DNA from: Neoechinorhynchus agilis
Taxonomy: Eukaryota > Animalia > Acanthocephala
NCBI GenBank assembly: GCA_051530055.1
Contig: CM121343.1
Location: 2,636,389-2,700,388, forward strand
DNA: 64,000 nucleotides
Reading direction: 5' to 3'
Shown here: piece by piece, positions 1-64,000 of the stretch
Layout of the letters: every line of letters begins with the position of its first letter
How positions within the stretch are numbered: position 1 is the stretch's first letter
Program-made: the position numbers and the translations under genes
Notes under the pieces: model-generated
Databases searched by the model: none
What the model was told of the DNA's origin: nothing
The model's input: the letters and a program-made list of their open reading frames with translations, nothing else

Positions 1-3000
1 TATTACATCTTCTAAAGTGTGCTTTTACGAAGATTAGACCAAATAACTTTAGCAGATCAGATCTTCGATGTATTATGACACTCATTTCGAGTCAGTTCAA
101 GTCATTTAAACTATCACAAGAAATATTTGAATATTGCCGCGAATATTGCGATTACGACTTAAAGTAAATTGCACGCGTTTAAAATAGAAATCGATAATTC
201 CGAATGCTTATAAGTTGGACATGCGATACACTGCCAATATTTTATGGATTGTGGTACGGAGAGATTGAAGTTATCAATACATATAGATCGACTGTTGAGC
301 ATATATTTCAAGTTTTTGATCAATTCAATGAGGAGCAGAGACAAATATGCATTCAAACTGGTTTTCTTCAAGCCATGTTAAAATCACGTTGCTTGAACGA
401 GTATGTATTGGAGTTATGTAAAATTTAATCTATCCAATAGGAGTTTCGAATACAACGAAATAAATTCTGGATTCGCTTATGGAGTTGCTCTAGTGTTTTT
501 CTGGTTAGATTTGCTTTTACCAAATTTTTGGTGCATGGTTGTTCGTTAGCTCCACTGATCACTACTATACTTTTAACTGGTACGTGGCGGCAATTTCACA
601 AATTTATGTTCATAAAAGTTTGGATAAAAGTAAGTGTATCCACCTCACGAATCGTTAATTATTTAAATATTAGGTACCAAAAATTCGGATCGATATGTTG
701 TGGTTGGTATCAGAACTGTGGTTGAAGCTGTTGAAGCAGTCTTGGATCTTGTGATGGAAATCCTTTTTGAGATTCATCCCAGTCATCGTACGTATTAGCG
801 AATCGTATCTCCTTCCATAAAATATGTGTTCAATTGCGATGCATGAGAGCTTTTTATCCTGACGGGATATTTAATATCAAGTTTTTCCTTAAACATGATT
901 ATTTTTTGCCACACTTTATTTTTTTGGACGTTGCCTCTACCGCTGTAAAGTCTTTATTACATGAACGTATTTAAAGTAAATCAAGAGTTGAATAATTTTT
1001 TAAATCGAGCTACCCAGGAGAAGACCATGAAACATGGTTTAATTTTTTTAACTTCTAATCTTAGTTATTCGCTATTTATCTTTTTAGGTGAACAAATGGG
1101 AGATTCGTCGACGCTAAACAAGTTGGTTACTATTGCATATCCTATCGCCATTTTTATTTATATTCATTAAGGTCACATTTGCTAAAAAAGTTTTTAGAGA
1201 GAGCTCTAAATGATTTTCCAAACCATATTGATTGGTACTGTCACAACATTGCGAACTTTTTCAAACTTTCTTCAGACGCACTGATTGCAAATGGTAAGTT
1301 TCTGGTCACAATATCAAAGCACTTTTATAGCAGTTCCCATTTTTAGATCAACAGGTCAAAAATATTAACAAAGAAGTGCTTCTCATGGAGAACACGATGC
1401 TTCAACTGACCCGTTCTATTATTATACTTTCAAGTGCCGTCAGCGTAAGATACTGAAATATTTAAATACTGTTGATTTCTTTACCTTCTTATACCTGCTT
1501 TCGCTACCACCGATAATCGTCAAGTTTTCTGCAAAACTTATCCGAGGTGCTTTTCTTCCCCTGGAAATTCACCTTAACATTTTCATGAAGTCTTATTCCA
1601 TGGAATTAATATTTCGGCTTTAATTTCACATTTTCGCTAACATTTAAGATATTTGGTCCTCGTTTTAATTTAATTGAAAAAATTGTACTCAATTTCGTTC
1701 TTTCACTATCCCTTTAGCTTTAGTCATGTCGATAGATTTTAAATTAGCAATCCTTAGGGTTATTACAAACTAATTTTCATAATTAAGTCGCGATCTTTAC
1801 TCCCTTTCCCATTATTTCACGGAATATCCCGACGAAGATGCGAAATGCTTTTTTTGTAAAATCAATAGCATTATATTGTTTTTTTTGAAAATTTCCCATT
1901 GATGAGATATTCCATTTATTTTCAATATATTCTTGGCATTTACGCATTGAGTACAATTCTAATGAAATTTTCCAGCGTTATTAAGTAATAACATTGGTTC
2001 TAATTATATTTTCTATATGCTGTTTCTAAGTTATCTTAAGAAATAGATCTTTAAAATATATCCTTTGAACACAATGTCACATGCAGGAATTTATTAGCTC
2101 TGATGTGATTCCTTCATTTAATTTTCATAATTAAGTCGCGATCTTTACTCCCTTTCCCATTATTTCACGGAATATCCCGACGAAGATGCGAAATGCTTTT
2201 TTTGTAAAATCAATAGCATTATATTGTTTTTTTTGAAAATTTCCCATTGATGAGATATTCCATTTATTTTCAATATATTCTTGGCATTTACGCATTGAGT
2301 ACAATTCTAATGAAATTTTTTAGCGTTATTAAGCAATAACATTGGTTCTAATTATATTTTCTATATGCTGTTTCTAAGTTATCTTAAGAAATAGATCTTT
2401 AAAATATATCCTTTGAACACAATGTCACATGCAGGAATTTATTAGCTCTGATGTGATTCCTTCATTTAATTTTCATAATTAAGTCGCGATCTTTACTCCC
2501 TTTCCCATTATTTCACGGAATATCCCGACGAAGATGCGAAATGCTTTTTTTGTAAAATCAATAGCATTATATTGTTTTTTTTGAAAATTTCCCATTGATG
2601 AGATATTCCATTTATTTTCAATATATTCTTGGCATTTACGCATTGAGTACAATTCTAATGAAATTTTTTAGCGTTATTAAGCAATAACATTGGTTCTAAT
2701 TATATTTTCTATATGCTGTTTCTAAGTTATCTTAAGAAATAGATCTTTAAAATATATCCTTTGAACACAATGTCACATGCAGGAATTTATTAGCTCTGAT
2801 GTGATTCCTTCATTTCAAATGGATCTCATGAGATTACTTAAAGAACAAGAGGATATTATAAATTCATCTGTACGTACCTATGAAATTCATTTGTGTTCGT
2901 GATCGAAGACAAAAAATTTAAGTTCAAAAGCATGTTTTACTTGTTCAAGTCATGCCATCAAAGTAGCACTCGGATATCGATGATTCGACTATTTTCTGAA

Positions 3001-6000
3001 GAAATCCCAGATTTGCACTATTATTTTGGTTACTTACGTTTGCACTCAAATGACGAGGTTTTTCAAGATCATACTCGATCTTTTTGTCTAAAATTCAAAT
3101 TTTCCTAGCACTGTGAGACGATCAAGGCATACTTGAGCGATTTGTTGCACGATTCATCCTATCCGGATTTGGCATCTCATTTGGACAAAATAAACGCCGC
3201 TATTGATTTGTTACCGTCGTCTGGAATAAAATGGGTTAGCGGAACTGCTCGCTCTGTGAGTTCCTTATCTCGGGTGAGATTCTGTTGCCGGCATATTCAA
3301 ACATTTAAACTTACGTTGGTTAGCATAACCAAGAAAATTGTCGAAGAGGCGTAAATATTGCACAAATCGAAAAAGATTTCAAGCGATTGATTCAGAAGGA
3401 TATATTGGCAATATCTCAGCATTCGAATGATGCAATAAATTATTACAAAGAGGGCTTAAGTGCTGCTAAATCAATTCAAAATGCGCAAGGAAATGTTAGC
3501 ACAGAATATAAACGAGAACGGTTACAAATATGCTACGAAGCGGTGAAAAGTTGGCGTTCCCTCGTCTCTCACCTCACTCACGATTGGTATGTTAATCGAT
3601 TTTTGACTCTATTATGATCAAGTTTTTAAAGTGCTCTATGGCACGAGAAGGAGTCGTATGGACAATTTTGGCGATTAGATCAAATGGCTTCTGCAACTGG
3701 CGAAAGACGGAGACTAAAGAGATGTCGAATAGGGGATTTTGAAGATAGATTTCTCTTGCCTGAAAGTAGATGGCGATTGGGTATCTATGTCGATATCGGT
3801 TTTCTTTTTTTTCATAACGAAATCTACAATTTCAGAACCAGAAAAAAATGACCTTCCACTTATATACTTGAGACAAATGGATGGGGGAATAAATGAATAC
3901 ATTGATAAAGCTTTTATACAAAGTTTACAAGACAGTAATTCAGTTGAATTTTACCGAAAATGTTCAAAAATCCGAGCTGAATACAACGTTGAAGGTGTAA
4001 TTTACATTCGTAAGTTTTTAATCTGCGCACTTACATAAGTGATTAAGTTTTTTTCAGATATGAATAACGTTAATTTTATTGGATTGAGCGTAAATCACGA
4101 GCGAGGGACGATATATCATGTAAGACAGAATATTATATAGTAGCAGCTTTTTAATTCACCAAATACTTTTCTGAATTCATGAACATTAAATTGGGGTCAT
4201 TACAGTTGTACGATTGTTAATTTTTGAAGTTTAATTTTGGATTAATGCTTGAGAATACTGGATTTGCCCAGCGAAATATCACAATAAATCAATATCTTTA
4301 TTGTCCGAAGAGTAGGAATCACCTCAGCACCACAGTTGTTGTTTTCATAATCCCCGGATAAAACGTATTTTATTGAAATATTTCGAACGAAGAAGCCTCG
4401 CCTCATCTGCGATCTAAAAAGGTTTTAGTTTGAATTTCTTGGGTAGTACGCGGGATCGCCATTCCCGAGGTTCTGCGACCGTATGTCCGCCCGAGTACCC
4501 TTTCGTTGTGTGGCTTTTTTTCATTGATTTTTAACACGTCGCTAGCTGATAGTTTTAAGCTCAGTTCCTTTAAATTGTTCCACGGAATCGTAGATTTTAT
4601 CATTTGAGATTAAACTATTTGTAAAATTTATCCTTAGATTTATAATTATGAAAGTATTTGTGGATCTATTGGTTTTTTTTAATTTTGGAGATGTATACTC
4701 TTTGACTCCACGTTAAAGTAGTGCGTAATTCGATTATTAATAATAAAAATATTAAGTGAGTTAAGATTTATAACTTAAAGTTTCCATTATATAAAACGTT
4801 TATTGCAAATACAAAAGGTTAGGAGGAGGACCCATTTGCCCGTTTGGGTCCTCATCCGTTAATATGGGAATATGCAGTCGAGGGATGTCCGTTTGGGAGG
4901 TGAATCCTTATCGAACTACAAACCCCGTTTTACATTAAAGCATGATTTAAATTCGCTTCTAGGTCCAGAATCTCCCTATTTTTGCATTTATTAAATCTAT
5001 TTTTCACTTTATAAGCAACTGGACGACGGTGTGTCTGATTCATATATAACAATACGGAGCAATGAAATCCAACAAATGTTTCGAAGGCGATACATACTTT
5101 CGAACGTTGCGGTCGAAATATTCTTAACGTCCGGCGATTCTCATATGTTCATGTTTGAAAAGATGGAGGTATTTAACCACGGGTTTTGTTCAAATCAAAT
5201 ATGAATGTGGGTTTTAGGACCGCGAGATGTTTTGGAAGCATGTAATGAATATTCAACCGCCATCATACAAAAATCCGCTGAGCATTGATCAAGTTGCTCG
5301 CCAGTGGATTGATGGTCATTTATCAAATTTCGAATATTTAAGATTATTGAATCGATACGCTGGGAGATCATTTAATGACCTTCTTCAATATCCAGTATTC
5401 CCACATATTCTTTCAAAATACACATTGGATAAAATCGAACTCGATGATCCAAAGATATACAGGTAAAATTTTAGTTTTATTTTGATAGGTTTACTGTTAA
5501 TTTATCATAAAAAGGAATCTCAATCGACCAATAGCAATTCAGAATCCTGAACGCGAGGAGAAATTCAAGATGAACTACACATCGCTCCAACAAAAAGGAA
5601 ACAATCGTATATCGGCATTTATTAGACCTGGACCATACCACTATCCATCGGTATACTCAAATATGACGGTCGTCTTACAATATCTTATACGAGTATTGCC
5701 CTATACTCGCCAATTCATTGAGTATCAAGGTAAGGTCTAGTGTAAGCTCACTAGGCAAATAATTGATATTTTATTAGATGGCGAATTCGATGTGCCAGAC
5801 AGATGTTTCCGCTCTATAAAAAGCACGTATCTCGTACTCACTGGAGAATCGATTTCGGATTTCAGGGAACTTATTCCTGAATTTTTCTATTTTCATGAAT
5901 TTCTCCAAAACAGATTAGGTATAAGATATCATTCGGATTCATGTTTTTTGTCATAAACAAACGCGTTTTACACTCAGGTTTTGATTATGGTCGACGGCAA

Positions 6001-7989
6001 AACGGTAAACAAATTGGCGATGTTGAATTGCCCACTTGGTGCAATCAAAATGCAAGATTATTCGTTATGATTCACAGACAAGCACTGGAGTCTGATCATG
6101 TAACGCGATCTTTAAACGGTTGGATCGATCTCATATTTGGTCATAATCAACAAGGCCGAAACGCTGTCAGAACAATGAATCTATATCATCCAGCGGTAAG
6201 TAAATTCCGAGCAACTTATTCTGGTCAACACGATGCTTTGGTTATCCTGTATGACGGAAAATTAAAGTAATTTATTAGGCTCATAATCTAATCACAACCT
6301 TGATAAAGACACAAGATTGTGCCGAAATATTGGACCTAATAAATTACTTGAAATTTGCCGCCATGCTGACCGCTTCGTAATTATATTCAATCTAATGAGA
6401 CCAAATCCGATATTCATAAAATTATGATTTTTATACTCAATTAGATAATGAAAAACCAGAGTTAAGATCGTAGAGTAGACCAAGAATACCGGTTTAAAGT
6501 AAACCAGCCTTTTTTTTCAAAGTTCAATCGGTAATTCTAAAAAAATATTTTAAATTTTTCCCAAGTAGATAAATCTTGATTTAAGTTCGCTAAATAACCA
6601 ACAAAATTACATGAAATTTGTGAGCAATTTATCGAAATCGGTATTGCCATTTATATTTCGCCATAAATCTTGGTTGTTTTTAGTGTTATTATGGGTTTGA
6701 CTTTGGTGATTGCCCAACTAAAGGTATTTTCGAAGTTCTAATGGAGATTGCGAAATCCTACGGCCAGATTCCTCTACAACTCTTCCACAGTCCTCATATG
6801 GCTCATAAACCGATCGAACAGAATCTACGATATCGATTTCCCTCGGAGGTTTGCCAAATTATCCATTTGCTTAATTTTACTGTAATCTCCACAGAGCATA
6901 CATCATAATGTCCTCGCATTGAATTGGGGTGACTATGTAGGATCCCTCAAACATGCCAATGGAATCACAATTCAAAACTTATCGACTTCTCAAAAGCCAC
7001 TTATCGCATTTTGTTGCTGGAACAATCAAGTTTTCGGTTTAGCCAACACATACCTGCACATGACATTCAGTTTGGGAGGAAAAGAACTTAAGGATCCCTT
7101 AACAATTTCATACGATGAAAAGTCGTCTCTCCTGGCGTTCTCAGTATTAAACAAACCGACAACTTATCGTTGCTTGCTTCCAACTAATTTAGGAATGGTG
7201 ATATACGACTGAAATTCCTAAATGATTGAACGACTTGCTTTGTTTTAGGCTACTACTTGTACATCGTTCGACGATACGATATTCATTGGTTATACTTGCG
7301 GTGCAATCGCTACTTATAGTGTCCATAAGAATGTTAGAGTCTATCAATGTTTATAATCCATTGTAAATAGTGAAACCTTCAACATTTAGGGGCTAGCCGC
7401 TGGACCACTCAGGCATCGATTTCCATTTATAGCTCACGATGCGCCTGTTACAAGCCTTACTGTATGCCAGTCCTTTTCATTGATGATTAGCGGAGATGCG
7501 ATGGGTCGTATTGCCTTATGGGACATGGCCCGGATGGAATACATTCAAAGTACAACATTGGAAGGCAGAAAAGTATCTAAAATTGCCATCAGTGACACTA
7601 CTGGGGATTTTGCGGTCGTAAGTTATTACAACGACAGAGATCTGCTCGACTATGAAGAATGGCGATTGGACATGTTTACGTGCAATATGGATAAAATCGC
7701 CAGTCTTGACCCGTACAGGGTCTTCAAAAAGAAATCGGAATGTGAGTTAAGGGCAATAACATTCACCAATGCACCAGAAGGAACTTCCGTGAATTGCTTA
7801 GTTGGTGGATTTTCAGATGGTACACTTCGCTTTTGGAGCACATTTGATTTGACACTATTAAGAGTGGCAAATTGTTTAGAAGGACGAGGGGCGATCACGG
7901 CAATTGCATTTAATTCTGGACGTGATAGAATGTTCGTTTCTAATGACAAATGCGAAGTATTCTCAGTCGTAAATAAACAGTACACTTGA
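1..7989 (+). CDS. LYST: LYST/CHS1-type BEACH-WD40 protein; multi-exon, 5' part lies upstream of the window
   Basis: Spliced translation gives a PH-BEACH-WD40 order: RRYILSNVAVEIFLT (PH), WIDGHLSNFEYLRLLNRYAGRSFNDLLQYPVFPHIL, ELIPEFFY, WIDLIFG, KSYGQIPLQLF, and the LYST-typical LNWGDYVGS, then WD40 repeats to the stop at 7989. Many canonical short GT-AG introns, e.g. 5463-5514 and 6196-6683. Confidence 0.85.
1771..2814. repeat. Three near-identical tandem copies of a 348-bp unit inside the LYST gene
   Basis: Unit start TAATTTTCATAATTAAGTCGCG at 1771, 2119 and 2467; array ends at GATTCCTTCATT 2814. Confidence 0.95.
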
Positions 7990-8040
7990 GCTCTTTATTG
8001 TTGGTTTCTGCGTTTCATAAAAACTAATCACACAAGCCGG

Positions 8041-10242
8041 TCACACTTCAGAATGTCCAACAATGTAGCCATTGTTTTTTTCTTGATTCAAAGGTAAATT
8101 ATTAAGACGATTAGATAGTGCGCTCGTGTATCCCAAGTACTTTGGAGTACCAATCCCACAGAAATCACTAGACGACCTCTGTTGTTTGGGCTGAAGTTCA
8201 AGACGAGGCAGATCTGATTGCCGACATAGATTTAGAACGAGCTCTTGAGCATCGAGCTTTCTGTAAAACAAGGATGGCAAAACTAAAAGTGCAAAACCGA
8301 CGAACCGTATTAGCTTCACAACTGAACCTAATGTTGCCCTAGACACGTTACGACCATTGACACCTACTATAAAATCGCCGACATGAATATTGCGGTTGAA
8401 ATTATCTAAATGATAATTTAGGAAAACAAGAGGAACAAGATTTCGGTACCTTGATTGACGCGAGTTATTCTACATGGACAGTTTCCAGCTACACTTAATC
8501 CATAACCGTATTCCGTCCGTGGAATCCTCACCTAATTATCATCCTGTACAATCTGCCGCATTTTCAAGCGAAGTGGAACTCACAGCGATGTTTCGAAGGC
8601 CAATCATATCCTGATTTAATTCAGAAATTCCAACCTTGGTTGTCTTTACAGCTTTAGCTTGTTCGATTGTACGAGCCGGTATTTGTTTGTGCTTCGATTG
8701 CCCCAAATCATCTGGTAAAAGGTAGAACCATCCATATATTCCATCCGGCCCCACCTATGGGTAAACAACTCGAGCTAAGTTTGGTTCAGATTTTTATGAA
8801 AAATGCTCGGAAGATGCAGAACTTAATATGAGAAGCTTATAATGGAACTTAGAATTCTTGTGGTTTCAAAATAAACAATGTCTGCTCTCGACTACCGGAA
8901 AATCTTAGTAGTAATTGGAAAAATCAACAAATGTAAAGACAAATCGCGCATTTCGCGGAACAATAAAAGTCATTTTTATGAGAGCGGCGGAACAATGACT
9001 TAAAATCCATTGGAACAACAGTAAAGCATATCACCAAATGGATATTACCATTAATTAGAATTCGGTGATAATTAGCAATACGCTGCTGCTATCGTTTAAT
9101 GTGAATATGATATTACGAAAACACTGATTAAATCACTAATAGCAGCAAACTACTTTGGATGAGAAGTGAAAATACATACTTGTTCATATCTTGTATGAAG
9201 ATTGCGTATACTGAATGACATTGAACCTATAACATGCGCTGCTCTTGAACAAAGGCAACGATGACTTCTTTTTCAACTAGAAATGACCTACTTTGTAATT
9301 CTATCTAAATGGTAGGAGGTTATGAGAAGTCTTCTGTCAAGGTCGTCCTTGCATATTTCACTGCGAAAGCACGAATGCGGAATAGGTTCCTAATATAGTG
9401 TCAAGATGCTCACAAGGAGAACTTTTCGTTGTATGTCGGACTATTGGTTCCGTAGACAACCATGGTTCTGCAATTGACTCGATTACTTGAATCCGGCGTG
9501 AGGCGAACCTATAGATCTTCTTTAATAAACTTTAATCAGCTCATGAACAATCATACCCGTACAAAAGGGTTACATTCCTCGTCTAGACCGATTAACTGTT
9601 TAGCTTCAATCACTACAAATTTTCAATGTGGACAGCACATTTAGAGGTGCGGACTGATATTTGGACACGGAAACTCACCATTGATTGTCATAACGCCCGG
9701 AAATTCGTAAATGTGAAGTTTTAGAAGTCCTAAATATAAGATGAGAAATTTGGTTTTTAAATGAAATTACCTGGACAAGTTTTAGTTCTGAGTTTGTTAC
9801 AAAGAACTTTTTTATTGGCGAATTTCGTCATCTTCGAGTATCCCTGAGCAGCGAAGCTGGCGATTGATGGACTATAGAATCGATCGCAGCTCGACCGTGA
9901 ACTTTTAGATTTATCCGACGTGGTTGTCCCAATCGTTCTCCTCGTATTCTTATTGATAGCTTGCTGTGTAACGCTTACCGTGTCCGTTGAGCTATTTTTG
10001 GACGATCGATGATTTGGTAGAAGGAAAGTCTTAATGCCTTCTGATGTAGATCGACTCAGGTGCACTAATTTCGGAAAGATGGAGCACGAGAGATGAGATA
10101 TTGGGGAGGAGGAATCAAGGAACTCATGCGCAGTTGCAATTTTGGGCAAAGAATGTGACGGAAAATAGGTGCATTGCGATCACTGGGTCTTACCTTCTCG
10201 GATTCTCTTTTTTCTTCGAACTCGTGCACACCAACGAGACTG
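8041..10242 (-). CDS. C2-PDZ protein resembling the N-terminal C2+PDZ module of RGS3/PsGEF; 5' end unresolved
   Basis: Spliced exons give GLLKLHI..VIEAKQLIG..CNPFVRVRLTPD..PTYNEKFSF..RLLIT..VIGSMSFSI..GIYGWFYLLPDDLGQSKH (RGS3-type C2) followed by VRIPRTEYGYGLSVAGNCPCRITRV..VGDFIVGVNGRNV (PDZ); canonical GT-AG introns; stop at 8041. Confidence 0.75.
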
Positions 10243-11988
10243 TCAAAAAGACTTTAAAAGGAGAAACGCGAGGGTTTACGAACAATTGAAGTGGATGATT
10301 CGAGCGAACCAAAATGCGCGCATATCGCTACTCGTTCGGCAGGTGTAATGCCGCCAACTACTTCAGCGGCAGCAGCAGCAGCAGCACAAATGTGTTCTTA
10401 TTCGCAGAAATGACGATCTTTGACCAATCGATCTTCGGTCGAGCCCACCCCGGACAACACCTTGGCGCTAATGCGAACGGGGAAATCGAGTCCACTATCG
10501 TCACTAGGCAACAACTATACGCACTGCGGCGGCGGCGCCCAGCGAACCAATTAGGTGTGTTAGAAGCGGACTCGTTTGTGTGGAAGGAAGCAATTTTTCG
10601 GACGGTCTTTTGAGAAAAGAAGCAAACAGTCTTACTATTTGTACTAGGCACCAAAGGAATGCGTGTGTTAAGAGTCTCGACCCTTGCGCGATAGGTGGAC
10701 GAGCTAAAGGTGACAACGGAACCTTGGTCCAATACAACAAATCGGCCTTTCAGTCTTGTCGCCCAAATAGAAAGCCCCATTTACCAAACAAGAACGTAAA
10801 TCTCTCTCTTAATTATTTTTTTAATGAAATGGATCACTCAATACGTCTTTTGATGAAGGAAATGTTGCTTAAAATCATTCTTATAGGGCGATTCCCAGTA
10901 GGCGAGCCCATATTTGGACTCTTTATTAGTAGACGAAACAATAACCAACTAAAATCACAATCGCCGTTCCGTACCCTTAAAAAGTGACCAAACTTTAAAA
11001 TCAGCACCGGGCTATGAAGGTTGCTTTTACAGATAAGTATTCTCTCCGGACTGCGTAATATCATGACTCAATCGATTAAAAGTCACATTGTGACCTTTCG
11101 AATCCTCAGATAAATACAGAAACGTAAAACAGCACCACTATTATAGATTGTAAGAAAAAACGCAAGATAATGCAAATCTCAAAGGACGAAATTGTCGCGA
11201 ATCAGTAGTCCATGAAAAAACCGTTATTATCGCTGAAAAGTGTAATTAAAATCTTAATAGAACAAATCTTTTAGACCTGACGATTTAATTGAGGCTAAAT
11301 TAAAAATGGCATTATTTGCATACGTAAAATAAACCGGAGAAGGAACGAAGTTCTCTACTGGGTTTCGTTTCTCTAAATTAAAAAAAGCATACAAAAAATG
11401 AACTTTATCTAAATTTTAGAGACGAATCATTGACGATTCGAGGGCGAGAGAACTTCTGCAAAACATAAGCCTGGCTGGGCAATGGAGAAAGGGGAACACT
11501 GAATCCATCCTTTCGACCATTGCGCCAGGACGACAGCTTTTAATGATCCAGAGCAGTGGCGTAAATGTTTTTCGAACTCTTTTTGTTGCAAAAAAATAAA
11601 GAATTACCGTACTTCTAGCGTAAATAAATATTTGTTTTTTTCTGTTGAATTCAGCGTATACCCAATAATTTATAATACTCAGGACTGATTAATAGGTCAT
11701 CGGTGTCATTTAATCTCGGTCTCCTTTTGAGAGAAATTAGAAATTAAGATTCAGGAAACACCGGTAATTCGGTCCCTTCCAGGATCTCATAGACGACAAC
11801 CGTTTCTCGTGGTTAATTATTTGATCACCTTTAAGAGCATTTCTCCCCCGGCTCACATAGTAAATAGTACGAACTGGTCCATTTAGGGATTTATAGCAGG
11901 TTTACAAAACGATCATTTCTTTTATCCCATAAAGCATTCGATTGACGCCTTTTTATGAATTCGCTCCCTTCCACTTGGATCATTGTTC

Positions 11989-14900
11989 TTAATCTTTAAC
12001 GACATATAATTTTGGCTGTTTTGCATCCATACGTCTGAATACAACGTTGACGTTATCAGAACCAGTAGCTGTTCGCTTCTCACAATCATTCTCTACGTTT
12101 TTGACCTCTTTTTTCACTTTTTCAATTTCATCTTTGATTCTTTGTTTAGCAGCTTCGATTCGCTTAAATCGCAGAACTTGATGATCTAACGTAGAAGCGA
12201 AATTGTAACTGTAACGGCAATAATAGTTTTTCCAAAGTCGGATGAATCTCATTGAAGGTATCAAGTAAATAGTTTGTTTGTAGCCGTGAGTGGATCCGGG
12301 CGAGTAAAATGGATTTAGAAAGTCTGTTCGATTTTGAAGGACGTAGGACCACAAGGAAACCGTGTTAGACGCTACCCTCTGAATACTCCTTTCTCTTTCA
12401 GAATTACAAATAAAAGTTCCAAACTGGCACGAGTACAAATGGTCCAAAATCGTTATCAGGAAGTACTCATTAAATTCAAATGCACAACTGTACTGCCGTT
12501 GAAACTGATAGACAGCATCAATGAATTGTAGAAATATAGGTGATCGGTCGGAATCACCGTAGTTATCTTCGCCATGACCTACTCTCGTCATAAACTTATG
12601 TCCAAAACTAATCCATTCCTTCTCTATAAGCACCATAAATCCTTCAAGCGTCCGGTAATAACTGTCAAGCATTAGCATTGACAGAGACGTCAATTGGCTG
12701 GTTCTAATTTATGTAATCTTTCAAAAGAGTTAACTAACTAAGATCACACAAAATATCCCATCCATCGCTGCAATGAACAAGAACTGAAGTTGATCTCCGA
12801 TCCAAAGCAACAACGATTTTATGAGCACCGAGCATTATTTGACGTACGTGCCACAACCATTCAGTTGCTTCGAGATCTTTAAAAAAACTACGATCGTCTT
12901 TAACCATCGGAAATAATAAATCATGGAGTCGACGAAGACTTTCACGCATTACGTGAATGTTGCCAATGTTTAAAAACTCAAACTCATGCTCAGGGTAGTC
13001 CTCATATCCTCCACCCTTTGCCATATTAGCAACGGCATTCACTTTTGGGCGGGCATCTATGATATGACAAGTCCCAATAAAGCTCAAATGCCACTTCAGT
13101 TCGAAAACCGCGAAATAAACTGCAATCAAATAAAAATAATTTCAATGTTTACACTTAGACTATAGCAAGAAAAAGAATTATAAAATGACGGCAAAGTGGA
13201 CGCATTTCAATTGTATTATCTGTACAAATATAAAAGGTTCTTCTTCGCAAAAGACGATACTAAGAATCATAAATCCACTGGCATTTTAATTACTACAATT
13301 AAATTATTTAAAGATTTTTCGTGAAATTAACTAATTTCATTGACAATAACAATTTAATAACGGATTTTATTCATGCCAAAGCGCTCAAAGTTCCCATGGG
13401 AACGCACACCCAGCGGTCTTCTGAATTAGAATTTTAAGTCCGATGAGCCCTTTTTAAAGTTCGGAATTAAAAAAGGCTTAAGAGACAAACAATTAGGACA
13501 TCTCATTGTGCTCCCAGAAGCAATGAGGAGGTACCGGGGTATATTGATTAGTGGAATTTTTGTTTAGAAGTCAACACCAGCGGTAAATGATTATTTCGAT
13601 TAAAGACGTTCTGCGAACCTCGTAGGTGCAGACCTAAAGAATAATTCCACTTTCTTTTGGTAATTTCGTTACCCAGGATTTAAATTCACAACAAAAATAC
13701 TTTCTTTTGGCAATTTTGCCATCCCGGGTTTAAATTCACTGATTATTTCCGATATTTAACGTCGGATAATTCCGGCCATCCGAAGATAATAAATAAAGTA
13801 GTTAAAAAGTCCCGCCAATTGATTAATTTTAGTCTTTTGAGAGAAGATCGATATTTGGCTTACTATATGGAAATTGAAAAATAAAAACACAAGATCAAAA
13901 AACTAAAACCGAAGCAACACTTGACTTGTCAAATCTTCGCTTCGCGAATCGAGTCATACAATATAAAGGCGACGTGATTGTGTAGGATTACAGGCCGCCA
14001 ATGCCGCAAGATAATTTTTATCGAATTCCGATTCACTTACTCGTGAACTCGAACCGCTTAAAATCCCAGTCATTGGTTGAGCCGATCGAATAAGTGCAGC
14101 GTGGTTCCGGGCGTTGTACCAAGAAAGCACAGGGATTCGGTGTTTACTTCTGTGTTCCCTGACTCTCCATAGTGGCGAATCTTCGAGCGATTGTTGATTG
14201 AATTTCTCATCAAGATCGGATGAGTCTGAATTAGGAATTGCTCGATTTCGAACAGCCGGTCTAAAGGATGCCGGAATAACAAGAACGTTTGGATAAGTAC
14301 AGCAAAACTCATAGTTTTCATTGATGTTTTTCTCGATTGACCAAGGACGTCCATTACTCGATCCATGAGAATCATGCGGCAACCTCATACGCTCAAACTC
14401 CGCCATCTTTTTATAAACATTCCAGCCGTATTGAACGGCAGCGGCACCGCCGCCGCCCGGCATCGATAGAAAGTGATCGAGATATTCAGCAGCATATGAT
14501 GGCCATGGTGGATTACTTATTGAGCCCGACGGAGAATACCTCTTAGCAACCCAAAAAGTCCGGAAGTATAGATCATTGAACAATTGCTTACGAACTCTGT
14601 CGGTTTTCTTAGTAGACAAGCAGATATGTCGGATATCTTTACAGAATATCTCAATTCCGTATCCGGAATTGTTTGAAGTCGTTTGACCGCCCATCTTCTC
14701 AATACGGGATATGCAACCATAAGGAAGAGAAAATGAAACGTTTTCTTCATTCGTGGAGTTTGTATCGTATATGAACAACAATCGATAAGTTGTGAGAACA
14801 ACTCTACCGTTGATACTCTTTACTCCACTACCTCGAATCCAGCAAACGTCACCGTAGTGGATCGTATTAGAATCCGTGATTGTGTAAGGGGAACACTTCG

Positions 14901-15132
14901 AGACGGACCCAATCGAGGATGCCAGAGAAGCTGACGTAGGTGGTGACGTAACCAAAATGTTTATTGACGGCGTCAGCGGTGTAAATAAACGAGACGTAGT
15001 CTCAGCCAACAACGAGCGCCCCTGGTCTATCGAATCCTCGTCCGTGGTATCAACGGAAGGCCCCTCAATATTCCCATCATCACTCTTCCCCTCACAGTAT
15101 TTAACAACCTTCGTATGATGTGCCGAAGACAT
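11989..15132 (-). CDS. MTMR2: Myotubularin (MTM1/MTMR1/MTMR2 subfamily) PI3P phosphatase in three coding blocks separated by two TA-flanked inserts
   Basis: GRAM-like region, [67 protein letters not shown]. Confidence 0.92.
12705..12755 (-). other. TA-flanked 49-nt hairpin insert in the myotubularin active-site codons
   Basis: TA at 12754-55 and 12705-06; removing 12707-12755 gives TGG GAT AGA ACC (W-D-R-T). Terminal IR TTTTGTGTGATCTT / AAGATTACATAAAT (11/14). Confidence 0.85.
13058..13958 (-). other. TA-flanked 899-nt insert in myotubularin
   Basis: TA at 13957-58 and 13058-59; removing 13060-13958 gives Y-I-V-D-A-R-P. The ends share inverted TATGA and TGACAAGTC blocks. Confidence 0.75.
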
Positions 15133-16027
15133 TGTATCACATCAAGATGAAAACGTCAGAACGAGCTGTCTTTTGGTATTGTTATATCTTCCTATGCATT
15201 ACCGCTCATTCAAATATGTACTTTGGTCAGGCCGATTTTTTAAGATTTCGTCTTCTACGTGGGAGTTCTTCAGAATTGTTTCGAATGATAGTTTGTTGAA
15301 ACATTTTTGAAGGTGCTACACGTAGAGGACGAAATATTAATTATTTTTCTTCACTTCGCCTTGACCAATACTATCCATGGAAAGAAATTATGCATTATAG
15401 TTTCAGCTTCAATTAGCGATGTTTGATTTATCTTGAAAATTTTCGGCGGCTCGGCAATAGGGTTTCACATCAATGGCAGTGGGCATGAAATCTATTTTGA
15501 TGGCGTCGAGGTTCTTGCGAGGAGTGACGTAAGACGCGAAAGAGTGACTGTGGAAGTCATCATTATCACGCAAACAGGTACTTTTGTTCGGGCAACAAAA
15601 CTGACTGCAAACTCAGTCTTCGAGTCCCACCGGATAAACTATTTGACCATGCTTCTTTCAAATTGTAGATTGACTGAAGAAGGTCAACGAAAAGGCCGAA
15701 AATTTTCAAAATAAATCTATTTTCTGAATCAAACATCGCTAATTGAAACCGAAACAATCTATGGAATTCAATCAATCTCCATGTCTCGCAATGTTCAATG
15801 CATTTTCGCGGGGCCGAACTGGTTCTGCTTAAACGTTCTTTGTAATGCCTTAATGAGTATTCCAAATGCAGGCAAAGGGCAGCACAAATTACGAGATCCA
15901 TAACGGTGGAATGATTTCTGCTAGAATTAATGAACAGCAGCCGTGAAAAAAACCTCACTTCAACACAGAATAAATGTAACCGGCTAGCCTGACTTTAACA
16001 GATGAAATAATTGGCCCAAAATTTAGA

Positions 16028-16225
16028 TAGTTGTGTCGAGGTGGTCTAGGGGACTTGAGCTCCGAATCCCTGTTTCAGGGTCAAAGGTTTCAAATTCACG
16101 ATCACCGATGACATAGAACCAAAGGGGACGAAATACCTCGGTGAGGGGAGGAGACTCACTGATGAGTCCCGCCTCTTGAAGTATCTAATATCCGGATGGA
16201 TGTACAACTACTAACGCTGCCCTAC
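16028..16225 (+). mobile_element. tRNA(Ser-like)-derived SINE carrying a rearranged hammerhead ribozyme, copy 1
   Basis: Head TAGTTGTGTCGAGGTGGTCTAG..GGTTTCAAATTC with A/B-box-like motifs; aligns along its length with the reverse complement of 32766-32933; contains GGGGAC-GAAA-TACCTC and CTCA-CTGATGA-GTCCC. Confidence 0.75.
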
Positions 16226-18317
16226 GCATATCCAACCTTTTACAATCTTTCTTCTAACGTTTTCCAAAAACTTAATACCTTTCATAAGAGGTGCGTTCTA
16301 ACCTCTGAATTCGTGCCATTAGAAAAACACCTCTGATTTTTCAAAAGTGCTTTCATTCTCTTCCGCCTCAATTTCTACCAAACATTCCTCCTTTTACTCA
16401 CACAACACTCGCGTCGCCCCAACATTTTCCATTATTCAGTTCCTCGCACAAATATCTACCTCTGCTCTTTTTCCCAAACGTTAAATCTTCCAAATGCGAA
16501 TTGATTCGGAGGAAAGAGCCGAGGTACAAGGTTCGGTGCCTTATGCTTCTTCTTTTAAATGAAACGTGTTTATATAACCGCATGATTCTGGGTATTAAGT
16601 GATTTTATACGCTTCCTTGAACCATATCAGTGGACTGTATACGCCTAAGGAAAAATTATCACGCGAGCCATACAATACAAAACAACTAAAATCTTTCTAT
16701 TTTGTTATTTCGGAAAATTAAAATAATTTATTGAATTCGATATTTCGGCAAACTCGTGTGCTTTTATCAAGATTGTTTCCAAATTTTTACGGTGAATTGA
16801 ATAAATTATTTTAATTTTCCATCATAACAAAACATGTACAATTAATCTTTGAAATATAAAATCTTTTCAGATGACTGATATAGCGAAGCTGACTCGCAAA
16901 ACAGTTCAATAAAATAATTTTTATCTGTGAGAGATTATAATCATTACAATTCAAACTTTATCACCATGAAGGATTTTCTCTCTATGATTAAAAATTCGTA
17001 TGGTGTTCCCGCCGCGTTAATCCGTTTATGATCGTAGATATAAAAAGTCTTAGCTGAAGAGTTTGTGAGAAGGAAATTGTCTTAATTTTGGAAATATACA
17101 CTCTGGCTTTGTTTTATCGCTGAGATCATTAATAACCAAAAATTTATCCATGGGTGCTTTAAAATGAGTGGGAGCCATTCCCTAAAAATAATTGTGCTAT
17201 TTTGAAGTTATAAACGAAATGGTTGGGGTATAAATCGTCGATTGTGAATCCCCTTAAAATCCGCTCATTAACATGCTCGCCATTGGCGCGGAAACTTTCA
17301 GTCGAAACCAAGACTGCTGATAGGTTGAAACTTGACAGTTAAATAAAAGCGCAGATTAGAAAACGTTCATTTTCGGGCTTTGGCAAATTCTATCTTTGCC
17401 TTCATGGCATAAATTTTCAGGACCATTCCAAGCTAAGGTTAAATTGAAGGATTATATTTGATCACTCCGTAGGTTGGTTAGACGGAATCCAAAAACTAGT
17501 TCTTGATGTTAACGACTTGTTTCAATGTTTTCTTGAATCATCAATACGATCCTTGACAGGACTGTAATGGAGGAACGTCTACTTCGAAATTTTAGTTCTT
17601 GAAACTAAGCCCCTTTGGAAGTGTGAAGTCAAAGATTTATGGAAATTATTGTAAAAAGCATTTGATTTGTTAATGCAATTTTATAAGCTTATTCACTGGG
17701 AAAATTATTGATGAAGTGATTAAATGATAAGCACGATACTAAGTTACTCCTCACTTCTCCGAAAACGCCGTGATGTTTTTTAAAAACCGTTGCAAAATGG
17801 TTTATCCAGGTACGTTTTGGAGCGTTAAAATGCAGATATGAACTTTTATTGATACAATGGAATGAGTGCTTAATACAGGATAATTTGCTTTGTCAGTCTT
17901 TGCAGGTTAGAATTTTACGTTTGCATAATTTATATATCGTTAATTTCCTCCTGATAGTTATCATTTTCACCACATTGGAGGCACTGAGAATTCCCTAGAA
18001 ATCGTTCACCCGGGTTTTGGATGGCACTGATGGTTTTTTGCTCATTGAGCGGATTTCAATATTTTAGCGAAAATAAATGGTAACGATTTTATTGGCTTAA
18101 CACTAAAAAAATTATATTCTCGTTTTATTTCTCGAAATCGGTATAAGCTGGTAAGCCTGATACTTATTTTGTTTAAGCAGGACAGATATTGAGGCTACTA
18201 TTTTAATCAGACGATGGGAGTTTTGATATCCATCATGGACATTCGAAAGGAATGGTTAAAGACGAATGTATGTTTCGATTGATTAAATCAATCATTATCA
18301 ATTCAAGTTTAAAGAAA

Positions 18318-18473
18318 TAAGCACGTAAGGTCATAATCAATCACCCGGCATGAGCGTTTATTTGATTCGGGAACCCGGGAGCTGAGTGAAAGGCATGTCT
18401 TCGCCTAGTAACGATTCCGGGTTCCCGAGTCAAACGAACACTCATGTCGAGTAGCTGTAATCTTACGTTATTA
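18318..18473. mobile_element. TA-bounded MITE-like hairpin with long imperfect TIRs
   Basis: Left TAAGCACGTAAG..CATGAGCGTTTATTTGATTCGGGAACCCGG pairs with right CCGGGTTCCCGAGTCAAACGAACACTCATG..CTTACGTTATTA. Confidence 0.75.
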
Positions 18474-18882
18474 TTTTTTAGACTTGAATCAATAATAACT
18501 TATTCAATCAGTCGAAATTAACGATCCCTCTTGGGTGTCGAGGACCGACCAAAATAATAACCTATCTAACCAACCGAATGCAATCCTTAACGAAATTTCT
18601 CTTTAAATTGTCTTCACTGAAATATCTTAAGCGTGATGTGGATTGATGGTGTAATTTTAAAAATTCGGTACAAACGTGGTATTGTGTAGGCGACCGGTGA
18701 CCTTTTTGAGCAAAGTATTTGAGTGAAGGAGATTTGGTGGGGATGCAGATGATTAATTTCCGAAGAATCTTTTCGTTGAAGTATACCAAAAAATAAATGT
18801 ATATAAATTGTTTTTAAATTAGGCACAGATTTTAATTCAAAAGGACGTAATTCTGAGAACTTTTTGGTTCCATGTTTATTCT

Positions 18883-20771
18883 TTAGGCGGACTTATCGAA
18901 ATTAAAACAAAATCTTGCGATTGCCAGAAAATCATAGTCGATATTGGTTACAAAGTTGGGACGGGTAGGATATGAGATTAAATGCATATGGATGCTTTTA
19001 TTTAAAGCTTCAAGAAAATTTGACCACGACCTAAAATCGAATTCCATCATCGACGTACACTGATCAGAATAGAAAGTCGTCATTTCGTGTCGATTTAGGC
19101 TCTTTAGCTGAACGGTTTTGACCAAATTTCCTGCCTGTGTATTCTGAAGCGCCAATTTCCTCCAAGGTATTGTATTTTTCTGTTAATTCTTCGTACTTAC
19201 CTGAGCCGCTGGATTTTCGTTGTTTCCTCAGATAAATAGTATCGCCGTCATTTAGATCGCAATCGGCAATCGTCATTTTCTTGGACAACTCACTTCTCCT
19301 GCCATTTTTCGATCTAACCTTAAGATGATATCCCGATGTTGAGAGAGGCTTGTCATGAACCAGAAGCATTTCGATAAATCTCTCAATGGTTGTCGTATTC
19401 GCGAATTTCGGCGGACATTGCACTTCTTGAATTCTTGTTAAAATTTTATCTCCGAGTTCGAGCTTGCTATCTACATATAAGAGTTTTGATCCAGAGGAGC
19501 CTTGTGGTCGCATGGATGCACTTCTTAAGCTCATATTTCTAGATGCGTTTTAAAATAAGGATTAATCTCAATAGACTGTAACTCACCTGTCAGCATAGCG
19601 CTTTCGGTCCATATAAACAGCATGGGATTTATTATCATCTAATAAAAGGAAAGTAAATAATTTTAAATATAACGATGTTCAATCACCTTTCTTAACTGCA
19701 GCCCGGTACACTGACGGTTTAATGTATCGCACTTTTGGACTAGTATATTCTACATCTGTGCTTCTTTTCGCAAAGGAAAATCCAAAAGGCAAGATGCACA
19801 ATTTTTACTCTAGTCGGTAGTTCACTTGGATGAATATATGAACTTTGGGGAATCGATGGAGCCGCTTGGTAAATATGCGGTACTGAGTACGGATAATTGA
19901 AAGATGTGCTGGACGACGTGAGTTGTTGCGGCATGGTTTGTTCAGCCGTTGAAGTAGGCCATGACGGTGTTTGAGTTGTAGGAGACGGTAGTTGTGTTAA
20001 AGGTTGGCTCATCGATGGACTGCTATAGGATTGCAGTTGGTCTGGAGCAGTCCAGTACTGTGTCGTCCCCGGTGGGGCGGATAAGACGGCACGCGCATTC
20101 CCTAGAACGGGCTGACTTGCGGAACCGTGATATGGAATGGATGGCAGATCTTGTCCTCCTGCGGGGAGCAGAGTATTTGATGCGATCCCTTTTAAATTAG
20201 TGACATGTTGACAAACTGGGCACCTATTCATATATATATATGTGAGTTTGTTTATTTATTTTTATCCAATTTTGACTTACTGTATGGTTCCCCCGTAGAT
20301 GTGGCTATCAAGACAGTTTGAACAAAATGCATGGCCGCAGTTTAGTTTTCGGACGTCTGTAAGTGGCCGTGAACATTGAAAGCAATGGTGATTCAAATTG
20401 GCACTGTAAGCCCCTCCAACGTTCAATGGAGGCATATAGTTCCTTACACTATCGTAGTGATCGATCATACTATCACCACCTGGAGTGAGGGTCGACAGGG
20501 TGCCGTATTTTGAGCCATAAAGGTTAGAATCTTCAACAATATTCCCTTCGTCACCACTGCTGCTGCTACTATCGCTACTAACGACGAATCCCTGACTTCT
20601 TTTTATTTGTTTTCGTCGACGCCGGATAATCTTTTTTCGTCTTTTTTCCATTTTCCGTTTTACAAATACATTCTTGATCGTTTTCATGAACTGCAAAAAA
20701 TCAAATTGATTGCCACTTTGCTCGTTGGCGTATTTTTCATCGGCATAATTATACGAATCTTCTCCATACAT
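18883..20771 (-). CDS. C3HC4 RING-finger protein with Ser/Pro/Gln-rich middle and a possible ubiquitin-like C-terminal region; 3' end uncertain
   Basis: CFQCSRPLTDVRKLNCGHAFCSNC..(intron)..CPVC RING across a canonical intron; further GT-AG exons; KKMTIADCDLNDGDTIYL resembles the end of a ubiquitin-like fold. Confidence 0.65.
19751..19807 (-). other. Probable TA-flanked 55-nt hairpin insert in the RING gene
   Basis: TA at 19806-07 and 19751-52; removal joins to the only open downstream frame (R-V-E-Y-T-S-P-K). IR TGTGCATCTT / AAGAAGCACA (9/10). Confidence 0.55.
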
Positions 20772-21629
20772 TACGCCTTTTTACAGAGGGTTTCGATTAA
20801 CGATGATGCTCTTTGTTGAACCGTTTTCTCTCTCCTAAAAGCTGATTTGTTCACTCAAGCAAGCTGAGTTCACTGTTTAGAAGGCTTCAGGTACGTTTCT
20901 TTGAGCGTCCTGTGAGTCACTAGCAGTCGTCTTTTCCTTCACTTAGTACAATGCAACATAGAGTACGGCCCCGGCGCTTGCATTATGGTGCGTGAGTTAG
21001 AATGAGCGAATGTATAAGGCAAATTGCTTGCTGAGGTTGACGGTGTGAGAGACAATAGGAGACCTTTCCGGTAGCTAGTTAACATATTTGCTCGACCTTG
21101 CTGCATCTATGTGCCCTAGACTCGTATATTTGCCATATTTCTAATAAAAAAAGATTTTTTTCACATCAAACGATACGCAAAACCATAAATGATTCTTTTC
21201 AAATTTTATGCTCGAACAAATTTCAAACTTCTATTGAATTTTTGTGCCATCTTCATTGTGAAATTCCTAAAAAAAAGGTCTATGTGTATGCGTGGTTTCG
21301 ACGAAGCTTGTAACCGTATCTTTCACTAATCTGCAATCGTTTCCTAGATTTCTTTTTTTCATTTTCAATGAACACGTTCCCATCGGCGCTGGTCAAATAT
21401 TCGCATCCTGATTTTTGCGCGATGGACAACGGACCAAACGTTCAACATAAATTCTACATTCGTTTAAGCATTTTTTTATGTGCGTTTAGGTGAGTATACC
21501 GATTGTAAACATAAAATGGGCCTTAAAAGAGTCATTCTTACCAAGATGAGTAACTCTTCAGAATAAAACGCATGACATGACATTCGTATACTTAAGCTAA
21601 AAAGATTTTGAGAACAGTTGACCAATTTG

Positions 21630-23374
21630 ATGCTCGTTGAACTTACTTGGGTTCTAGTAGTTGCCGTAGTGACCTCGGTGGTTCTGGCAGCAAGTCTCGG
21701 TGCCAATGATGTCGGTAACTTCTTTGGGACATCCGTCGGTGCTAATGTGTTGTCTATTCGAAAAGCGTTTCTGCTAGCAGCCATTTCTGAGATTCTCGGG
21801 TCGGTTTTACTTGGTGAGAAAGTCTCGGATACAATATGGAAAAAGATTGTGAACTACAGTGATCTTAGAAATCGTGAAAGGTTTGTCATGGTGGGCAATT
21901 TATCTGCCATGATCGGCTGTTGCATTTGGCTTGTGATTGCAACCAAATTTAAATTAATAAGTGACGTGAGTGCCTGGATAGGTTGTTGTGATCTCCACAT
22001 CCATCTCGAAAATGAACACTAGCGTACACTGATACCTGTGTCGGCTACTCACAGCATTATAGGAGCCACGGTTGGGTACGCAATGGTTGCTCATGGAACG
22101 AAAGGAGTTAACTGGATTGTATTCATTAAGATTTTAATATCCTGGTTAATGTCACCACTTTTAGCTGGCACACTGTCCATGTTACTTTTATGGATTGTCC
22201 GAAGATTTCTGTCGACTGCTAATGAACCAGCGATTATTTTGATCAAATGGCTTCCTTTTATATATGGCTTTACAGTCATGATCAATGTCTTTTCTATTCT
22301 TGTAAATGGACAGAATACTCAGCTTCACTTATGGCAACAAGCAGTGATTACGACTTCACTGGGTATACTCGTTTCCTTGTTGGTTTGGTACTTTACCGTT
22401 CCGAGAATTACCAATTCTATACGGCAAATACTTGTCCCTTACTCAATAAAGTTACCTAAAGATGACGAAGAATACGACTCGAAACTGTCGGCATTGTTGG
22501 ACACAATAGAAAACTGACTTCTGGCTGGATACATTTGAACTATAAATTAGAAGCCATTTTTACAGTAGAAGAGGACAGTGTCCATGCAAAAGTTTCCCGC
22601 TATATAGATGACCAACCTTTAAACAACGATGAAGATATAAGTGCATGTAAACTGAAAGGAGAAAATCGCCGAAACTGCAGATCCATTGGACTTCAGGTCT
22701 ACATGGTGCCCGATCGTCATTTATCAACTGCTGGCAATAGTCAAACAGAATTCAGTTGTGTATGGGGTTCCGTAGGCGAAACACTTGAAAAATCACGCCG
22801 TAAATCCAAAATGAGATCTTTAGATGCTCAAACTAAAAAACCAGCTTTTGATAGACCTGACGTTGCTAAAATATTTGGCATTTTACAAGTAATGTCCGCT
22901 ATTTTTGGTAGCTTTACCCATGGAGGCAATGACGTTAGCAACGCTATTGCTCCATTAGTAGCCATATGGATGATATGGGTAACCGAATTAAACCTGATGG
23001 GCGCCAAAACTCCTTTATGGATCCTAATGCATGGAGGCTTATGTATTAGTATTGGAATTTGGTTCTTCGGAGAAGGAACGACCATTACTATTGGGAAAGG
23101 AATCACGTATGTTACACCGACTAGTGGTTTCGTAATTGAACTATGCAGTGCCATCGCTGTTCTAATTGCTTCGAATCTTGGGCTTCCTGTAAGTTCGACT
23201 CATTGCAAAGTCGGATCGGTCGTTTGCGTCGGTAGTTTAAACGGCGCTCGAGCTGTCAATTGGAAATTGGTTAGGAATATTGCTTTTGCGTGGACGGTGA
23301 CATTTCCTGCAACTGCTATTACTTCAGCCGGAGTAATGACTTTACTTATTCGCACAGTACCAAACCTTGATTAA
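21630..23374 (+). CDS. SLC20A: SLC20/PiT sodium-dependent phosphate transporter, interrupted by two TA-flanked inserts
   Basis: GANDVGNFFGTSVG, PVSATHSIIGA, HGGNDVSNAIAP, LGLPVSSTHCKVGSV signatures. Confidence 0.93.
21955..22034 (+). other. TA-flanked 78-nt hairpin insert in SLC20 containing an in-frame TAG
   Basis: TA at 21955-56 and 22033-34; removal gives K-L-P-V-S-A-T-H. IR AGTGACGTGAGTG (21960-72) / CACTAGCGTACACT (22017-30). Confidence 0.72.
22507..22567 (+). other. TA(GAA)-flanked 59-nt hairpin insert in SLC20
   Basis: Direct repeat TAGAA at 22507 and 22566; removal joins ORF 22038-22517 to ORF 22535-23374. IR AAAACTGACTTCT / AGAAGCCATTTTT (11/13). Confidence 0.72.
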
Positions 23375-24330
23375 GCAAAAAAGTTTTGATGTCGACGTTT
23401 GGTTGAACATGAAGACTGAAAAGTAGTTCACATGCAAAAAGGTTTCCCTATAGTTTATAATGCTCTGATTTTTAATAGAACAGAAAATCTAACAACCCCA
23501 ACCGAACGGCATAGCCTTCGAATATTTTACAACTTTTGTTCCTCTTCGTTTCATTGTACTGAACAAAATTGATAATGATCACGACAAACCTGCCGCGGTT
23601 GAAAAATGTTCAAACAAACCCAATACGTTGAACTTTTAAGTCGCCGAAAATTTTGAGTCGCTATTCTCTTTTTTCTCTGCCATCACTGTGTCAAAACGGA
23701 TGGATTTTCAATTTGCAAAGGAGGTTATTTGATAAGATCCTCATGGATTTAAAGCGTTGCAAATGTAATTTTTTTGCACGCGATTATTCCGACTTTAAAA
23801 ACGTTTATTCTATTCTTTAAAAACTAATATAATGGAAATTGAAAAGTGTATTTATCTAGTTGCAGCAACCACACTGAAAATCGATGCTGGGAACAATCTA
23901 AATTATTTTTGAATGACGCAAATTAAGCGGTGGGGTGGATCATAAAACCTTTGGTGCTCCGCATTCAACTATCTAGACGATATTATAGTCCAGGGTAAAT
24001 ATATGATAATTTTTACAAAAAGCTCTCGAAATCCGTTGTACAGAATTTAGATTTGTCCAATTAGATTAGGCCTTTTTCCACGGCTGATAGTTTTCCTTGG
24101 GCGAACAGCCCACCAATCTCCTGCATCAGAGAAGTGATTCAATCACTTAGACTGATGCACACGGTAAAGAGGAAAAAAATTGAATTTATGAATGCATTCT
24201 GCTAGATCTAAAGTTTAATTTTTAATAAAAATGACAAACTGAAAATGAGAAGAAACTCTTGAGCGAAGAACGGTCATAGGGATGGAAATCGCTATCCATA
24301 GAGTTAGCTTTGCTTCCTCGGGAATCTACA

Positions 24331-25451
24331 ATGGCACGTAGAAATGTGAAGTTTGTTAAACAAACGACAACGAAGCGGAAAGTTCGTCCCGCCCGTTCAG
24401 CAGTTCTGAGGGTTTATCGAACTGATGTCCAGAACTCTTTTATAGTGAATTATAATAATTGATTTATTTGATAATTTTCGACCTTTGCGTAGGCCTTAAT
24501 GGCTTTAAAGTCTATTCTTAAGGCGGGTAAAACATAAAGAAAGCTACTATCCTCGACGGATCATCATGGCAGACTGATGAATCTTAAAGCATTTCCGAAA
24601 ACAAGTCTTTACCCACCCTAAAAAAAATTAAGATAAAAAATCTATTAAATTTGCGATCGAAATACTTTTCATCTGATAGGCACGTAGATATTGACGATTA
24701 TTTTCACGAAAATCCTCATTGCTAAAAGGTATTTTGTAATTGAGGCTGGAGTGAATTGTCCCAAATCTTCTTTTTAAATTCCAACATATAATTCTCATTT
24801 TTTATAGGACGTCTAACTGTAATGTTGTGAGGATAAAACAAAACTCTATTTGAGTTTGGACGAGACGTAACAACGGCACCAACAAACTTGGAAACGACGA
24901 ATCACTTAGACCCTTAACCGTAAGACTACGAGTATCCACTTTCACAATTATTCTGGAGATGCTCATTCATTTACAGGCGGAATGTTCGCAAACCGTTTTT
25001 ACCTCTACATTTTCACGTAAAACACTAAATTCAAAACCAAACAAGAATGTATCTTGATTTCAACCTCTTTTTTCATAATGGACTAAATTTAAAATACAGA
25101 ATTATTTTTAATAACCCGTCGTTATTTGATTTCAGCAAAGAAATTTCTTGAAACCGAAGATACCGTTTTACGATTATCCTTCAGTAGGAAAATACTTTTG
25201 GCCATGTTGATCGTAGCATATTCATCGGGAGTAGCGGAAATCATTACTTGGGAGAGCTGGTGAACGTTGGCAGGATTACTGACATTCGCTACTTTAAAGC
25301 GTAAGGAGTATCCGTTATGCGAAAAGAGTTTACTCGATAATCAGGATTTAGCGATGTCCGAAGCTTTCAAATCAAGCCTCCTATCGATGACCTGGACGAA
25401 AACACTTTTACGAAGGGAGACAAAGAACCTCTTAGTCCTGATGAAGACTGA
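24331..25451 (+). CDS. Possible multi-exon gene of unknown function
   Basis: ATG GCA CGT.. exon MARRNVKFVKQTTTKRKVRPARSAVLR with plausible GT-AG junctions and a final exon ..DVRSFQIKPPIDDLDENTFTKGDKEPLSPDED*. No family recognised; exon chain not fully resolved. Confidence 0.3.
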
Positions 25452-25939
25452 AGCTTGGGCGGATGAAATTCAATTGTTCAATGTTACATAAGCAGCAATA
25501 AATGTTGGGGCCTTTAAAAGTGCCTTTTTCTTAATTAATTTTCTATTTACACGAATTTGCTCGGTATCTTCAATACGTTCGCAGCCTTGATTTTTCGGGA
25601 TTAGTGGAGGAGCAGAGCAATAATTTCTATCTCACGGCCAACTTCGGTTGGCAATTCTCGCGCAAACTCCGTAAATACGTGGATTTACTATTAAGTTACC
25701 GATTTCTCAACAATGTGTATTATCCCCAGGTTCCTCGCCTGAATTCAACTGAGTCTGCTAAAGTAAAGTTAATCGTAATTTAATATTTGGGTAGGGATAA
25801 GCCTTAAAGGACTAATTGGGTGCTCGTTTTCGAAGAACTCGAATTATCGTTGAAGCGTAACCATGGCAACGAAATCGCCAAAAGATCAACCCGAACAGAG
25901 AATCGCACTCGCAAACACATTGACGTGAAACTCATCTCC

Positions 25940-27577
25940 ATGTTTCGTGATCCAATTTTCTCCAGCCTTTACGACGAACAAGAGAGCAGTAGCTCTGAAG
26001 TTAGTGGACGTGACGGAGTTCAAGAAAACGAGAGATTTAAATTGGTTGATGACCTCAAAAACAAATATCGTTTAATATCAAAAATTTCCAGTGGTGCATT
26101 TGGGACGGTTTATCTTTGCAAAAATATGCTAACAAGCGAGGAGATGGCAATGAAGGTCGAAAAAGCAGATAAACGAAATTCAAAACTGTTCAAGGAATAT
26201 AAAATCTATCAAATACTTGGAGGGTACGATAATGGATTTCCGAAAGTGCACAATTATGGCAGGTTTGATAAAAACAATGCCATGACAATTGAATTGTTGG
26301 GCGAAGACCTTGAATCACTTTATAGCCACTGCGGTCGATCATTTAAGAAACTGCTGTTGACCGAAATTTGGTTTCTTTGAAAATGGTCAACAACGGTTCC
26401 AGTACCTTGCAAACAGTCTGTATGATAGCCGTTCAATGTCTCGAGCGGCTAAAATTTGTCCATGAAAAATCTTTGGTACATCGCGACTTAAAACCGCAGA
26501 ATCTAGTAATTGGAAGGAGATCTCATTTAAAACGGAAAATCTACTTAATTGATTTTGGTCTTGCTTGTTATTACAGAAGCACAAAGACTGGAAAATATTT
26601 CGATTATAGAGATCGAGGACCAGCCTTAGGTACCTTGCGATTTATGAGCCGTAAAGCTCATAGAGGAGCCACGCAAAGCCCCCGAGATGATCTTGAATCG
26701 CTTGGGTACCTTCTTGTTTATTTCTTAAAAGGAAAGCTTCCTTGGATGAATGTCATTGCTGAAACAGTGAAACAAAGATTCAATATAGTCGAAGATCTAA
26801 AGATAAATACTTCAGTCAAAGATTTATGCACTAATCTTCCAGGTTTGTATTCTATAGAATTCTATTTGTCAGTGCTACTCCACTCAGACGACTTTCCAAT
26901 CTTTGTTTTGGGTTTACTAAACCTTTTGAATTAATGATTAACATTCATTTGTTTTGCTGGGCTCTCCTCAACCCACGATTTGATGAGATGTAAGACACTC
27001 GTCCGTTTAAATGGGCAAAAAACCTTTTTGTCCGAAAGGAGCATTTTGTCTACAATGCAGGAGAGCCAACAGATTTCTATATTGGCCTAAAAAACGGTGA
27101 TCCTTGAAGGTTAATCATTCGCCTTTATTAGAATTAAGCAATGTCTCCAACCGCAGCAAACTATTTTTTGAGAATTCGAAATGGTCATTGGCAATAAAAC
27201 TTTTCGTTTGAAAAGTACTCTTTTATTTATAAATGTTCTGTTTAGACGAATTTGGTAAATATCTTGAATACGCACGTAAACTCGGTTATTATGAAGATCC
27301 GGATTATGATTACATGCGATCATTGTTTAAGAATTTGATGAAACGTTCAGGTTTTAAGAATGATTGCGGTTTTGATTGGGAAGATGAAAATCTATATTCC
27401 GTTGCAAATGTTGCACCAAGTGGATCGGCTCTAAGTGATATAAAAAGTAATGAAGTAGAAAATCGTAAATGCTTCATGAAGTCGTGTCGCCTTTTCCGAA
27501 GACGAAAAGATCAAGAACTTCCACCTTCGATTGAAACGTTGATTGAAACCAGTGAAGACGAGTCCAACCAAAAGTGA
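25940..27577 (+). CDS. CSNK1: Casein kinase 1 family Ser/Thr kinase (divergent)
   Basis: ISSGAFGTVY, AMKVE, MTIELLGEDLE, VHRDLKPQN, IDFGLA, GTLRFMS, RDDLESLGY, Y..DPDYDYMR. One canonical intron (about 26844-27246) and one TA-flanked insert. Confidence 0.93.
26344..26404 (+). other. TA-flanked 59-nt hairpin insert in CK1
   Basis: TA at 26344-45 and 26403-04; removal gives R-S-F-T-L-Q-T-V-C-M-I-A (CK1 consensus RKFSLKTVLMLA). IR GAAACTGCTGTTGACC / GGTCAACAACGGTTCC (14/16 pairs counting one G-T). Confidence 0.85.
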
Positions 27578-28554
27578 GTTATAAATCTTCTTTGTAATTT
27601 CTTTAACGATTGTGCTTTCGTTTAGTAGATGCTTTTGTTTACAACGAATGAGGCGGTTATTTCGGTCTTTTGTTGCTCAAAAATGAACCAATGTCTCTCT
27701 TTTCTTAATAAATCGGTTCTACTCGTTATTGACTGTGCAGTGTGGATTCTATTTTTCTTTCACAAAATGGGAATCTTAACTGCAGTAAATGAAATGCTGC
27801 GCTTGAAACTTTTAGAATCACATTCAGCATTTAAATTTAATAGTGCACTTTTCCTGCCTAACGTATTATCCCCGTTCCGAAATTTCGAATCTGGAATTCG
27901 CTTTTCTTACCACTACTTCGTTCGTAATGTTTTGTAGAATCATTCAATTTCAAAATGAAAAATTAATGACACTTTGCCGACAAAACCCAATAATTTTTCC
28001 CATCTTCGATCGATGCGTTCGCTTTCAAAATCGAATACCTTGGCAAATCAGGGTTTTCTTTTTAAAATATTTATCGTCCCCTTCTTGTTTTTTTGCCAAA
28101 AAGAGAATCTCCTGAGTTATATAAGTCAAAAGATCTCAGTGTGAAGAACTAAAAAGCAAGACTTCTATTGATCAAATGTTCGACACAACGACCAAGAAGC
28201 CAAGACCTCAAGCATGCAAATATATTTTATTAATTAAACTTCATAAATTTTTCGAAATATAAATGAACTATTATAACTCTTCGTACTAAAATTTGACCAT
28301 TTCGAGCATGCCCTGGTCAGAATGAAGTTCACTAAATGGAATCACATTGAAAAATAATATTGTTATATAGTTTTTTTCTTTATTTTTCAATGCTTTAACA
28401 ATTTTGATGAAGACACACGAATGTGCCGAAATATGGGATTCAATTAATAAATTACTTTAAAATTTCCGGTAATTAAAAACTTTTACGATTGTCTATTTAC
28501 TATTAGATTGTATTATTCTAGATCTTGGAGGAAAACTTTATCCGGCAAAAAATG

Positions 28555-28750
28555 CTTAGCCGCTTTCGTCCTCAAATGTCGTCCGAATGCTTGCCATGTT
28601 GCCCCTCAACACGGCGGTGCTGATATTTTGAAACCGGTTTTAACCTGAAGGCGTCGCTTCAGATCCTTCAGAAGTTGAAGAGCCTCGCTACCAAGAGATC
28701 CGTAGGTCTCAACCCCAAAAGGCACAAACACATGGGCTACGGCTTCAAAT
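28555..28750 (-). mobile_element. 3' fragment of an RLE-type non-LTR retrotransposon (CRE-like)
   Basis: Minus strand reads HVFVPFGVETYGSLGSEALQLLKDLKRRL..NISTAVLRGNMASI, the C-terminal restriction-like endonuclease motif; homologous to 43574-43880. Confidence 0.7.
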
Positions 28751-29733
28751 AATAACAAACCTCGTGGATTTTAGTAGAAACGCTAAAAAGAAGACCTCAA
28801 ATTTAGACATTTGGTTCTTATTAATAGGAGTTTTTCTTACCAGCAAACCGTTAAAATCGACAAAACACTTCAGTACGCTCTATTCTGCTTCATCGAGCGG
28901 AACGGTGCCGACAGTCATTTTGCAAGCATTCCAGATATTTCATTTTCAACTCGAATTTCGGATCATGTAGGGGTTTTTCCCACACAATTTCGAACTTTAC
29001 TCACATTTACATTGGCGGCGACGGTTATGGAGCACATAAATTGCTCATTCATTGATTTCGTAAGTTAATTTTAGAATTTGTTACTTTAAACGTTTTGAAA
29101 TCGCTTTTAGATTTTGAATTTTTAAAGTTTTGATGACAGTTAAAATTGCCCCGTAGCTTGCAGAACGGTAGCGATTATGAAGAATTTAAGTGTTTCGTTA
29201 AAATCACTAACTATTTAATTGCTTAGTTGCCTTTGTATAACTTAAATTAGACTTTTTTAATTGAAAATAATGACTTTAAATAAAATGCGTAATTAAAACG
29301 AAATTCGAATTCGCTCAAATGCCATTTGGGTATTGAGAGGCGTTCGTTTTGATTGATTATTTTTGCTACGAATAAAGAAGACGCTACAATCTTACCAATC
29401 AATAATCAATATTAAATCTAAATTATCATGCCTATTTTACAATCGCGTCATACGACCGATTGACATTTATTAAATGATCTTAAGAATCTTAATTAAATTT
29501 TCACGTCGGTTTTTGATCTCGTTTTTTCATCTGAATTATTTTGTAGGGGTGCTCTTAAGAGTTTCTTCGATTACGATTCATGAAACCACTTTATTTCTAA
29601 TTTATCTGATAGTTACTTTGTGTATTTTTCGACGAACCCAACATTGGTACAGGAAATCTACAAAATAAAAAAAGATTTTTGGGTTCCTTCCTTTTCTTAA
29701 AGGAGATTACTCTGATATCTGCAATTCTAAATA

Positions 29734-31948
29734 CAGTAATACTTCGTTTATCCGGATTTATTGGGATCGGACACCATTCGGATACGATATTTCTCAGATA
29801 ACCGAAAATAAAAGTTCTTAACATGCGAAGGGGGTGGTTAAGAAAAGCGAAATCGGGGTGAAATTCTATAATTTTAGTTGTATTGATGAAAATAATCGCT
29901 TATTCGATCTCAGTGTACAATTGCAGGCCTTTGTTTCTTTTGCTGCGAGGTATCTGATTCTCTTGAAAACCAGTAGTTGAGTGGGACAACATTCTTATCC
30001 AGATAATGGACGTTTTGGATCATCAAAGTTCTACTGAATTTACTTTAAGAAACAATTTTCCCGAAACCTCTCAAATTAGGATATTTGTTCGGAAAATTAA
30101 ATACATTAGAACACCGTTTATCCCGGACACAATTCGGATAACCGAAAACCAACCGTGATGTGTTCTTTAGTTAAGAAAAGCAAAATCGGGGTGAAATTCT
30201 ATAATTTTAGTTGTATTGATGAAAATAATCACTTATTCGATCTCAGTGTACAATTGCAGGCCTTTGTTTCTTTTGCTGCGAGGTATCTGATTCTCTTGAA
30301 AAACAGTAGTTGAGTGGGACAACATTCTTATCCAGATAATGGACGTTTTGGATCATCAAAGTTTTACTGAATTTACTTTAAGAAACCTCTCAAATTAGGA
30401 TATTTGTTCGGAAAATTAAATACATTAGAACGCCGTTTATCCCGGACACAATTCGGATAACTGAAAACCCACCGTGAAGTGTTCTTTAGTTAGGAAAAGC
30501 AAAATCGTGGTGAAATTCTATAATTTTAGTTGTATTGATGAAAATAATCACTTATTCGATCTCAGTGTACAATTGCAGGCCTTTGTTTCTTTTGCTGCGA
30601 GGTATCTCGTTCTCTTGAAAACCAGTAGTTGAGTGGGACAACATTCTTATCCAGATAATGGACGTTTTGGATCATCAAAGTTTTACTGAATTTACTTTAA
30701 GAAACCTCTCAAATTAGGATATTTGTTCGGAAAATTAAATACATTAGAACGCCGTTTATCCCGGACACCATTCGGATAACTGAAAACCCACCGTGAAGTG
30801 TTCTTTAGTTAAGAAAAGCAAAATCGGGGTGAAATTCTATAATTTTAGTTGTATTGATGAAAATAATCACTTATTCGATCTCAGTGTACAATTGCAGGCC
30901 TTTGTTTCTTTTGCTGCGAGGTATCTGATTCTCTTGAAAACCAGTAGTTGAGTGGGACAACATTCTTATCCAGATAATGGACGTTTTGGATCATCAAAGT
31001 TTTACTGAATTTACTTTAAGAAACCTCTCAAATTAGGATATTTGTTCGGAAAATTAAATACATTAGAACGTCGTTTATCCCGGACACCATTCGGATAACT
31101 GAAAACCCACCGTGATGTGTTCTTTAGTTAAGAAAAGCAAAATCGTGGTGAAATTCTATAATTTTAGTTGTATTGATGAAAATAATCACTTATTCGATCT
31201 CAGTGTACAATTGCAGGCCTTTGTTTCTTTTGCTGCGAGGTATCTGATTCTCTTGAAAAACAGTAGTTGAGTGGGACAACATTCTTATCCAGATAATGGA
31301 CGTTTTGGATCATCAAAGTTTTACTGAATTTACTTTAAGAAACCTCTCAAATTAGGATATTTGTTCGGAAAATTAAATACATTAGAACGTCGTTTATCCC
31401 GGACACCATTCGGATAACTGAAAACCCACCGTGATGTGTTCTTTAGTTAAGAAAAGCAAAATCGGGGTGAAATTCTATAATTTTAGTTGTATTGATGAAA
31501 ATAATCACTTATTCGATCTCAGTGTACAATTGCAGGCCTTTGTTTCTTTTGCTGCGAGGTATCTGATTCTCTTGAAAAACAGTAGTTGAGTGGGACAACA
31601 TTCTTATCCAGATAATGGACGTTTTGGATCATCAAAGTTTTACTGAATTTACTTTAAGAAACCTCTCAAATTAGGATATTTGTTCGGAAAATTAAATACA
31701 TTAGAACGTCGTTTATCCCGGACACCATTCGGATAACTGAAAACCCACCGTGAAGTGTTCTTTAGTTAAGAAAAGCAAAATCGGGGTGAAATTCAATAAT
31801 TTCAGTTGTATTGATGAAAATAATCACTTATTCGATCTCAGTGTACAATTGCAGGCCTTTGTTTCTTTTGCTGCGAGGTATCTCGTTCTCTTGAAAACCA
31901 GTAGTTGAGTAGGACAACATTCTTATCCAGATAATTGGCATTCCACTG
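29734..31948. mobile_element. pogo/Tigger-like MITE expanded by an internal tandem array
   Basis: TA|CAGTAATACTTCGTTTATCCGGAT at the left and ATCCAGATAATTGGCATTCCACTG|TA at the right form imperfect CAGT-type TIRs with TA flanks. Confidence 0.6.
29837..31935. repeat. Tandem array, about 6.5 copies of a 319-bp unit (first copy 333 bp)
   Basis: Unit starts at 29837, 30170, 30489, 30808, 31127, 31446, 31765. Confidence 0.97.
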
Positions 31949-32523
31949 TAATTCGATCACATAAATCAGGTAATTCTTAATTACTTTTCTTGATCAACGA
32001 AGACGTGTAACGACGTGATTCACTACCGTGTCCAATATTCACACTGTCTACCTTAGTTCAAGGTCTGCGGTTGGTGCTGTGTGGCATACATTTTCGTCTA
32101 TGTTGCTCAAATGATGTTTTTGTACTCTTGGAACGTAGAACACATCGTTTTGTTTGATATTTGCCCCAAGAAAGTTCAAAACAAATACATTGCACGAACT
32201 TTATTAACACTTCAATTCCTAAGCTCTTGTCACTTTTTGCAAACAAAAAAATTTGTTGTCTATGTTTTAAAAGCGTTTACACTAAGAACCTAAAATATAG
32301 ATCTTTTTAGTAATTTGTTTTCTCTGAGTCTTGATTTTAATTGTTTTTCTTTTTAATGTCGTAAATTTCTTAATGAGAGCAATAATTCTAAAAGGATATT
32401 CAATTTCCTTATCCATGAATTAGGACATTATATTTTATTAAAATGTTGATGGTATATAATTGGGGTTAGTATTTAGGTTAAAGATAAAAATCCACGAGTA
32501 TGTGGAAGTGACGAAAAATTATC

Positions 32524-33199
32524 AAAGAATCGCTTTAATTGAAATATTTCGTCCAATCACACAAGAATTCTCCAGTCAGTTATTTCTCACTAATTTAACA
32601 ATATTTTTATGGAGATTGGCCAGCCGGTAGCTTATATCAATGTGTGGCCTTTTATCACACGCGGCTGATAATTTTTGGTCACACAGCCCACGGATTTGGT
32701 TCAGAGAAGTATTTCAATTACTCAATGCACTGAACCATCCGGTAAAAGAGTTTGTGCATTTCTACGGATCCTCAGATACCTCCAGGAGGCGGGACTCTCA
32801 TTGGTGAGTTTCCCCCCTTCAGCGGTATTTCGTCCCCTTTTGGTTGCGTGTCATTGGTGGTAACGGTTCCGAACCACTTGACCCCTAATCGGGATCGCGG
32901 GCATTAGTCCACTTGATCACCTCGACACAACTACGGAATGTACACAACCAGCCAATTTTACATTTATTAATTCAAGGCCATTGAATTTTTGAATTTTTAT
33001 GAAGATTGGCCAGTCGGTAACTTATATCAATGTGTGACCTATTCCCAAAAATTATCAGCCGTGTGATAAAAGGCCACAGATTGATATAAGTTACCGGGTG
33101 GCCAATCTTCATAAATAATATTGTTAAAGTAGTGAGAAATAATTGTCTGGAGAATTCCTGTGTGATTGGACGAAATATTTCAATTAAAGTGATTCTTTG
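32524..33199. repeat. About 155-bp inverted repeat pair with an extra partial direct copy
   Basis: 32524-32679 is the reverse complement of 33044-33199 with scattered mismatches; partial direct copy at about 32995-33040. Confidence 0.85.
32766..32933 (-). mobile_element. tRNA-derived SINE with rearranged hammerhead, copy 2
   Basis: Minus strand GTAGTTGTGTCGAGGTGATCAAG..GGTTCGGAACC head, then GGGGAC-GAAA-TACC, CTCA-CCAATGA-GA-GTCCC, GAGGTAT-C-TGAG. Confidence 0.75.
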
Positions 33200-33240
33200 A
33201 TATATAATTTTTAGGTGTTCTTCACCCAGTAAAAGATTAT

Positions 33241-33337
33241 TTATTAAAGACGTTTCGAACCACGTCAGGTTCATCATTACTTCTATTGTATTTTAGAACT
33301 GCTGATGAATCCGACGAGGTTCGAAAAGTCTTTAATG
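33241..33337. ncRNA. Two divergently oriented Penelope-type minimal hammerhead motifs (both degenerate)
   Basis: Minus copy 33241-33284: GTAATGA-T-GAACC-TGACGT-GGTTC-GAAA-CGTC-TTTAAT. Plus copy 33291-33337: CTGCTGA-T-GAATC-CGACGA-GGTTC-GAAA-AGTC-TTTAAT. Confidence 0.65.
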
Positions 33338-33399
33338 CAAAAAACTATTTACCGAGTGAAGATCTAAACAATAATCCTAATTATATTAAAAAATTATGG

Positions 33400-33900
33400 T
33401 TGATTGCGTTGCCCAATGTGTTGCGAAACATACACATATAGCAAAGAATGTCGCAAAGGCAAGCGCAAATAACCGGAAAGAGAAATCTTCAGGATGAATC
33501 ATTATAACTGATTTTCGAAACATTTCGCTCGATCTGAAAAGCAAATGAGGCTTCACAATAATTGACTATTACGATATAGTAATTCACCTAAATTCTACAC
33601 CACTGAGAATAACTTCCAAATAACGTTCTTCTTTTTTGATGGATCCCAAATATGGTATGAATCGTTGTATAACATTCGGGTAACTTGACCCGCTTTCCCG
33701 CAATCGATCTTTCTTTAGAAATACTACGGCTAAATGGTAAAGTTTTGTCCTAGTCAAAAGATAATAGAGGACTTTGTGCTTCTTCCAATTACTATTAATG
33801 GCGAAATACGAGTAACATTTTGTATTGAAAAGCGATGAATCATTTGAGAAATTCCGGTGTCTAACATCTTTTCTGTTGAGCAACTCATTTACGAACGTTT
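33400..33900 (-). mobile_element. Decayed Penelope-like element fragment (post-RT linker)
   Basis: ORF 33584-33883 contains HKVLYYLLTR..LRESGSSYPNVIQRFIPYLGSI, resembling the PLE H..SL..RA / NGYP / LPY motifs; lies beside hammerhead-bearing repeats. Confidence 0.4.
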
Positions 33901-34361
33901 ACGATGAAGCGTGTCCAAATGGAACTAAAATTTCTCGTATAGGTTGGACCATTATGTATCACCTCTATTGAATCAAAAGGTAAAGATTGTTTATGGCGGA
34001 AAATTTGAAGAAGTTTGATTAAATCCGATAAAATTCCTTCAATTTTTCAACACCATAAACAAACAAAAGATTGCATTTACGAGTACGGCACTAACTTGTT
34101 TAAATACTATATCATGATTACCAATTTTTTCTTATCTATTCGTTTAATCGATTGTGCTTGTTTGTCATAAATACTCACATTGCAACGTTTTGTCATTACG
34201 TACCAGCGAGATAGGCTTTATCGGATCCAGCTTCTCGTACGTGCACTTTGAAGACTAGTTTCTCGTTTTGCTCGACTTTCTCGCGAAACCACACCGCCGA
34301 GATTTGATTTTTTGAAAGGCTTCCTCAACTTTGTACAATGAAATTACGATTTGCCTTGTAG

Positions 34362-35622
34362 ATGACATCCGAGAAGTCCAATCAGATACCAATTATATGC
34401 CATGGACATACTAGACCAATCACTGATCTAAAATTTAGTGGAATAACCGATTCCAGTTATATCCTAATTTCCGGCTCAAAAGGTAAACGCATTTCATAAA
34501 TCAGAGTTTGCTCAAAAAGAGAATTATTGAAGATGGGAACCCCATGATTCGTGAAGGCGATACTGGTGATTGGATTGGTACGCTTGTAGGCCACAAAGGA
34601 GCCATCTTCGGAGTGGCCATAAATAAGGCAGGAACAATGGCAGCCACTGCTTCCGCGGATTACACTATGCTAGTCTTAAAGTTTTTCATTCTTCTTATTC
34701 AGAAATTTATAGGAAAGTTTGGAATGTTGCCAATGGAATTCTTGTTCATGATTTCGAAGAGCAACATGTCGTTAAATGTGTTGACATATCACAAAGTTCT
34801 AAATATGCCATTACCGGATCGGCGAAAAACACCATTGCCTTATACGACATTGAAAGGGGCGAGGGTACGAGTTTGAATTGATCCAATGCTCTTTCGTCTA
34901 CTAGAAATACCAGTTAATAGCGTATACGAACAACATTCTGATAAGGTGAACAAAGTGGGTTTCACTTCCGACAAAACGTTTGTCTCAACCAGCAATGACC
35001 GAACGGTCAAGTGAGTTTCTATTTAAATACATAGATTAGATAATAACGATATTCGAGTTTAGTTTCTGTGATGTCCGAGTTCCAACTTTAGTCTACAGCC
35101 GATTAAACCTGGAACAACCTGCGGTGGGTCTCGAAATCAACTTGGATTACTCATACATGACATTTGTTCATGGGAAATGTGTATCATTCATCCGAAACTT
35201 TTGGTAATCGTCGTAAATTCTTTGTTTCATAAACTTATTCAAACAGTCCACATGACTTGATTCGTGCTGAAATGGAATGTCAAATGTCATCAGCAAGCAT
35301 TCACCCAAGGCAAGATCGTTTTGTCTGTGGTGGTGCCGATTTTAAACTCTACGAGTATTCTATTCCTCAAATTACTGAAATCGGTTGGTTTATGGTCATA
35401 AAGAAAATAGTACGACGCTATATCCTTCTTTTTTGTCCTTCAGCTTCGTATCGATCGCATTTCGGAGCAATCCACTGTGTACAATATTCACCAGACGGCG
35501 CCTTATTTGCAAGTGGATCTGAAGATGGAACTATTCGACTATTTCAGGAAGACGTCGGTAAAACTTATGGCCTCTGGAGCAACAGCCGTGAACCAGGAAT
35601 ATCAGCACAGGCCATTCAGTAA
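34362..35622 (+). CDS. STRAP: STRAP/UNRIP WD40 protein
   Basis: IICHGHTRPITDL, KDGNPMIREGDTGDWIGTLVGHKGA, HFGAIHCVQYSPDG..ASGSEDGTIRL..GKTYGLW; short introns, one with a GC donor. Confidence 0.93.
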
Positions 35623-35967
35623 GTCGTTTGTTCAAGTATGTTTCGACCTCAATACAAACTTTCCATCACATTTTAATGTTATAAACGCTGAGGACATTTA
35701 GTTTTAGCAAATTTTTGATTTGCTACGAATGTTGACTTAAAAGAATTATGTTCACGTCATGTTAAAGCGAATCTTTAATGATTGAATGTTTCGGGTATGT
35801 TTAGCCACCACCATTCATCTGAACCCGATGCCGCCATTGACTGCGGTAATTACAAGTGTAATCTCCTAAGGATTTCCTTAGTCGCGACCTGGCGTCATTA
35901 GTGTTCCACTCTAGGAAAATGTGATCCATATTTTTGAAATTTCGGAGAGCATTAGCATAACTCGTGT

Positions 35968-36008
35968 TTTTCGAACCTCGTAAGGGGTTCATCATCAGTT
36001 CTGAAATA
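35968..36008 (-). ncRNA. Penelope-type hammerhead motif directly downstream of a GIY-YIG remnant
   Basis: Minus strand CTGATGA-T-GAACC-CCTTACGA-GGTTC-GAAA; stem III and cleavage site degenerate. Confidence 0.6.
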
Positions 36009-36049
36009 CAAGTGGCTTAAATGGTTATTCTGCTCTCACACGCGTTTAT

Positions 36050-36240
36050 GACTGATAACGTTCATCGAAAGTTATTGCATTCACTTGCTAAATCAATTGT
36101 TTAGTCATAATTGACCACTGGCCAGTTTCCAACTCGTTCAATGCCATATTCAACGATACCACCTTCTGGGTCTTTTTATATTCTGCCAATCTCGTCTTCG
36201 GATTCCCACCACGGGTACGACGAACCCGCGCTCCTGAGCC
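36050..36240 (-). mobile_element. Penelope-like GIY-YIG endonuclease remnant
   Basis: GGNPKTRLAEYKK..ETG(H).VNYD*TIDLASECNNFR, matching the PLE GRxLKTRLxEH..TGH.IDW..ILA.E pattern, with frameshift and stops. Confidence 0.55.
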
Positions 36241-36560
36241 TAAGGTTACCCATAAAATAACCAATTTTTGTAGATGTTTGAAGAGGTGGATTTTGCCCAC
36301 GAAATATTAAATAAAAAGATACTTCTCGGGGTTTGATCCGCTTAACAAGAATAATGTAATTACTGTTGCATTTTTCCTACAAGAAACTTTGTAGGGAACA
36401 GCTCTTTTTCTAGTTCCTGGTATTTCCGGCGGAAATGAGGTTTCCTATCAGCACGAAAGGTTAAAAATAAAATGGGCATTTTATCGGCAGATCGCTGTTC
36501 TTAATTATCCTTGAAATTTTTTTGCCAATAGTTGGTTTAACAGAATAGGCATTTCACCAC

Positions 36561-36612
36561 TTTTTTAGAACTGATGATGAGCCCGACGAGGTTCGAAACG
36601 TATTTAATAAAA
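36561..36612 (+). ncRNA. Best-preserved Penelope-type minimal type I hammerhead
   Basis: CTGATGA (36571-77), T, stem II GAGCC/GGTTC around CGACGA, GAAA (36595-98), palindromic CG, cleavage triplet GUA (36600-02), weak AT-rich stem I. Confidence 0.7.
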
Positions 36613-37626
36613 AAATTATTTAAAAGGACCAGCAATCGATGATCGTTTATTGGAAATCGAATATTCAAGATAAAATATTGTTCCCTGGCGCCAGCGGACT
36701 ATTATTCGCTAGAAAACTAAGAATTTCTTCTGCCAGCGGCAATTTGACTCGCCGACACGTTCACATAATTTTTTATCCGCTTTACTGAGGTTCAATGGGT
36801 TATTGAGCAAATAGCGTATGCAAGAATACGCTGCGAATTCATCTCAATGAGAGGAAAATTTTGATAACGAGCCTGCCACGATGATAGCAGGCAAATCAAA
36901 ATAGAGAAAGAGAGCGTTAAATCTCAAATAATGTTTTTCTAGGAAGAAGGTGCAGCAATAAATGAACGTGCTTCTCATTTTCAATAAAGATGAACGAGTA
37001 AAACAGCGGACTTTCTGAAAATATACATTTGCAAATCTGTTATGTAAAACGTTTTGACTTCGAAACTTTGAGCGATATGATTATCACTACAAATCGCCCT
37101 GATTCGCCATCTAAATTTATTTCCATCTCTGCTCATTTTTGTGGAGAAAAAGGATGATAGTGGCAAAGAATGGTTCCGACATTTCAGAGCAGATTATGAA
37201 GAGCTGCCCGCGGTCTAAACCCCAATTTTTGAAAAAGATTTCATTCGTACAAAACCGAAAGGCAGTTTATATCTCACAGTAAAATAACTACGATTGTATG
37301 TCGACATGTAGATAGAATTTCAAATGTGGAATATTACAATTAATATCACTTTATTTTGGTAGCTACAACACCTCGTATTCAAACTGACTAATTTATTAAC
37401 GATATTTCACGTAGGACAATTCCGACATTTCTCCAAGATTTGTCATTGTAAATTAATCTAATCGATTGATTAATTATCGGTAATAAATTAGTCAGTGTTA
37501 GAACTACCAAAAGAAGGTATTGAATTTTAAATTGGAGTTTCACTCACATAAATTAGATTCACTTATTAATACAATTTTAATTTCCATCTTGCTATTGATG
37601 TGAAAAAAGATCTTGAGGGCAATTAT

Positions 37627-39040
37627 TCAAATATTGACTTCACTTCTTCGCCGTCCGATTGCAACTAGGCTTCTGGACCGTGAAGATTCGTGATTGTTCA
37701 TCATAATGCATTTTTTCCAGCTTCTTAAGGTTTTTGGGCACCAAATCCAACTGGATGAAGCGATTGCGACCGTGAGTATAGAAACGTGTTTGAGTAAGAC
37801 GACATTTTCGAAAGCGAATGGATTAAAGTTGCAAACCACTACGACGAAGGATGGGACAAGATAGAGGACGGAGAATATTCCAATCCTGAACATGAGTGCT
37901 TCCAACTTCCGTGCTCCGGAGTCGTGTTTTATGATAGTTCTTGTTCGAAAGAGGCTTGCGAATCCGAGTAGAAGAAATACACATGAGCCCATTAGATGGA
38001 TAACATGAATGGCTGATAGGACCGTATGGACCGAAGATTTCGGCACAGTTGTGCAAATGTAGTTTAAGGGATCGAATTGGATTTGATTGGGGTTCGATGA
38101 AGTCATCCATACGATTATTACGAGCGCCAGAGGGAATAAAACGATGAAAATGCGGATCCACCTTGTGAATCGTCCGATTGCTTCGTGGCTCCATTTAAGT
38201 GAGGCAGCGAGGAACCACGTAAGTCCGAGACAGGTGAACCAAATCGAGCCACTTATCCAGGAGCTTTGGATTGAAATGAACGTGGACGCACAGTGGAATT
38301 TGGATAATTCAGAATTATCACGGTTGAGATGTCTATTGAATATTCCACTGATGATATAGGTCAAGGCCAAAGGAACATACATGAGGCACATTACGCAAGT
38401 ACAGAGTTCTGGGTATCTGAACCGGCGTCGATCAATCATATACACCTGATTGAACTTAATTTAGTAGTTGAAATGCAAACTCCCCTTCTTTTGATGAGAA
38501 AAGTTCAATCTTCGGTTAGCTGCTGAGCGTAATCGCGCTTGAGATGAGTGTAAGAGACGACATTACCAATAGGAACTTCTGATGTTCTTTGATTGAATTA
38601 CTAGACAGTTGCAGATTGTTAGGTCGTTCGTCGAATGACAATGATTGATCAGTAGTCAAAATGTCATCTTCTGGTGGCTGAAAGCAAGTGCTTGCGTCCC
38701 GAAGAAGACTCCGACACTCATGAAGATTTGGACATAGTCGGAGACAAAAGGACAAACATGGAAGCAGAACAATTGGATCACCTTCCTCCGATTCAACGTT
38801 TGTACATACAGGAGCCAATAATGAGCATAAAACCAATTTGGATTTACATTGACGATCTTCAGCGAACTTATCAAACATCTCACTCACCTCCATTTGATTT
38901 CTATGCATTAAAACGTTTGGCATTCTTGTTGAGTTCCATGGCATTTGCAAGCATTGGGGAACTCGAAGCGGCTCACATTGACCAAGTGCGTCCGGAACAC
39001 TCACAAACCAAATAAGTGCGTTTAGTAATATAAAGACCAT
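37627..39040 (-). CDS. FZD: Frizzled family Wnt receptor (streamlined), split by one TA-flanked insert
   Basis: Signal peptide from ATG at 39040, 10-Cys CRD (CEPL..C..MPWN.T.MPN), IDRRRFRYPE, TWFLAASLKWSHEAI, KLEALMFRIGIFSVLYLVP, C-terminal KTLRSW. Confidence 0.93.
38441..38518 (-). other. TA-flanked 76-nt hairpin insert at the end of frizzled TM1
   Basis: TA at 38517-18 and 38441-42; removal gives I-T-L-S-S-Y-M-I-D, the same length as consensus F-T-V-L-T-F-L-I-D. Perfect 10-bp IR at 38448-57 and 38501-10. Confidence 0.82.
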
Positions 39041-39467
39041 ACTCACAACATAACCCGGGCCAATTCCTTCGAAAATAACACTCACAAACTCACCACTACC
39101 ACCACCACTAAGCCAAGTATTGGCCTTTTGCCACTGGTGTACACGGAAGAAACCATCTATAAATACCAAATTTATTGTTGCGTCGACATCCACTTTTGGC
39201 GCCGTGTTTGGATTCCTTTATGAAATAAATACCAATATCCAACGGCATGTCCGGTCGAAGACGCGTAAGTGGGAGTCTTATTTCCGCAATGGCTTCTTCC
39301 GATAGCAATTTCACAAACTCGATCTAGACTCGTCAATTAGAACCTCGACGACCTAGAAAATTTAGAACGGAATAAGGTAATGTCACAGTCACGTATTTTT
39401 TCCATTTAAAACGCATCCCGTTTCCACCAAAACACAAAAGTGTTCCATTTGGAAAATCTCCAAAAGG

Positions 39468-40100
39468 ATGACGAATTTTATGAATTCGAGCTTTTTTATA
39501 TTTCTTCCGTGTCGCTGCCATCAACAGATATTCTTCTTTATTCAAACTTTAGAGCGGCGTTTTATTGCTTAAACCACTCACCAAATCTCTAATATGATGA
39601 CGTATTTTTTGAATTCGAGCTTATTTTACATTTCTTCCATGTCGCTGACATCAGAAGATATTCCTCTGTACGTTGGCGAATCCTGTCACCGGTGTTGTCG
39701 TTTCGCAAGTAAATAAATGAGTACCGATAACACCGGGGACAGGATTCGCCAACGTACAATCAAATTTATCCCGAGGACAATGATATGTGACATATTCCTC
39801 TGTATTCCAAATTCAGAGTACACCAACAGCGTGGAATTTTATTGTTTAAACCCCTTACTAAATATCTAATATGATGACGCTTATTTGAATTCGAGCTTTT
39901 TTACATTTCTTCCGTGTCACGACCATCAAAAGATATTCCACTGTATTCAAAATTTAGAGTACATTAGCAACGTGACATTTTATTGCTTAAACCCCTTACT
40001 AAATCTCTAATATGATGACGTTTATTTGAATTCGCGCTATTTCTACATTTCTTCCATGTCGCGACCATCAAAAGATATTCTTCTTCACTCGGATTTCAGA
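39468..40100. repeat. Four degenerate copies of a roughly 130-140 bp unit between the divergent frizzled and CCT4 genes
   Basis: Recurrent ATGACG..TGAATTCG(A/C)GC..TTTCTTCC(A/G)TGTC..CATCA..AGATATTC at about 39468, 39595, 39871 and 40012. Confidence 0.85.
39671..39754. mobile_element. 84-bp TA-flanked mini-MITE with 30-bp TIRs
   Basis: TA|CGTTGGCGAATCCTGTCACCGGTGTTGTCG-24 nt-CGATAACACCGGGGACAGGATTCGCCAACG|TA; TIRs 28/30 identical. Confidence 0.88.
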
Positions 40101-40110
40101 GTTCCGTACA

Positions 40111-41736
40111 ATGCAGCTTTTGCAGAGGATGCCTATGGATGAACCGGCGAGTTCTCAGAAACAAATGTTCGGTGTTCAACGAAAAACGGCGGATATCCGC
40201 GAGGGGAATATCGCAGCGGGTAAATCAGTGAGTGATGCCATACGTACGAGTCTCGGTCCGCGTGGCATGGATAAAATGATTGTGAATCACGATGGTGATG
40301 TAATGATTACGAATGATGGGGCTACCATTTTGAAAAAAATGCATTTGGTTCATCCTATAGGAAAGATGCTTGCTTCATTGAGCCGTGCTCAGGATTCTGA
40401 GGCTGGGGATGGTACTACAACCGTAGTCATTCTCGCGGGATGCCTTTTAGAAGCAGCGTCAGGCGTACTGAGCAACGGTGTTCATCCAACAGTTGTCAGT
40501 GAATCGTTTACATTGGCTGCTTCAAAAGCGGTTGAAGTATTGACGGATATGAGTATTGGCATTGATTTGGAAGATCGTACATCTTTGCTCAAGAGTGCAA
40601 TGACGGCTCTGAGTTCAAAAGTGGTCAGTCAGAACAGTGAGTGCTTAGCAAATATAGCCGTGGATGCCGTAATGAAGGTGATGAAGGATAATGATGCCAA
40701 CATCGACGATGTTCACATTCATAAGAAACTCGGAGGTACTTTAGACGACACTAGTCTTGTTGACGGATTTATTCTGGATCACGATGTAGCCGGATTCGGT
40801 GGTCCGAATGTTGTGGAAAACGCAAATATCGCTCTCATTCAGTTCTGGCTGAGTGCACCAAAGACGGATATTGAACACAGTGTTGTGATTAGCGATTACA
40901 CCCAATTGGACCGGGCTTTACGTGAAGAAAGGCAATATATACTTGGGATGGTTAGAGACATAAAGAAAGCTGGATGTAATGTTTTACTTGTCCAGAAATC
41001 AATTCTGAGAGAAGCTACGACTGAGTTGGCTTTACAAATGCTCGCTAAGGCGAAAATAATGGTGATTAGAGATATTGACCGGTCTGACGTGGATGAAATC
41101 TGTAGAGCACTCGGATGTATTCCAATCGCGAGCATTGATCATTTTAAAGCTCATTCGTTTGCCCGTGCTGATCTCGTGGAAAGGATTGAAGGCGAAGCTG
41201 GAGGTAAGAGAATGGTCAAGTTTAGTGGATTAAAAAGAGCGATTGGTGCTGGCCATCCAGTATCAATCATTGTCAGAGGATCAAACCGTCTTGTTTTGGA
41301 CGAAGCAGAACGTAGTCTTCACGACGCATTGTGCGTGGTCCGGTGTTTAGTGAAACAACAAGCGCTCATTGTCGGTGGAGGAGCACCGGAAATCGAAATG
41401 GCAGTGAAACTGCATGACTATGCGCTTAATCATCTAGAAGGCGCTCAACAATACGCCGTGCGAGCATTTTCTGACTCTTTGGAAACGATTCCTTACACTC
41501 TGGCTGAAAACGCCGGTCTTAACGCTGTTGAAGTCGTCACCGCTCTGAGAGGAGCTCATGTCAGTGGAAACAAAAACGTCGGTATCAGTGTTAGACGGCA
41601 TGGAATAGGAAATATGCTCGATGAATCCGTAATTCAGCCTTTACTATGCAGCACCAGCGCAATCTCCCTTGCTACGGAAGCTGTAACTCAGATTCTTAAA
41701 ATCGATGGCGTCCTTTTAGCTGAGCGACTTGGATGA
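40111..41736 (+). CDS. CCT4: T-complex protein 1 subunit delta (CCT4), intronless
   Basis: 541-aa ORF with AIRTSLGPRGMDKMI, ITNDGATIL, GDGTTTVV and the CCT4-specific SAPKTDIEHSVVISDYTQLDRALREERQYIL. Confidence 0.97.
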   Translation: MQLLQRMPMDEPASSQKQMFGVQRKTADIREGNIAAGKSVSDAIRTSLGPRGMDKMIVNHDGDVMITNDGATILKKMHLVHPIGKMLASLSRAQDSEAGDGTTTVVILAGCLLEAASGVLSNGVHPTVVSESFTLAASKAVEVLTDMSIGIDLEDRTSLLKSAMTALSSKVVSQNSECLANIAVDAVMKVMKDNDANIDDVHIHKKLGGTLDDTSLVDGFILDHDVAGFGGPNVVENANIALIQFWLSAPKTDIEHSVVISDYTQLDRALREERQYILGMVRDIKKAGCNVLLVQKSILREATTELALQMLAKAKIMVIRDIDRSDVDEICRALGCIPIASIDHFKAHSFARADLVERIEGEAGGKRMVKFSGLKRAIGAGHPVSIIVRGSNRLVLDEAERSLHDALCVVRCLVKQQALIVGGGAPEIEMAVKLHDYALNHLEGAQQYAVRAFSDSLETIPYTLAENAGLNAVEVVTALRGAHVSGNKNVGISVRRHGIGNMLDESVIQPLLCSTSAISLATEAVTQILKIDGVLLAERLG

Positions 41737-41877
41737 AGATCTTACGTTCAGTTGTTTTCAAACGGCATAAATAAAAAAATTGGGACTTCGATCACTTTCG
41801 CCGGATGACCAGGGTCGTATCTCAATTTTTAGAGACGATTTTTATTTGAAGAAAAACTGAAATATTGGTTTTTTCAA

Positions 41878-42941
41878 TCAGAAATCTTCTCCTTTTTGGA
41901 AAGCTACAATAATGTCTTTATATCGTCCTTCGAAATATGAATCAACTTTATTTCCTCTTAGTTTTGGCCAGCAAATGAACTTCATAATATCCTTGAATAT
42001 AATAATGTCTTGTTCGCCGTGCATTCTGAAGTATTGTATCAAGAATTTCATAGCGCTTTCTTCATTGCGGAACAGGCCTTTGTCTTGTAAACAATCTCTG
42101 ATCTTATCCAAGCTCAGTTGGTATAGAAAATTTATTTTGAAAATGTCAATCTTTTGATCTCTTACTTCCTTTCTAACTTCACGTTCTACCCGAGTAATCT
42201 TAAATTGCTTTGCCAAAAAAAAGCATTGCATAGGATACTGGTTTTGACTGTTGCGGATGAATTCAATGCACTTTTTATAGAATCGATTAATATGAAGTTC
42301 CTTGGCAGCAACCATTAAGCTGGATACGTTTTCTATGTCGATCTTGCATGCTCGTTTGTATAAGAAATCGAGACAACCTAAGAGTCCACCGTGATCGGAT
42401 GAATTGAGCTCTATAACCAGAACAAAGTTAATGTCTAAGGACCTAAGCTTCTTCCTAAAGAGAGATTTCGTATCAAGGAAGTGTTGAAAACTTGCACTTA
42501 CCGCAAATAAGGACTTTCTCCGTATAGCAATGTCCGATGGCATCCATAATCCGTTCCTTTTACTCGTATAATCATATCCATCATTCGATGCTCACGCTTC
42601 ATCACTTGCAGGAGCGCATGCTGATGAATTTGATTGGTTGAACGGTCACCTAACTGGAGAATTATCTCCTCTTGTTGCGCAGGATTATACTCGTTATCGA
42701 TAATCTTTCCATCCGGCTGCCTTCGATACTTGTCAAGTGAAATAGTTCCAATCAAATTCTCTGTTATCGGGTCCATGGGCAACTTATCCGCCTTAAGCGG
42801 CTTGTTATCAGTGAACTTGTAACGGGGTGGCAGATCGATTGCTATCATATTTTCGAGGTCCACTTTATTCTTTGATGGTTTTCGCGACGTTCGTGTAACT
42901 CTTGTTTTCCTCTCCGGCTGTGCTGCTTTTCGACTTGGCAT
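41878..42941 (-). CDS. BTB/POZ(-BACK-like) domain protein
   Basis: DMIIRVKGTDYGCHRTLLYGESPYLR (GT-AG intron) KKL..CLDFLY..IDIENVSSLMVAAKELHINRFYKKC fits the BTB pattern. Confidence 0.8.
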
Positions 42942-43573
42942 TGGTTTCCTAGATCAACCTGTGCTTAAACCGCATCCGTTGTCATAGTGATATGGGTGCT
43001 TTTTTGAACATATATTTGATGTTTTTTCGAACCGCAATTTCTTAACACCGAAGGTCAATGAGATCTTTACAAATTAAATTTTATGCTTATCCGCTTCTTA
43101 ACAATCCACAAACTCACTATTTTGAAAAACTTTATTAATTTTTTAAATCGAATATTCTAAAATTTTGCGACTTTTCTCTTTGTTGGTGATTTTTTGAGGC
43201 AGTTGATAATTTTGCTTTTTGAACTCAAAAAGATTCACGAATTTATTATTCCCCGGAAAGATTCAATATACAAACGTTCACATTAAGCGGCTAGCACTTT
43301 TCTGAAGTCGCTTAAGCGGAAACACAACCATTAAGTTTACGTCTATGATACAGCAATTGGTGATTTATTTGCTTCTAGGAAATTTTATAGAAAATTCTGA
43401 CACTAATTGGATTTTGATTCAATTTTCTAGCTTTTATTCGAGATGAGTTCTCCCATTTCATACATCTTTGTTATTATGGAAAAAAAAATTATTTAATTAC
43501 AAAACTGCAGTAAATTTCCATTAAAAAAAGGATAACTCGAGTTTGAAATTGAGAAACTAAAACTTTCACCGGT

Positions 43574-43880
43574 GTGGAGATTGACGCAACATGCGTCGAT
43601 ACGCTGGCAAATAGCAATATAACGACCGCTAAATTAGGCGCAGGAGCCGCGGCAACGAGAGCGGAGGAACGTAAGACCGCAAAGTATCATGAGTTAGCCT
43701 CTCAGTTTTTGTCCCTGCCCTTCGGAGTCGAGACTTACGTGGCATTTGGAAAGGCCGCAGCGGAATTCGTGATCCAACTGGGGGACGTGTCACGAAAGAG
43801 CAGCACTCAATCACTTTCTTGCGACAAAACTTGAGTCTGGCGGTCCAGCGTGGGAACACTGCCAGCGTCCTGATGACATG
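43574..43880 (+). mobile_element. 3' fragment of an RLE-type (CRE-like) non-LTR retrotransposon
   Basis: DATCVDTLA..AGAAATRAEERKTAKY..PFGVETY..FGKAAAEFVIQLG..FLRQNLSLAVQRGNTASVL with one frameshift. Confidence 0.8.
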
Positions 43881-43975
43881 AAGGAGCCTAATGTAATGTA
43901 AAGAATTAAAGTAGATTCAAAATTTTTAACTTTTAAATTCACAATTTATTTGATATTTCTTGGACAATTATATCT

Positions 43976-44556
43976 CTAACCCATACCCAGTAGTATAATT
44001 TCAATTATCTCCATCGTTAATCCAAAAGTTGCCGATAAAATTGGGTTTTTCATTTTTTCCTTTAGATATTCCTTGAATTCAATATCTTTTGCTCTTTTGC
44101 ACAAATAAATTGTCAACATTGGCCATAAATAAAGCGGAATCTGTAAAAGAACATAGTTGAATTTCAAGAGGATAATCCAATTATGTAAGCCAATAAGCAG
44201 AGATTAAGGCTCAATAATCCACAACATAAAGGTAGGTTAAGTTGAATGCGGCTTGAACATAAGTTTAAAAATACCATTGAGAAGATAAACATGAACAAAC
44301 CGAGGATTATTAGAGGACTAATAAGGTTAAGTTTAAGAAATTCGTCGAAGTATCCCAATGAAGTACCAAGCGAAGATAAACTGTCATTTTCTCTTCTTAA
44401 ATCCAAATTGAAGTAGCAAGTGTATCCGACTGTAGCTGTAGCTGCGAGAATTATAAAAATATTGATCAGTCGGTTAATGACCACTAAGCACTTTCGAAAC
44501 ATTGATTTTTGATAACGTGGACTGTGGTCACGTTTGAAAACGCCATTCGTGCTCAT
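43976..44556 (-). CDS. Small multi-pass membrane protein (tetraspanin-like hydrophobic spacing), two ORF blocks
   Basis: Three hydrophobic segments in ORF 44164-44556 and one in ORF 43976-44167; the junction has an AG acceptor but no GT donor. Family not recognised. Confidence 0.45.
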
Positions 44557-45659
44557 TTACGTGGACTTTAAATGTCGTTAGATTGTCGGATGCGGAAATT
44601 ATGATCCGGAAAGGGAATACTAAGAAATTCATCTTGCGGTTTTAAAGATGTTATGTTTTTCAACCAAAATAAGTAGAGTATTTATGGTCGATTGAACATT
44701 TTTTAAAGGATAGTTGAATGGTCTTAATGGTTTTACCAATAATTTAGCCATATCCGAATATTGACCGAAATGAACCTAAAGATAGACCCAAGCTCTCCTA
44801 CAAACAATAATCGTTAACTTTCCCACCCAACCGAACCCGTAATCCACTCCGAAATCAACAAAACTGACCTAAAGGTAAACGTGATATTATAAATCCATTC
44901 AAATTCGCCCATAGTCGCTGGTCTACCTGTTTTCCCTGAGTTATAGACGAGATTCTAAAGAAAATCCGCAAAGATGAAAGCATTTTCTGAAGCTATAGGA
45001 TTTTCGTCGTTCTCGAAAAAAAGGTTCACGGTGAATTCTTTAAATTAGTACAACGAGGCAATGCTGCCAGCGTGATAGCGACAGCCGATGAAGGAGAGAA
45101 GCTCCAAATTTGCGGACGGTGGTGATTGCATGTTTTGTACTTTATTATGTTCTACAAATAAAAGTTCAAATCATCAAAAAAATTTTTTCCTGTAATCTCT
45201 TAGGTGATTTAATCATCGAATATATTCGTGATTTGTGAGCTTTTGTAATTTTTGAAATAAGATGATTTTAATCGCGCCTTAAACACTTTTGGTGCTCCTT
45301 TCGTGTAAACTGAGACCCTTGGGAGATTTTAGCTTATGATAAACGTTAATTAATTTCCTTCCCTTTTGATATTTGATTATTGGTGCATCCGTTAATTTTG
45401 CATTCTTACCTTTTTGCATGATATGTAATTGTAAGGACTGCAAAGGGATTTTCTGCCGTTAAAGGAGTTTAGCGAATTGTTACATTGAGTTATGAGCACA
45501 TTCGATCTATTTTATCATTGCTTAAAAACGAACGAGCCATCGACTATTCGAATACTGAATAGAAATATGAAAAACTATTGTTAATGCTTCTTGTAAAAAT
45601 GAAATTGATTGTTTTTTTTAGATTTTTTAATCTGATAAAGCACTTTGATTTACTATGTC

Positions 45660-47321
45660 GGATTATCTTTAATTGCCCGATTAGTGAAGAGGAAGCTAAA
45701 AGACAGATTTGGAAACCAACTTACCTTTAATTAAGCTGATCTCGAGGGACCGTAATTGACGTTTAGAAATAAAAATACGATAAAGGACTTCAAGATGTTG
45801 CAGTTTTTGGTATCACAAAATATCAAATTTTATCGTTGAACAATAATTCACTTTGGTAAAATATTGCACGATAAATATTTTTATTGAACGCTGGCATAAT
45901 CGCATAGTTCAGTCAAGGCTGATTTAAGATGTTTGTAAGCTTTTTGCGATTTATTGTGATCATACTCGTCCAATGAGACTTTTAACTTCGATAAACTTTT
46001 CTTTAAATCTTCAATCCGCTTGTTAATATCCAATATTTGTTTGTTTAACTTTAAACACTCGTTTTCTAATTCGTTCTTAGCCAAATCTAAAGATTTTATT
46101 AGAAAAATGAAGAACTAGCCGAGAAAAACCTTGAATGGCATCAGCGTTTACGGGAACCATTCGTTTCTTTGAGACATCAACTTCTACGTAATCAACGATC
46201 CTTTCGAACTCCACAATCAAAGTACTAGCCAATGACCTGATTGTTTCGTTTTTCCTACCTATAATCCACGAATGCGACGTTTCCTTTCGTTCCTTGACGA
46301 CTTTAAGCAACTCAATGTATTTCTTGTACTCATGTTGTAACGCATGCAGCGTTGTGCATTGGTTAAGATACCTTTGCTTCAATTCATCTGTTTCAGTCAC
46401 AATCTTCATTAGTCCTAAGAAACTTAATTGATGCCGTCGATTAGATTAACACACACACACACAAATGTGGACAATGCGAGTTTTATCGTTTTGAACACAA
46501 AAAGACTTCACTCACTTTGCATGCGAATCACGTTCACCGCGAACTTCCGAAACATGCTAAAAACCACTACCAATGCTTTGCAGTTTGTCTTCACTTAAAC
46601 AGGAATCTCAACAGCCTGAGAACATCTCGAGAGATTTTGCAACTCAAGCTTCTTGTCGGAATACCTCTTAGACACGAGAAACAAGACGCTTTAGAACCGT
46701 CCTCTAGTATAGTATCATTCCATTCAAGTTGAAGAAATTGTCAAATCAGTTGGAAAAGACGCATTAGCACCTCCTTTTCTCTTACCGAACAACAACAAGC
46801 GAAACTAAAAACGCATTTAATCAGTTTAAGACTGCAGCCAAAGGCTAGTCGACGACATTAAACTGCAAAAATCTTCCCTTTTTTGTCGATTTTAGTTGAA
46901 AAACAAGGTAAATTCCGAACTTTGTAAGCAGATCAATGCAGCGTTCCATTTACATGGAAACAATGAAGAAATAAAAGCAATAGACGACAGCGAAAATGCT
47001 AGAAGCTCATTAAAAGTACACTATAAATGCAATAGGCTTTCATTCTTAGTCCCAGGCGCATAACTTAACCCTTTCACAGTAACATCAAAGTTCCTATAGA
47101 AAAAACACAAGCCATTTGCTTGATCATGGTACATGATTTATTTGAAACAACTTGTCGAGAATTTCAGTAGATGCTTAATGCCTACTTCATGAATATAATG
47201 GAACGCTTCATTCTTTACAGAACTGCTAATGGTGACTAGAATTCAGTTATTTAATGCTCTTTTCATCTAAGCTGAAACTACCTTCTTCAATTTTATGCCT
47301 CGGTAAATTATCGTTGTTCAT
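45660..47321 (-). CDS. Multi-exon coiled-coil protein of unknown function; both ends uncertain
   Basis: ORFs 46077-46409 and 45881-46084 join by a canonical GT-AG intron; further spliceable exons upstream (possible ATG 47321) and downstream (LQHLEVLYRIFISKRQLRSLEISLIK). Confidence 0.45.
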
Positions 47322-47610
47322 TTTGATGAAAAAAGTGCACTATACAAAATAGAAATCATCAATGTACAAAAGACGAAAATTTGCTGAAAACGTCGTCGAA
47401 AATTAAAATATTTAAGTGATTTTAAAATTCATTTGAAACATTCAATACCCACATTTCATATGTCATCGCAAATTAATAATACGGATTTTTAAGAATATAA
47501 AAATTGTGTAACTAATATGAAATCTCTTAAAACTATGGCGTCAATAAGAAAAAAGATACAAAATGAATTTGTTATTTTCAATAATAGTAAAGAGAATTTG
47601 TCAGAAAGAG

Positions 47611-50528
47611 TAATAAAAGTTCGATTTTGATCACAAAACCCGTCTGACGTATTGACTTTTGAACGATAAGAATAAAATCGTATTCAAAATTAGATAGAAA
47701 AATGCCGCCCTCAATTCATAGAACATCGATTCAATTATAATGAAACTTCCTGAACGTTTTCAATTTTTAATCTTGGCAGTAAGCAAAATTTTCATAAGGA
47801 GAATAATAAAAGTTCGATTTTGATCACAAAACCCGTCTGACGTATTGATTTTTGATCGATAATTAAAAAAGTATTCAAAATTGGATAGAAAAATGCCGCC
47901 CTCAATTCATAGAACATCGATTCAATTATAATGAAACTTCCTGAGCGTTTTCAATTTTTAATCGTGGCAGTAAGGAAAGTTTTCATATAAAGAGTAATAA
48001 AAGTTCGATTTTGATCACAAAACCCGTCTGACGTATTGATTTTTGATCGATAATTAAAAAAGTATTCAAAATTAGATAGAAAAATGCCGCCCTCAATTCA
48101 TAGAACATCGATTTAATTATAATGAAACTTCCTGAACGTTTTCAATTTTTAATCGTGGCAGTAAGGAAAGTTTTCATATAAAGAGTAATAAAAGTTCGAT
48201 TTTGATCACAAAACCCGTCTGACGTATTGATTTTTGATCGATAATAATAAAAGTATTCAAAATTAGATAGAAAAATGCCGCCCTCAATTCATAGAACATC
48301 GATTTAATTATAATGAAACTTCCTGAGCGTTTTCAATTTTTAATCGTGGCAGTAAGGAAAGTTTTCATATAAAGAGTAATAAAAGTTCGATTTTGATCAC
48401 AAAACCCGTCTGACGTATTGATTTTTGATCGATAATTAAAAAAGTATTCAAAATTGGATAGAAAAATGCCGCCCTCAATTCATAGAACATCGATTCAATT
48501 ATAATGAAACTTCCTGAACGTTTTCAATTTTTAATCGTGGCAGTAAGCAAAATTTTCATAAGAAGAATAATAAAAGTTCGATTTTGATCACAAAACCCGT
48601 CTGACGTATTGATTTTTGATCGATAATTAAAAAAGTATTTAAAATTAGATAGAAAAATGACGCCCTCAATTCATAGAACATCGATTCAATTATAATGAAA
48701 CTTCCTGAACGTTTTCAATTTTTAATCGTGGCAGTAAGGAAAGTTTTCATATAAAGAGTAATAAAAGTTCGATTTTGATCACAAAACCCGTCTGACGTAT
48801 TGATTTTTGATCGATAATTAAAAGTATTCAAAATTAGATAGAAAAATGCCGCCCTAATTCATAGAACATCGATTCAATTATAATGAAACTTCCTGAACGT
48901 TTTCAATTTTTAATCGGCATAAGGAAAGTTATAAAAGAGTAATAAAAGTTCGATTTTGATCACAAAACCCGTCTGACGTATTGATTTTTGATCGATAATT
49001 AAAAAAGTATTCAAAATTGGATAGAAAAATGCCGCCCTCAATTCATAGAACATCGATTTAATTATAATGAAACTTCCTGAGCGTTTTCAATTTTTAATCG
49101 TGGCAGTAAGGAAAGTTTTCATATAAAGAGTAATAAAAGTTCGATTTTGATCACAAAACCCGTCTGACGTATTGATTTTTGATCGATAATTAAAAAAGTA
49201 TTCAAAATTGGATAGAAAAATGCCGCTGGTTGGATAATTAAAAGTATTTAAAATTAGATAGAAAAATGCGCCCTCAATTCATAGAACATCGATTCAATTA
49301 TAATGAAACTTCCTGAACGTTTTCAATTTTTAATCGTGGCAGTAAGGAAAGTTTTCATATAAAGAGTAATAAAAGTTCGATTTTGATCACAAAACCCGTC
49401 TGACGTATTGATTTTTGATCGATAATTAAAAAGTATTCAAAATTAGATAGAAAAATGCCGCCCTCAATTCATAGAACATCGATTCAATTATAATGAAACT
49501 TCCGAACGTTTTCAATTTTTAATCGTGGCAGTAAGGAAAATTTTCATAAGAAGAATAAAAGTTCGATTTTGATCACAAAACCCGTCTGACGTATTGATTT
49601 TTGATCGATAATTAAAAAAGTATTCAAAATTAGATAGAAAAATGCCGCCCTCAATTCATAGAACATCGATTTAATTATAATGAAACTTCCTGAACGTTTT
49701 CAATTTTTAATCGTGGCAGTAAGCAAAATTTTCATAAGAAGAATAAAAGTTCGATTTTGATCACAAAACCCGTCTGACGTATTGATTTTTGATCGATAAT
49801 ATAAAAGTATTCAAAATTAGATAGAAAAATGCCGCCCTCAATTCATAGAACATCGATTCAATTATAATGAAACTTCCTGAACGTTTTCAATTTTTAATCG
49901 TGGCAGTAAGCAAAATTTTCATAAGAAGAATAAAAGTTCGATTTTGATCACAAAACCCGTCTGACGTATTGATTTTTGATCGATAATTAAAAAAGTATTC
50001 AAAATTGGATAGAAAAATGCCGCCCTCAATTCATAGAACATCGATTTAATTATAATGAAACTTCCTGAGCGTTTTCAATTTTTAATCGTGGCAGTAAGGA
50101 AAGTTTTCATATAAAGAGTAATAAAAGTTCGATTTTGATCACAAAACCCGTCTGACGTATTGATTTTTGATCGATAATTAAAAAAGTATTCAAAATTAGA
50201 TAGAAAAATGCCGCCCTCAATTCATAGAACATCGATTTAATTATAATGAAACTTCCTGAACGTTTTCAATTTTTAATCGTGGCAGTAAGGAAAGTTTTCA
50301 TATAAAGAGTAATAAAAGTTCGATTTTGATCACAAAACCCGTCTGACGTATTGATTTTTGATCGATAATTAAAAAAGTATTTAAAATTAGATAGAAAAAT
50401 GCCGCCCTCAATTCATAGAACATCGATTCAATTATAATGAAACTTCCTGAGCGTTTTCAATTTTTAATCGTGGCAGTAAGGAAAGTTTTCATATAAAGCG
50501 TAATAAAAGTTCGATTTTGATCGCAAAA
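47611..50528. repeat. Satellite, about 15 copies of a roughly 191-bp unit
   Basis: TAATAAAAGTTCGATTTTGATCACAAAACCCGTCTGACG recurs at 47611, 47804, 47995, 48186, 48377, 48568, 48759 and onward; one shortened and one rearranged unit near 48940 and 49225. Confidence 0.98.
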
Positions 50529-50530
50529 CG

Positions 50531-50897
50531 GTTCGACCAGCAATGTTATATGGCGCAGAAACTTGGACGACCAAGCAAAACGACATCAGAAGATTAAACG
50601 CGCGAGATGAGGATGCTGAGATGGGCAGCAGGGTACACTCTCAAGGATAAGAAAAGAAATGTGGACATCAGATAGCTGTTCGGCACTTGCCATCTTTCAG
50701 AGTTGATCGTCCAAATAAGGTTACGCTGGCACGATAAAGTTTCGAAGTGCGAAGCAGATCACATACTGCGCAGCACGGAGAAACCGGAAATAACGGGAAA
50801 TCGCCGACGAGGAAGGCCGAGGAAAGGATGGTTAGATTGCATCAAACAGGATAAATTGGTTGTCGAGGGAACCGCAACCTCTCAAGAGAGAAAATAA
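50531..50897 (+). mobile_element. 5'-truncated RTE-clade LINE 3' end
   Basis: VRPAMLYGAETWTTK..EMRMLRWAAGYTLKDKKRN.DIR..RLRWH..GNRRRGRPRKGWLDCIKQD with a frameshift and a stop. Confidence 0.88.
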
Positions 50898-51550
50898 ATG
50901 CATGAGAAGAAGATTGGGGTGAATTTTGGAATAAAAACTTTCTTAGCAATATTGATTTTTAACAAATCAGCTAAGTTTAGTTTTGAGTTAAAAAATTTGT
51001 TAAAAATGCGGATTTATTTTCAGTCCTGACTCCAGAAAAGATTTTAAGGAAGGCAGAACTGCCATTGTAAGCGTAGGAAGGATGGGGTTTCGAAGCATGT
51101 AAAAATTGCTCTAGCGTGAATCGCCAAGTTCTTTTTACGAAGAATGGTGATAGGTGGGTGGGGTTAAAATTTCTTCGACCACAGTCGGGTATGTCTTAGA
51201 GCTGATTTAGTTGGCTGCTTTGGCTTTCCAACTAACGAAGCGTCTGTTCAGAATAGAAGCCCAGTTTGTTTTCCCTAAAATTGCCTGTTTTAATAAAAAC
51301 ATCCTGTCCCGTTCAATACTCTCGTAAAATTTAGTAGTGAAAAACTTTTTCATAAGAAGTTGGTATAAATGAACATCGTTGTGAAGGTTAGCAATCAGCG
51401 ATTGTTTGTATATAAGATTCGCTTTTCTGATTGGAGAAGACTAGATTTCTTTTTGCAGAACTTAATGCTTTATTGTTGAAGTACGAGAGACTGATACTCA
51501 CCATAGACGAATTAAACTTATTAATTTTATTTAACATAAAAAAGTTTCCT

Positions 51551-53340
51551 TCAGTGCGCACCCTGAAAAGAAAAAAATGATAAGATCGTGTCCCATTCGC
51601 AATTGATTCTGGGGTAAAGGTTGATATGGAAGGAATTGCTTACAAAAGCTCCATCAATAAATAAGTGTCGATTATGTGCCATGTTATGGAACGAGGGAAA
51701 ATTAGGTAGCATGAATTCGTGATCTTTAAAATAAGGTCGCATGGCAGACAAGTAGTTCGTGTTAAAATCACCGATTATTAGATCCGAGTTCCAGAATAAT
51801 AACAAACTGCGAAACTTTCTTAAAAACTTGGTTACAAGGCCTGTTTGTATGAAAATATTCGCAATGATAAGAGTGGAGCTGAGGATATCTGAGCCGACAC
51901 GGGTTCGATATCGAGAGAAATTGAATTTTAAACAGCTCATCTTTTAAAGATAAGAGCAAAGTTGGTTTAAGATCAGCCCTAACAAAGGTTTGTAGACCAC
52001 CAGGAAAAACCAATGTATTGATTGGTTAGAGCAGTGGATGGAGCTAATAAAAAAACCTTTGTATTGTGTACAGACGATATATGGCAATGGGCCAACTTCT
52101 CGGAGGCACATAATATCAATTTGTTCTTTTATTATTGTATTCAAGAGATGAGATGGTAGCCCATAAGCTCTAGATGCATCCGGGCCCAGCTTTCTAACCC
52201 TCTTAGGAGATACATCTCTATCGGAAGGAGAGTGTTCTCTCTTCGACTTACTGAGGAAAGGGGACGCCATCATATCTAATAGATTCTGTAGGGGGAACCG
52301 GGGTTGCCCTGTGTCGTGATGATTGAAAAATGAGCTGACTATTCGATTATCCATTCTATCATTTTTTTCAGCGTTTCATTTTCCTCCAATACGTTTGCAT
52401 CGCTAGCGGGGAAATTCGTCATTAAGGGTACGATAGACGTGGGAGATAACTTTCTCGGTGAATTACCTGCCCCAAAAGATTGGGGTTATAGAATTATCAA
52501 AGTGATTGGCAAGGGCGCTCCAGAGCTTGGATGGGAATCGGGCTTGATGATTCCTCAAAATAACTTCTAGCTGCTTTGCAAGATTTCGAAAAGGCGGGGT
52601 GAGACCTAGAGCAATAGGCTCATTTCAAGCCGCCGTCATTTATGCAATCCGGCTTCAAATGAGGGCCAGCACAAATCAAACATCGGGGTTCATAACTACA
52701 AAAAGACGCTTTATGACCCCATCGAGCGCATTTCTGACATATTGTCAAATTAAAATCATAAATAGACGGGCTTATTAAAGAAAAGGTGACCCAATATGAA
52801 TATAGTCCAAGACCAGACCCACTTAAGCGTTCAGCAATATTGATCGAGGCTGAGCAAAGAATAACGTAGGGCTGCGAGTTCGGAAATCTGGACAGGTACT
52901 TGATTGCTTTAACGCCGTGGGACTTTTCTATTTCACCTGAGTCCTCACTGTTCTTGATTTATCTATAAATTTGAATTTAAAATCGTGCGACATTTTCACA
53001 AAAAAATGTTGAATGATTTCTCAATGTTGCAAGTAATATTGTTACCGAGTCCAGAAGGACTCAGAAATTTTTAGAAAAATGTTTTTGATAGGGATGCTGG
53101 GGTGCGAACTCCCATGTCTTCTTTAGCAATTTTAAGCATATTATCCTCTCGACGAATGGGGCGGGCTATACCTTCTGGGCTAACAACGGTGGAACGAGAT
53201 GGATTTTCGGGAATAGAAACCGGGGCACAATCACTCAAAACTAGCTCCTTAGCTTCTCAACGGATGGGTCAGGTGGTCTTGAATCCTTTGCAAAACCATT
53301 TTGTTCGCACAAATTACGCGATTGCATAGAGGTGATTTAA
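51551..53340 (-). mobile_element. Decayed non-LTR retrotransposon: probable ORF1 remnants plus APE endonuclease
   Basis: IIKEQIDIMCLREV..GGLQTFVR..IIANIF..IIGDFNT..PSFH..FIDGAFVS spread over three frames; upstream segments not assigned with confidence. Confidence 0.7.
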
Positions 53341-53719
53341 TGTTTATAACATGATCGATATAGCATTAATCAAAGTGTATGTCGATCGATATTTATATCA
53401 CATTCTTCTCCCCGCCCAGTCTTCTTCGAATCCTTGAACTTCTTCTGAGTGAGTGGGCAGGTCTATCCTCGTCTCTGGCAATTATCGTCCGGGTGTCTGA
53501 AGTCTCTTCAATTCTTTAACCGCTACCACCGATCCATCATTCATGTTGCTGTCAGCGCCTGTTGGATTTTCGATTTCCCTTTCCAAACTTTCACTTCCTC
53601 GAGGTTGAACATTAAGCCCGCCCATCGATTTCATATCGGTATTGTTTTCTGTTGTTGATGGGCCGTTCAGGTACCTTGGTATACGACCGTCGAATCGTCC
53701 TCCAAATCGCTATTAGGGT

Positions 53720-54436
53720 AGGAAGCAAGATGTTTCGTGGAAACGGTACATTCCTTTCCATCCCTGAACCTTATCAGAGTGTAGTATGGTCTTGCACTGA
53801 TGAGTTTTACTACCGTTCGGGAAGGTCTGTATTTATTCGTTCTATGTTGTGATCGGAGTAAAACATCCTCCGAATTCCGAAGCCAAGAGGGAGTGCTTAA
53901 TCCCCTACTTGATTTTCTATAAAACGCGAACAGCCGCTCATGAGGTGTTTATCCTCTAGATGCGCATAATAAGGAACGGATAGAGTGTAGAGCATTTGGA
54001 ATCGATTTTCCCAGTTTTCGATACTTAACCTCTTGGTTTTTAGATCTAACAGCACACTTTTCCAAATGACTCCATTGTAACGTTCCAGCGGTCCGTTTCC
54101 CTACGGATTATACGGCGTGGTCCGAGTGGATGTGATTCCATGGCTAGCCAGATAGTCCGATAACTGCTTCGAAAGGAAAGATGATCCTCGGTCTGAATGA
54201 ATATATCAAGGCAGTCCGAATATGGTGAATAACTGTCCGAGACACTTGATCAATGTATGCGCGGAATTGTCTTTGCAAGAAAACACGAAAGGAAAACGTG
54301 AATATTCGTCCACAATTACCAGCAAGTATCTATTTAGCACTGACGATGGCACTGGTCCCTTGACGTCGATCGCTAAACGTCCGAATGGCTGCGTCGCCTT
54401 TATAAGTTATCCCTGGTTAGGTTTAAAGTAGATCGG
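53720..54436 (-). pseudogene. Ty3/Gypsy integrase pseudogene
   Basis: KATQPFGRLAIDVKGP..LLVIVDEYSRFPF..FGLP*YIHSDRGSSF..TTPYNP*GNGPLERYNG..TPHERLF..DGKECTVSTKHLA with in-frame stops and frameshifts. Confidence 0.9.
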
Positions 54437-54492
54437 TATAATCGATGAGCAAACCCTGAAATTACTGATCACTTGACAAATGTTCTCCCCAT

Positions 54493-56336
54493 CGCTCAAA
54501 CCCTTCTTAAAATTGCTGGTTGTGCTTTCTTTGTCGATGCCACATCATGGGACTCGCCTTTATATAACCGGTTTTTCCAGTTGTAGTTCATTTCGGAATT
54601 TGTTTGTAAACAAAGTTTGTTCAAACATCTAAGTTACGAATAAATACGAAGGTGAAACTTTTGGGCGACAACTTCTAAAGCGTTCGCTATAACCCATCTT
54701 AAAATTGGTGATTGTGCTTTCTTTGTGGATGCCACATCATGGGACTCGCCTTTATATAACCGGTTTTTCCAGTTGTAGTTCATTTCGGAATTTGTTTGTA
54801 AACAAAGTTTGTTCAAACATCTAAGTTACGAATAAATACGAAGGTGAAACTTTTGGGCGACAACTTCTAAAGCGTTCGCTATAACCCATCTTAAAATTGG
54901 TCATTGTGCTTTCTTTGTGGATGCCACATCATGGGACTCGCCTTTATATAACGGTTTTTCCAGTTGTAGTTCATTTCGGAATTTGTTTGTAAACAAAGTT
55001 TGTTCAAACATCTAAGTTACGAATAAATACGAAGGTGAAACTTTTGGGCGACAACTTCTAAAGCGTTCGCTCAAACCCTTCTCAAAATTGGTGATTGTGC
55101 TTTCTTTGTGGATGCCACATCATGGGACTCGCCTTTATATAACCGGTTTTTCCAGTTGTAGTTCATTTCGGAATTTGTTTGTAAACAAAGTTTGTTCAAA
55201 CATCTAAGTTACGAATAAATATGAAGGTGAAACTTTTGGGCGACAACTTCTAAAGCGTTCGCTCAAACCCTTCTTAAAATTGCTGGTTGTGTTTTCTTTG
55301 TGGATGCCACATCATGGGACTCGCCTTTATATAACCGGTTTTTCCAGTTGTAGTTCATTTCGGAATTTGTTTGTAAACAAAGTTTGTTCAAACATCTAAG
55401 TTACGAATAAATACGAAGGTGAAACTTTTGGGCGACAACTTCTAAAGCGTTCGCTATAACCCATCTTAAAATTGGTGATTGTGCTTTCTTTGTGGATGCC
55501 ACATCATGGGACTCGCCTTTATATAACCGGTTTTTCCAGTTGTAGTTCATTTCGGAATTTGTTTGTAAACAAAGTTTGTTCAAACATCTAAGTTACGAAT
55601 AAATACGAAGGTGAAACTTTTGGGCGACAACTTCTAAAGCGTTCGCTATAACCCATCTTAAAATTGGTGATTGTGCTTTCTTTGTGGATGCCACATCATG
55701 GGACTCGCCTTTATATAACCGGTTTTTCCAGTTGTAGTTCATTTCGGAATTTGTTTGTAAACAAAGTTTGTTCAAACATCTAAGTTACGAATAAATACGA
55801 AGGTGAAACTTTTGGGCGACAACTTCTAAAGCGTTCGCTATAACCCATCTTAAAATTGGTGATTGTGCTTTCTTTGTGGATGCCACATCATGGGACTCGC
55901 CTTTATATAACCGGTTTTTCCAGTTGTAGTTCATTTCGGAATTTGTTTGTAAACAAAGTTTGTTCAAACATCTAAGTTACGAATAAATACGAAGGTGAAA
56001 CTTTTGGGCGACAACTTCTAAAGCGTTCGCTATAACCCATCTTAAAATTGCTGGTTGTGTTTTCTTTGTCGATGCCACATCATGGGACTCGCCTTTATAT
56101 AACGATTTTTCCAGTTGTGGTTCATTTCAGAATTTGTTTGTAAACAAAGTTTGTTCAAAAATCTAAGTTGCGAATAAATATGAAGGTGCAACTTTTGGGC
56201 GACAACTTCTAAAGCGTTCGCTCAAACCCTTTCGCAAAATTGGTGATTGTGCTTTCTTTGTGGATGCCACATCATGGGACTCGCCTTTATATAACGATTT
56301 TTTCCAGTTGTAGTTCATTTCGGAATTTGTTTGTAA
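54493..56336. repeat. Satellite, about 9.6 copies of a 192-bp unit
   Basis: Identical 60-aa spurious ORFs at 55401, 55593 and 55785 show the exact 192-bp period. Confidence 0.98.
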
Positions 56337-56954
56337 TGAAAGTTATTAGTTTTTCCCAATCGAACGTAAGTAAACAAATGACCCTACGAACAGGCAACAT
56401 ATAATTGTCCTTGGGAAATCGTAACGATGGTGAGTGAATACCCGATCACTTGAGCGACTTTCCCTGAGCCTTATTGACAATAATGACAAAAGCCAGCCGT
56501 ATTTGGAACTGCAGGCGACTATAAGTGAAAGGCAAGTCCGTTGGTAAGAGGGGAATTCTTTTAATGAACTCGGGATGTATGCAAAAGATCTCCTACTAAC
56601 AATAAAACTCTAGACTTACTAATAACGAGAAATTCAACGAAAAAAACGGCCAGAGAGGTTCAAATCTATCTAAGAAAGTCTAACCAAGAAAACCATAAGA
56701 ACGATGGAACAATATCAAACTTTACCATAAATCAATACAAATTAATAAACGGTTCAATTACGTCACTGATTGCGGTGCTGCTCCTGAAATCACTTTTCCG
56801 AGCACAAACGGATTGTACCGGAGAAGGCTTTCTGCAGAATTAGATCCGGAAAATAATGGACTGTGAATTTCGATAAGAAAATTTTTTAAATTCTTCTTTT
56901 TTCGTGTTTATCCCTTTTCGAGGTCGCACAAAAATGTTCAATCAAACATAGTTC

Positions 56955-57150
56955 ATCATCTCTCTCGACCGTTTGTCCTCTGCAACTGCGTCTTTCCACC
57001 TTTTTTTGGGTCTGCCTCGCCTCCTAGTTCCCTCGATCTCCATTTCCACTAATTCGAAGATGTGTACCGAATTCCATTTTTACTTTCTCGCTCCTTTTGA
57101 TCCTTCGTTGCTGAATTACGTCTTCCACATCCTCCACCTCAATCCATCCA
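56955..57150 (-). mobile_element. RTE-clade LINE 3' fragment
   Basis: VEDVEDVIQQRRIK..ELVEMEIEGTRRRGRPKKRWKDAVAED. Confidence 0.75.
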
Positions 57151-58699
57151 GGCAAATATTTATTTGGGATCATGTCTTAATTCATTAGAGATTTAATTGT
57201 CTTTAAAGAGATACTTTAAAAGAGCAGTTAAAATCGTGTTCCAAACTTTATCAATTACATTTAACACCTTTAGCCATTTCTTTGAAAATTGAATCAACAA
57301 AATTAAAAAATACACAAATTTACCCATTAAGTCGTTAGTAAAGAAATCAACACTTTGATTATGGACGTAACGCGATCGACGTTTCAAAAATTAAAAGTGC
57401 GTTTCTTTCGTTTTTTCACGTTTTCACTCAACGTCGAATAAAATGTGCACCCTAATTCGTGATTTGGAAATAGTTGTCGTTGTGCTCTTTTATGCATGAT
57501 TTCGAGAGACTCGAGCATTTCGGCATTCTAAGCTTGAGATATAGGTAAATGTTTTTGATGCAAATTTGGATCTTGGTACTCCTTGCCACGTCCTTGTATT
57601 CTGAATTTTATTTTCTTTATTGTTGCTGTAAACATCAATTTTAAGAATATCCACTTTTTTTATCAACTCCTTTGTGTGTTTTTCGTCGTCATTTACCAAA
57701 TCCTTTTCGTTTTCCTTCAACTTAGGACCACAGAAGCATTTTAAGACTGTTTGGGATATCCGACGAAAACCTTGTAATTTTTACGTTTCGTTTATGTTTT
57801 CAGCATTCTCAATTATTCGTTGTTTTGAATGATTTCTTTGCTTAAGGCAAAAGAGTTTTCTCATCACTAAAAGAAAAGATGTTGAGAACATGGAGTTCAA
57901 AGTTTTATACTCACTTTTCATTTCACTGTTAACGCGAACAATCTTCTTGGTAATGATTTCGAGAGAATCGAGCGTTGCGGCTTGCTAAACTTGGCATGTA
58001 AGTAAATGTTTTTGACGAAAATTTGGATTTGAATATCTCACTTTAATTAAGAAGTTATCTACGCTTAATTAAGGTTGAAATCAATACTTTAATTTGAGCA
58101 TTTTAAAGATTTGCTCTAATAATTTTTACTAGCAGAATTCTCCTAGTTTCGAACTAGAATTTTTGACCGATTTTTGAAGGATTAGTCGTTATGTTTCACA
58201 TGATCCGCGTTCACTCTTCACTGCTATGCGTTTTATCTCTTGATTGCTCTGTCAGAGCCCGGCTCGTCGTCTCTTTCTTGGAACTTACATATTTTGCTGC
58301 CTTTATACCATTTTGCTAACTTATCTCCCATCTCCGGGTGGCCGAAGAGGATTATAGCCGTGTAATTGGGATCTACTGCCTTTCCTTTATTAAAGACTGT
58401 ACCGATTAACGTGCTGTGTTGATCATTTTGAAAGTCATTCGGTAGAACCAGCGGTGGTACCGTGGCATATCCATAGGATTTTCCAATCATTGGCAATGTT
58501 TATGATAAATTTGGTAATCCTATCTACCATTTCCATATTATCTTCGTTGTGATTAAGGCGTGGCACGTGGAAAGCATTCGTGAATCACCGTGGCCGCTTT
58601 TTTTATTTATTTTTATTTATTTAAGGAGCTTACAAGTCTGACGCATACGCATGGTTATGTTCTTCATATTGAGTTGATTGTTCTTTCTTTTCGATGTCT

Positions 58700-58897
58700 T
58701 ATTTCCTTTGGAAACCTTTTCGGCTTAACTTACAGACATCGGATGCACTTAGCCGCGCTCGAAGGGATCGGGCCAACCCACTTTTTTTATGGGCCTATGG
58801 GCGATCCCTCGCACCCCAGTGGAACCCAGTGACCGGTGGCGTTGAACCCTTGACATATAGAGCGCATTATGAACGCGCACACCACTCGGCCACTGTC
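58700..58897 (-). mobile_element. tRNA-derived SINE of a second family; 3' end approximate
   Basis: A box TGGCCGAGTGGT and B-box-like GGTTCAACGCC, followed by a GC-rich hairpin body (GGGATCG..CGATCCC). Confidence 0.6.
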
Positions 58898-59779
58898 GAA
58901 CACTCGGCTACATTCAACGGATACGCCGTTTCATCGCCCATTCTTATCACATTGAGAACCTCATTAAGCACTATTGACCGATCGCGAGCTTGCAAAACAA
59001 TCTTGCAGCTCAAAAACACGTTGGTAAATATATGTATCAAAGTACGAACTATTCGGGTTATAGCTGTACTTATCTACCGATGCATTGTATGGCAGTGCCC
59101 CTAATGCCGCATAGACATCATGGAAAAGATGGTCGACCAGGACTGATTTACCTTCGCCAGGAGGACCGTGTACGTAGAGAACAACAGGACTAACTTTTCC
59201 TTCGGTCCCTAGGAACCTCTATTCGCTACTATCATCGCCTCGAACACTTTAGCGAACCAAGATTGCACTGATAGATGTGCACCATGTTTTTTATTATACC
59301 CTCGTGAACTCACCACACAACACGCGTTTTACCGGTCGCGCATTATCGATCCAAATACCCTATGGCTCACCTCCCCTCTTTGATAAAAAGGGTAACGGGT
59401 TTGCGGCTTTTCCCGTCTCACGCTTCGCCTCGGGAGCTCCACAATTTCCTCTTTTGTTCCAGATTCCACTGCTTCGCCTTCCGTTTTAGTTCCTCCTTAC
59501 ATAGCTTTTGGTGCGACTCTTCTATTCTCTCACTTCCCAACTCCATGTCCACTTCCTTCCGTCCTTTTTCAATGTCTTTTTTCTTGGCATCCCATCTCTG
59601 TTCCTTTTATTCTTCTCCCAATACTCGACTTCTGACTTGATCCTTGAGCGGGTTTTAAAGATCAACTTTGTTTTTGATAAATTGAGAGAAAAGTTCATGC
59701 GAGGACTGTTCAATTAAAAGTTATAAGCTGGCTATCCTGTGAGATTTCATCACAAAGGTGATATCATCAGCATAACAGA

Positions 59780-61718
59780 TCAAAGCAGAATTATAAGGAA
59801 AATTTTGTACAATATATTGAGAAGCCAGGAGGAATAAAGTAGGAGAGAGCGGCGATCCCTGTGGGACACCATTAAGAGGGTAATATAAGGTTTTTCCAGC
59901 ATCATCGTCGTAATAAAAAGCCTTTGAAAAAGTGTATTATGAATCCTGGCAATAAGATTATGAGGAACACTGAAAAATTCTAACATCTCGACAATGAAGC
60001 TCAAGGAGATGTTTTCAAAGGCTTGAGATAGGTCCACTGCTAGAATAGCACGAAGAGGGTAAACATCGTCGCCGAAGTTCGAGTAAATGTCAGCCAGCGC
60101 TGAGTGAATAGATTTACCTTTAGAAAAGCCATGGCAATTAAGGGAAATGCAGTTGTGTTCCCTGATAAATAGATTTAGTTTATGCGCTTCGGCCGAAGGT
60201 TGTTGGGAGCCTTAACTAACTTTCTCCCATTTTTGACCAAGAATGTGCGCCTCGAAATGTTGATATCTCTCCGGGCATGAGGGGAGCACTTCAACATCAG
60301 ACTCGCTATAAGGTGGACACAACCCCGAGAAAGCAGAGAGATGCATTTGGTCCCTGTGGTGCTGTTGGATGAGGGCAATTTTGGATTTAGGGACCCAACT
60401 TTGGCAATATCAGATTGATTTAAATCAGATCGATTAGGAATTAGTCTCCTAAAAATGACTGGCGGTGTGATGCCTTTAGAGCAAGATGAGGCATGAAAGT
60501 CAAAGATAGACGAGAGAATATGATCCATAGAGGATGTTTTTAACCAGGAGGTGAGCTTCGATCTCCAACTGATAAACTTCTTCCTAGAAACTGTATTCCA
60601 CCACATCGAGGAGAATGGTTGTAAAGACTTTAGGATAGCGCGGTCGGATGCCAATTGTTGTCGACATCGGGCAGCCCAAGAATGTCTAGAGAGCACTTTG
60701 ACAAGAAGAGCATCTCCATGAATTTTGACTTGATATAATTGACGCCCAATAAATCGAAAAGATCTGCTTTCATAAGGCCTAGGAAAAACCCTTTGTGGCT
60801 GGTAGAGAAACATATAAGCTGTGGTATTGATAATACTGTTAATATGAGAGAGGGCATAATTTAGATTGTTGTCTAAAACAGAGCGATGAGAGAGAAGTGA
60901 GTAATTAACCGATCTGAACAGAGCGATGTTCAGAGGAGACAAGTGAAGGACTCTCCTAAGTGTATTGTTGGAGCCGATGGACTATATTAAGACATCATGG
61001 CCCGTTAGGTGGAAGAGAGACAGTTGTCGCTCTACTTGAACTAGCAGGTTGACGCATTTTCTGTGAATGATAAGGTCTAAGAAGGAATGGGCATTTTTCG
61101 TTACAATATGAAACGATGGAGTGAGAGAAGCGGAGAGTTCGTATTGAGGTTTAACAGAGTTAACTGTGGCTTTGGACCATTTCATTGAGGGATCGTTAAA
61201 ATCGCCAGCAATGAAGTCGATATTGGAGCGGAGAAGGCATTTAACGATATTCTTAACGGCCGGACGATGAATAAAGCTGGGTCGTATGTACAGATTGACA
61301 ATAGTGAAAGGCCGGCGATTAAAGAACAATTTGAAGATAGAGTAGGATAGCTCATTCGACATGAACGTAGATATTAAAGATGGATTAAGAGAAGATTTGA
61401 AGACAGAAATTAGTCCTTGGGACGATTTTCCAAATGGATCAGAAATAAAGGAAATGTATTCAAGAGAATCAAGCTGAGGTAGAACATTAAAAAGTTGAGT
61501 GGTATTATATATGCTCTTGCTTTCTTGTAAAAGTAAGATGGAAGCCTCCGATATGAGACTATTAATTTTTGGAAGATTGGTCGCCCCCCACATTTCCACT
61601 GCAACAGGCACAAGTTCTCCACCATTACCTGGGCTTTTTGGATTTTCTGCGGAGGTTGATTTTCAGAAAGTTCGTTAGTGGAGTACAAGCCGCGCGCCAA
61701 GTTTCGATCGATGCGCAA
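59780..61718 (-). mobile_element. Decayed LINE with APE endonuclease and partial reverse transcriptase
   Basis: LLQWKCGG (frameshift in a G run) ..LLLQES..IVNLYIRP..IAGDFND..PSFH..LDLII (APE); AILAVDLSQAF and NGVPQGSPLSPTLF (RT); 3' part missing. Confidence 0.88.
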
Positions 61719-61747
61719 TTAAAATATGTACATATCGATCGGCGCCA

Positions 61748-62290
61748 TTAGTATATAAGGGACTGTGTGTTCGTGATTGGTGGTCGAATAAAAAACCGGT
61801 AGCTCAAGAGAAATTGTTGAATCGATAACGAATTCTTGTAACGGTCACTACTGATCTCCACTCGCCGTTTGAAAGTCCCGATGAACCTCTCTACCAATCC
61901 GTTCGTTTGCGGATGGTATGGAGATGCGCAAATGTGCTTGATACCATTCGCTGTACAGAATTGTCCGAATTGAGCCGATTGAAAAGGTGGTCCGTTATCG
62001 GATGTGATTTCGGCTGGAACTCGAAATCGTGCAAAAACTGTTCTTAATTTGCTGATCGTTTCGAACGCTGATATTGAACTTATCGGAATGATCTCTGGCC
62101 AATGACTATAGGCATCTATAAGCACGCAATAAGGTGTCCAACGATTGGTCCTGCGAAATCTAAGTCAAGTATTTCCTCGAGTTCATGTTGACAGGCAGCA
62201 AAACGTGCCGCAACGAAATGCGCTGACCGCGCGTTGCAACTTTGGACCATCCGACAATAATACCTTCAGTCTGCCATCACCGCCTGTCTG
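61748..62290 (-). pseudogene. Ty3/Gypsy integrase core fragment
   Basis: LDFAGP (frameshift) LIDAYSHWPEI..FARFRVPAEITSDNGPPF..GIKH..SPYHPQTNGLVERF. Confidence 0.88.
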
Positions 62291-62522
62291 CATAGAAACG
62301 TAGTGGTCCCGTACCCTGCCTGTGGCTTCACCAGAAAAACATTGAAATTCACTTGGTGGTCTATATTTGATTAAGTCGTGAGTAATCAACAGGAAGGGCG
62401 AGTGGCAACAGTCAGCCAAATCGGTTAAGGCAATGTAAAAATCGACATATGACAGGACGGCCATTCGACTCCGTATTTCTTAATTAGGAAGGATGGCAGA
62501 AAGATAAATGTGAGCAAGGTAT

Positions 62523-63098
62523 GATCGTGTGACAAAGAAAAAGAAAATATTCGATGATGTGTGACGACGTTGATGCTCACAGATTTGTTTGCAATTGTTT
62601 ACGACGTTAGATCTTATGATGGCGTTGATCGTGTGACAAAGAAAATATTCGATGATGTGTGACGACGTTGATGCTTACAGATTTGTTTGCAACTGTTTAC
62701 GACGTTAGATCTTATGACGGCGTTGATCGTGTGACAAAGAAAATATTCGATGATGATTGACGACGTTGATGCTCACAGATTTGTTTGCAATTGTTTACGA
62801 CGTTAGATCTTATGACGGCGTTGATGGTATGACAAAGAAAATATTCGATGATGTGTGACGACGTTGATGCTCACAGATTTGTTTGCAATTGTTTACGACG
62901 TTAGATCTTATGACGGCGTTGATCGTGTGACAAAGAAAATATTCGATGATGTGTGACGACGTTGATGCTCACAGATTTGTTTGCAATTGTTTACGACGTT
63001 AGATCTTATGACGGCGTTGATGGTATGACAAAGAAAATATTCGATGATGTGTGACGACGTTGATGCTCACAGATTTGTTTGCTATTGTTTACGACGTT
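62523..63098. repeat. Minisatellite, about 5.9 copies of a 98-bp unit
   Basis: Unit starts at 62523, 62627, 62725, 62823, 62921, 63019. Confidence 0.97.
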
Positions 63099-64000
63099 TT
63101 TATAGAATCCTAAATTATTGAATATCGCATGTATTTCTACATATGCTAAATCACATTCGGGGCTTTGAACGAGGTTCTTGATAATATGAGAAAATCCTGC
63201 AAAAAAATGTACAAAGATTCTCGTCTCTTACTAAGGTTCGATCAGCTCTTAAGTGTGTATATCCGCACGGCAATATCTCCAATATAATAAAAGTCAGGGT
63301 AGAACGGAATGATTTGGACCGAATCAGTTCGTGTAGCTGATAGGTTTTCAATGCCCGTCTCTAAGATAGAAGAAAATGAAAAATCAGGGACTCCTTTTTC
63401 AGTGAGTTTTTGTTTGATCTTGTCACCTTCGGACTTAATATCGCGCTGTTCTGTATTTTGCGTGGTCATGTTTGTTGTGTTGATTGTTTGGTAGTCTTCA
63501 GTTTTTCACTTGAGGCTATCAAAACGCGCCGTGTGCGCAAAGATTCTTGTCTCGTACTAAGGTTCGATCAGCTCTTAAAAGTGTGTACATCCGCACGGCA
63601 GGACTTTGCAGCCAAACTTTGTTTCAAAAGCTTTCTTATCGACCTCTTCGATATCTGGAGATAGCCCAGACCCTAGAAATGTTGAACCGCAAGAATTGTA
63701 CGTAAAGGTAACATTGGGACTTTTAATCGATTCCAAATAGCATTGGTATTGATGTTTATAGATATCATTGGATAGGTATACCTTCAATTTGCCTGCACAA
63801 TATGTGACTTTCATGATTCTCTAACAGTCATCGTTGAAAGAACGAAACCATGGAACGAAATACATTTTATATAGTATATCCCGTGATTGAATCGGGTTGG
63901 AGACAATCGAGATGGAGTGTGGTCATTTTTGTAATGGAGGGGATAAGTGGATTGGATCCGTTGGACTTTCAACTGATTTTGTTTCAAGAATTTTGGGTTT

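Follow-up and report, generated by a model that had tools for sequence, protein, structure and literature searches.

Candidate transposon-derived introns bounded by TA in conserved genes of the acanthocephalan Neoechinorhynchus agilis

Nine inserts, each running from one TA to the next and most of them bearing terminal inverted repeats (TIRs), interrupt the coding sequences of six conserved genes in the acanthocephalan Neoechinorhynchus agilis. They were found in ~104 kb of DNA, which comprises the window, i.e., the whole stretch of 64,000 nt that was analyzed (GCA_051530055.1 CM121343.1:2636389-2700388), and two unrelated loci on another chromosome. The reading that we favor, with moderate confidence, is that old, non-autonomous elements, MITE-like and of the Tc1/mariner/Stowaway style, gave rise to the inserts, which would be removed from pre-mRNA as non-canonical introns. 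They probably represent a kind of non-standard intron without earlier description, but the new class proposed in the original prediction has to be narrowed: transposon-derived non-canonical introns with TIRs and a target-site duplication (TSD) are already known from Fritillaria borealis and protists, and the undescribed part, as far as we found, is the TA-to-TA rule and the lineage Acanthocephala. A literature search found no paper tying Neoechinorhynchus to introns.

All six inserts predicted in the window are present, with lengths of 49, 899, 78, 59, 59, and 76 nt, and each has a TA at its start and another TA after its end. As had been claimed, five of them shift the reading frame and the sixth keeps it and contains a stop codon. 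The gene of a myotubularin-related phosphatase (MTMR; 11989..15132, minus strand) has no canonical introns and consists of three open reading frames joined by two inserts: MTMR_a (12707..12755, minus strand; 49 nt), which splits the catalytic CSDGWD|RT motif and has a 13-bp TIR (z 2.7), and MTMR_b (13060..13958, minus strand; 899 nt), which lies between YIV and DARP and has a 13-bp TIR. The one-sided offset predicted for the latter, about 25 nt, does exist but measures 21 nt at the 5' arm, with the 3' arm lying 1 nt inside. In the PiT/SLC20 phosphate transporter gene (21546..23374, plus strand), the 78-nt insert SLC20_a (21955..22032, plus strand), with an in-frame TAG, separates KFKL from PVSATH, and its TIR is weak and not significant (z 0.4); the 59-nt SLC20_b (22507..22565, plus strand; 13-bp TIR, z 2.7) is located in a variable cytoplasmic loop and has a TAGAA direct repeat. 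The casein kinase 1 gene (CK1; 25820..27577, plus strand) contains one canonical GT-AG intron (26843-27245) and a 59-nt insert between GRSF and TLQT (26344..26402, plus strand; 14-bp TIR, z ~4). In the Frizzled gene (37627..39193, minus strand), which encodes the CRD and 7TM parts, the 76-nt FZD insert (38443..38518, minus strand) falls where the first transmembrane region begins, separating LSS from YMID, and has a perfect 10-bp TIR (z 4.7).

Removal from TA to TA gives gapless junctions with solved homologues: CSDGWD|RTSQ and LYIV|DARP against human MTMR2 (5gnh), GRSF|TLQT against CK1-gamma (2cmw), KFKL|PVSATH against TmPiT (6l85), and LSS|YMID against FZD1 (8j9n). The predicted restoration of family consensus thus holds for these five junctions, while SLC20_b is backed by the reading frame only because its position is a variable loop; when the extra loci are included, eight of the nine junctions are gapless. 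The flanking frames are intact at all inserts, and the reading frames, of 500-730 aa, contain no further stop or frameshift save one annotated 14-nt gap in the REXO-like gene described below, which agrees with the claim of otherwise intact hosts in the window. The P. laevis MTMR orthologue has nine introns with mostly plain GT-AG ends, all of them elsewhere than the insert sites of N. agilis, and the inserts therefore look like gains.

The TA constitutes a 2-nt boundary repeat in 6/6 window inserts, and in 9/9 with the extra loci, which is far beyond chance (we estimate P(TA) at ~0.1 per site for the base composition of the window). TIRs of 10-14 bp (z 2.7-4.7), situated 1-6 nt inside the TAs except for the 5' arm of MTMR_b, were found in five of the six window inserts, SLC20_a being the one that departs from the prediction. 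Among all nine, z is at least 2.7 in seven (500 shuffles), with repeats of 10-16 bp that generally start 1-6 nt inside the TA, and the helix is nearly equidistant from both TAs in seven, as it should be for a palindromic element that runs from TA to TA. The inserts thus carry the TA duplication and TIRs of the anticipated Tc1/mariner-type signature, but the TIRs are short, degenerate, and different from insert to insert. Their ends share nothing beyond the TA, no conserved terminal motif was seen for the short inserts, and at the boundaries that restore the conserved protein none of the nine begins with GT/GC and finishes with AG, whichever of the three equivalent registers is taken (CK1 and SLC20_b are TA..AG). 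No single GT-AG or AT-AC rule removes all of them, as predicted.

At least 16 ordinary GT/GC-AG introns in the window serve as an internal control. Seven are GT-AG introns of a BEACH-domain gene (5463-5514, 5730-5777, 5919-5977, 6196-6683, 6849-6894, 7198-7248, and 7333-7389, plus strand), none of which has a significant TIR, and six belong to a STRAP-like WD40 gene (34483..35443, plus strand), five being GT-AG and one GC-AG (34669-34712). The RING-gene sequence at 20224..20280 (minus strand), once thought to be a probable seventh insert, was rejected as such because it is a canonical intron with the boundaries GTAAGT..AATAG. TIRs mark the TA inserts only, setting them apart from the 19 canonical introns of the same loci (Mann-Whitney p=4e-5). 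The base composition of the inserts matches that of introns. Their 3' ends are poorer in pyrimidines, with a fraction of 0.51 compared with 0.60 for the canonical introns (n = 16, p=0.036), and standard U1/U2AF recognition is therefore not evident.

The pattern extends beyond the window: three more TA-to-TA inserts with TIRs occur in the REXO-like exonuclease and RPUSD4 genes, i.e., at the two unrelated loci on another chromosome. RPUSD4 carries two of these, RPUSD4_1 and RPUSD4_2, the latter with a TIR z of 2.0 (p 0.05; 500 shuffles). It also has a further non-canonical gap (L004 12818-12871) that is neither TA..TA nor GT-AG, and therefore the rule set may exceed TA..TA. Relatives of the inserts are found between genes, where TA-flanked hairpins with 15-26-bp TIRs occupy nine loci versus 3.1 in shuffles. 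These include a MITE-like hairpin shortly before the MTMR start codon (15241..15339; 17-bp TIR), hairpins within 32998..33334 (32998-33113, in which 33018-33091 is nested, and 33242-33334), one shortly after the stop codon of the Frizzled gene (37376..37500; 18-22-bp TIR), and a palindromic element upstream of the Frizzled gene (39669..39756; 26-bp TIR). The two longest inserts contain internal pieces ~75% similar to such elements: a ~75-nt stretch of MTMR_b resembles window 33242-33400, and an internal part of RPUSD4_1 resembles the element at 37376..37500. No other copies of the short inserts were found in the 104 kb, so their membership in a family is unproven.

The deposited RNA-seq-guided gene models include the ordinary introns and break at the TA inserts. 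Two genes are annotated in place of SLC20; the model ends at the stop codon within SLC20_a, leaving unused a good option that is in frame there, GTGAGT..CACTAG, and SLC20_b is bridged by a 245-nt gap. The Frizzled model covers only the 174-aa CRD part, with the 7TM part unannotated. For the BUSCO eukaryote set, the genome yields C 58.4% and F 13.7%, and transcripts do better with C 71.0% and F 7.5% (PMC12690905), which we count in favor of removal.

If the inserts were never removed, the hosts would be recent pseudogenes, null alleles, or truly split polypeptide genes, as the loss of many genes in acanthocephalans (PMC12690905, PMC12256650) and the annotation of the pieces as separate genes might suggest. 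That is quite improbable given nine insertions in six conserved genes over ~104 kb with no other stop or frameshift (the REXO gap aside) and the split of MTMR inside its catalytic loop. Moreover, degenerate TIRs and the lack of observed close copies mean that the insertions are not recent, yet the exons downstream remain ~60% identical to those of P. laevis. Duplicated BUSCOs amount to only 1.8%, and an intact N. agilis MTMR paralogue, the check named in the original prediction, was absent among database matches even though N. agilis proteins are present there. We give just as little weight to ordinary splicing at nearby GT/GC-AG sites, in which small lineage-specific protein indels would be tolerated and the TA/TIR pattern would be incidental. 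Such sites, foreseen as a possible objection, do offer in-frame options at MTMR_a (GTGTGA..AATTAG), MTMR_b, SLC20_a, and CK1 (GTTGAC..TCCAG); SLC20_b and CK1 end in CAG, and reading by eye allows AG-ending shifted registers for FZD and RPUSD4_2. When the options were enumerated for the six window inserts (RPUSD4_1 by eye), however, none starting with GT in frame was found within SLC20_b or FZD. The alternatives would also insert 1-10 residues into conserved motifs where the TA rule gives gapless consensus, the one at MTMR_a would destroy the catalytic Arg, the RNA-seq-guided annotation does not use these sites, and the TIRs and the TA in 9/9 would be left unexplained.

Another possibility is programmed, precise DNA excision in the soma or in expressing nuclei, with one TA left behind and the assembly representing the unexcised, germline-like form. 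The internal eliminated sequences (IESs) of Paramecium, which are thought to have descended from Tc1/mariner elements, are TA-bounded, leave one TA, and are short, single-copy, mutually unrelated, and located in coding sequence. The N. agilis inserts also have TA at both ends and need exactly one TA in the product, are single-copy and mutually unrelated, interrupt coding sequence, share no splice signals, and have similar elements between genes. Nevertheless, we regard DNA excision as unlikely. PiggyMac excises IESs from the DNA of a separate somatic nucleus and needs no hairpin, the IES end consensus TAYAGYNR is not matched (no TAYAG among 18 insert ends), and one sequence-specific transposase could not recognize all inserts because the TIRs differ among them. 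Precise excision from within coding regions is, to our knowledge, known in no animal. In addition, general somatic excision should make the insert-free form dominate in an assembly from whole worms (PMC12690905). That this hybrid MaSuRCA/Hi-C assembly of pooled whole worms (PMC12690905) produced the inserts by misassembly or polishing is very improbable; the 14-nt gap annotated in the REXO CDS hints at local errors, but the inserts, 49-899 nt long, are each unique in sequence and come with a TIR of their own and a duplicated TA, their composition is intron-like, relatives lie between genes, and no known type of artefact yields such a pattern. Translational bypassing, the ribosome hopping of T4 gene 60 or the Magnusiomyces mitochondrial byps, would suit short, hairpin-forming inserts with a stop codon at the start (FZD) or four codons in (SLC20_b). 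It is extremely improbable here, where the boundary repeat is 2 nt with no matched take-off and landing codons, some inserts reach lengths (244, 598, and 899 nt) much too great for hopping, and the host genes are nuclear and translated in the cytosol.

Removal of the inserts as transposon-derived introns has an animal precedent in Fritillaria borealis, whose spliceosome removes elements with TIRs and TSDs (PMC13326754, PMC11282704), and we count this for the intron reading. In this tunicate, non-canonical introns make up ~95% of the total, their dominant ends are AG/AC and AG/AT, and their repeat is YAY, 3 nt long (PMC13326754); MITE-derived ones have been described (Henriet et al. 2019; Soo et al. 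2026, PMC13326754). Both animals have TIRs with short boundary direct repeats at lineage-specific positions in conserved genes (the MTMR sites are absent in the P. laevis orthologue), non-GT/AG ends, poor pyrimidine tracts, and intervening sequences missed by gene predictors, and the YAY repeat, often TAC, also includes TA. On the other hand, N. agilis mostly has ordinary GT-AG introns (at least 19 versus nine TA inserts in the same loci), the sole common feature of its inserts is the 2-nt TA, and AG/AC-AT termini with a YAY triplet both preceding the 5' site and closing the intron as its final three bases occur in 0/9 in any register; spliceosomal removal is demonstrated in Fritillaria and putative here. 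Nonconventional introns of euglenids also exist alongside conventional ones, lack GT-AG and a pyrimidine tract, join their ends by a stem a few nucleotides inside the boundaries, and show TSD-like repeats, a pyrimidine|purine junction, and widely varying lengths (PMC11282704). These protist introns differ in having no TA rule, in leaving as circles after conventional splicing, and in conserving CAG/CTG at fixed stem positions, whereas the inserts lack CAG/CTG at +4..+6 and -8..-6 and have no common stem sequence. Introner elements of Amoebophrya have 8-20-nt inverted repeats that join the ends and 3-5-nt direct repeats that overlap the boundaries, for which a hairpin model was proposed (PMC7789003), but they belong to repeated families with variable direct repeats in a dinoflagellate that apparently lacks U1. 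With Stowaway/Tc1-mariner MITEs the inserts share the TA duplication, TIRs, small size, lack of coding capacity, and similar elements between genes in the same window. An ordinary MITE inserted into a coding exon, by contrast, inactivates its gene, and the N. agilis TIRs differ in being short and degenerate and in beginning 1-6 nt inside the TA, with no family copies seen for the short inserts.

Taken as putative introns, the inserts can be explained as follows. An element bearing TIRs would have inserted itself at a TA within a coding exon and duplicated that TA, and the host gene would stay functional because the element and one TA copy are removed exactly, most likely in the pre-mRNA, with the TIR stem possibly bringing the two TA boundaries together. 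Because many ordinary GT-AG introns exist in the same genome, the TA inserts are a second class beside normal splicing and no substitute for it, and in N. agilis transposon-derived non-canonical introns would coexist with ordinary short GT-AG introns.

The six inserts of the original prediction are all present, in the genes for a myotubularin-related phosphatase (MTMR_a, 12707-12755, and MTMR_b, 13060-13958, minus strand), the SLC20/PiT phosphate transporter (SLC20_a, 21955-22032, and SLC20_b, 22507-22565, plus strand), casein kinase 1 (CK1, 26344-26402, plus strand), and Frizzled (FZD, 38443-38518, minus strand). In gene orientation, each of them (49, 899, 78, 59, 59, and 76 nt, respectively) starts with TA and is directly followed by another TA, so that three boundary registers give an identical product. 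Five of the six shift the frame, and the 78-nt SLC20_a insert has an in-frame stop, as had been claimed, with a TAG at its end. When products were built by joining the flanks with one TA kept and were then aligned to solved homologues, the family spacing was restored without gaps at five of the six junctions: CSDGWD/RTSQ and LYIV/DARP of MTMR against human MTMR2, KFKL/PVSATH of SLC20_a against the Thermotoga PiT transporter, GRSF/TLQT of CK1 against CK1-gamma-1, and LSS/YMID of FZD against FZD1 (slashes mark the joins). SLC20_b is sited in a variable loop, and the support for its removal is the reading frame only. The predicted TA joins read CATTGCAGCGATGGATGGGA/TAGAACCAGCCAATTGACGT for MTMR_a, AGCCACTGCGGTCGATCATT/TACCTTGCAAACAGTCTGTA for CK1, and GCGCGATTACGCTCAGCAGC/TATATGATTGATCGACGCCG for FZD.

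Two unrelated 20-kb loci on chromosome CM121342.1 (L003 and L004), where cases were first flagged by split gene models, yielded three more inserts, all bounded by TA on both sides. A REXO/SDN1-like exonuclease gene carries one of 244 nt, whose join VLKL/YHPYIIDT is gapless against 5z9x, and RPUSD4 carries one of 598 nt with a perfect 13-bp terminal inverted repeat (TIR) and one of 56 nt, whose join SHL/AFVLQCP is gapless against human RPUSD4. An extra non-canonical gap in RPUSD4 (L004:12818-12871), which has no TIR and obeys neither the GT-AG nor the TA..TA rule, can be read in two ways: a 54-nt TA..AA sequence, which aligns with human RPUSD4 without a gap, or a 57-nt AT..AG sequence. Other non-canonical ends may also be tolerated in N. 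agilis. The 5' context CATT/TAAGAA, which resembles a GTAAGA donor with T replacing G, is common to the CK1 insert (26344-26353) and an RPUSD4 insert (RPUSD4_2, L004:13300-13313) and is absent from the remaining seven. The deposited REXO-like CDS implies a 14-nt gap for frame (L003:3348-3361; GTTGCCTTTTAAAG, with a flanking AAG repeat), which is below the length of a normal intron and may reflect a micro-intron, an indel in the assembly, or a fix made during annotation. Two further stretches, L004:4200-9300 and L004:16000-18900 (minus strand), take in about 12 tandem GIY-YIG-domain units, for which the annotation gives three genes, and, next to these, a LINE that appears intact and encodes endonuclease and reverse transcriptase in frames of about 500, 160, and 300 aa.

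The same window has ordinary short introns: a BEACH-domain gene contains seven, a STRAP-like gene six, and CK1, a RING gene, and a BTB gene one apiece. Alongside normal splicing, the TA inserts thus form a second class. One STRAP-like intron is GC-AG (34669-34712), and all other ordinary introns in the window are GT-AG, mostly of 40 to 60 nt. The probable seventh insert that had been proposed in the RING gene belongs with these, being an ordinary GTAAGT..AATAG intron at 20224-20280; the RING introns are canonical. The TIRs that had been ascribed to all six window inserts stand out from shuffles in five (z 2.7-4.7), while the sixth falls outside that range, and all canonical introns have z below 2. 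These TIRs, of 10 to 14 bp, begin 1 to 6 nt inside the TAs, with offsets usually near-equal on the two sides, as is expected if the TAs are the ends of a palindromic element. Across the window, L003, and L004, the TIR contrast between nine TA inserts and 19 canonical introns gave p = 4e-5. Pyrimidine content at the 3' end is lower in the TA inserts than in the ordinary introns. AT skew, a strand asymmetry sought as a hint of RNA-level selection, was not significant.

Canonical splicing is unlikely to account for the inserts. Exhaustive enumeration, insert by insert, of the GT/GC..AG deletions that keep the frame confirmed for the six window inserts that no canonical deletion rescues all of them, and an AT-AC rule fails as well. 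MTMR_a, MTMR_b, SLC20_a, and CK1 do have frame-preserving GT-AG alternatives, but each inserts 1 to 10 extra residues within a conserved motif, and with that for MTMR_a the CX5R loop loses its catalytic Arg; for SLC20_b and FZD, no GT-started in-frame option was found within the insert. Neither the IES consensus TAYAGYNR nor piggyBac TTAA ends fit the inserts. Ribosome hopping was rejected because the boundary repeat is 2 nt and some inserts are long. The deposited N. agilis gene models, which the genome paper (PMC12690905) describes as BRAKER predictions with mRNA-seq evidence, include ordinary introns yet break at the TA inserts: MTMR is split into three models, and SLC20, REXO, and RPUSD4 into two each; the first SLC20 model ends at the stop within SLC20_a despite an available GTGAGT..CACTAG, and the Frizzled model comprises the CRD only, leaving the 7TM region (37627-38445, minus strand) unannotated. 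In the annotation, a 666-aa model (8041-12672, minus strand) also joins the last, C-terminal third of MTMR to a downstream C2/PDZ gene. A search for same-species transcripts in a collection of 5.8 billion proteins gave no match near 100% identity that crosses the junctions.

Judged from sequence, the inserts have the anatomy of TA-duplicating, TIR-bearing MITEs. Intergenic TA-flanked hairpins with TIRs of 15 to 26 bp occupy nine loci in the window, against 3.1 in shuffles, and inside the two longest inserts lie stretches with about 75% similarity to two of these hairpins; the short inserts have no other copies in the window or the extra loci. One TA-flanked palindromic element (32998-33113), whose perfect TIR of 13 bp directly adjoins the TAs, encloses at its center another TA-flanked palindrome (33018-33091). 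The MTMR segment is nearest to that of Pomphorhynchus laevis (60% identity, against at most 55% for other animals). The P. laevis orthologue, whose N-terminal exons lie outside the available contig, has nine introns, mostly plain GT-AG, none of them at the two N. agilis insert sites, and N. agilis MTMR has none of these nine. This reciprocal absence indicates that the inserts are gains at TA sites and that the old MTMR introns were lost. CCT4 (40111-41736), which clusters with P. laevis in a distance tree, is intronless and unusually divergent, with 55 to 60% identity to all other animals. The window also contains decayed mobile-element coding fragments (43553-43831, plus strand; 28609-28770, minus strand; 58000-62200). 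Two copies code for an unclassified transposon protein, relatives of which occur in N. agilis and a butterfly; the others are from a LINE endonuclease and from an LTR-type integrase core (rve). Five long intergenic tandem-repeat arrays (1771-2815, 30063-31935, 47605-50529, 54492-56344, and 62540-63098) have units of 348, 319, 191/375, 192, and 98 nt in 3 to 15 copies that are 90 to 99% identical. An Rfam scan of the window returned nothing.

The inserts have degenerate TIRs and showed no close copies, but every flanking frame is intact and conserved, and the matches included no intact MTMR paralogue from N. agilis; from this we infer that the inserts must be removed exactly from functional genes. 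On three indirect grounds we favor removal from pre-mRNA, in which the TIR stem would juxtapose the TA boundaries: there is animal precedent in Fritillaria as well as precedent in protists, the assembly was made from whole worms, and complete BUSCOs are more numerous in transcripts than in the genome (PMC12690905). Since the insert ends share TA only, a spliceosome-independent RNA cut-and-join, as is suspected in euglenids, can be entertained, but we consider it unlikely. That somatic nuclei precisely excise the inserts from DNA, in the manner of IESs, seems more improbable still. Even taken jointly, these two routes, which would amount to structure-guided removal needing only the boundary TAs and a closing hairpin, are a tentative possibility.

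The suggestion that such a class was undescribed in animals holds in part. A TA..TA rule, its occurrence beside normal introns that form the majority, and an acanthocephalan host were not found described; transposon-derived non-canonical introns with TIRs and target-site duplications are, however, already known from Fritillaria, whose AG/AC-AT plus YAY rule the N. agilis inserts do not follow. A literature search found no paper pairing "Neoechinorhynchus" with "introns", the word intron is absent from the genome paper (PMC12690905), and searches on the assembly and chromosome accessions returned no papers and unrelated papers only, respectively. Because conventional gene predictors and splice-aware aligners break up or shorten insert-bearing genes, acanthocephalan gene counts, BUSCO scores, and reports of massive gene loss may partly be artefacts. 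The question is directly answerable, as public RNA-seq exists for 74 worms. If removal proved to occur in DNA, it would be the first known precise intragenic DNA elimination in an animal. If pre-mRNA removal is correct, Acanthocephala would join the larvacean Fritillaria as an independent second lineage of animals whose exonic transposons have turned into non-canonical introns, and with a rule simpler than that of Fritillaria (TA plus hairpin) and normal introns working alongside, it would therefore make a clean setting in which to study how splice-site recognition can relax.

Follow-up and report, generated by a model that had tools for sequence, protein, structure and literature searches.

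Four foldback inserts, each bounded on both sides by the dinucleotide TA, were found within conserved codons of three genes of Neoechinorhynchus agilis, and at each of the four sites the conserved protein sequence was restored solely by joining TA to TA with one TA kept. Judged from the sequence, these inserts (elements A to D) are probably MITE-like, structure-defined non-canonical introns that would be removed from RNA, and this is the reading that we favor with moderate confidence. No such elements have so far been reported in Acanthocephala. The N. agilis sequence analyzed was a window of 64 kb on contig CM121343.1, in which a position plus 2,636,388 gives the position in the record, together with one further locus of 22 kb.

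Two of the inserts, A and B, interrupt a gene for a myotubularin of the MTM1/MTMR2 type, the parts of which are as follows.

15132..11989, minus strand: MTM1/MTMR2-type myotubularin gene
13957..15132, minus strand: exon 1, with the GRAM domain and the start of the phosphatase domain, ending TAT ATT GTA (from the open reading frame, Pfam and the gene model)
13058..13958, minus strand: element B, 901 nt with both TAs, ATTG-TA-[897 nt]-TA-GATGCC; record CM121343.1:2,649,446-2,650,346
12754..13057, minus strand: exon 2, DARP...HCSDGWD and the retained TA
12705..12755, minus strand: element A, a 47-nt foldback core (12707-12753) between two TAs; record CM121343.1:2,649,093-2,649,143
12740..12752, minus strand: 5' arm of the terminal stem of A, UUUGUGUGAUCUU (ViennaRNA fold)
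12708..12720, minus strand: 3' arm of the terminal stem of A (ViennaRNA fold)
12704..12749, minus strand: nested GT..AG candidate in A, gtgtga...aaattag, 46 nt
11989..12704, minus strand: exon 3, (R)TSQLTSL... to the stop codon

At element A, the minus strand reads GTT CAT TGC AGC GAT GGA TGG GA-TA-[47 nt: TTTTGTGTGATCTTAGTTAGTTAACTCTTTTGAAAGATTACATAAAT]-TA-GA ACC AGC CAA TTG, with the left TA at 12755-12754 and the right TA at 12706-12705 (TA|TA). In the protein, VHCSDGWD is separated from RTSQLTSL by 49 nt. The original prediction, that an insert splits the catalytic C(X)5R loop here, was exact in coordinates and sequence, and the split itself was seen in the sequence. Taking out the 47-nt core with one TA (49 nt) gave GAT AGA ACC, which encodes D-R-T. 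Because the TA is repeated, three cut registers are equivalent, and the removed piece reads TA..AT, AT..TT or TT..TA; no register is GT-AG or AT-AC. When A is retained, the reading frame meets an in-frame TAG at 12736-12734, after 7 codons. Joining by the nested GT..AG candidate replaced DR by DIL, and joining from TA to AG gave CSDGWETSQL; the Arg was lost in both. The Pfam score was 376.8 bits for the TA-TA join, and 367.6 (GT-AG) and 363.8 bits for the alternatives. Among the joins compared, TA-to-TA removal alone restored C(X)5R. These outcomes had all been anticipated, and the return of the Arg by TA-to-TA removal only was confirmed by the sequence, by the Pfam score and by the ortholog of Pomphorhynchus laevis, a comparison proposed with the original prediction, which the TA-TA join at A matched. 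At this junction, GGATGGGATAGAACCAGCC in the mRNA would be the readout of TA-TA removal and GGGATATTTTAACC that of GT-AG use.

At element B, the TA-TA join gave RRLYIVDARP, and P. laevis has ALFIVDARP and is intronless at that spot. The Pfam score was 376.8 bits for this join and 369.1, 363.1 and 356.2 bits for the alternatives, and the canonical option placed 11 extra residues into an invariant motif. The terminal stem of B has 12 pairs. The myotubularin joined from TA to TA scored 376.8 bits against Pfam PF06602, showed 61% identity with that of P. laevis, and aligned without gaps to the crystal-structure sequences of human MTMR2 (1ZSQ/1LW3). Its catalytic motif, C-S-D-G-W-D-R, was intact only after the TA-TA join. 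The joined product thus has the motif of the active MTM1/MTMR1/MTMR2 group and is predicted to be a phosphatase.

The other two inserts interrupt a PiT/PHO4 phosphate transporter gene and a Frizzled gene.

21955..22034, plus strand: element C, 80 nt with both TAs, in the PiT/PHO4 phosphate transporter gene, AAAT-TA-[76 nt]-TA-CCTGTG; record CM121343.1:2,658,343-2,658,422
38441..38518, minus strand: element D, 78 nt with both TAs, in the Frizzled gene, AGCAGC-TA-[74 nt]-TA-TATGATT; record CM121343.1:2,674,829-2,674,906

The TA-TA join at C gave KFKL|PVSATHS, which was gapless against the PiT sequence 6L85 and scored 169.4 bits versus 155.8, and use of a nested GTGAGT..CTAG intron added 7 residues (ISDRTLI) within an invariant motif. 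Element D, situated between TM1 of Frizzled and the IDxxRFxYPE motif, had no usable GT donor, and its left TA forms the stop codon TAA with the A that follows. The TA-TA join at D was gapless against FZD1, with 139.1 versus 132.4 bits. The ends of C formed 12 end-to-end pairs and those of D 13.

All four elements in the 64-kb window were therefore TA|TA-bounded, hairpin-ended and located within conserved codons, features which the ordinary introns of the window lack. The TA-TA join had the highest Pfam score at 4/4 sites and led the best tested alternative by 7 to 14 bits. Retention introduced premature stops in 4/4; since the genes are otherwise intact and conserved, some removal presumably occurs. 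Elements A, C and D had 12-13 end-to-end pairs versus 0-8 in the 14 GT-AG introns of the window, and a TA-TA alternative that kept the frame was not found near the boundaries of any of these 14. The sole other intron with such an alternative was a possible GC-AG intron of STRAP (34666-34711), for which TA-TA gave DYTRKVW and GC-AG gave DYTMKVW; it had 0 end-to-end pairs and was kept out of the class because it has no hairpin. The pattern of TA|TA inserts exceeds chance. In a WARS2-like gene of the further 22-kb locus, a 51-nt in-frame read-through was a plain GT-AG intron.

The published BRAKER models, which were guided by RNA-seq, break at the inserts. The PiT model begins at the first Met past C, despite the in-frame GT-AG intron there, the annotated Frizzled model ends at the TAA created by D, and no myotubularin model was found in the published annotation. 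These breaks argue against well-supported canonical junctions at these sites.

Folding with ViennaRNA gave A a terminal stem of 13 bp including two G.U pairs, and the two UA dinucleotides also paired with each other. An inverted repeat of 11/14 matches and two sense-strand G.U pairs had been predicted, and both hold. With its flanks, A folded at -14.2 kcal/mol (z = -2.5), and an equally good fold was obtained in 4/200 shuffles; the 51-nt element alone gave -12.1 kcal/mol in the sense versus -3.4 in the antisense orientation (z = -3.3). The further suggestion that the G.U pairs favor pairing at the RNA level did not hold up across the terminal stems of five elements, in which the count was 5 in the sense and 2 in the antisense orientation, a difference that was not significant. 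The sense-strand excess was clear for two elements, A and that of P. laevis, and is a weak hint of RNA pairing.

The PiT ortholog of P. laevis has an insert of 9,019 nt at the identical Leu|Pro codon boundary as C, which implies long persistence. The ends of this insert form a stem of 15+4 bp, and its borders showed neither TA nor a direct repeat. The feature common to C and the P. laevis insert is thus, from the sequences, the hairpin and not the TA.

Across the whole window, TA-bounded inverted repeats were in slight excess (99 versus 54-86 in Markov shuffles), and the long noncoding hairpins did not end at TA. In an energy scan, hairpins were bounded by 1.4-1.5% of TA pairs, compared with 1.5% for AT and 1.2% for AA, so that with this high background the class is unrecognizable by energy outside coding sequence. 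A scan for deletions merging open reading frames with any dinucleotide repeat let through far too much to be of use.

We infer that A to D are removed, probably at the level of RNA, by one of two candidate machineries. Transposon-like foldback insertions of 49 to about 900 nt would have come to lie inside conserved N. agilis codons, their terminal inverted repeats and duplicated TA being what a Tc1/mariner-type MITE would leave. In the pre-mRNA the arms would pair, in A by forming the 13-bp stem, at the base of which the two UA dinucleotides are paired, and this pairing would bring both junctions together. The element and one UA would then be excised and the exons joined to give GAU-AGA-ACC, with the catalytic Arg of CSDGWDR. 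The machinery may be an endonuclease acting with a ligase, or a spliceosome that tolerates clamped ends other than GT/AG, which has been proposed in the cases of Fritillaria, Amoebophrya and euglenids.

A to D resemble Tc1/mariner-derived (Stowaway-like) MITEs in their foldback structure, in the TA duplication and in the terminal inverted repeats just inside it, the last two being found in each of A to D. MITEs occur in many copies and as a rule are not precisely removed, whereas no second copy of A to D was found in the 64-kb window, the 22-kb locus or the P. laevis loci (up to 3 mismatches; blastn), and a core of 47 nt, as in A, is unusually small. Since the copy search covered less than 0.2% of the N. 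agilis genome and gave no second copy in these loci, membership in a transposon family is unproven. A degenerate LINE open reading frame had no homologs in a word-indexed search, and the CCT4 open reading frame taken from its first ATG had no exact match on record.

Among introns, the ends of the N. agilis inserts combine the non-canonical borders and the pairing that characterize hairpin-defined introns. The tunicate Fritillaria borealis provides the one animal precedent: it has non-canonical introns derived from MITEs, with inverted repeats and target-site duplications, which are precisely removed from RNA (PMC11282704). The remover is an adapted U2-type spliceosome, and the introns are new and species-specific (PMC11282704; bioRxiv 10.1101/2025.08.15.670264). 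Fritillaria introns are about 95% non-canonical, mostly AG-AC or AG-AT after TAC, whereas those of N. agilis are mostly GT-AG and the odd ones are TA|TA. Outside their own host, Fritillaria introns were found not to be spliced. The nonconventional introns of euglenids, which coexist with GT-AG introns, range from tens to thousands of nucleotides and are suspected to originate from MITEs (PMC3935182, PMC4770533, PMC11282704). They share with A to D the non-canonical borders, the end-to-end pairing and the junction direct repeats that leave the cut ambiguous. In contrast, N. agilis lacks the euglenid CAG/CTG pairing (+4..+6 with -8..-6), the borders are TA|TA in 4/4 where those of euglenids vary, the euglenid host is not an animal, and removal from RNA has been demonstrated for euglenids and is predicted for N. 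agilis. In the introners of Amoebophrya, the exon ends are brought together by a hairpin of inverted repeats 8-20 nt long; how these introns are spliced is unknown (PMC7789003). In these, as in N. agilis, a short direct repeat overlaps the boundary and there is no fixed terminal dinucleotide. The Amoebophrya repeat is variable and 3-5 nt long, whereas that of N. agilis has 2 nt and is always TA; the introners form multi-copy families that make up more than 60% of introns, whereas the N. agilis inserts are a minority with no second copy in the searched loci; and Amoebophrya is a dinoflagellate, N. agilis an animal.

Several other known classes did not fit. The Arg-restoring segment of A lacks the GT/GC..AG ends of a U2-type GT-AG or GC-AG intron. 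A U12-type AT-AC intron needs 5' /ATATCCTT, the branch site TCCTTAAC and a 3' AC, none of which is present at A; in the AT register, A starts with ATTTTGTG and ends with TT. The bulge-helix-bulge of the tRNA-splicing endonuclease has two 3-nt bulges with a 4-bp helix between them, and IRE1-type sites have twin 7-nt CNGNNGN loops, whereas A folds as a simple, symmetric hairpin that is closed at the base by TA:TA pairing. Translational bypass, as in T4 gene 60 and the mitochondrial byps, uses matching take-off and landing codons around a short gap; at A the take-off codon GAT does not match the ATT before AGA, B is 901 nt long, and the genes are nuclear. A pre-miRNA or mirtron was rejected, as the stem of A has 13 bp only, and so was RNase III geometry, for which the offsets from stem to junction did not agree among A, C, D and the element of P. 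laevis. No Rfam family matched in the window or at A, and no tRNA genes were found in the window.

Removal might instead take place in DNA, with the assembly representing the germline form and a Paramecium-style excision acting inside animal protein-coding genes: a domesticated transposase would cut at both TAs in somatic nuclei, and repair would leave one TA. We regard this as unlikely, although it is the best of the alternatives. The IESs of Paramecium have an obligatory TA at both ends, one of which is kept, and are short, unique, codon-interrupting and of Tc1/mariner descent (PMC3464196, PMC2425466). The same hallmark, exact TA|TA borders with one TA retained, was found in 4/4 N. agilis elements, which, like these IESs (PMC3464196, PMC2425466), lie within coding sequence, have lengths of 49 to about 900 nt and are unrelated to one another in sequence. 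Since the DNA was taken from whole worms and from females filled with eggs (PMC12690905), most of what was assembled could be of germline origin. However, Paramecium is a ciliate, its IESs are cut from the DNA as the macronucleus develops, their ends follow the consensus TAYAGYNR, and they do not have strong terminal hairpins such as those of the N. agilis inserts. The consensus 5'-TAYAGYNR was absent from the ends of A (TATTTTGT/TAATTTAT), B (TATGACTC/TATGATAT), C (TAATAAGT/TATCAGTG) and D (TAACCGAA/TACACCTG). In P. laevis, the insert that shares the codon boundary of C is not TA-bounded, so a strictly TA-dependent DNA excisase fits less well. Against a high scan background, TA-bounded hairpins were no commoner in the window than those bounded by AT or AA. 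Furthermore, precise intragenic DNA elimination has no precedent in animals, and none has been reported for Acanthocephala.

Ordinary GT-AG splicing of the 46-nt segment 12749..12704 would make the myotubularin a catalytically dead pseudophosphatase, which we consider somewhat less probable still. A GT and an AG are available, local introns are similar in length and in acceptor (aaattag), and dead myotubularins exist in other animals. Against this, all other residues of the catalytic loop are intact, the GT-AG join at A scored 9.2 bits lower in Pfam than the TA-TA join, and the BRAKER annotation with its RNA-seq hints yielded no model with these introns. Applied to the other inserts, GT-AG splicing breaks down at D for want of a donor and, at B and C, would put 11 and 7 extra residues into invariant motifs.

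It is improbable that A is a real but unremoved insertion, that is, a recent pseudogene or a null allele assembled by chance. The TA duplication and inverted repeats are marks of insertion, and the retained element stops translation early, as this explanation would have it; yet there are four such inserts in three otherwise intact, strongly conserved genes, an insert occurs at the same PiT site in P. laevis, and about 50 worms were pooled for the assembly, which represents their consensus (PMC12690905). A sequencing or assembly artefact, such as lost bases masking a normal GAT AG|GT donor, was raised with the original prediction and could be entertained for a hybrid ONT and Illumina assembly (PMC12690905), but is very improbable, given that the TA|TA and hairpin anatomy repeats at three independent sites, that the independently assembled P. 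laevis genome has a hairpin-ended insert at the C site, and that the 49 nt form an orderly inverted repeat and not the product of an insertion-deletion error.

If removal did occur in DNA, it would represent the first known case in which an animal precisely eliminates DNA from within its genes. If the favored removal from RNA is correct, Acanthocephala would join the tunicate Fritillaria as a second and independent animal lineage that tolerates transposon-like insertions inside codons, because the cell would excise them without GT-AG signals. The inserts coexist with a normal intron population, so that the two pathways could be compared directly in one organism, with a bearing on the origin of new introns and on how far splice-site recognition may drift. 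Standard gene finders truncate or miss genes at such sites, here those for PiT, Frizzled and myotubularin. Such inserts may add to the very low BUSCO completeness reported for acanthocephalans (47% for N. agilis), and part of the gene loss inferred from BUSCO could then be an artefact of gene prediction.

The catalytic C(X)5R loop of the myotubularin gene was split as the original prediction had claimed; read directly, the minus strand is GTT CAT TGC AGC GAT GGA TGG GA-TA-[47 nt]-TA-GA ACC AGC CAA TTG. The gene and the insert, element A, are located as follows.

15132..11989, minus strand: three-part myotubularin gene with a GRAM domain and a myotubularin-like phosphatase domain (Pfam)
12705-12755, minus strand: element A, a TA|TA hairpin insert in the C(X)5R loop

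The C-terminal part of the gene matched PF06602 in Pfam with E = 2.7e-93, and the nearest protein in a large database was the Pomphorhynchus laevis ortholog (61% identity; next matches approximately 55%). Retention of A resulted in an in-frame stop, TAG, at 12736-12734. A TA-TA join, in which 49 nt (the 47-nt core and one TA) are removed and the other TA is kept, restored the catalytic Arg in CSDGWDR, as predicted; its product matched the P. laevis ortholog at the loop and was gapless there against human MTMR2 as sequenced in crystal structures 1ZSQ and 1LW3. The two alternatives gave the products originally listed for them, DILTSQL from the nested intron gtgtga...aaattag (12749..12704, 46 nt) and ETSQL from a TA..AG cut. 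Among 360-residue constructs differing only at A, the TA-TA product had the best Pfam score, 376.8 bits, vs 367.6 for GT-AG (IL) and 363.8 for TA-AG (E). The inverted repeat described for A was also found; its ends formed a 13-bp stem including two sense-strand G.U pairs, with both UA dinucleotides paired at the stem base, and the fold with flanks had an energy of -14.2 kcal/mol (z = -2.5). The proposal that the G.U pairs hint at pairing at the RNA level held in part: A alone folded better on the sense strand (-12.1 vs -3.4 kcal/mol antisense), but over five elements, the P. laevis PiT insert described below included, the strand asymmetry of the G.U pairs was not significant.

Reading of the neighbouring genes revealed three more interruptions of invariant motifs, which followed the same rule as A.

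13958..13058, minus strand, 901 nt: element B, splitting LYIV|DARP in the myotubularin gene (ATTG-TA-[...]-TA-GATGCC)
21955..22034, plus strand, 80 nt: element C, splitting KFKL|PVSATHS in a PiT/PHO4 phosphate transporter (AAAT-TA-[...]-TA-CCTGTG)
38518..38441, minus strand, 78 nt: element D, in Frizzled between TM1 and IDRRRFRYPE (AGCAGC-TA-[...]-TA-TATGATT)

The TA-TA join at B gave RRLYIVDARP (376.8 bits vs 369.1, 363.1, and 356.2), and a canonical GT...AAG alternative added 11 residues. At C, the nested GTGAGT..CTAG intron added seven residues and scored 155.8 bits vs 169.4 for the TA-TA join. At D, where no usable GT donor was present, the join gave AITLSSYMIDRRRFRYPE (139.1 vs 132.4 bits). 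The joins aligned without gaps to MTMR2 (B), Thermotoga PiT 6L85 (C), and human FZD1 (D). The TA-TA join was the best-scoring variant at B, C, and D too, and A is one of a class. In the ortholog comparison suggested originally, A and B were absent from P. laevis, which has ALFIVDARP within one exon at the position of B, and the introns of its myotubularin gene were all GT-AG and at other places.

The introns of the window were mostly ordinary GT-AG introns of 40-60 nt. In 14 GT-AG introns, no TA-TA alternative that kept the frame lay a few bases or less from the borders; in minimum-energy folds, the first 18 nt formed 0-8 pairs with the last 18 nt in these introns, vs 12-13 in A, C, and D. One intron without a GT donor was considered as a fifth member.

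34666-34711, plus strand: STRAP intron 2 (GC-AG gives DYTMKVW, TA-TA gives DYTRKVW)

It had no terminal hairpin, and a GC-AG intron is the simpler reading; the annotated STRAP model has 320 aa and the model built here 323 aa. At the one other N. agilis locus read, of 22 kb (CM121341.1:17,121,540-17,143,658), containing a PiT paralog, a kinase, and a WARS2-like gene, no TA|TA element was seen in the conserved genes checked and their introns were all GT-AG, indicating that the elements are not in every gene. No repeated copies of A-D were found in the window and fetched loci, nor was the class recognisable by hairpin scans in the noncoding DNA of the window. Four intergenic hairpins with perfect 16-21 bp stems (39667-39758, 15408-15747, 16712-16820, and 37383-37496), of which one is located between Frizzled and CCT4, a divergent gene pair, and another just 5' of the myotubularin start codon, fell outside the class because none has a stem ending at TA. 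A 683-nt foldback (32520-33202) had a perfect 31-bp stem segment and, in its right arm, smaller nested hairpins (32996-33115 and 33015-33096).

Five tandem arrays, with copy-to-copy matches of 90-99%, were also present.

1771-2815: period 348 nt
30063-31935: period 319 nt
47605-50529: period 191 nt (also 375)
54492-56344: period 192 nt
62540-63098: period 98 nt

Retroelement debris at ~58200-62500 (minus strand) comprised a frameshifted LINE (endonuclease and reverse transcriptase), whose ORFs had no match in a 5.8-billion-protein collection, and an integrase-core fragment at 61751-62164. CCT4 (TCP-1 delta; 40129-41736, plus strand) was intronless and only 55-60% identical to every other animal sequence, including those of P. 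laevis and rotifers, which indicated a highly divergent lineage.

The published annotation of N. agilis (genome 46.2 Mb, GC 38.8%) was made with RNA-seq hints (PMC12690905), yet its models break at the sites of A-D, a slight hint that the reads do not show canonical junctions there. In Frizzled, the model (174 aa) terminates at a TAA made by the left TA of D. The PiT model KAL7668390.1 begins at the first Met 3' of C and lacks the N-terminal PHO4 exon (109 residues); an in-frame GT-AG intron was on offer at C, yet this upstream exon is omitted. No myotubularin model covering exons 2-3 was present in the searched protein collection. KAL7668390.1 also excises a 245-nt GT-AG 'intron' (22363-22607, plus strand) and with it a transmembrane stretch that P. 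laevis PiT has conserved (GILVSLLVWYFTVPRI...), and the true second PiT junction, near 22450-22570, may be non-canonical as well. The word 'intron' is absent from the main text of both the N. agilis (PMC12690905) and P. laevis genome papers, and a literature search yielded no report of non-canonical introns or DNA elimination in Acanthocephala.

The PiT annotation of P. laevis was split in two, with the N-terminal exon as a separate 126-aa model and the remainder as a 537-aa model; the ortholog KAI0982729.1 begins at the same Met as the N. agilis model. An insert lies between them.

L003:934-9952 (P. laevis PiT locus, WNNJ02002344.1), 9,019 nt: insert between ...AGT TTG (RFSL) and CCT GTA (PVSATHS)

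Its phase-0 Leu|Pro boundary was identical to that of C. The ends paired as a 15+4-bp stem that included two G.U pairs (-31.5 kcal/mol on the sense strand vs -26.9 on the antisense), the borders were AT..AA with neither TA nor a direct repeat, and the interior contained LINE fragments. A nested GT..AG would add 14 residues, which are unrelated to the seven of N. agilis.

TA duplication and terminal inverted repeats are marks of Tc1/mariner-type insertion. It is somewhat more likely than not that A-D are removed from RNA as hairpin-defined non-canonical introns. We ranked this first because the hairpin is what the P. laevis case shares, though without TA, because the elements coexist with normal introns of overlapping lengths, and because Fritillaria provides an animal precedent for such introns (PMC11282704) and Amoebophrya and euglenids close architectural parallels (PMC7789003, PMC3935182). 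Simple RNase III-type or bulge-helix-bulge geometry did not fit, the stem-to-junction offsets varying between elements. Somatic DNA excision is a serious rival, since strict TA|TA boundaries of which one TA is kept are the exact ciliate signature, but no animal is known to eliminate DNA precisely from within genes, which also favours removal from RNA, and we consider excision improbable. Less probable again is canonical splicing at A, which would give a dead enzyme; cysteine phosphatases cannot do without the C(X)5R Arg. Within 64 kb, three intact and conserved genes carry four insertions that create stops; judged from sequence, these could not all be tolerated unless removed, and a null allele with an insert that is never removed appeared very unlikely. 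An assembly artefact is scarcely credible.

The Leu|Pro position was uninterrupted in the N. agilis PiT paralog and in a Rotaria homolog. Together with the P. laevis insert at the same boundary, this indicated that either two acanthocephalan classes share an old Leu|Pro insert whose stem was kept through changes in sequence, or insertion struck this site twice.
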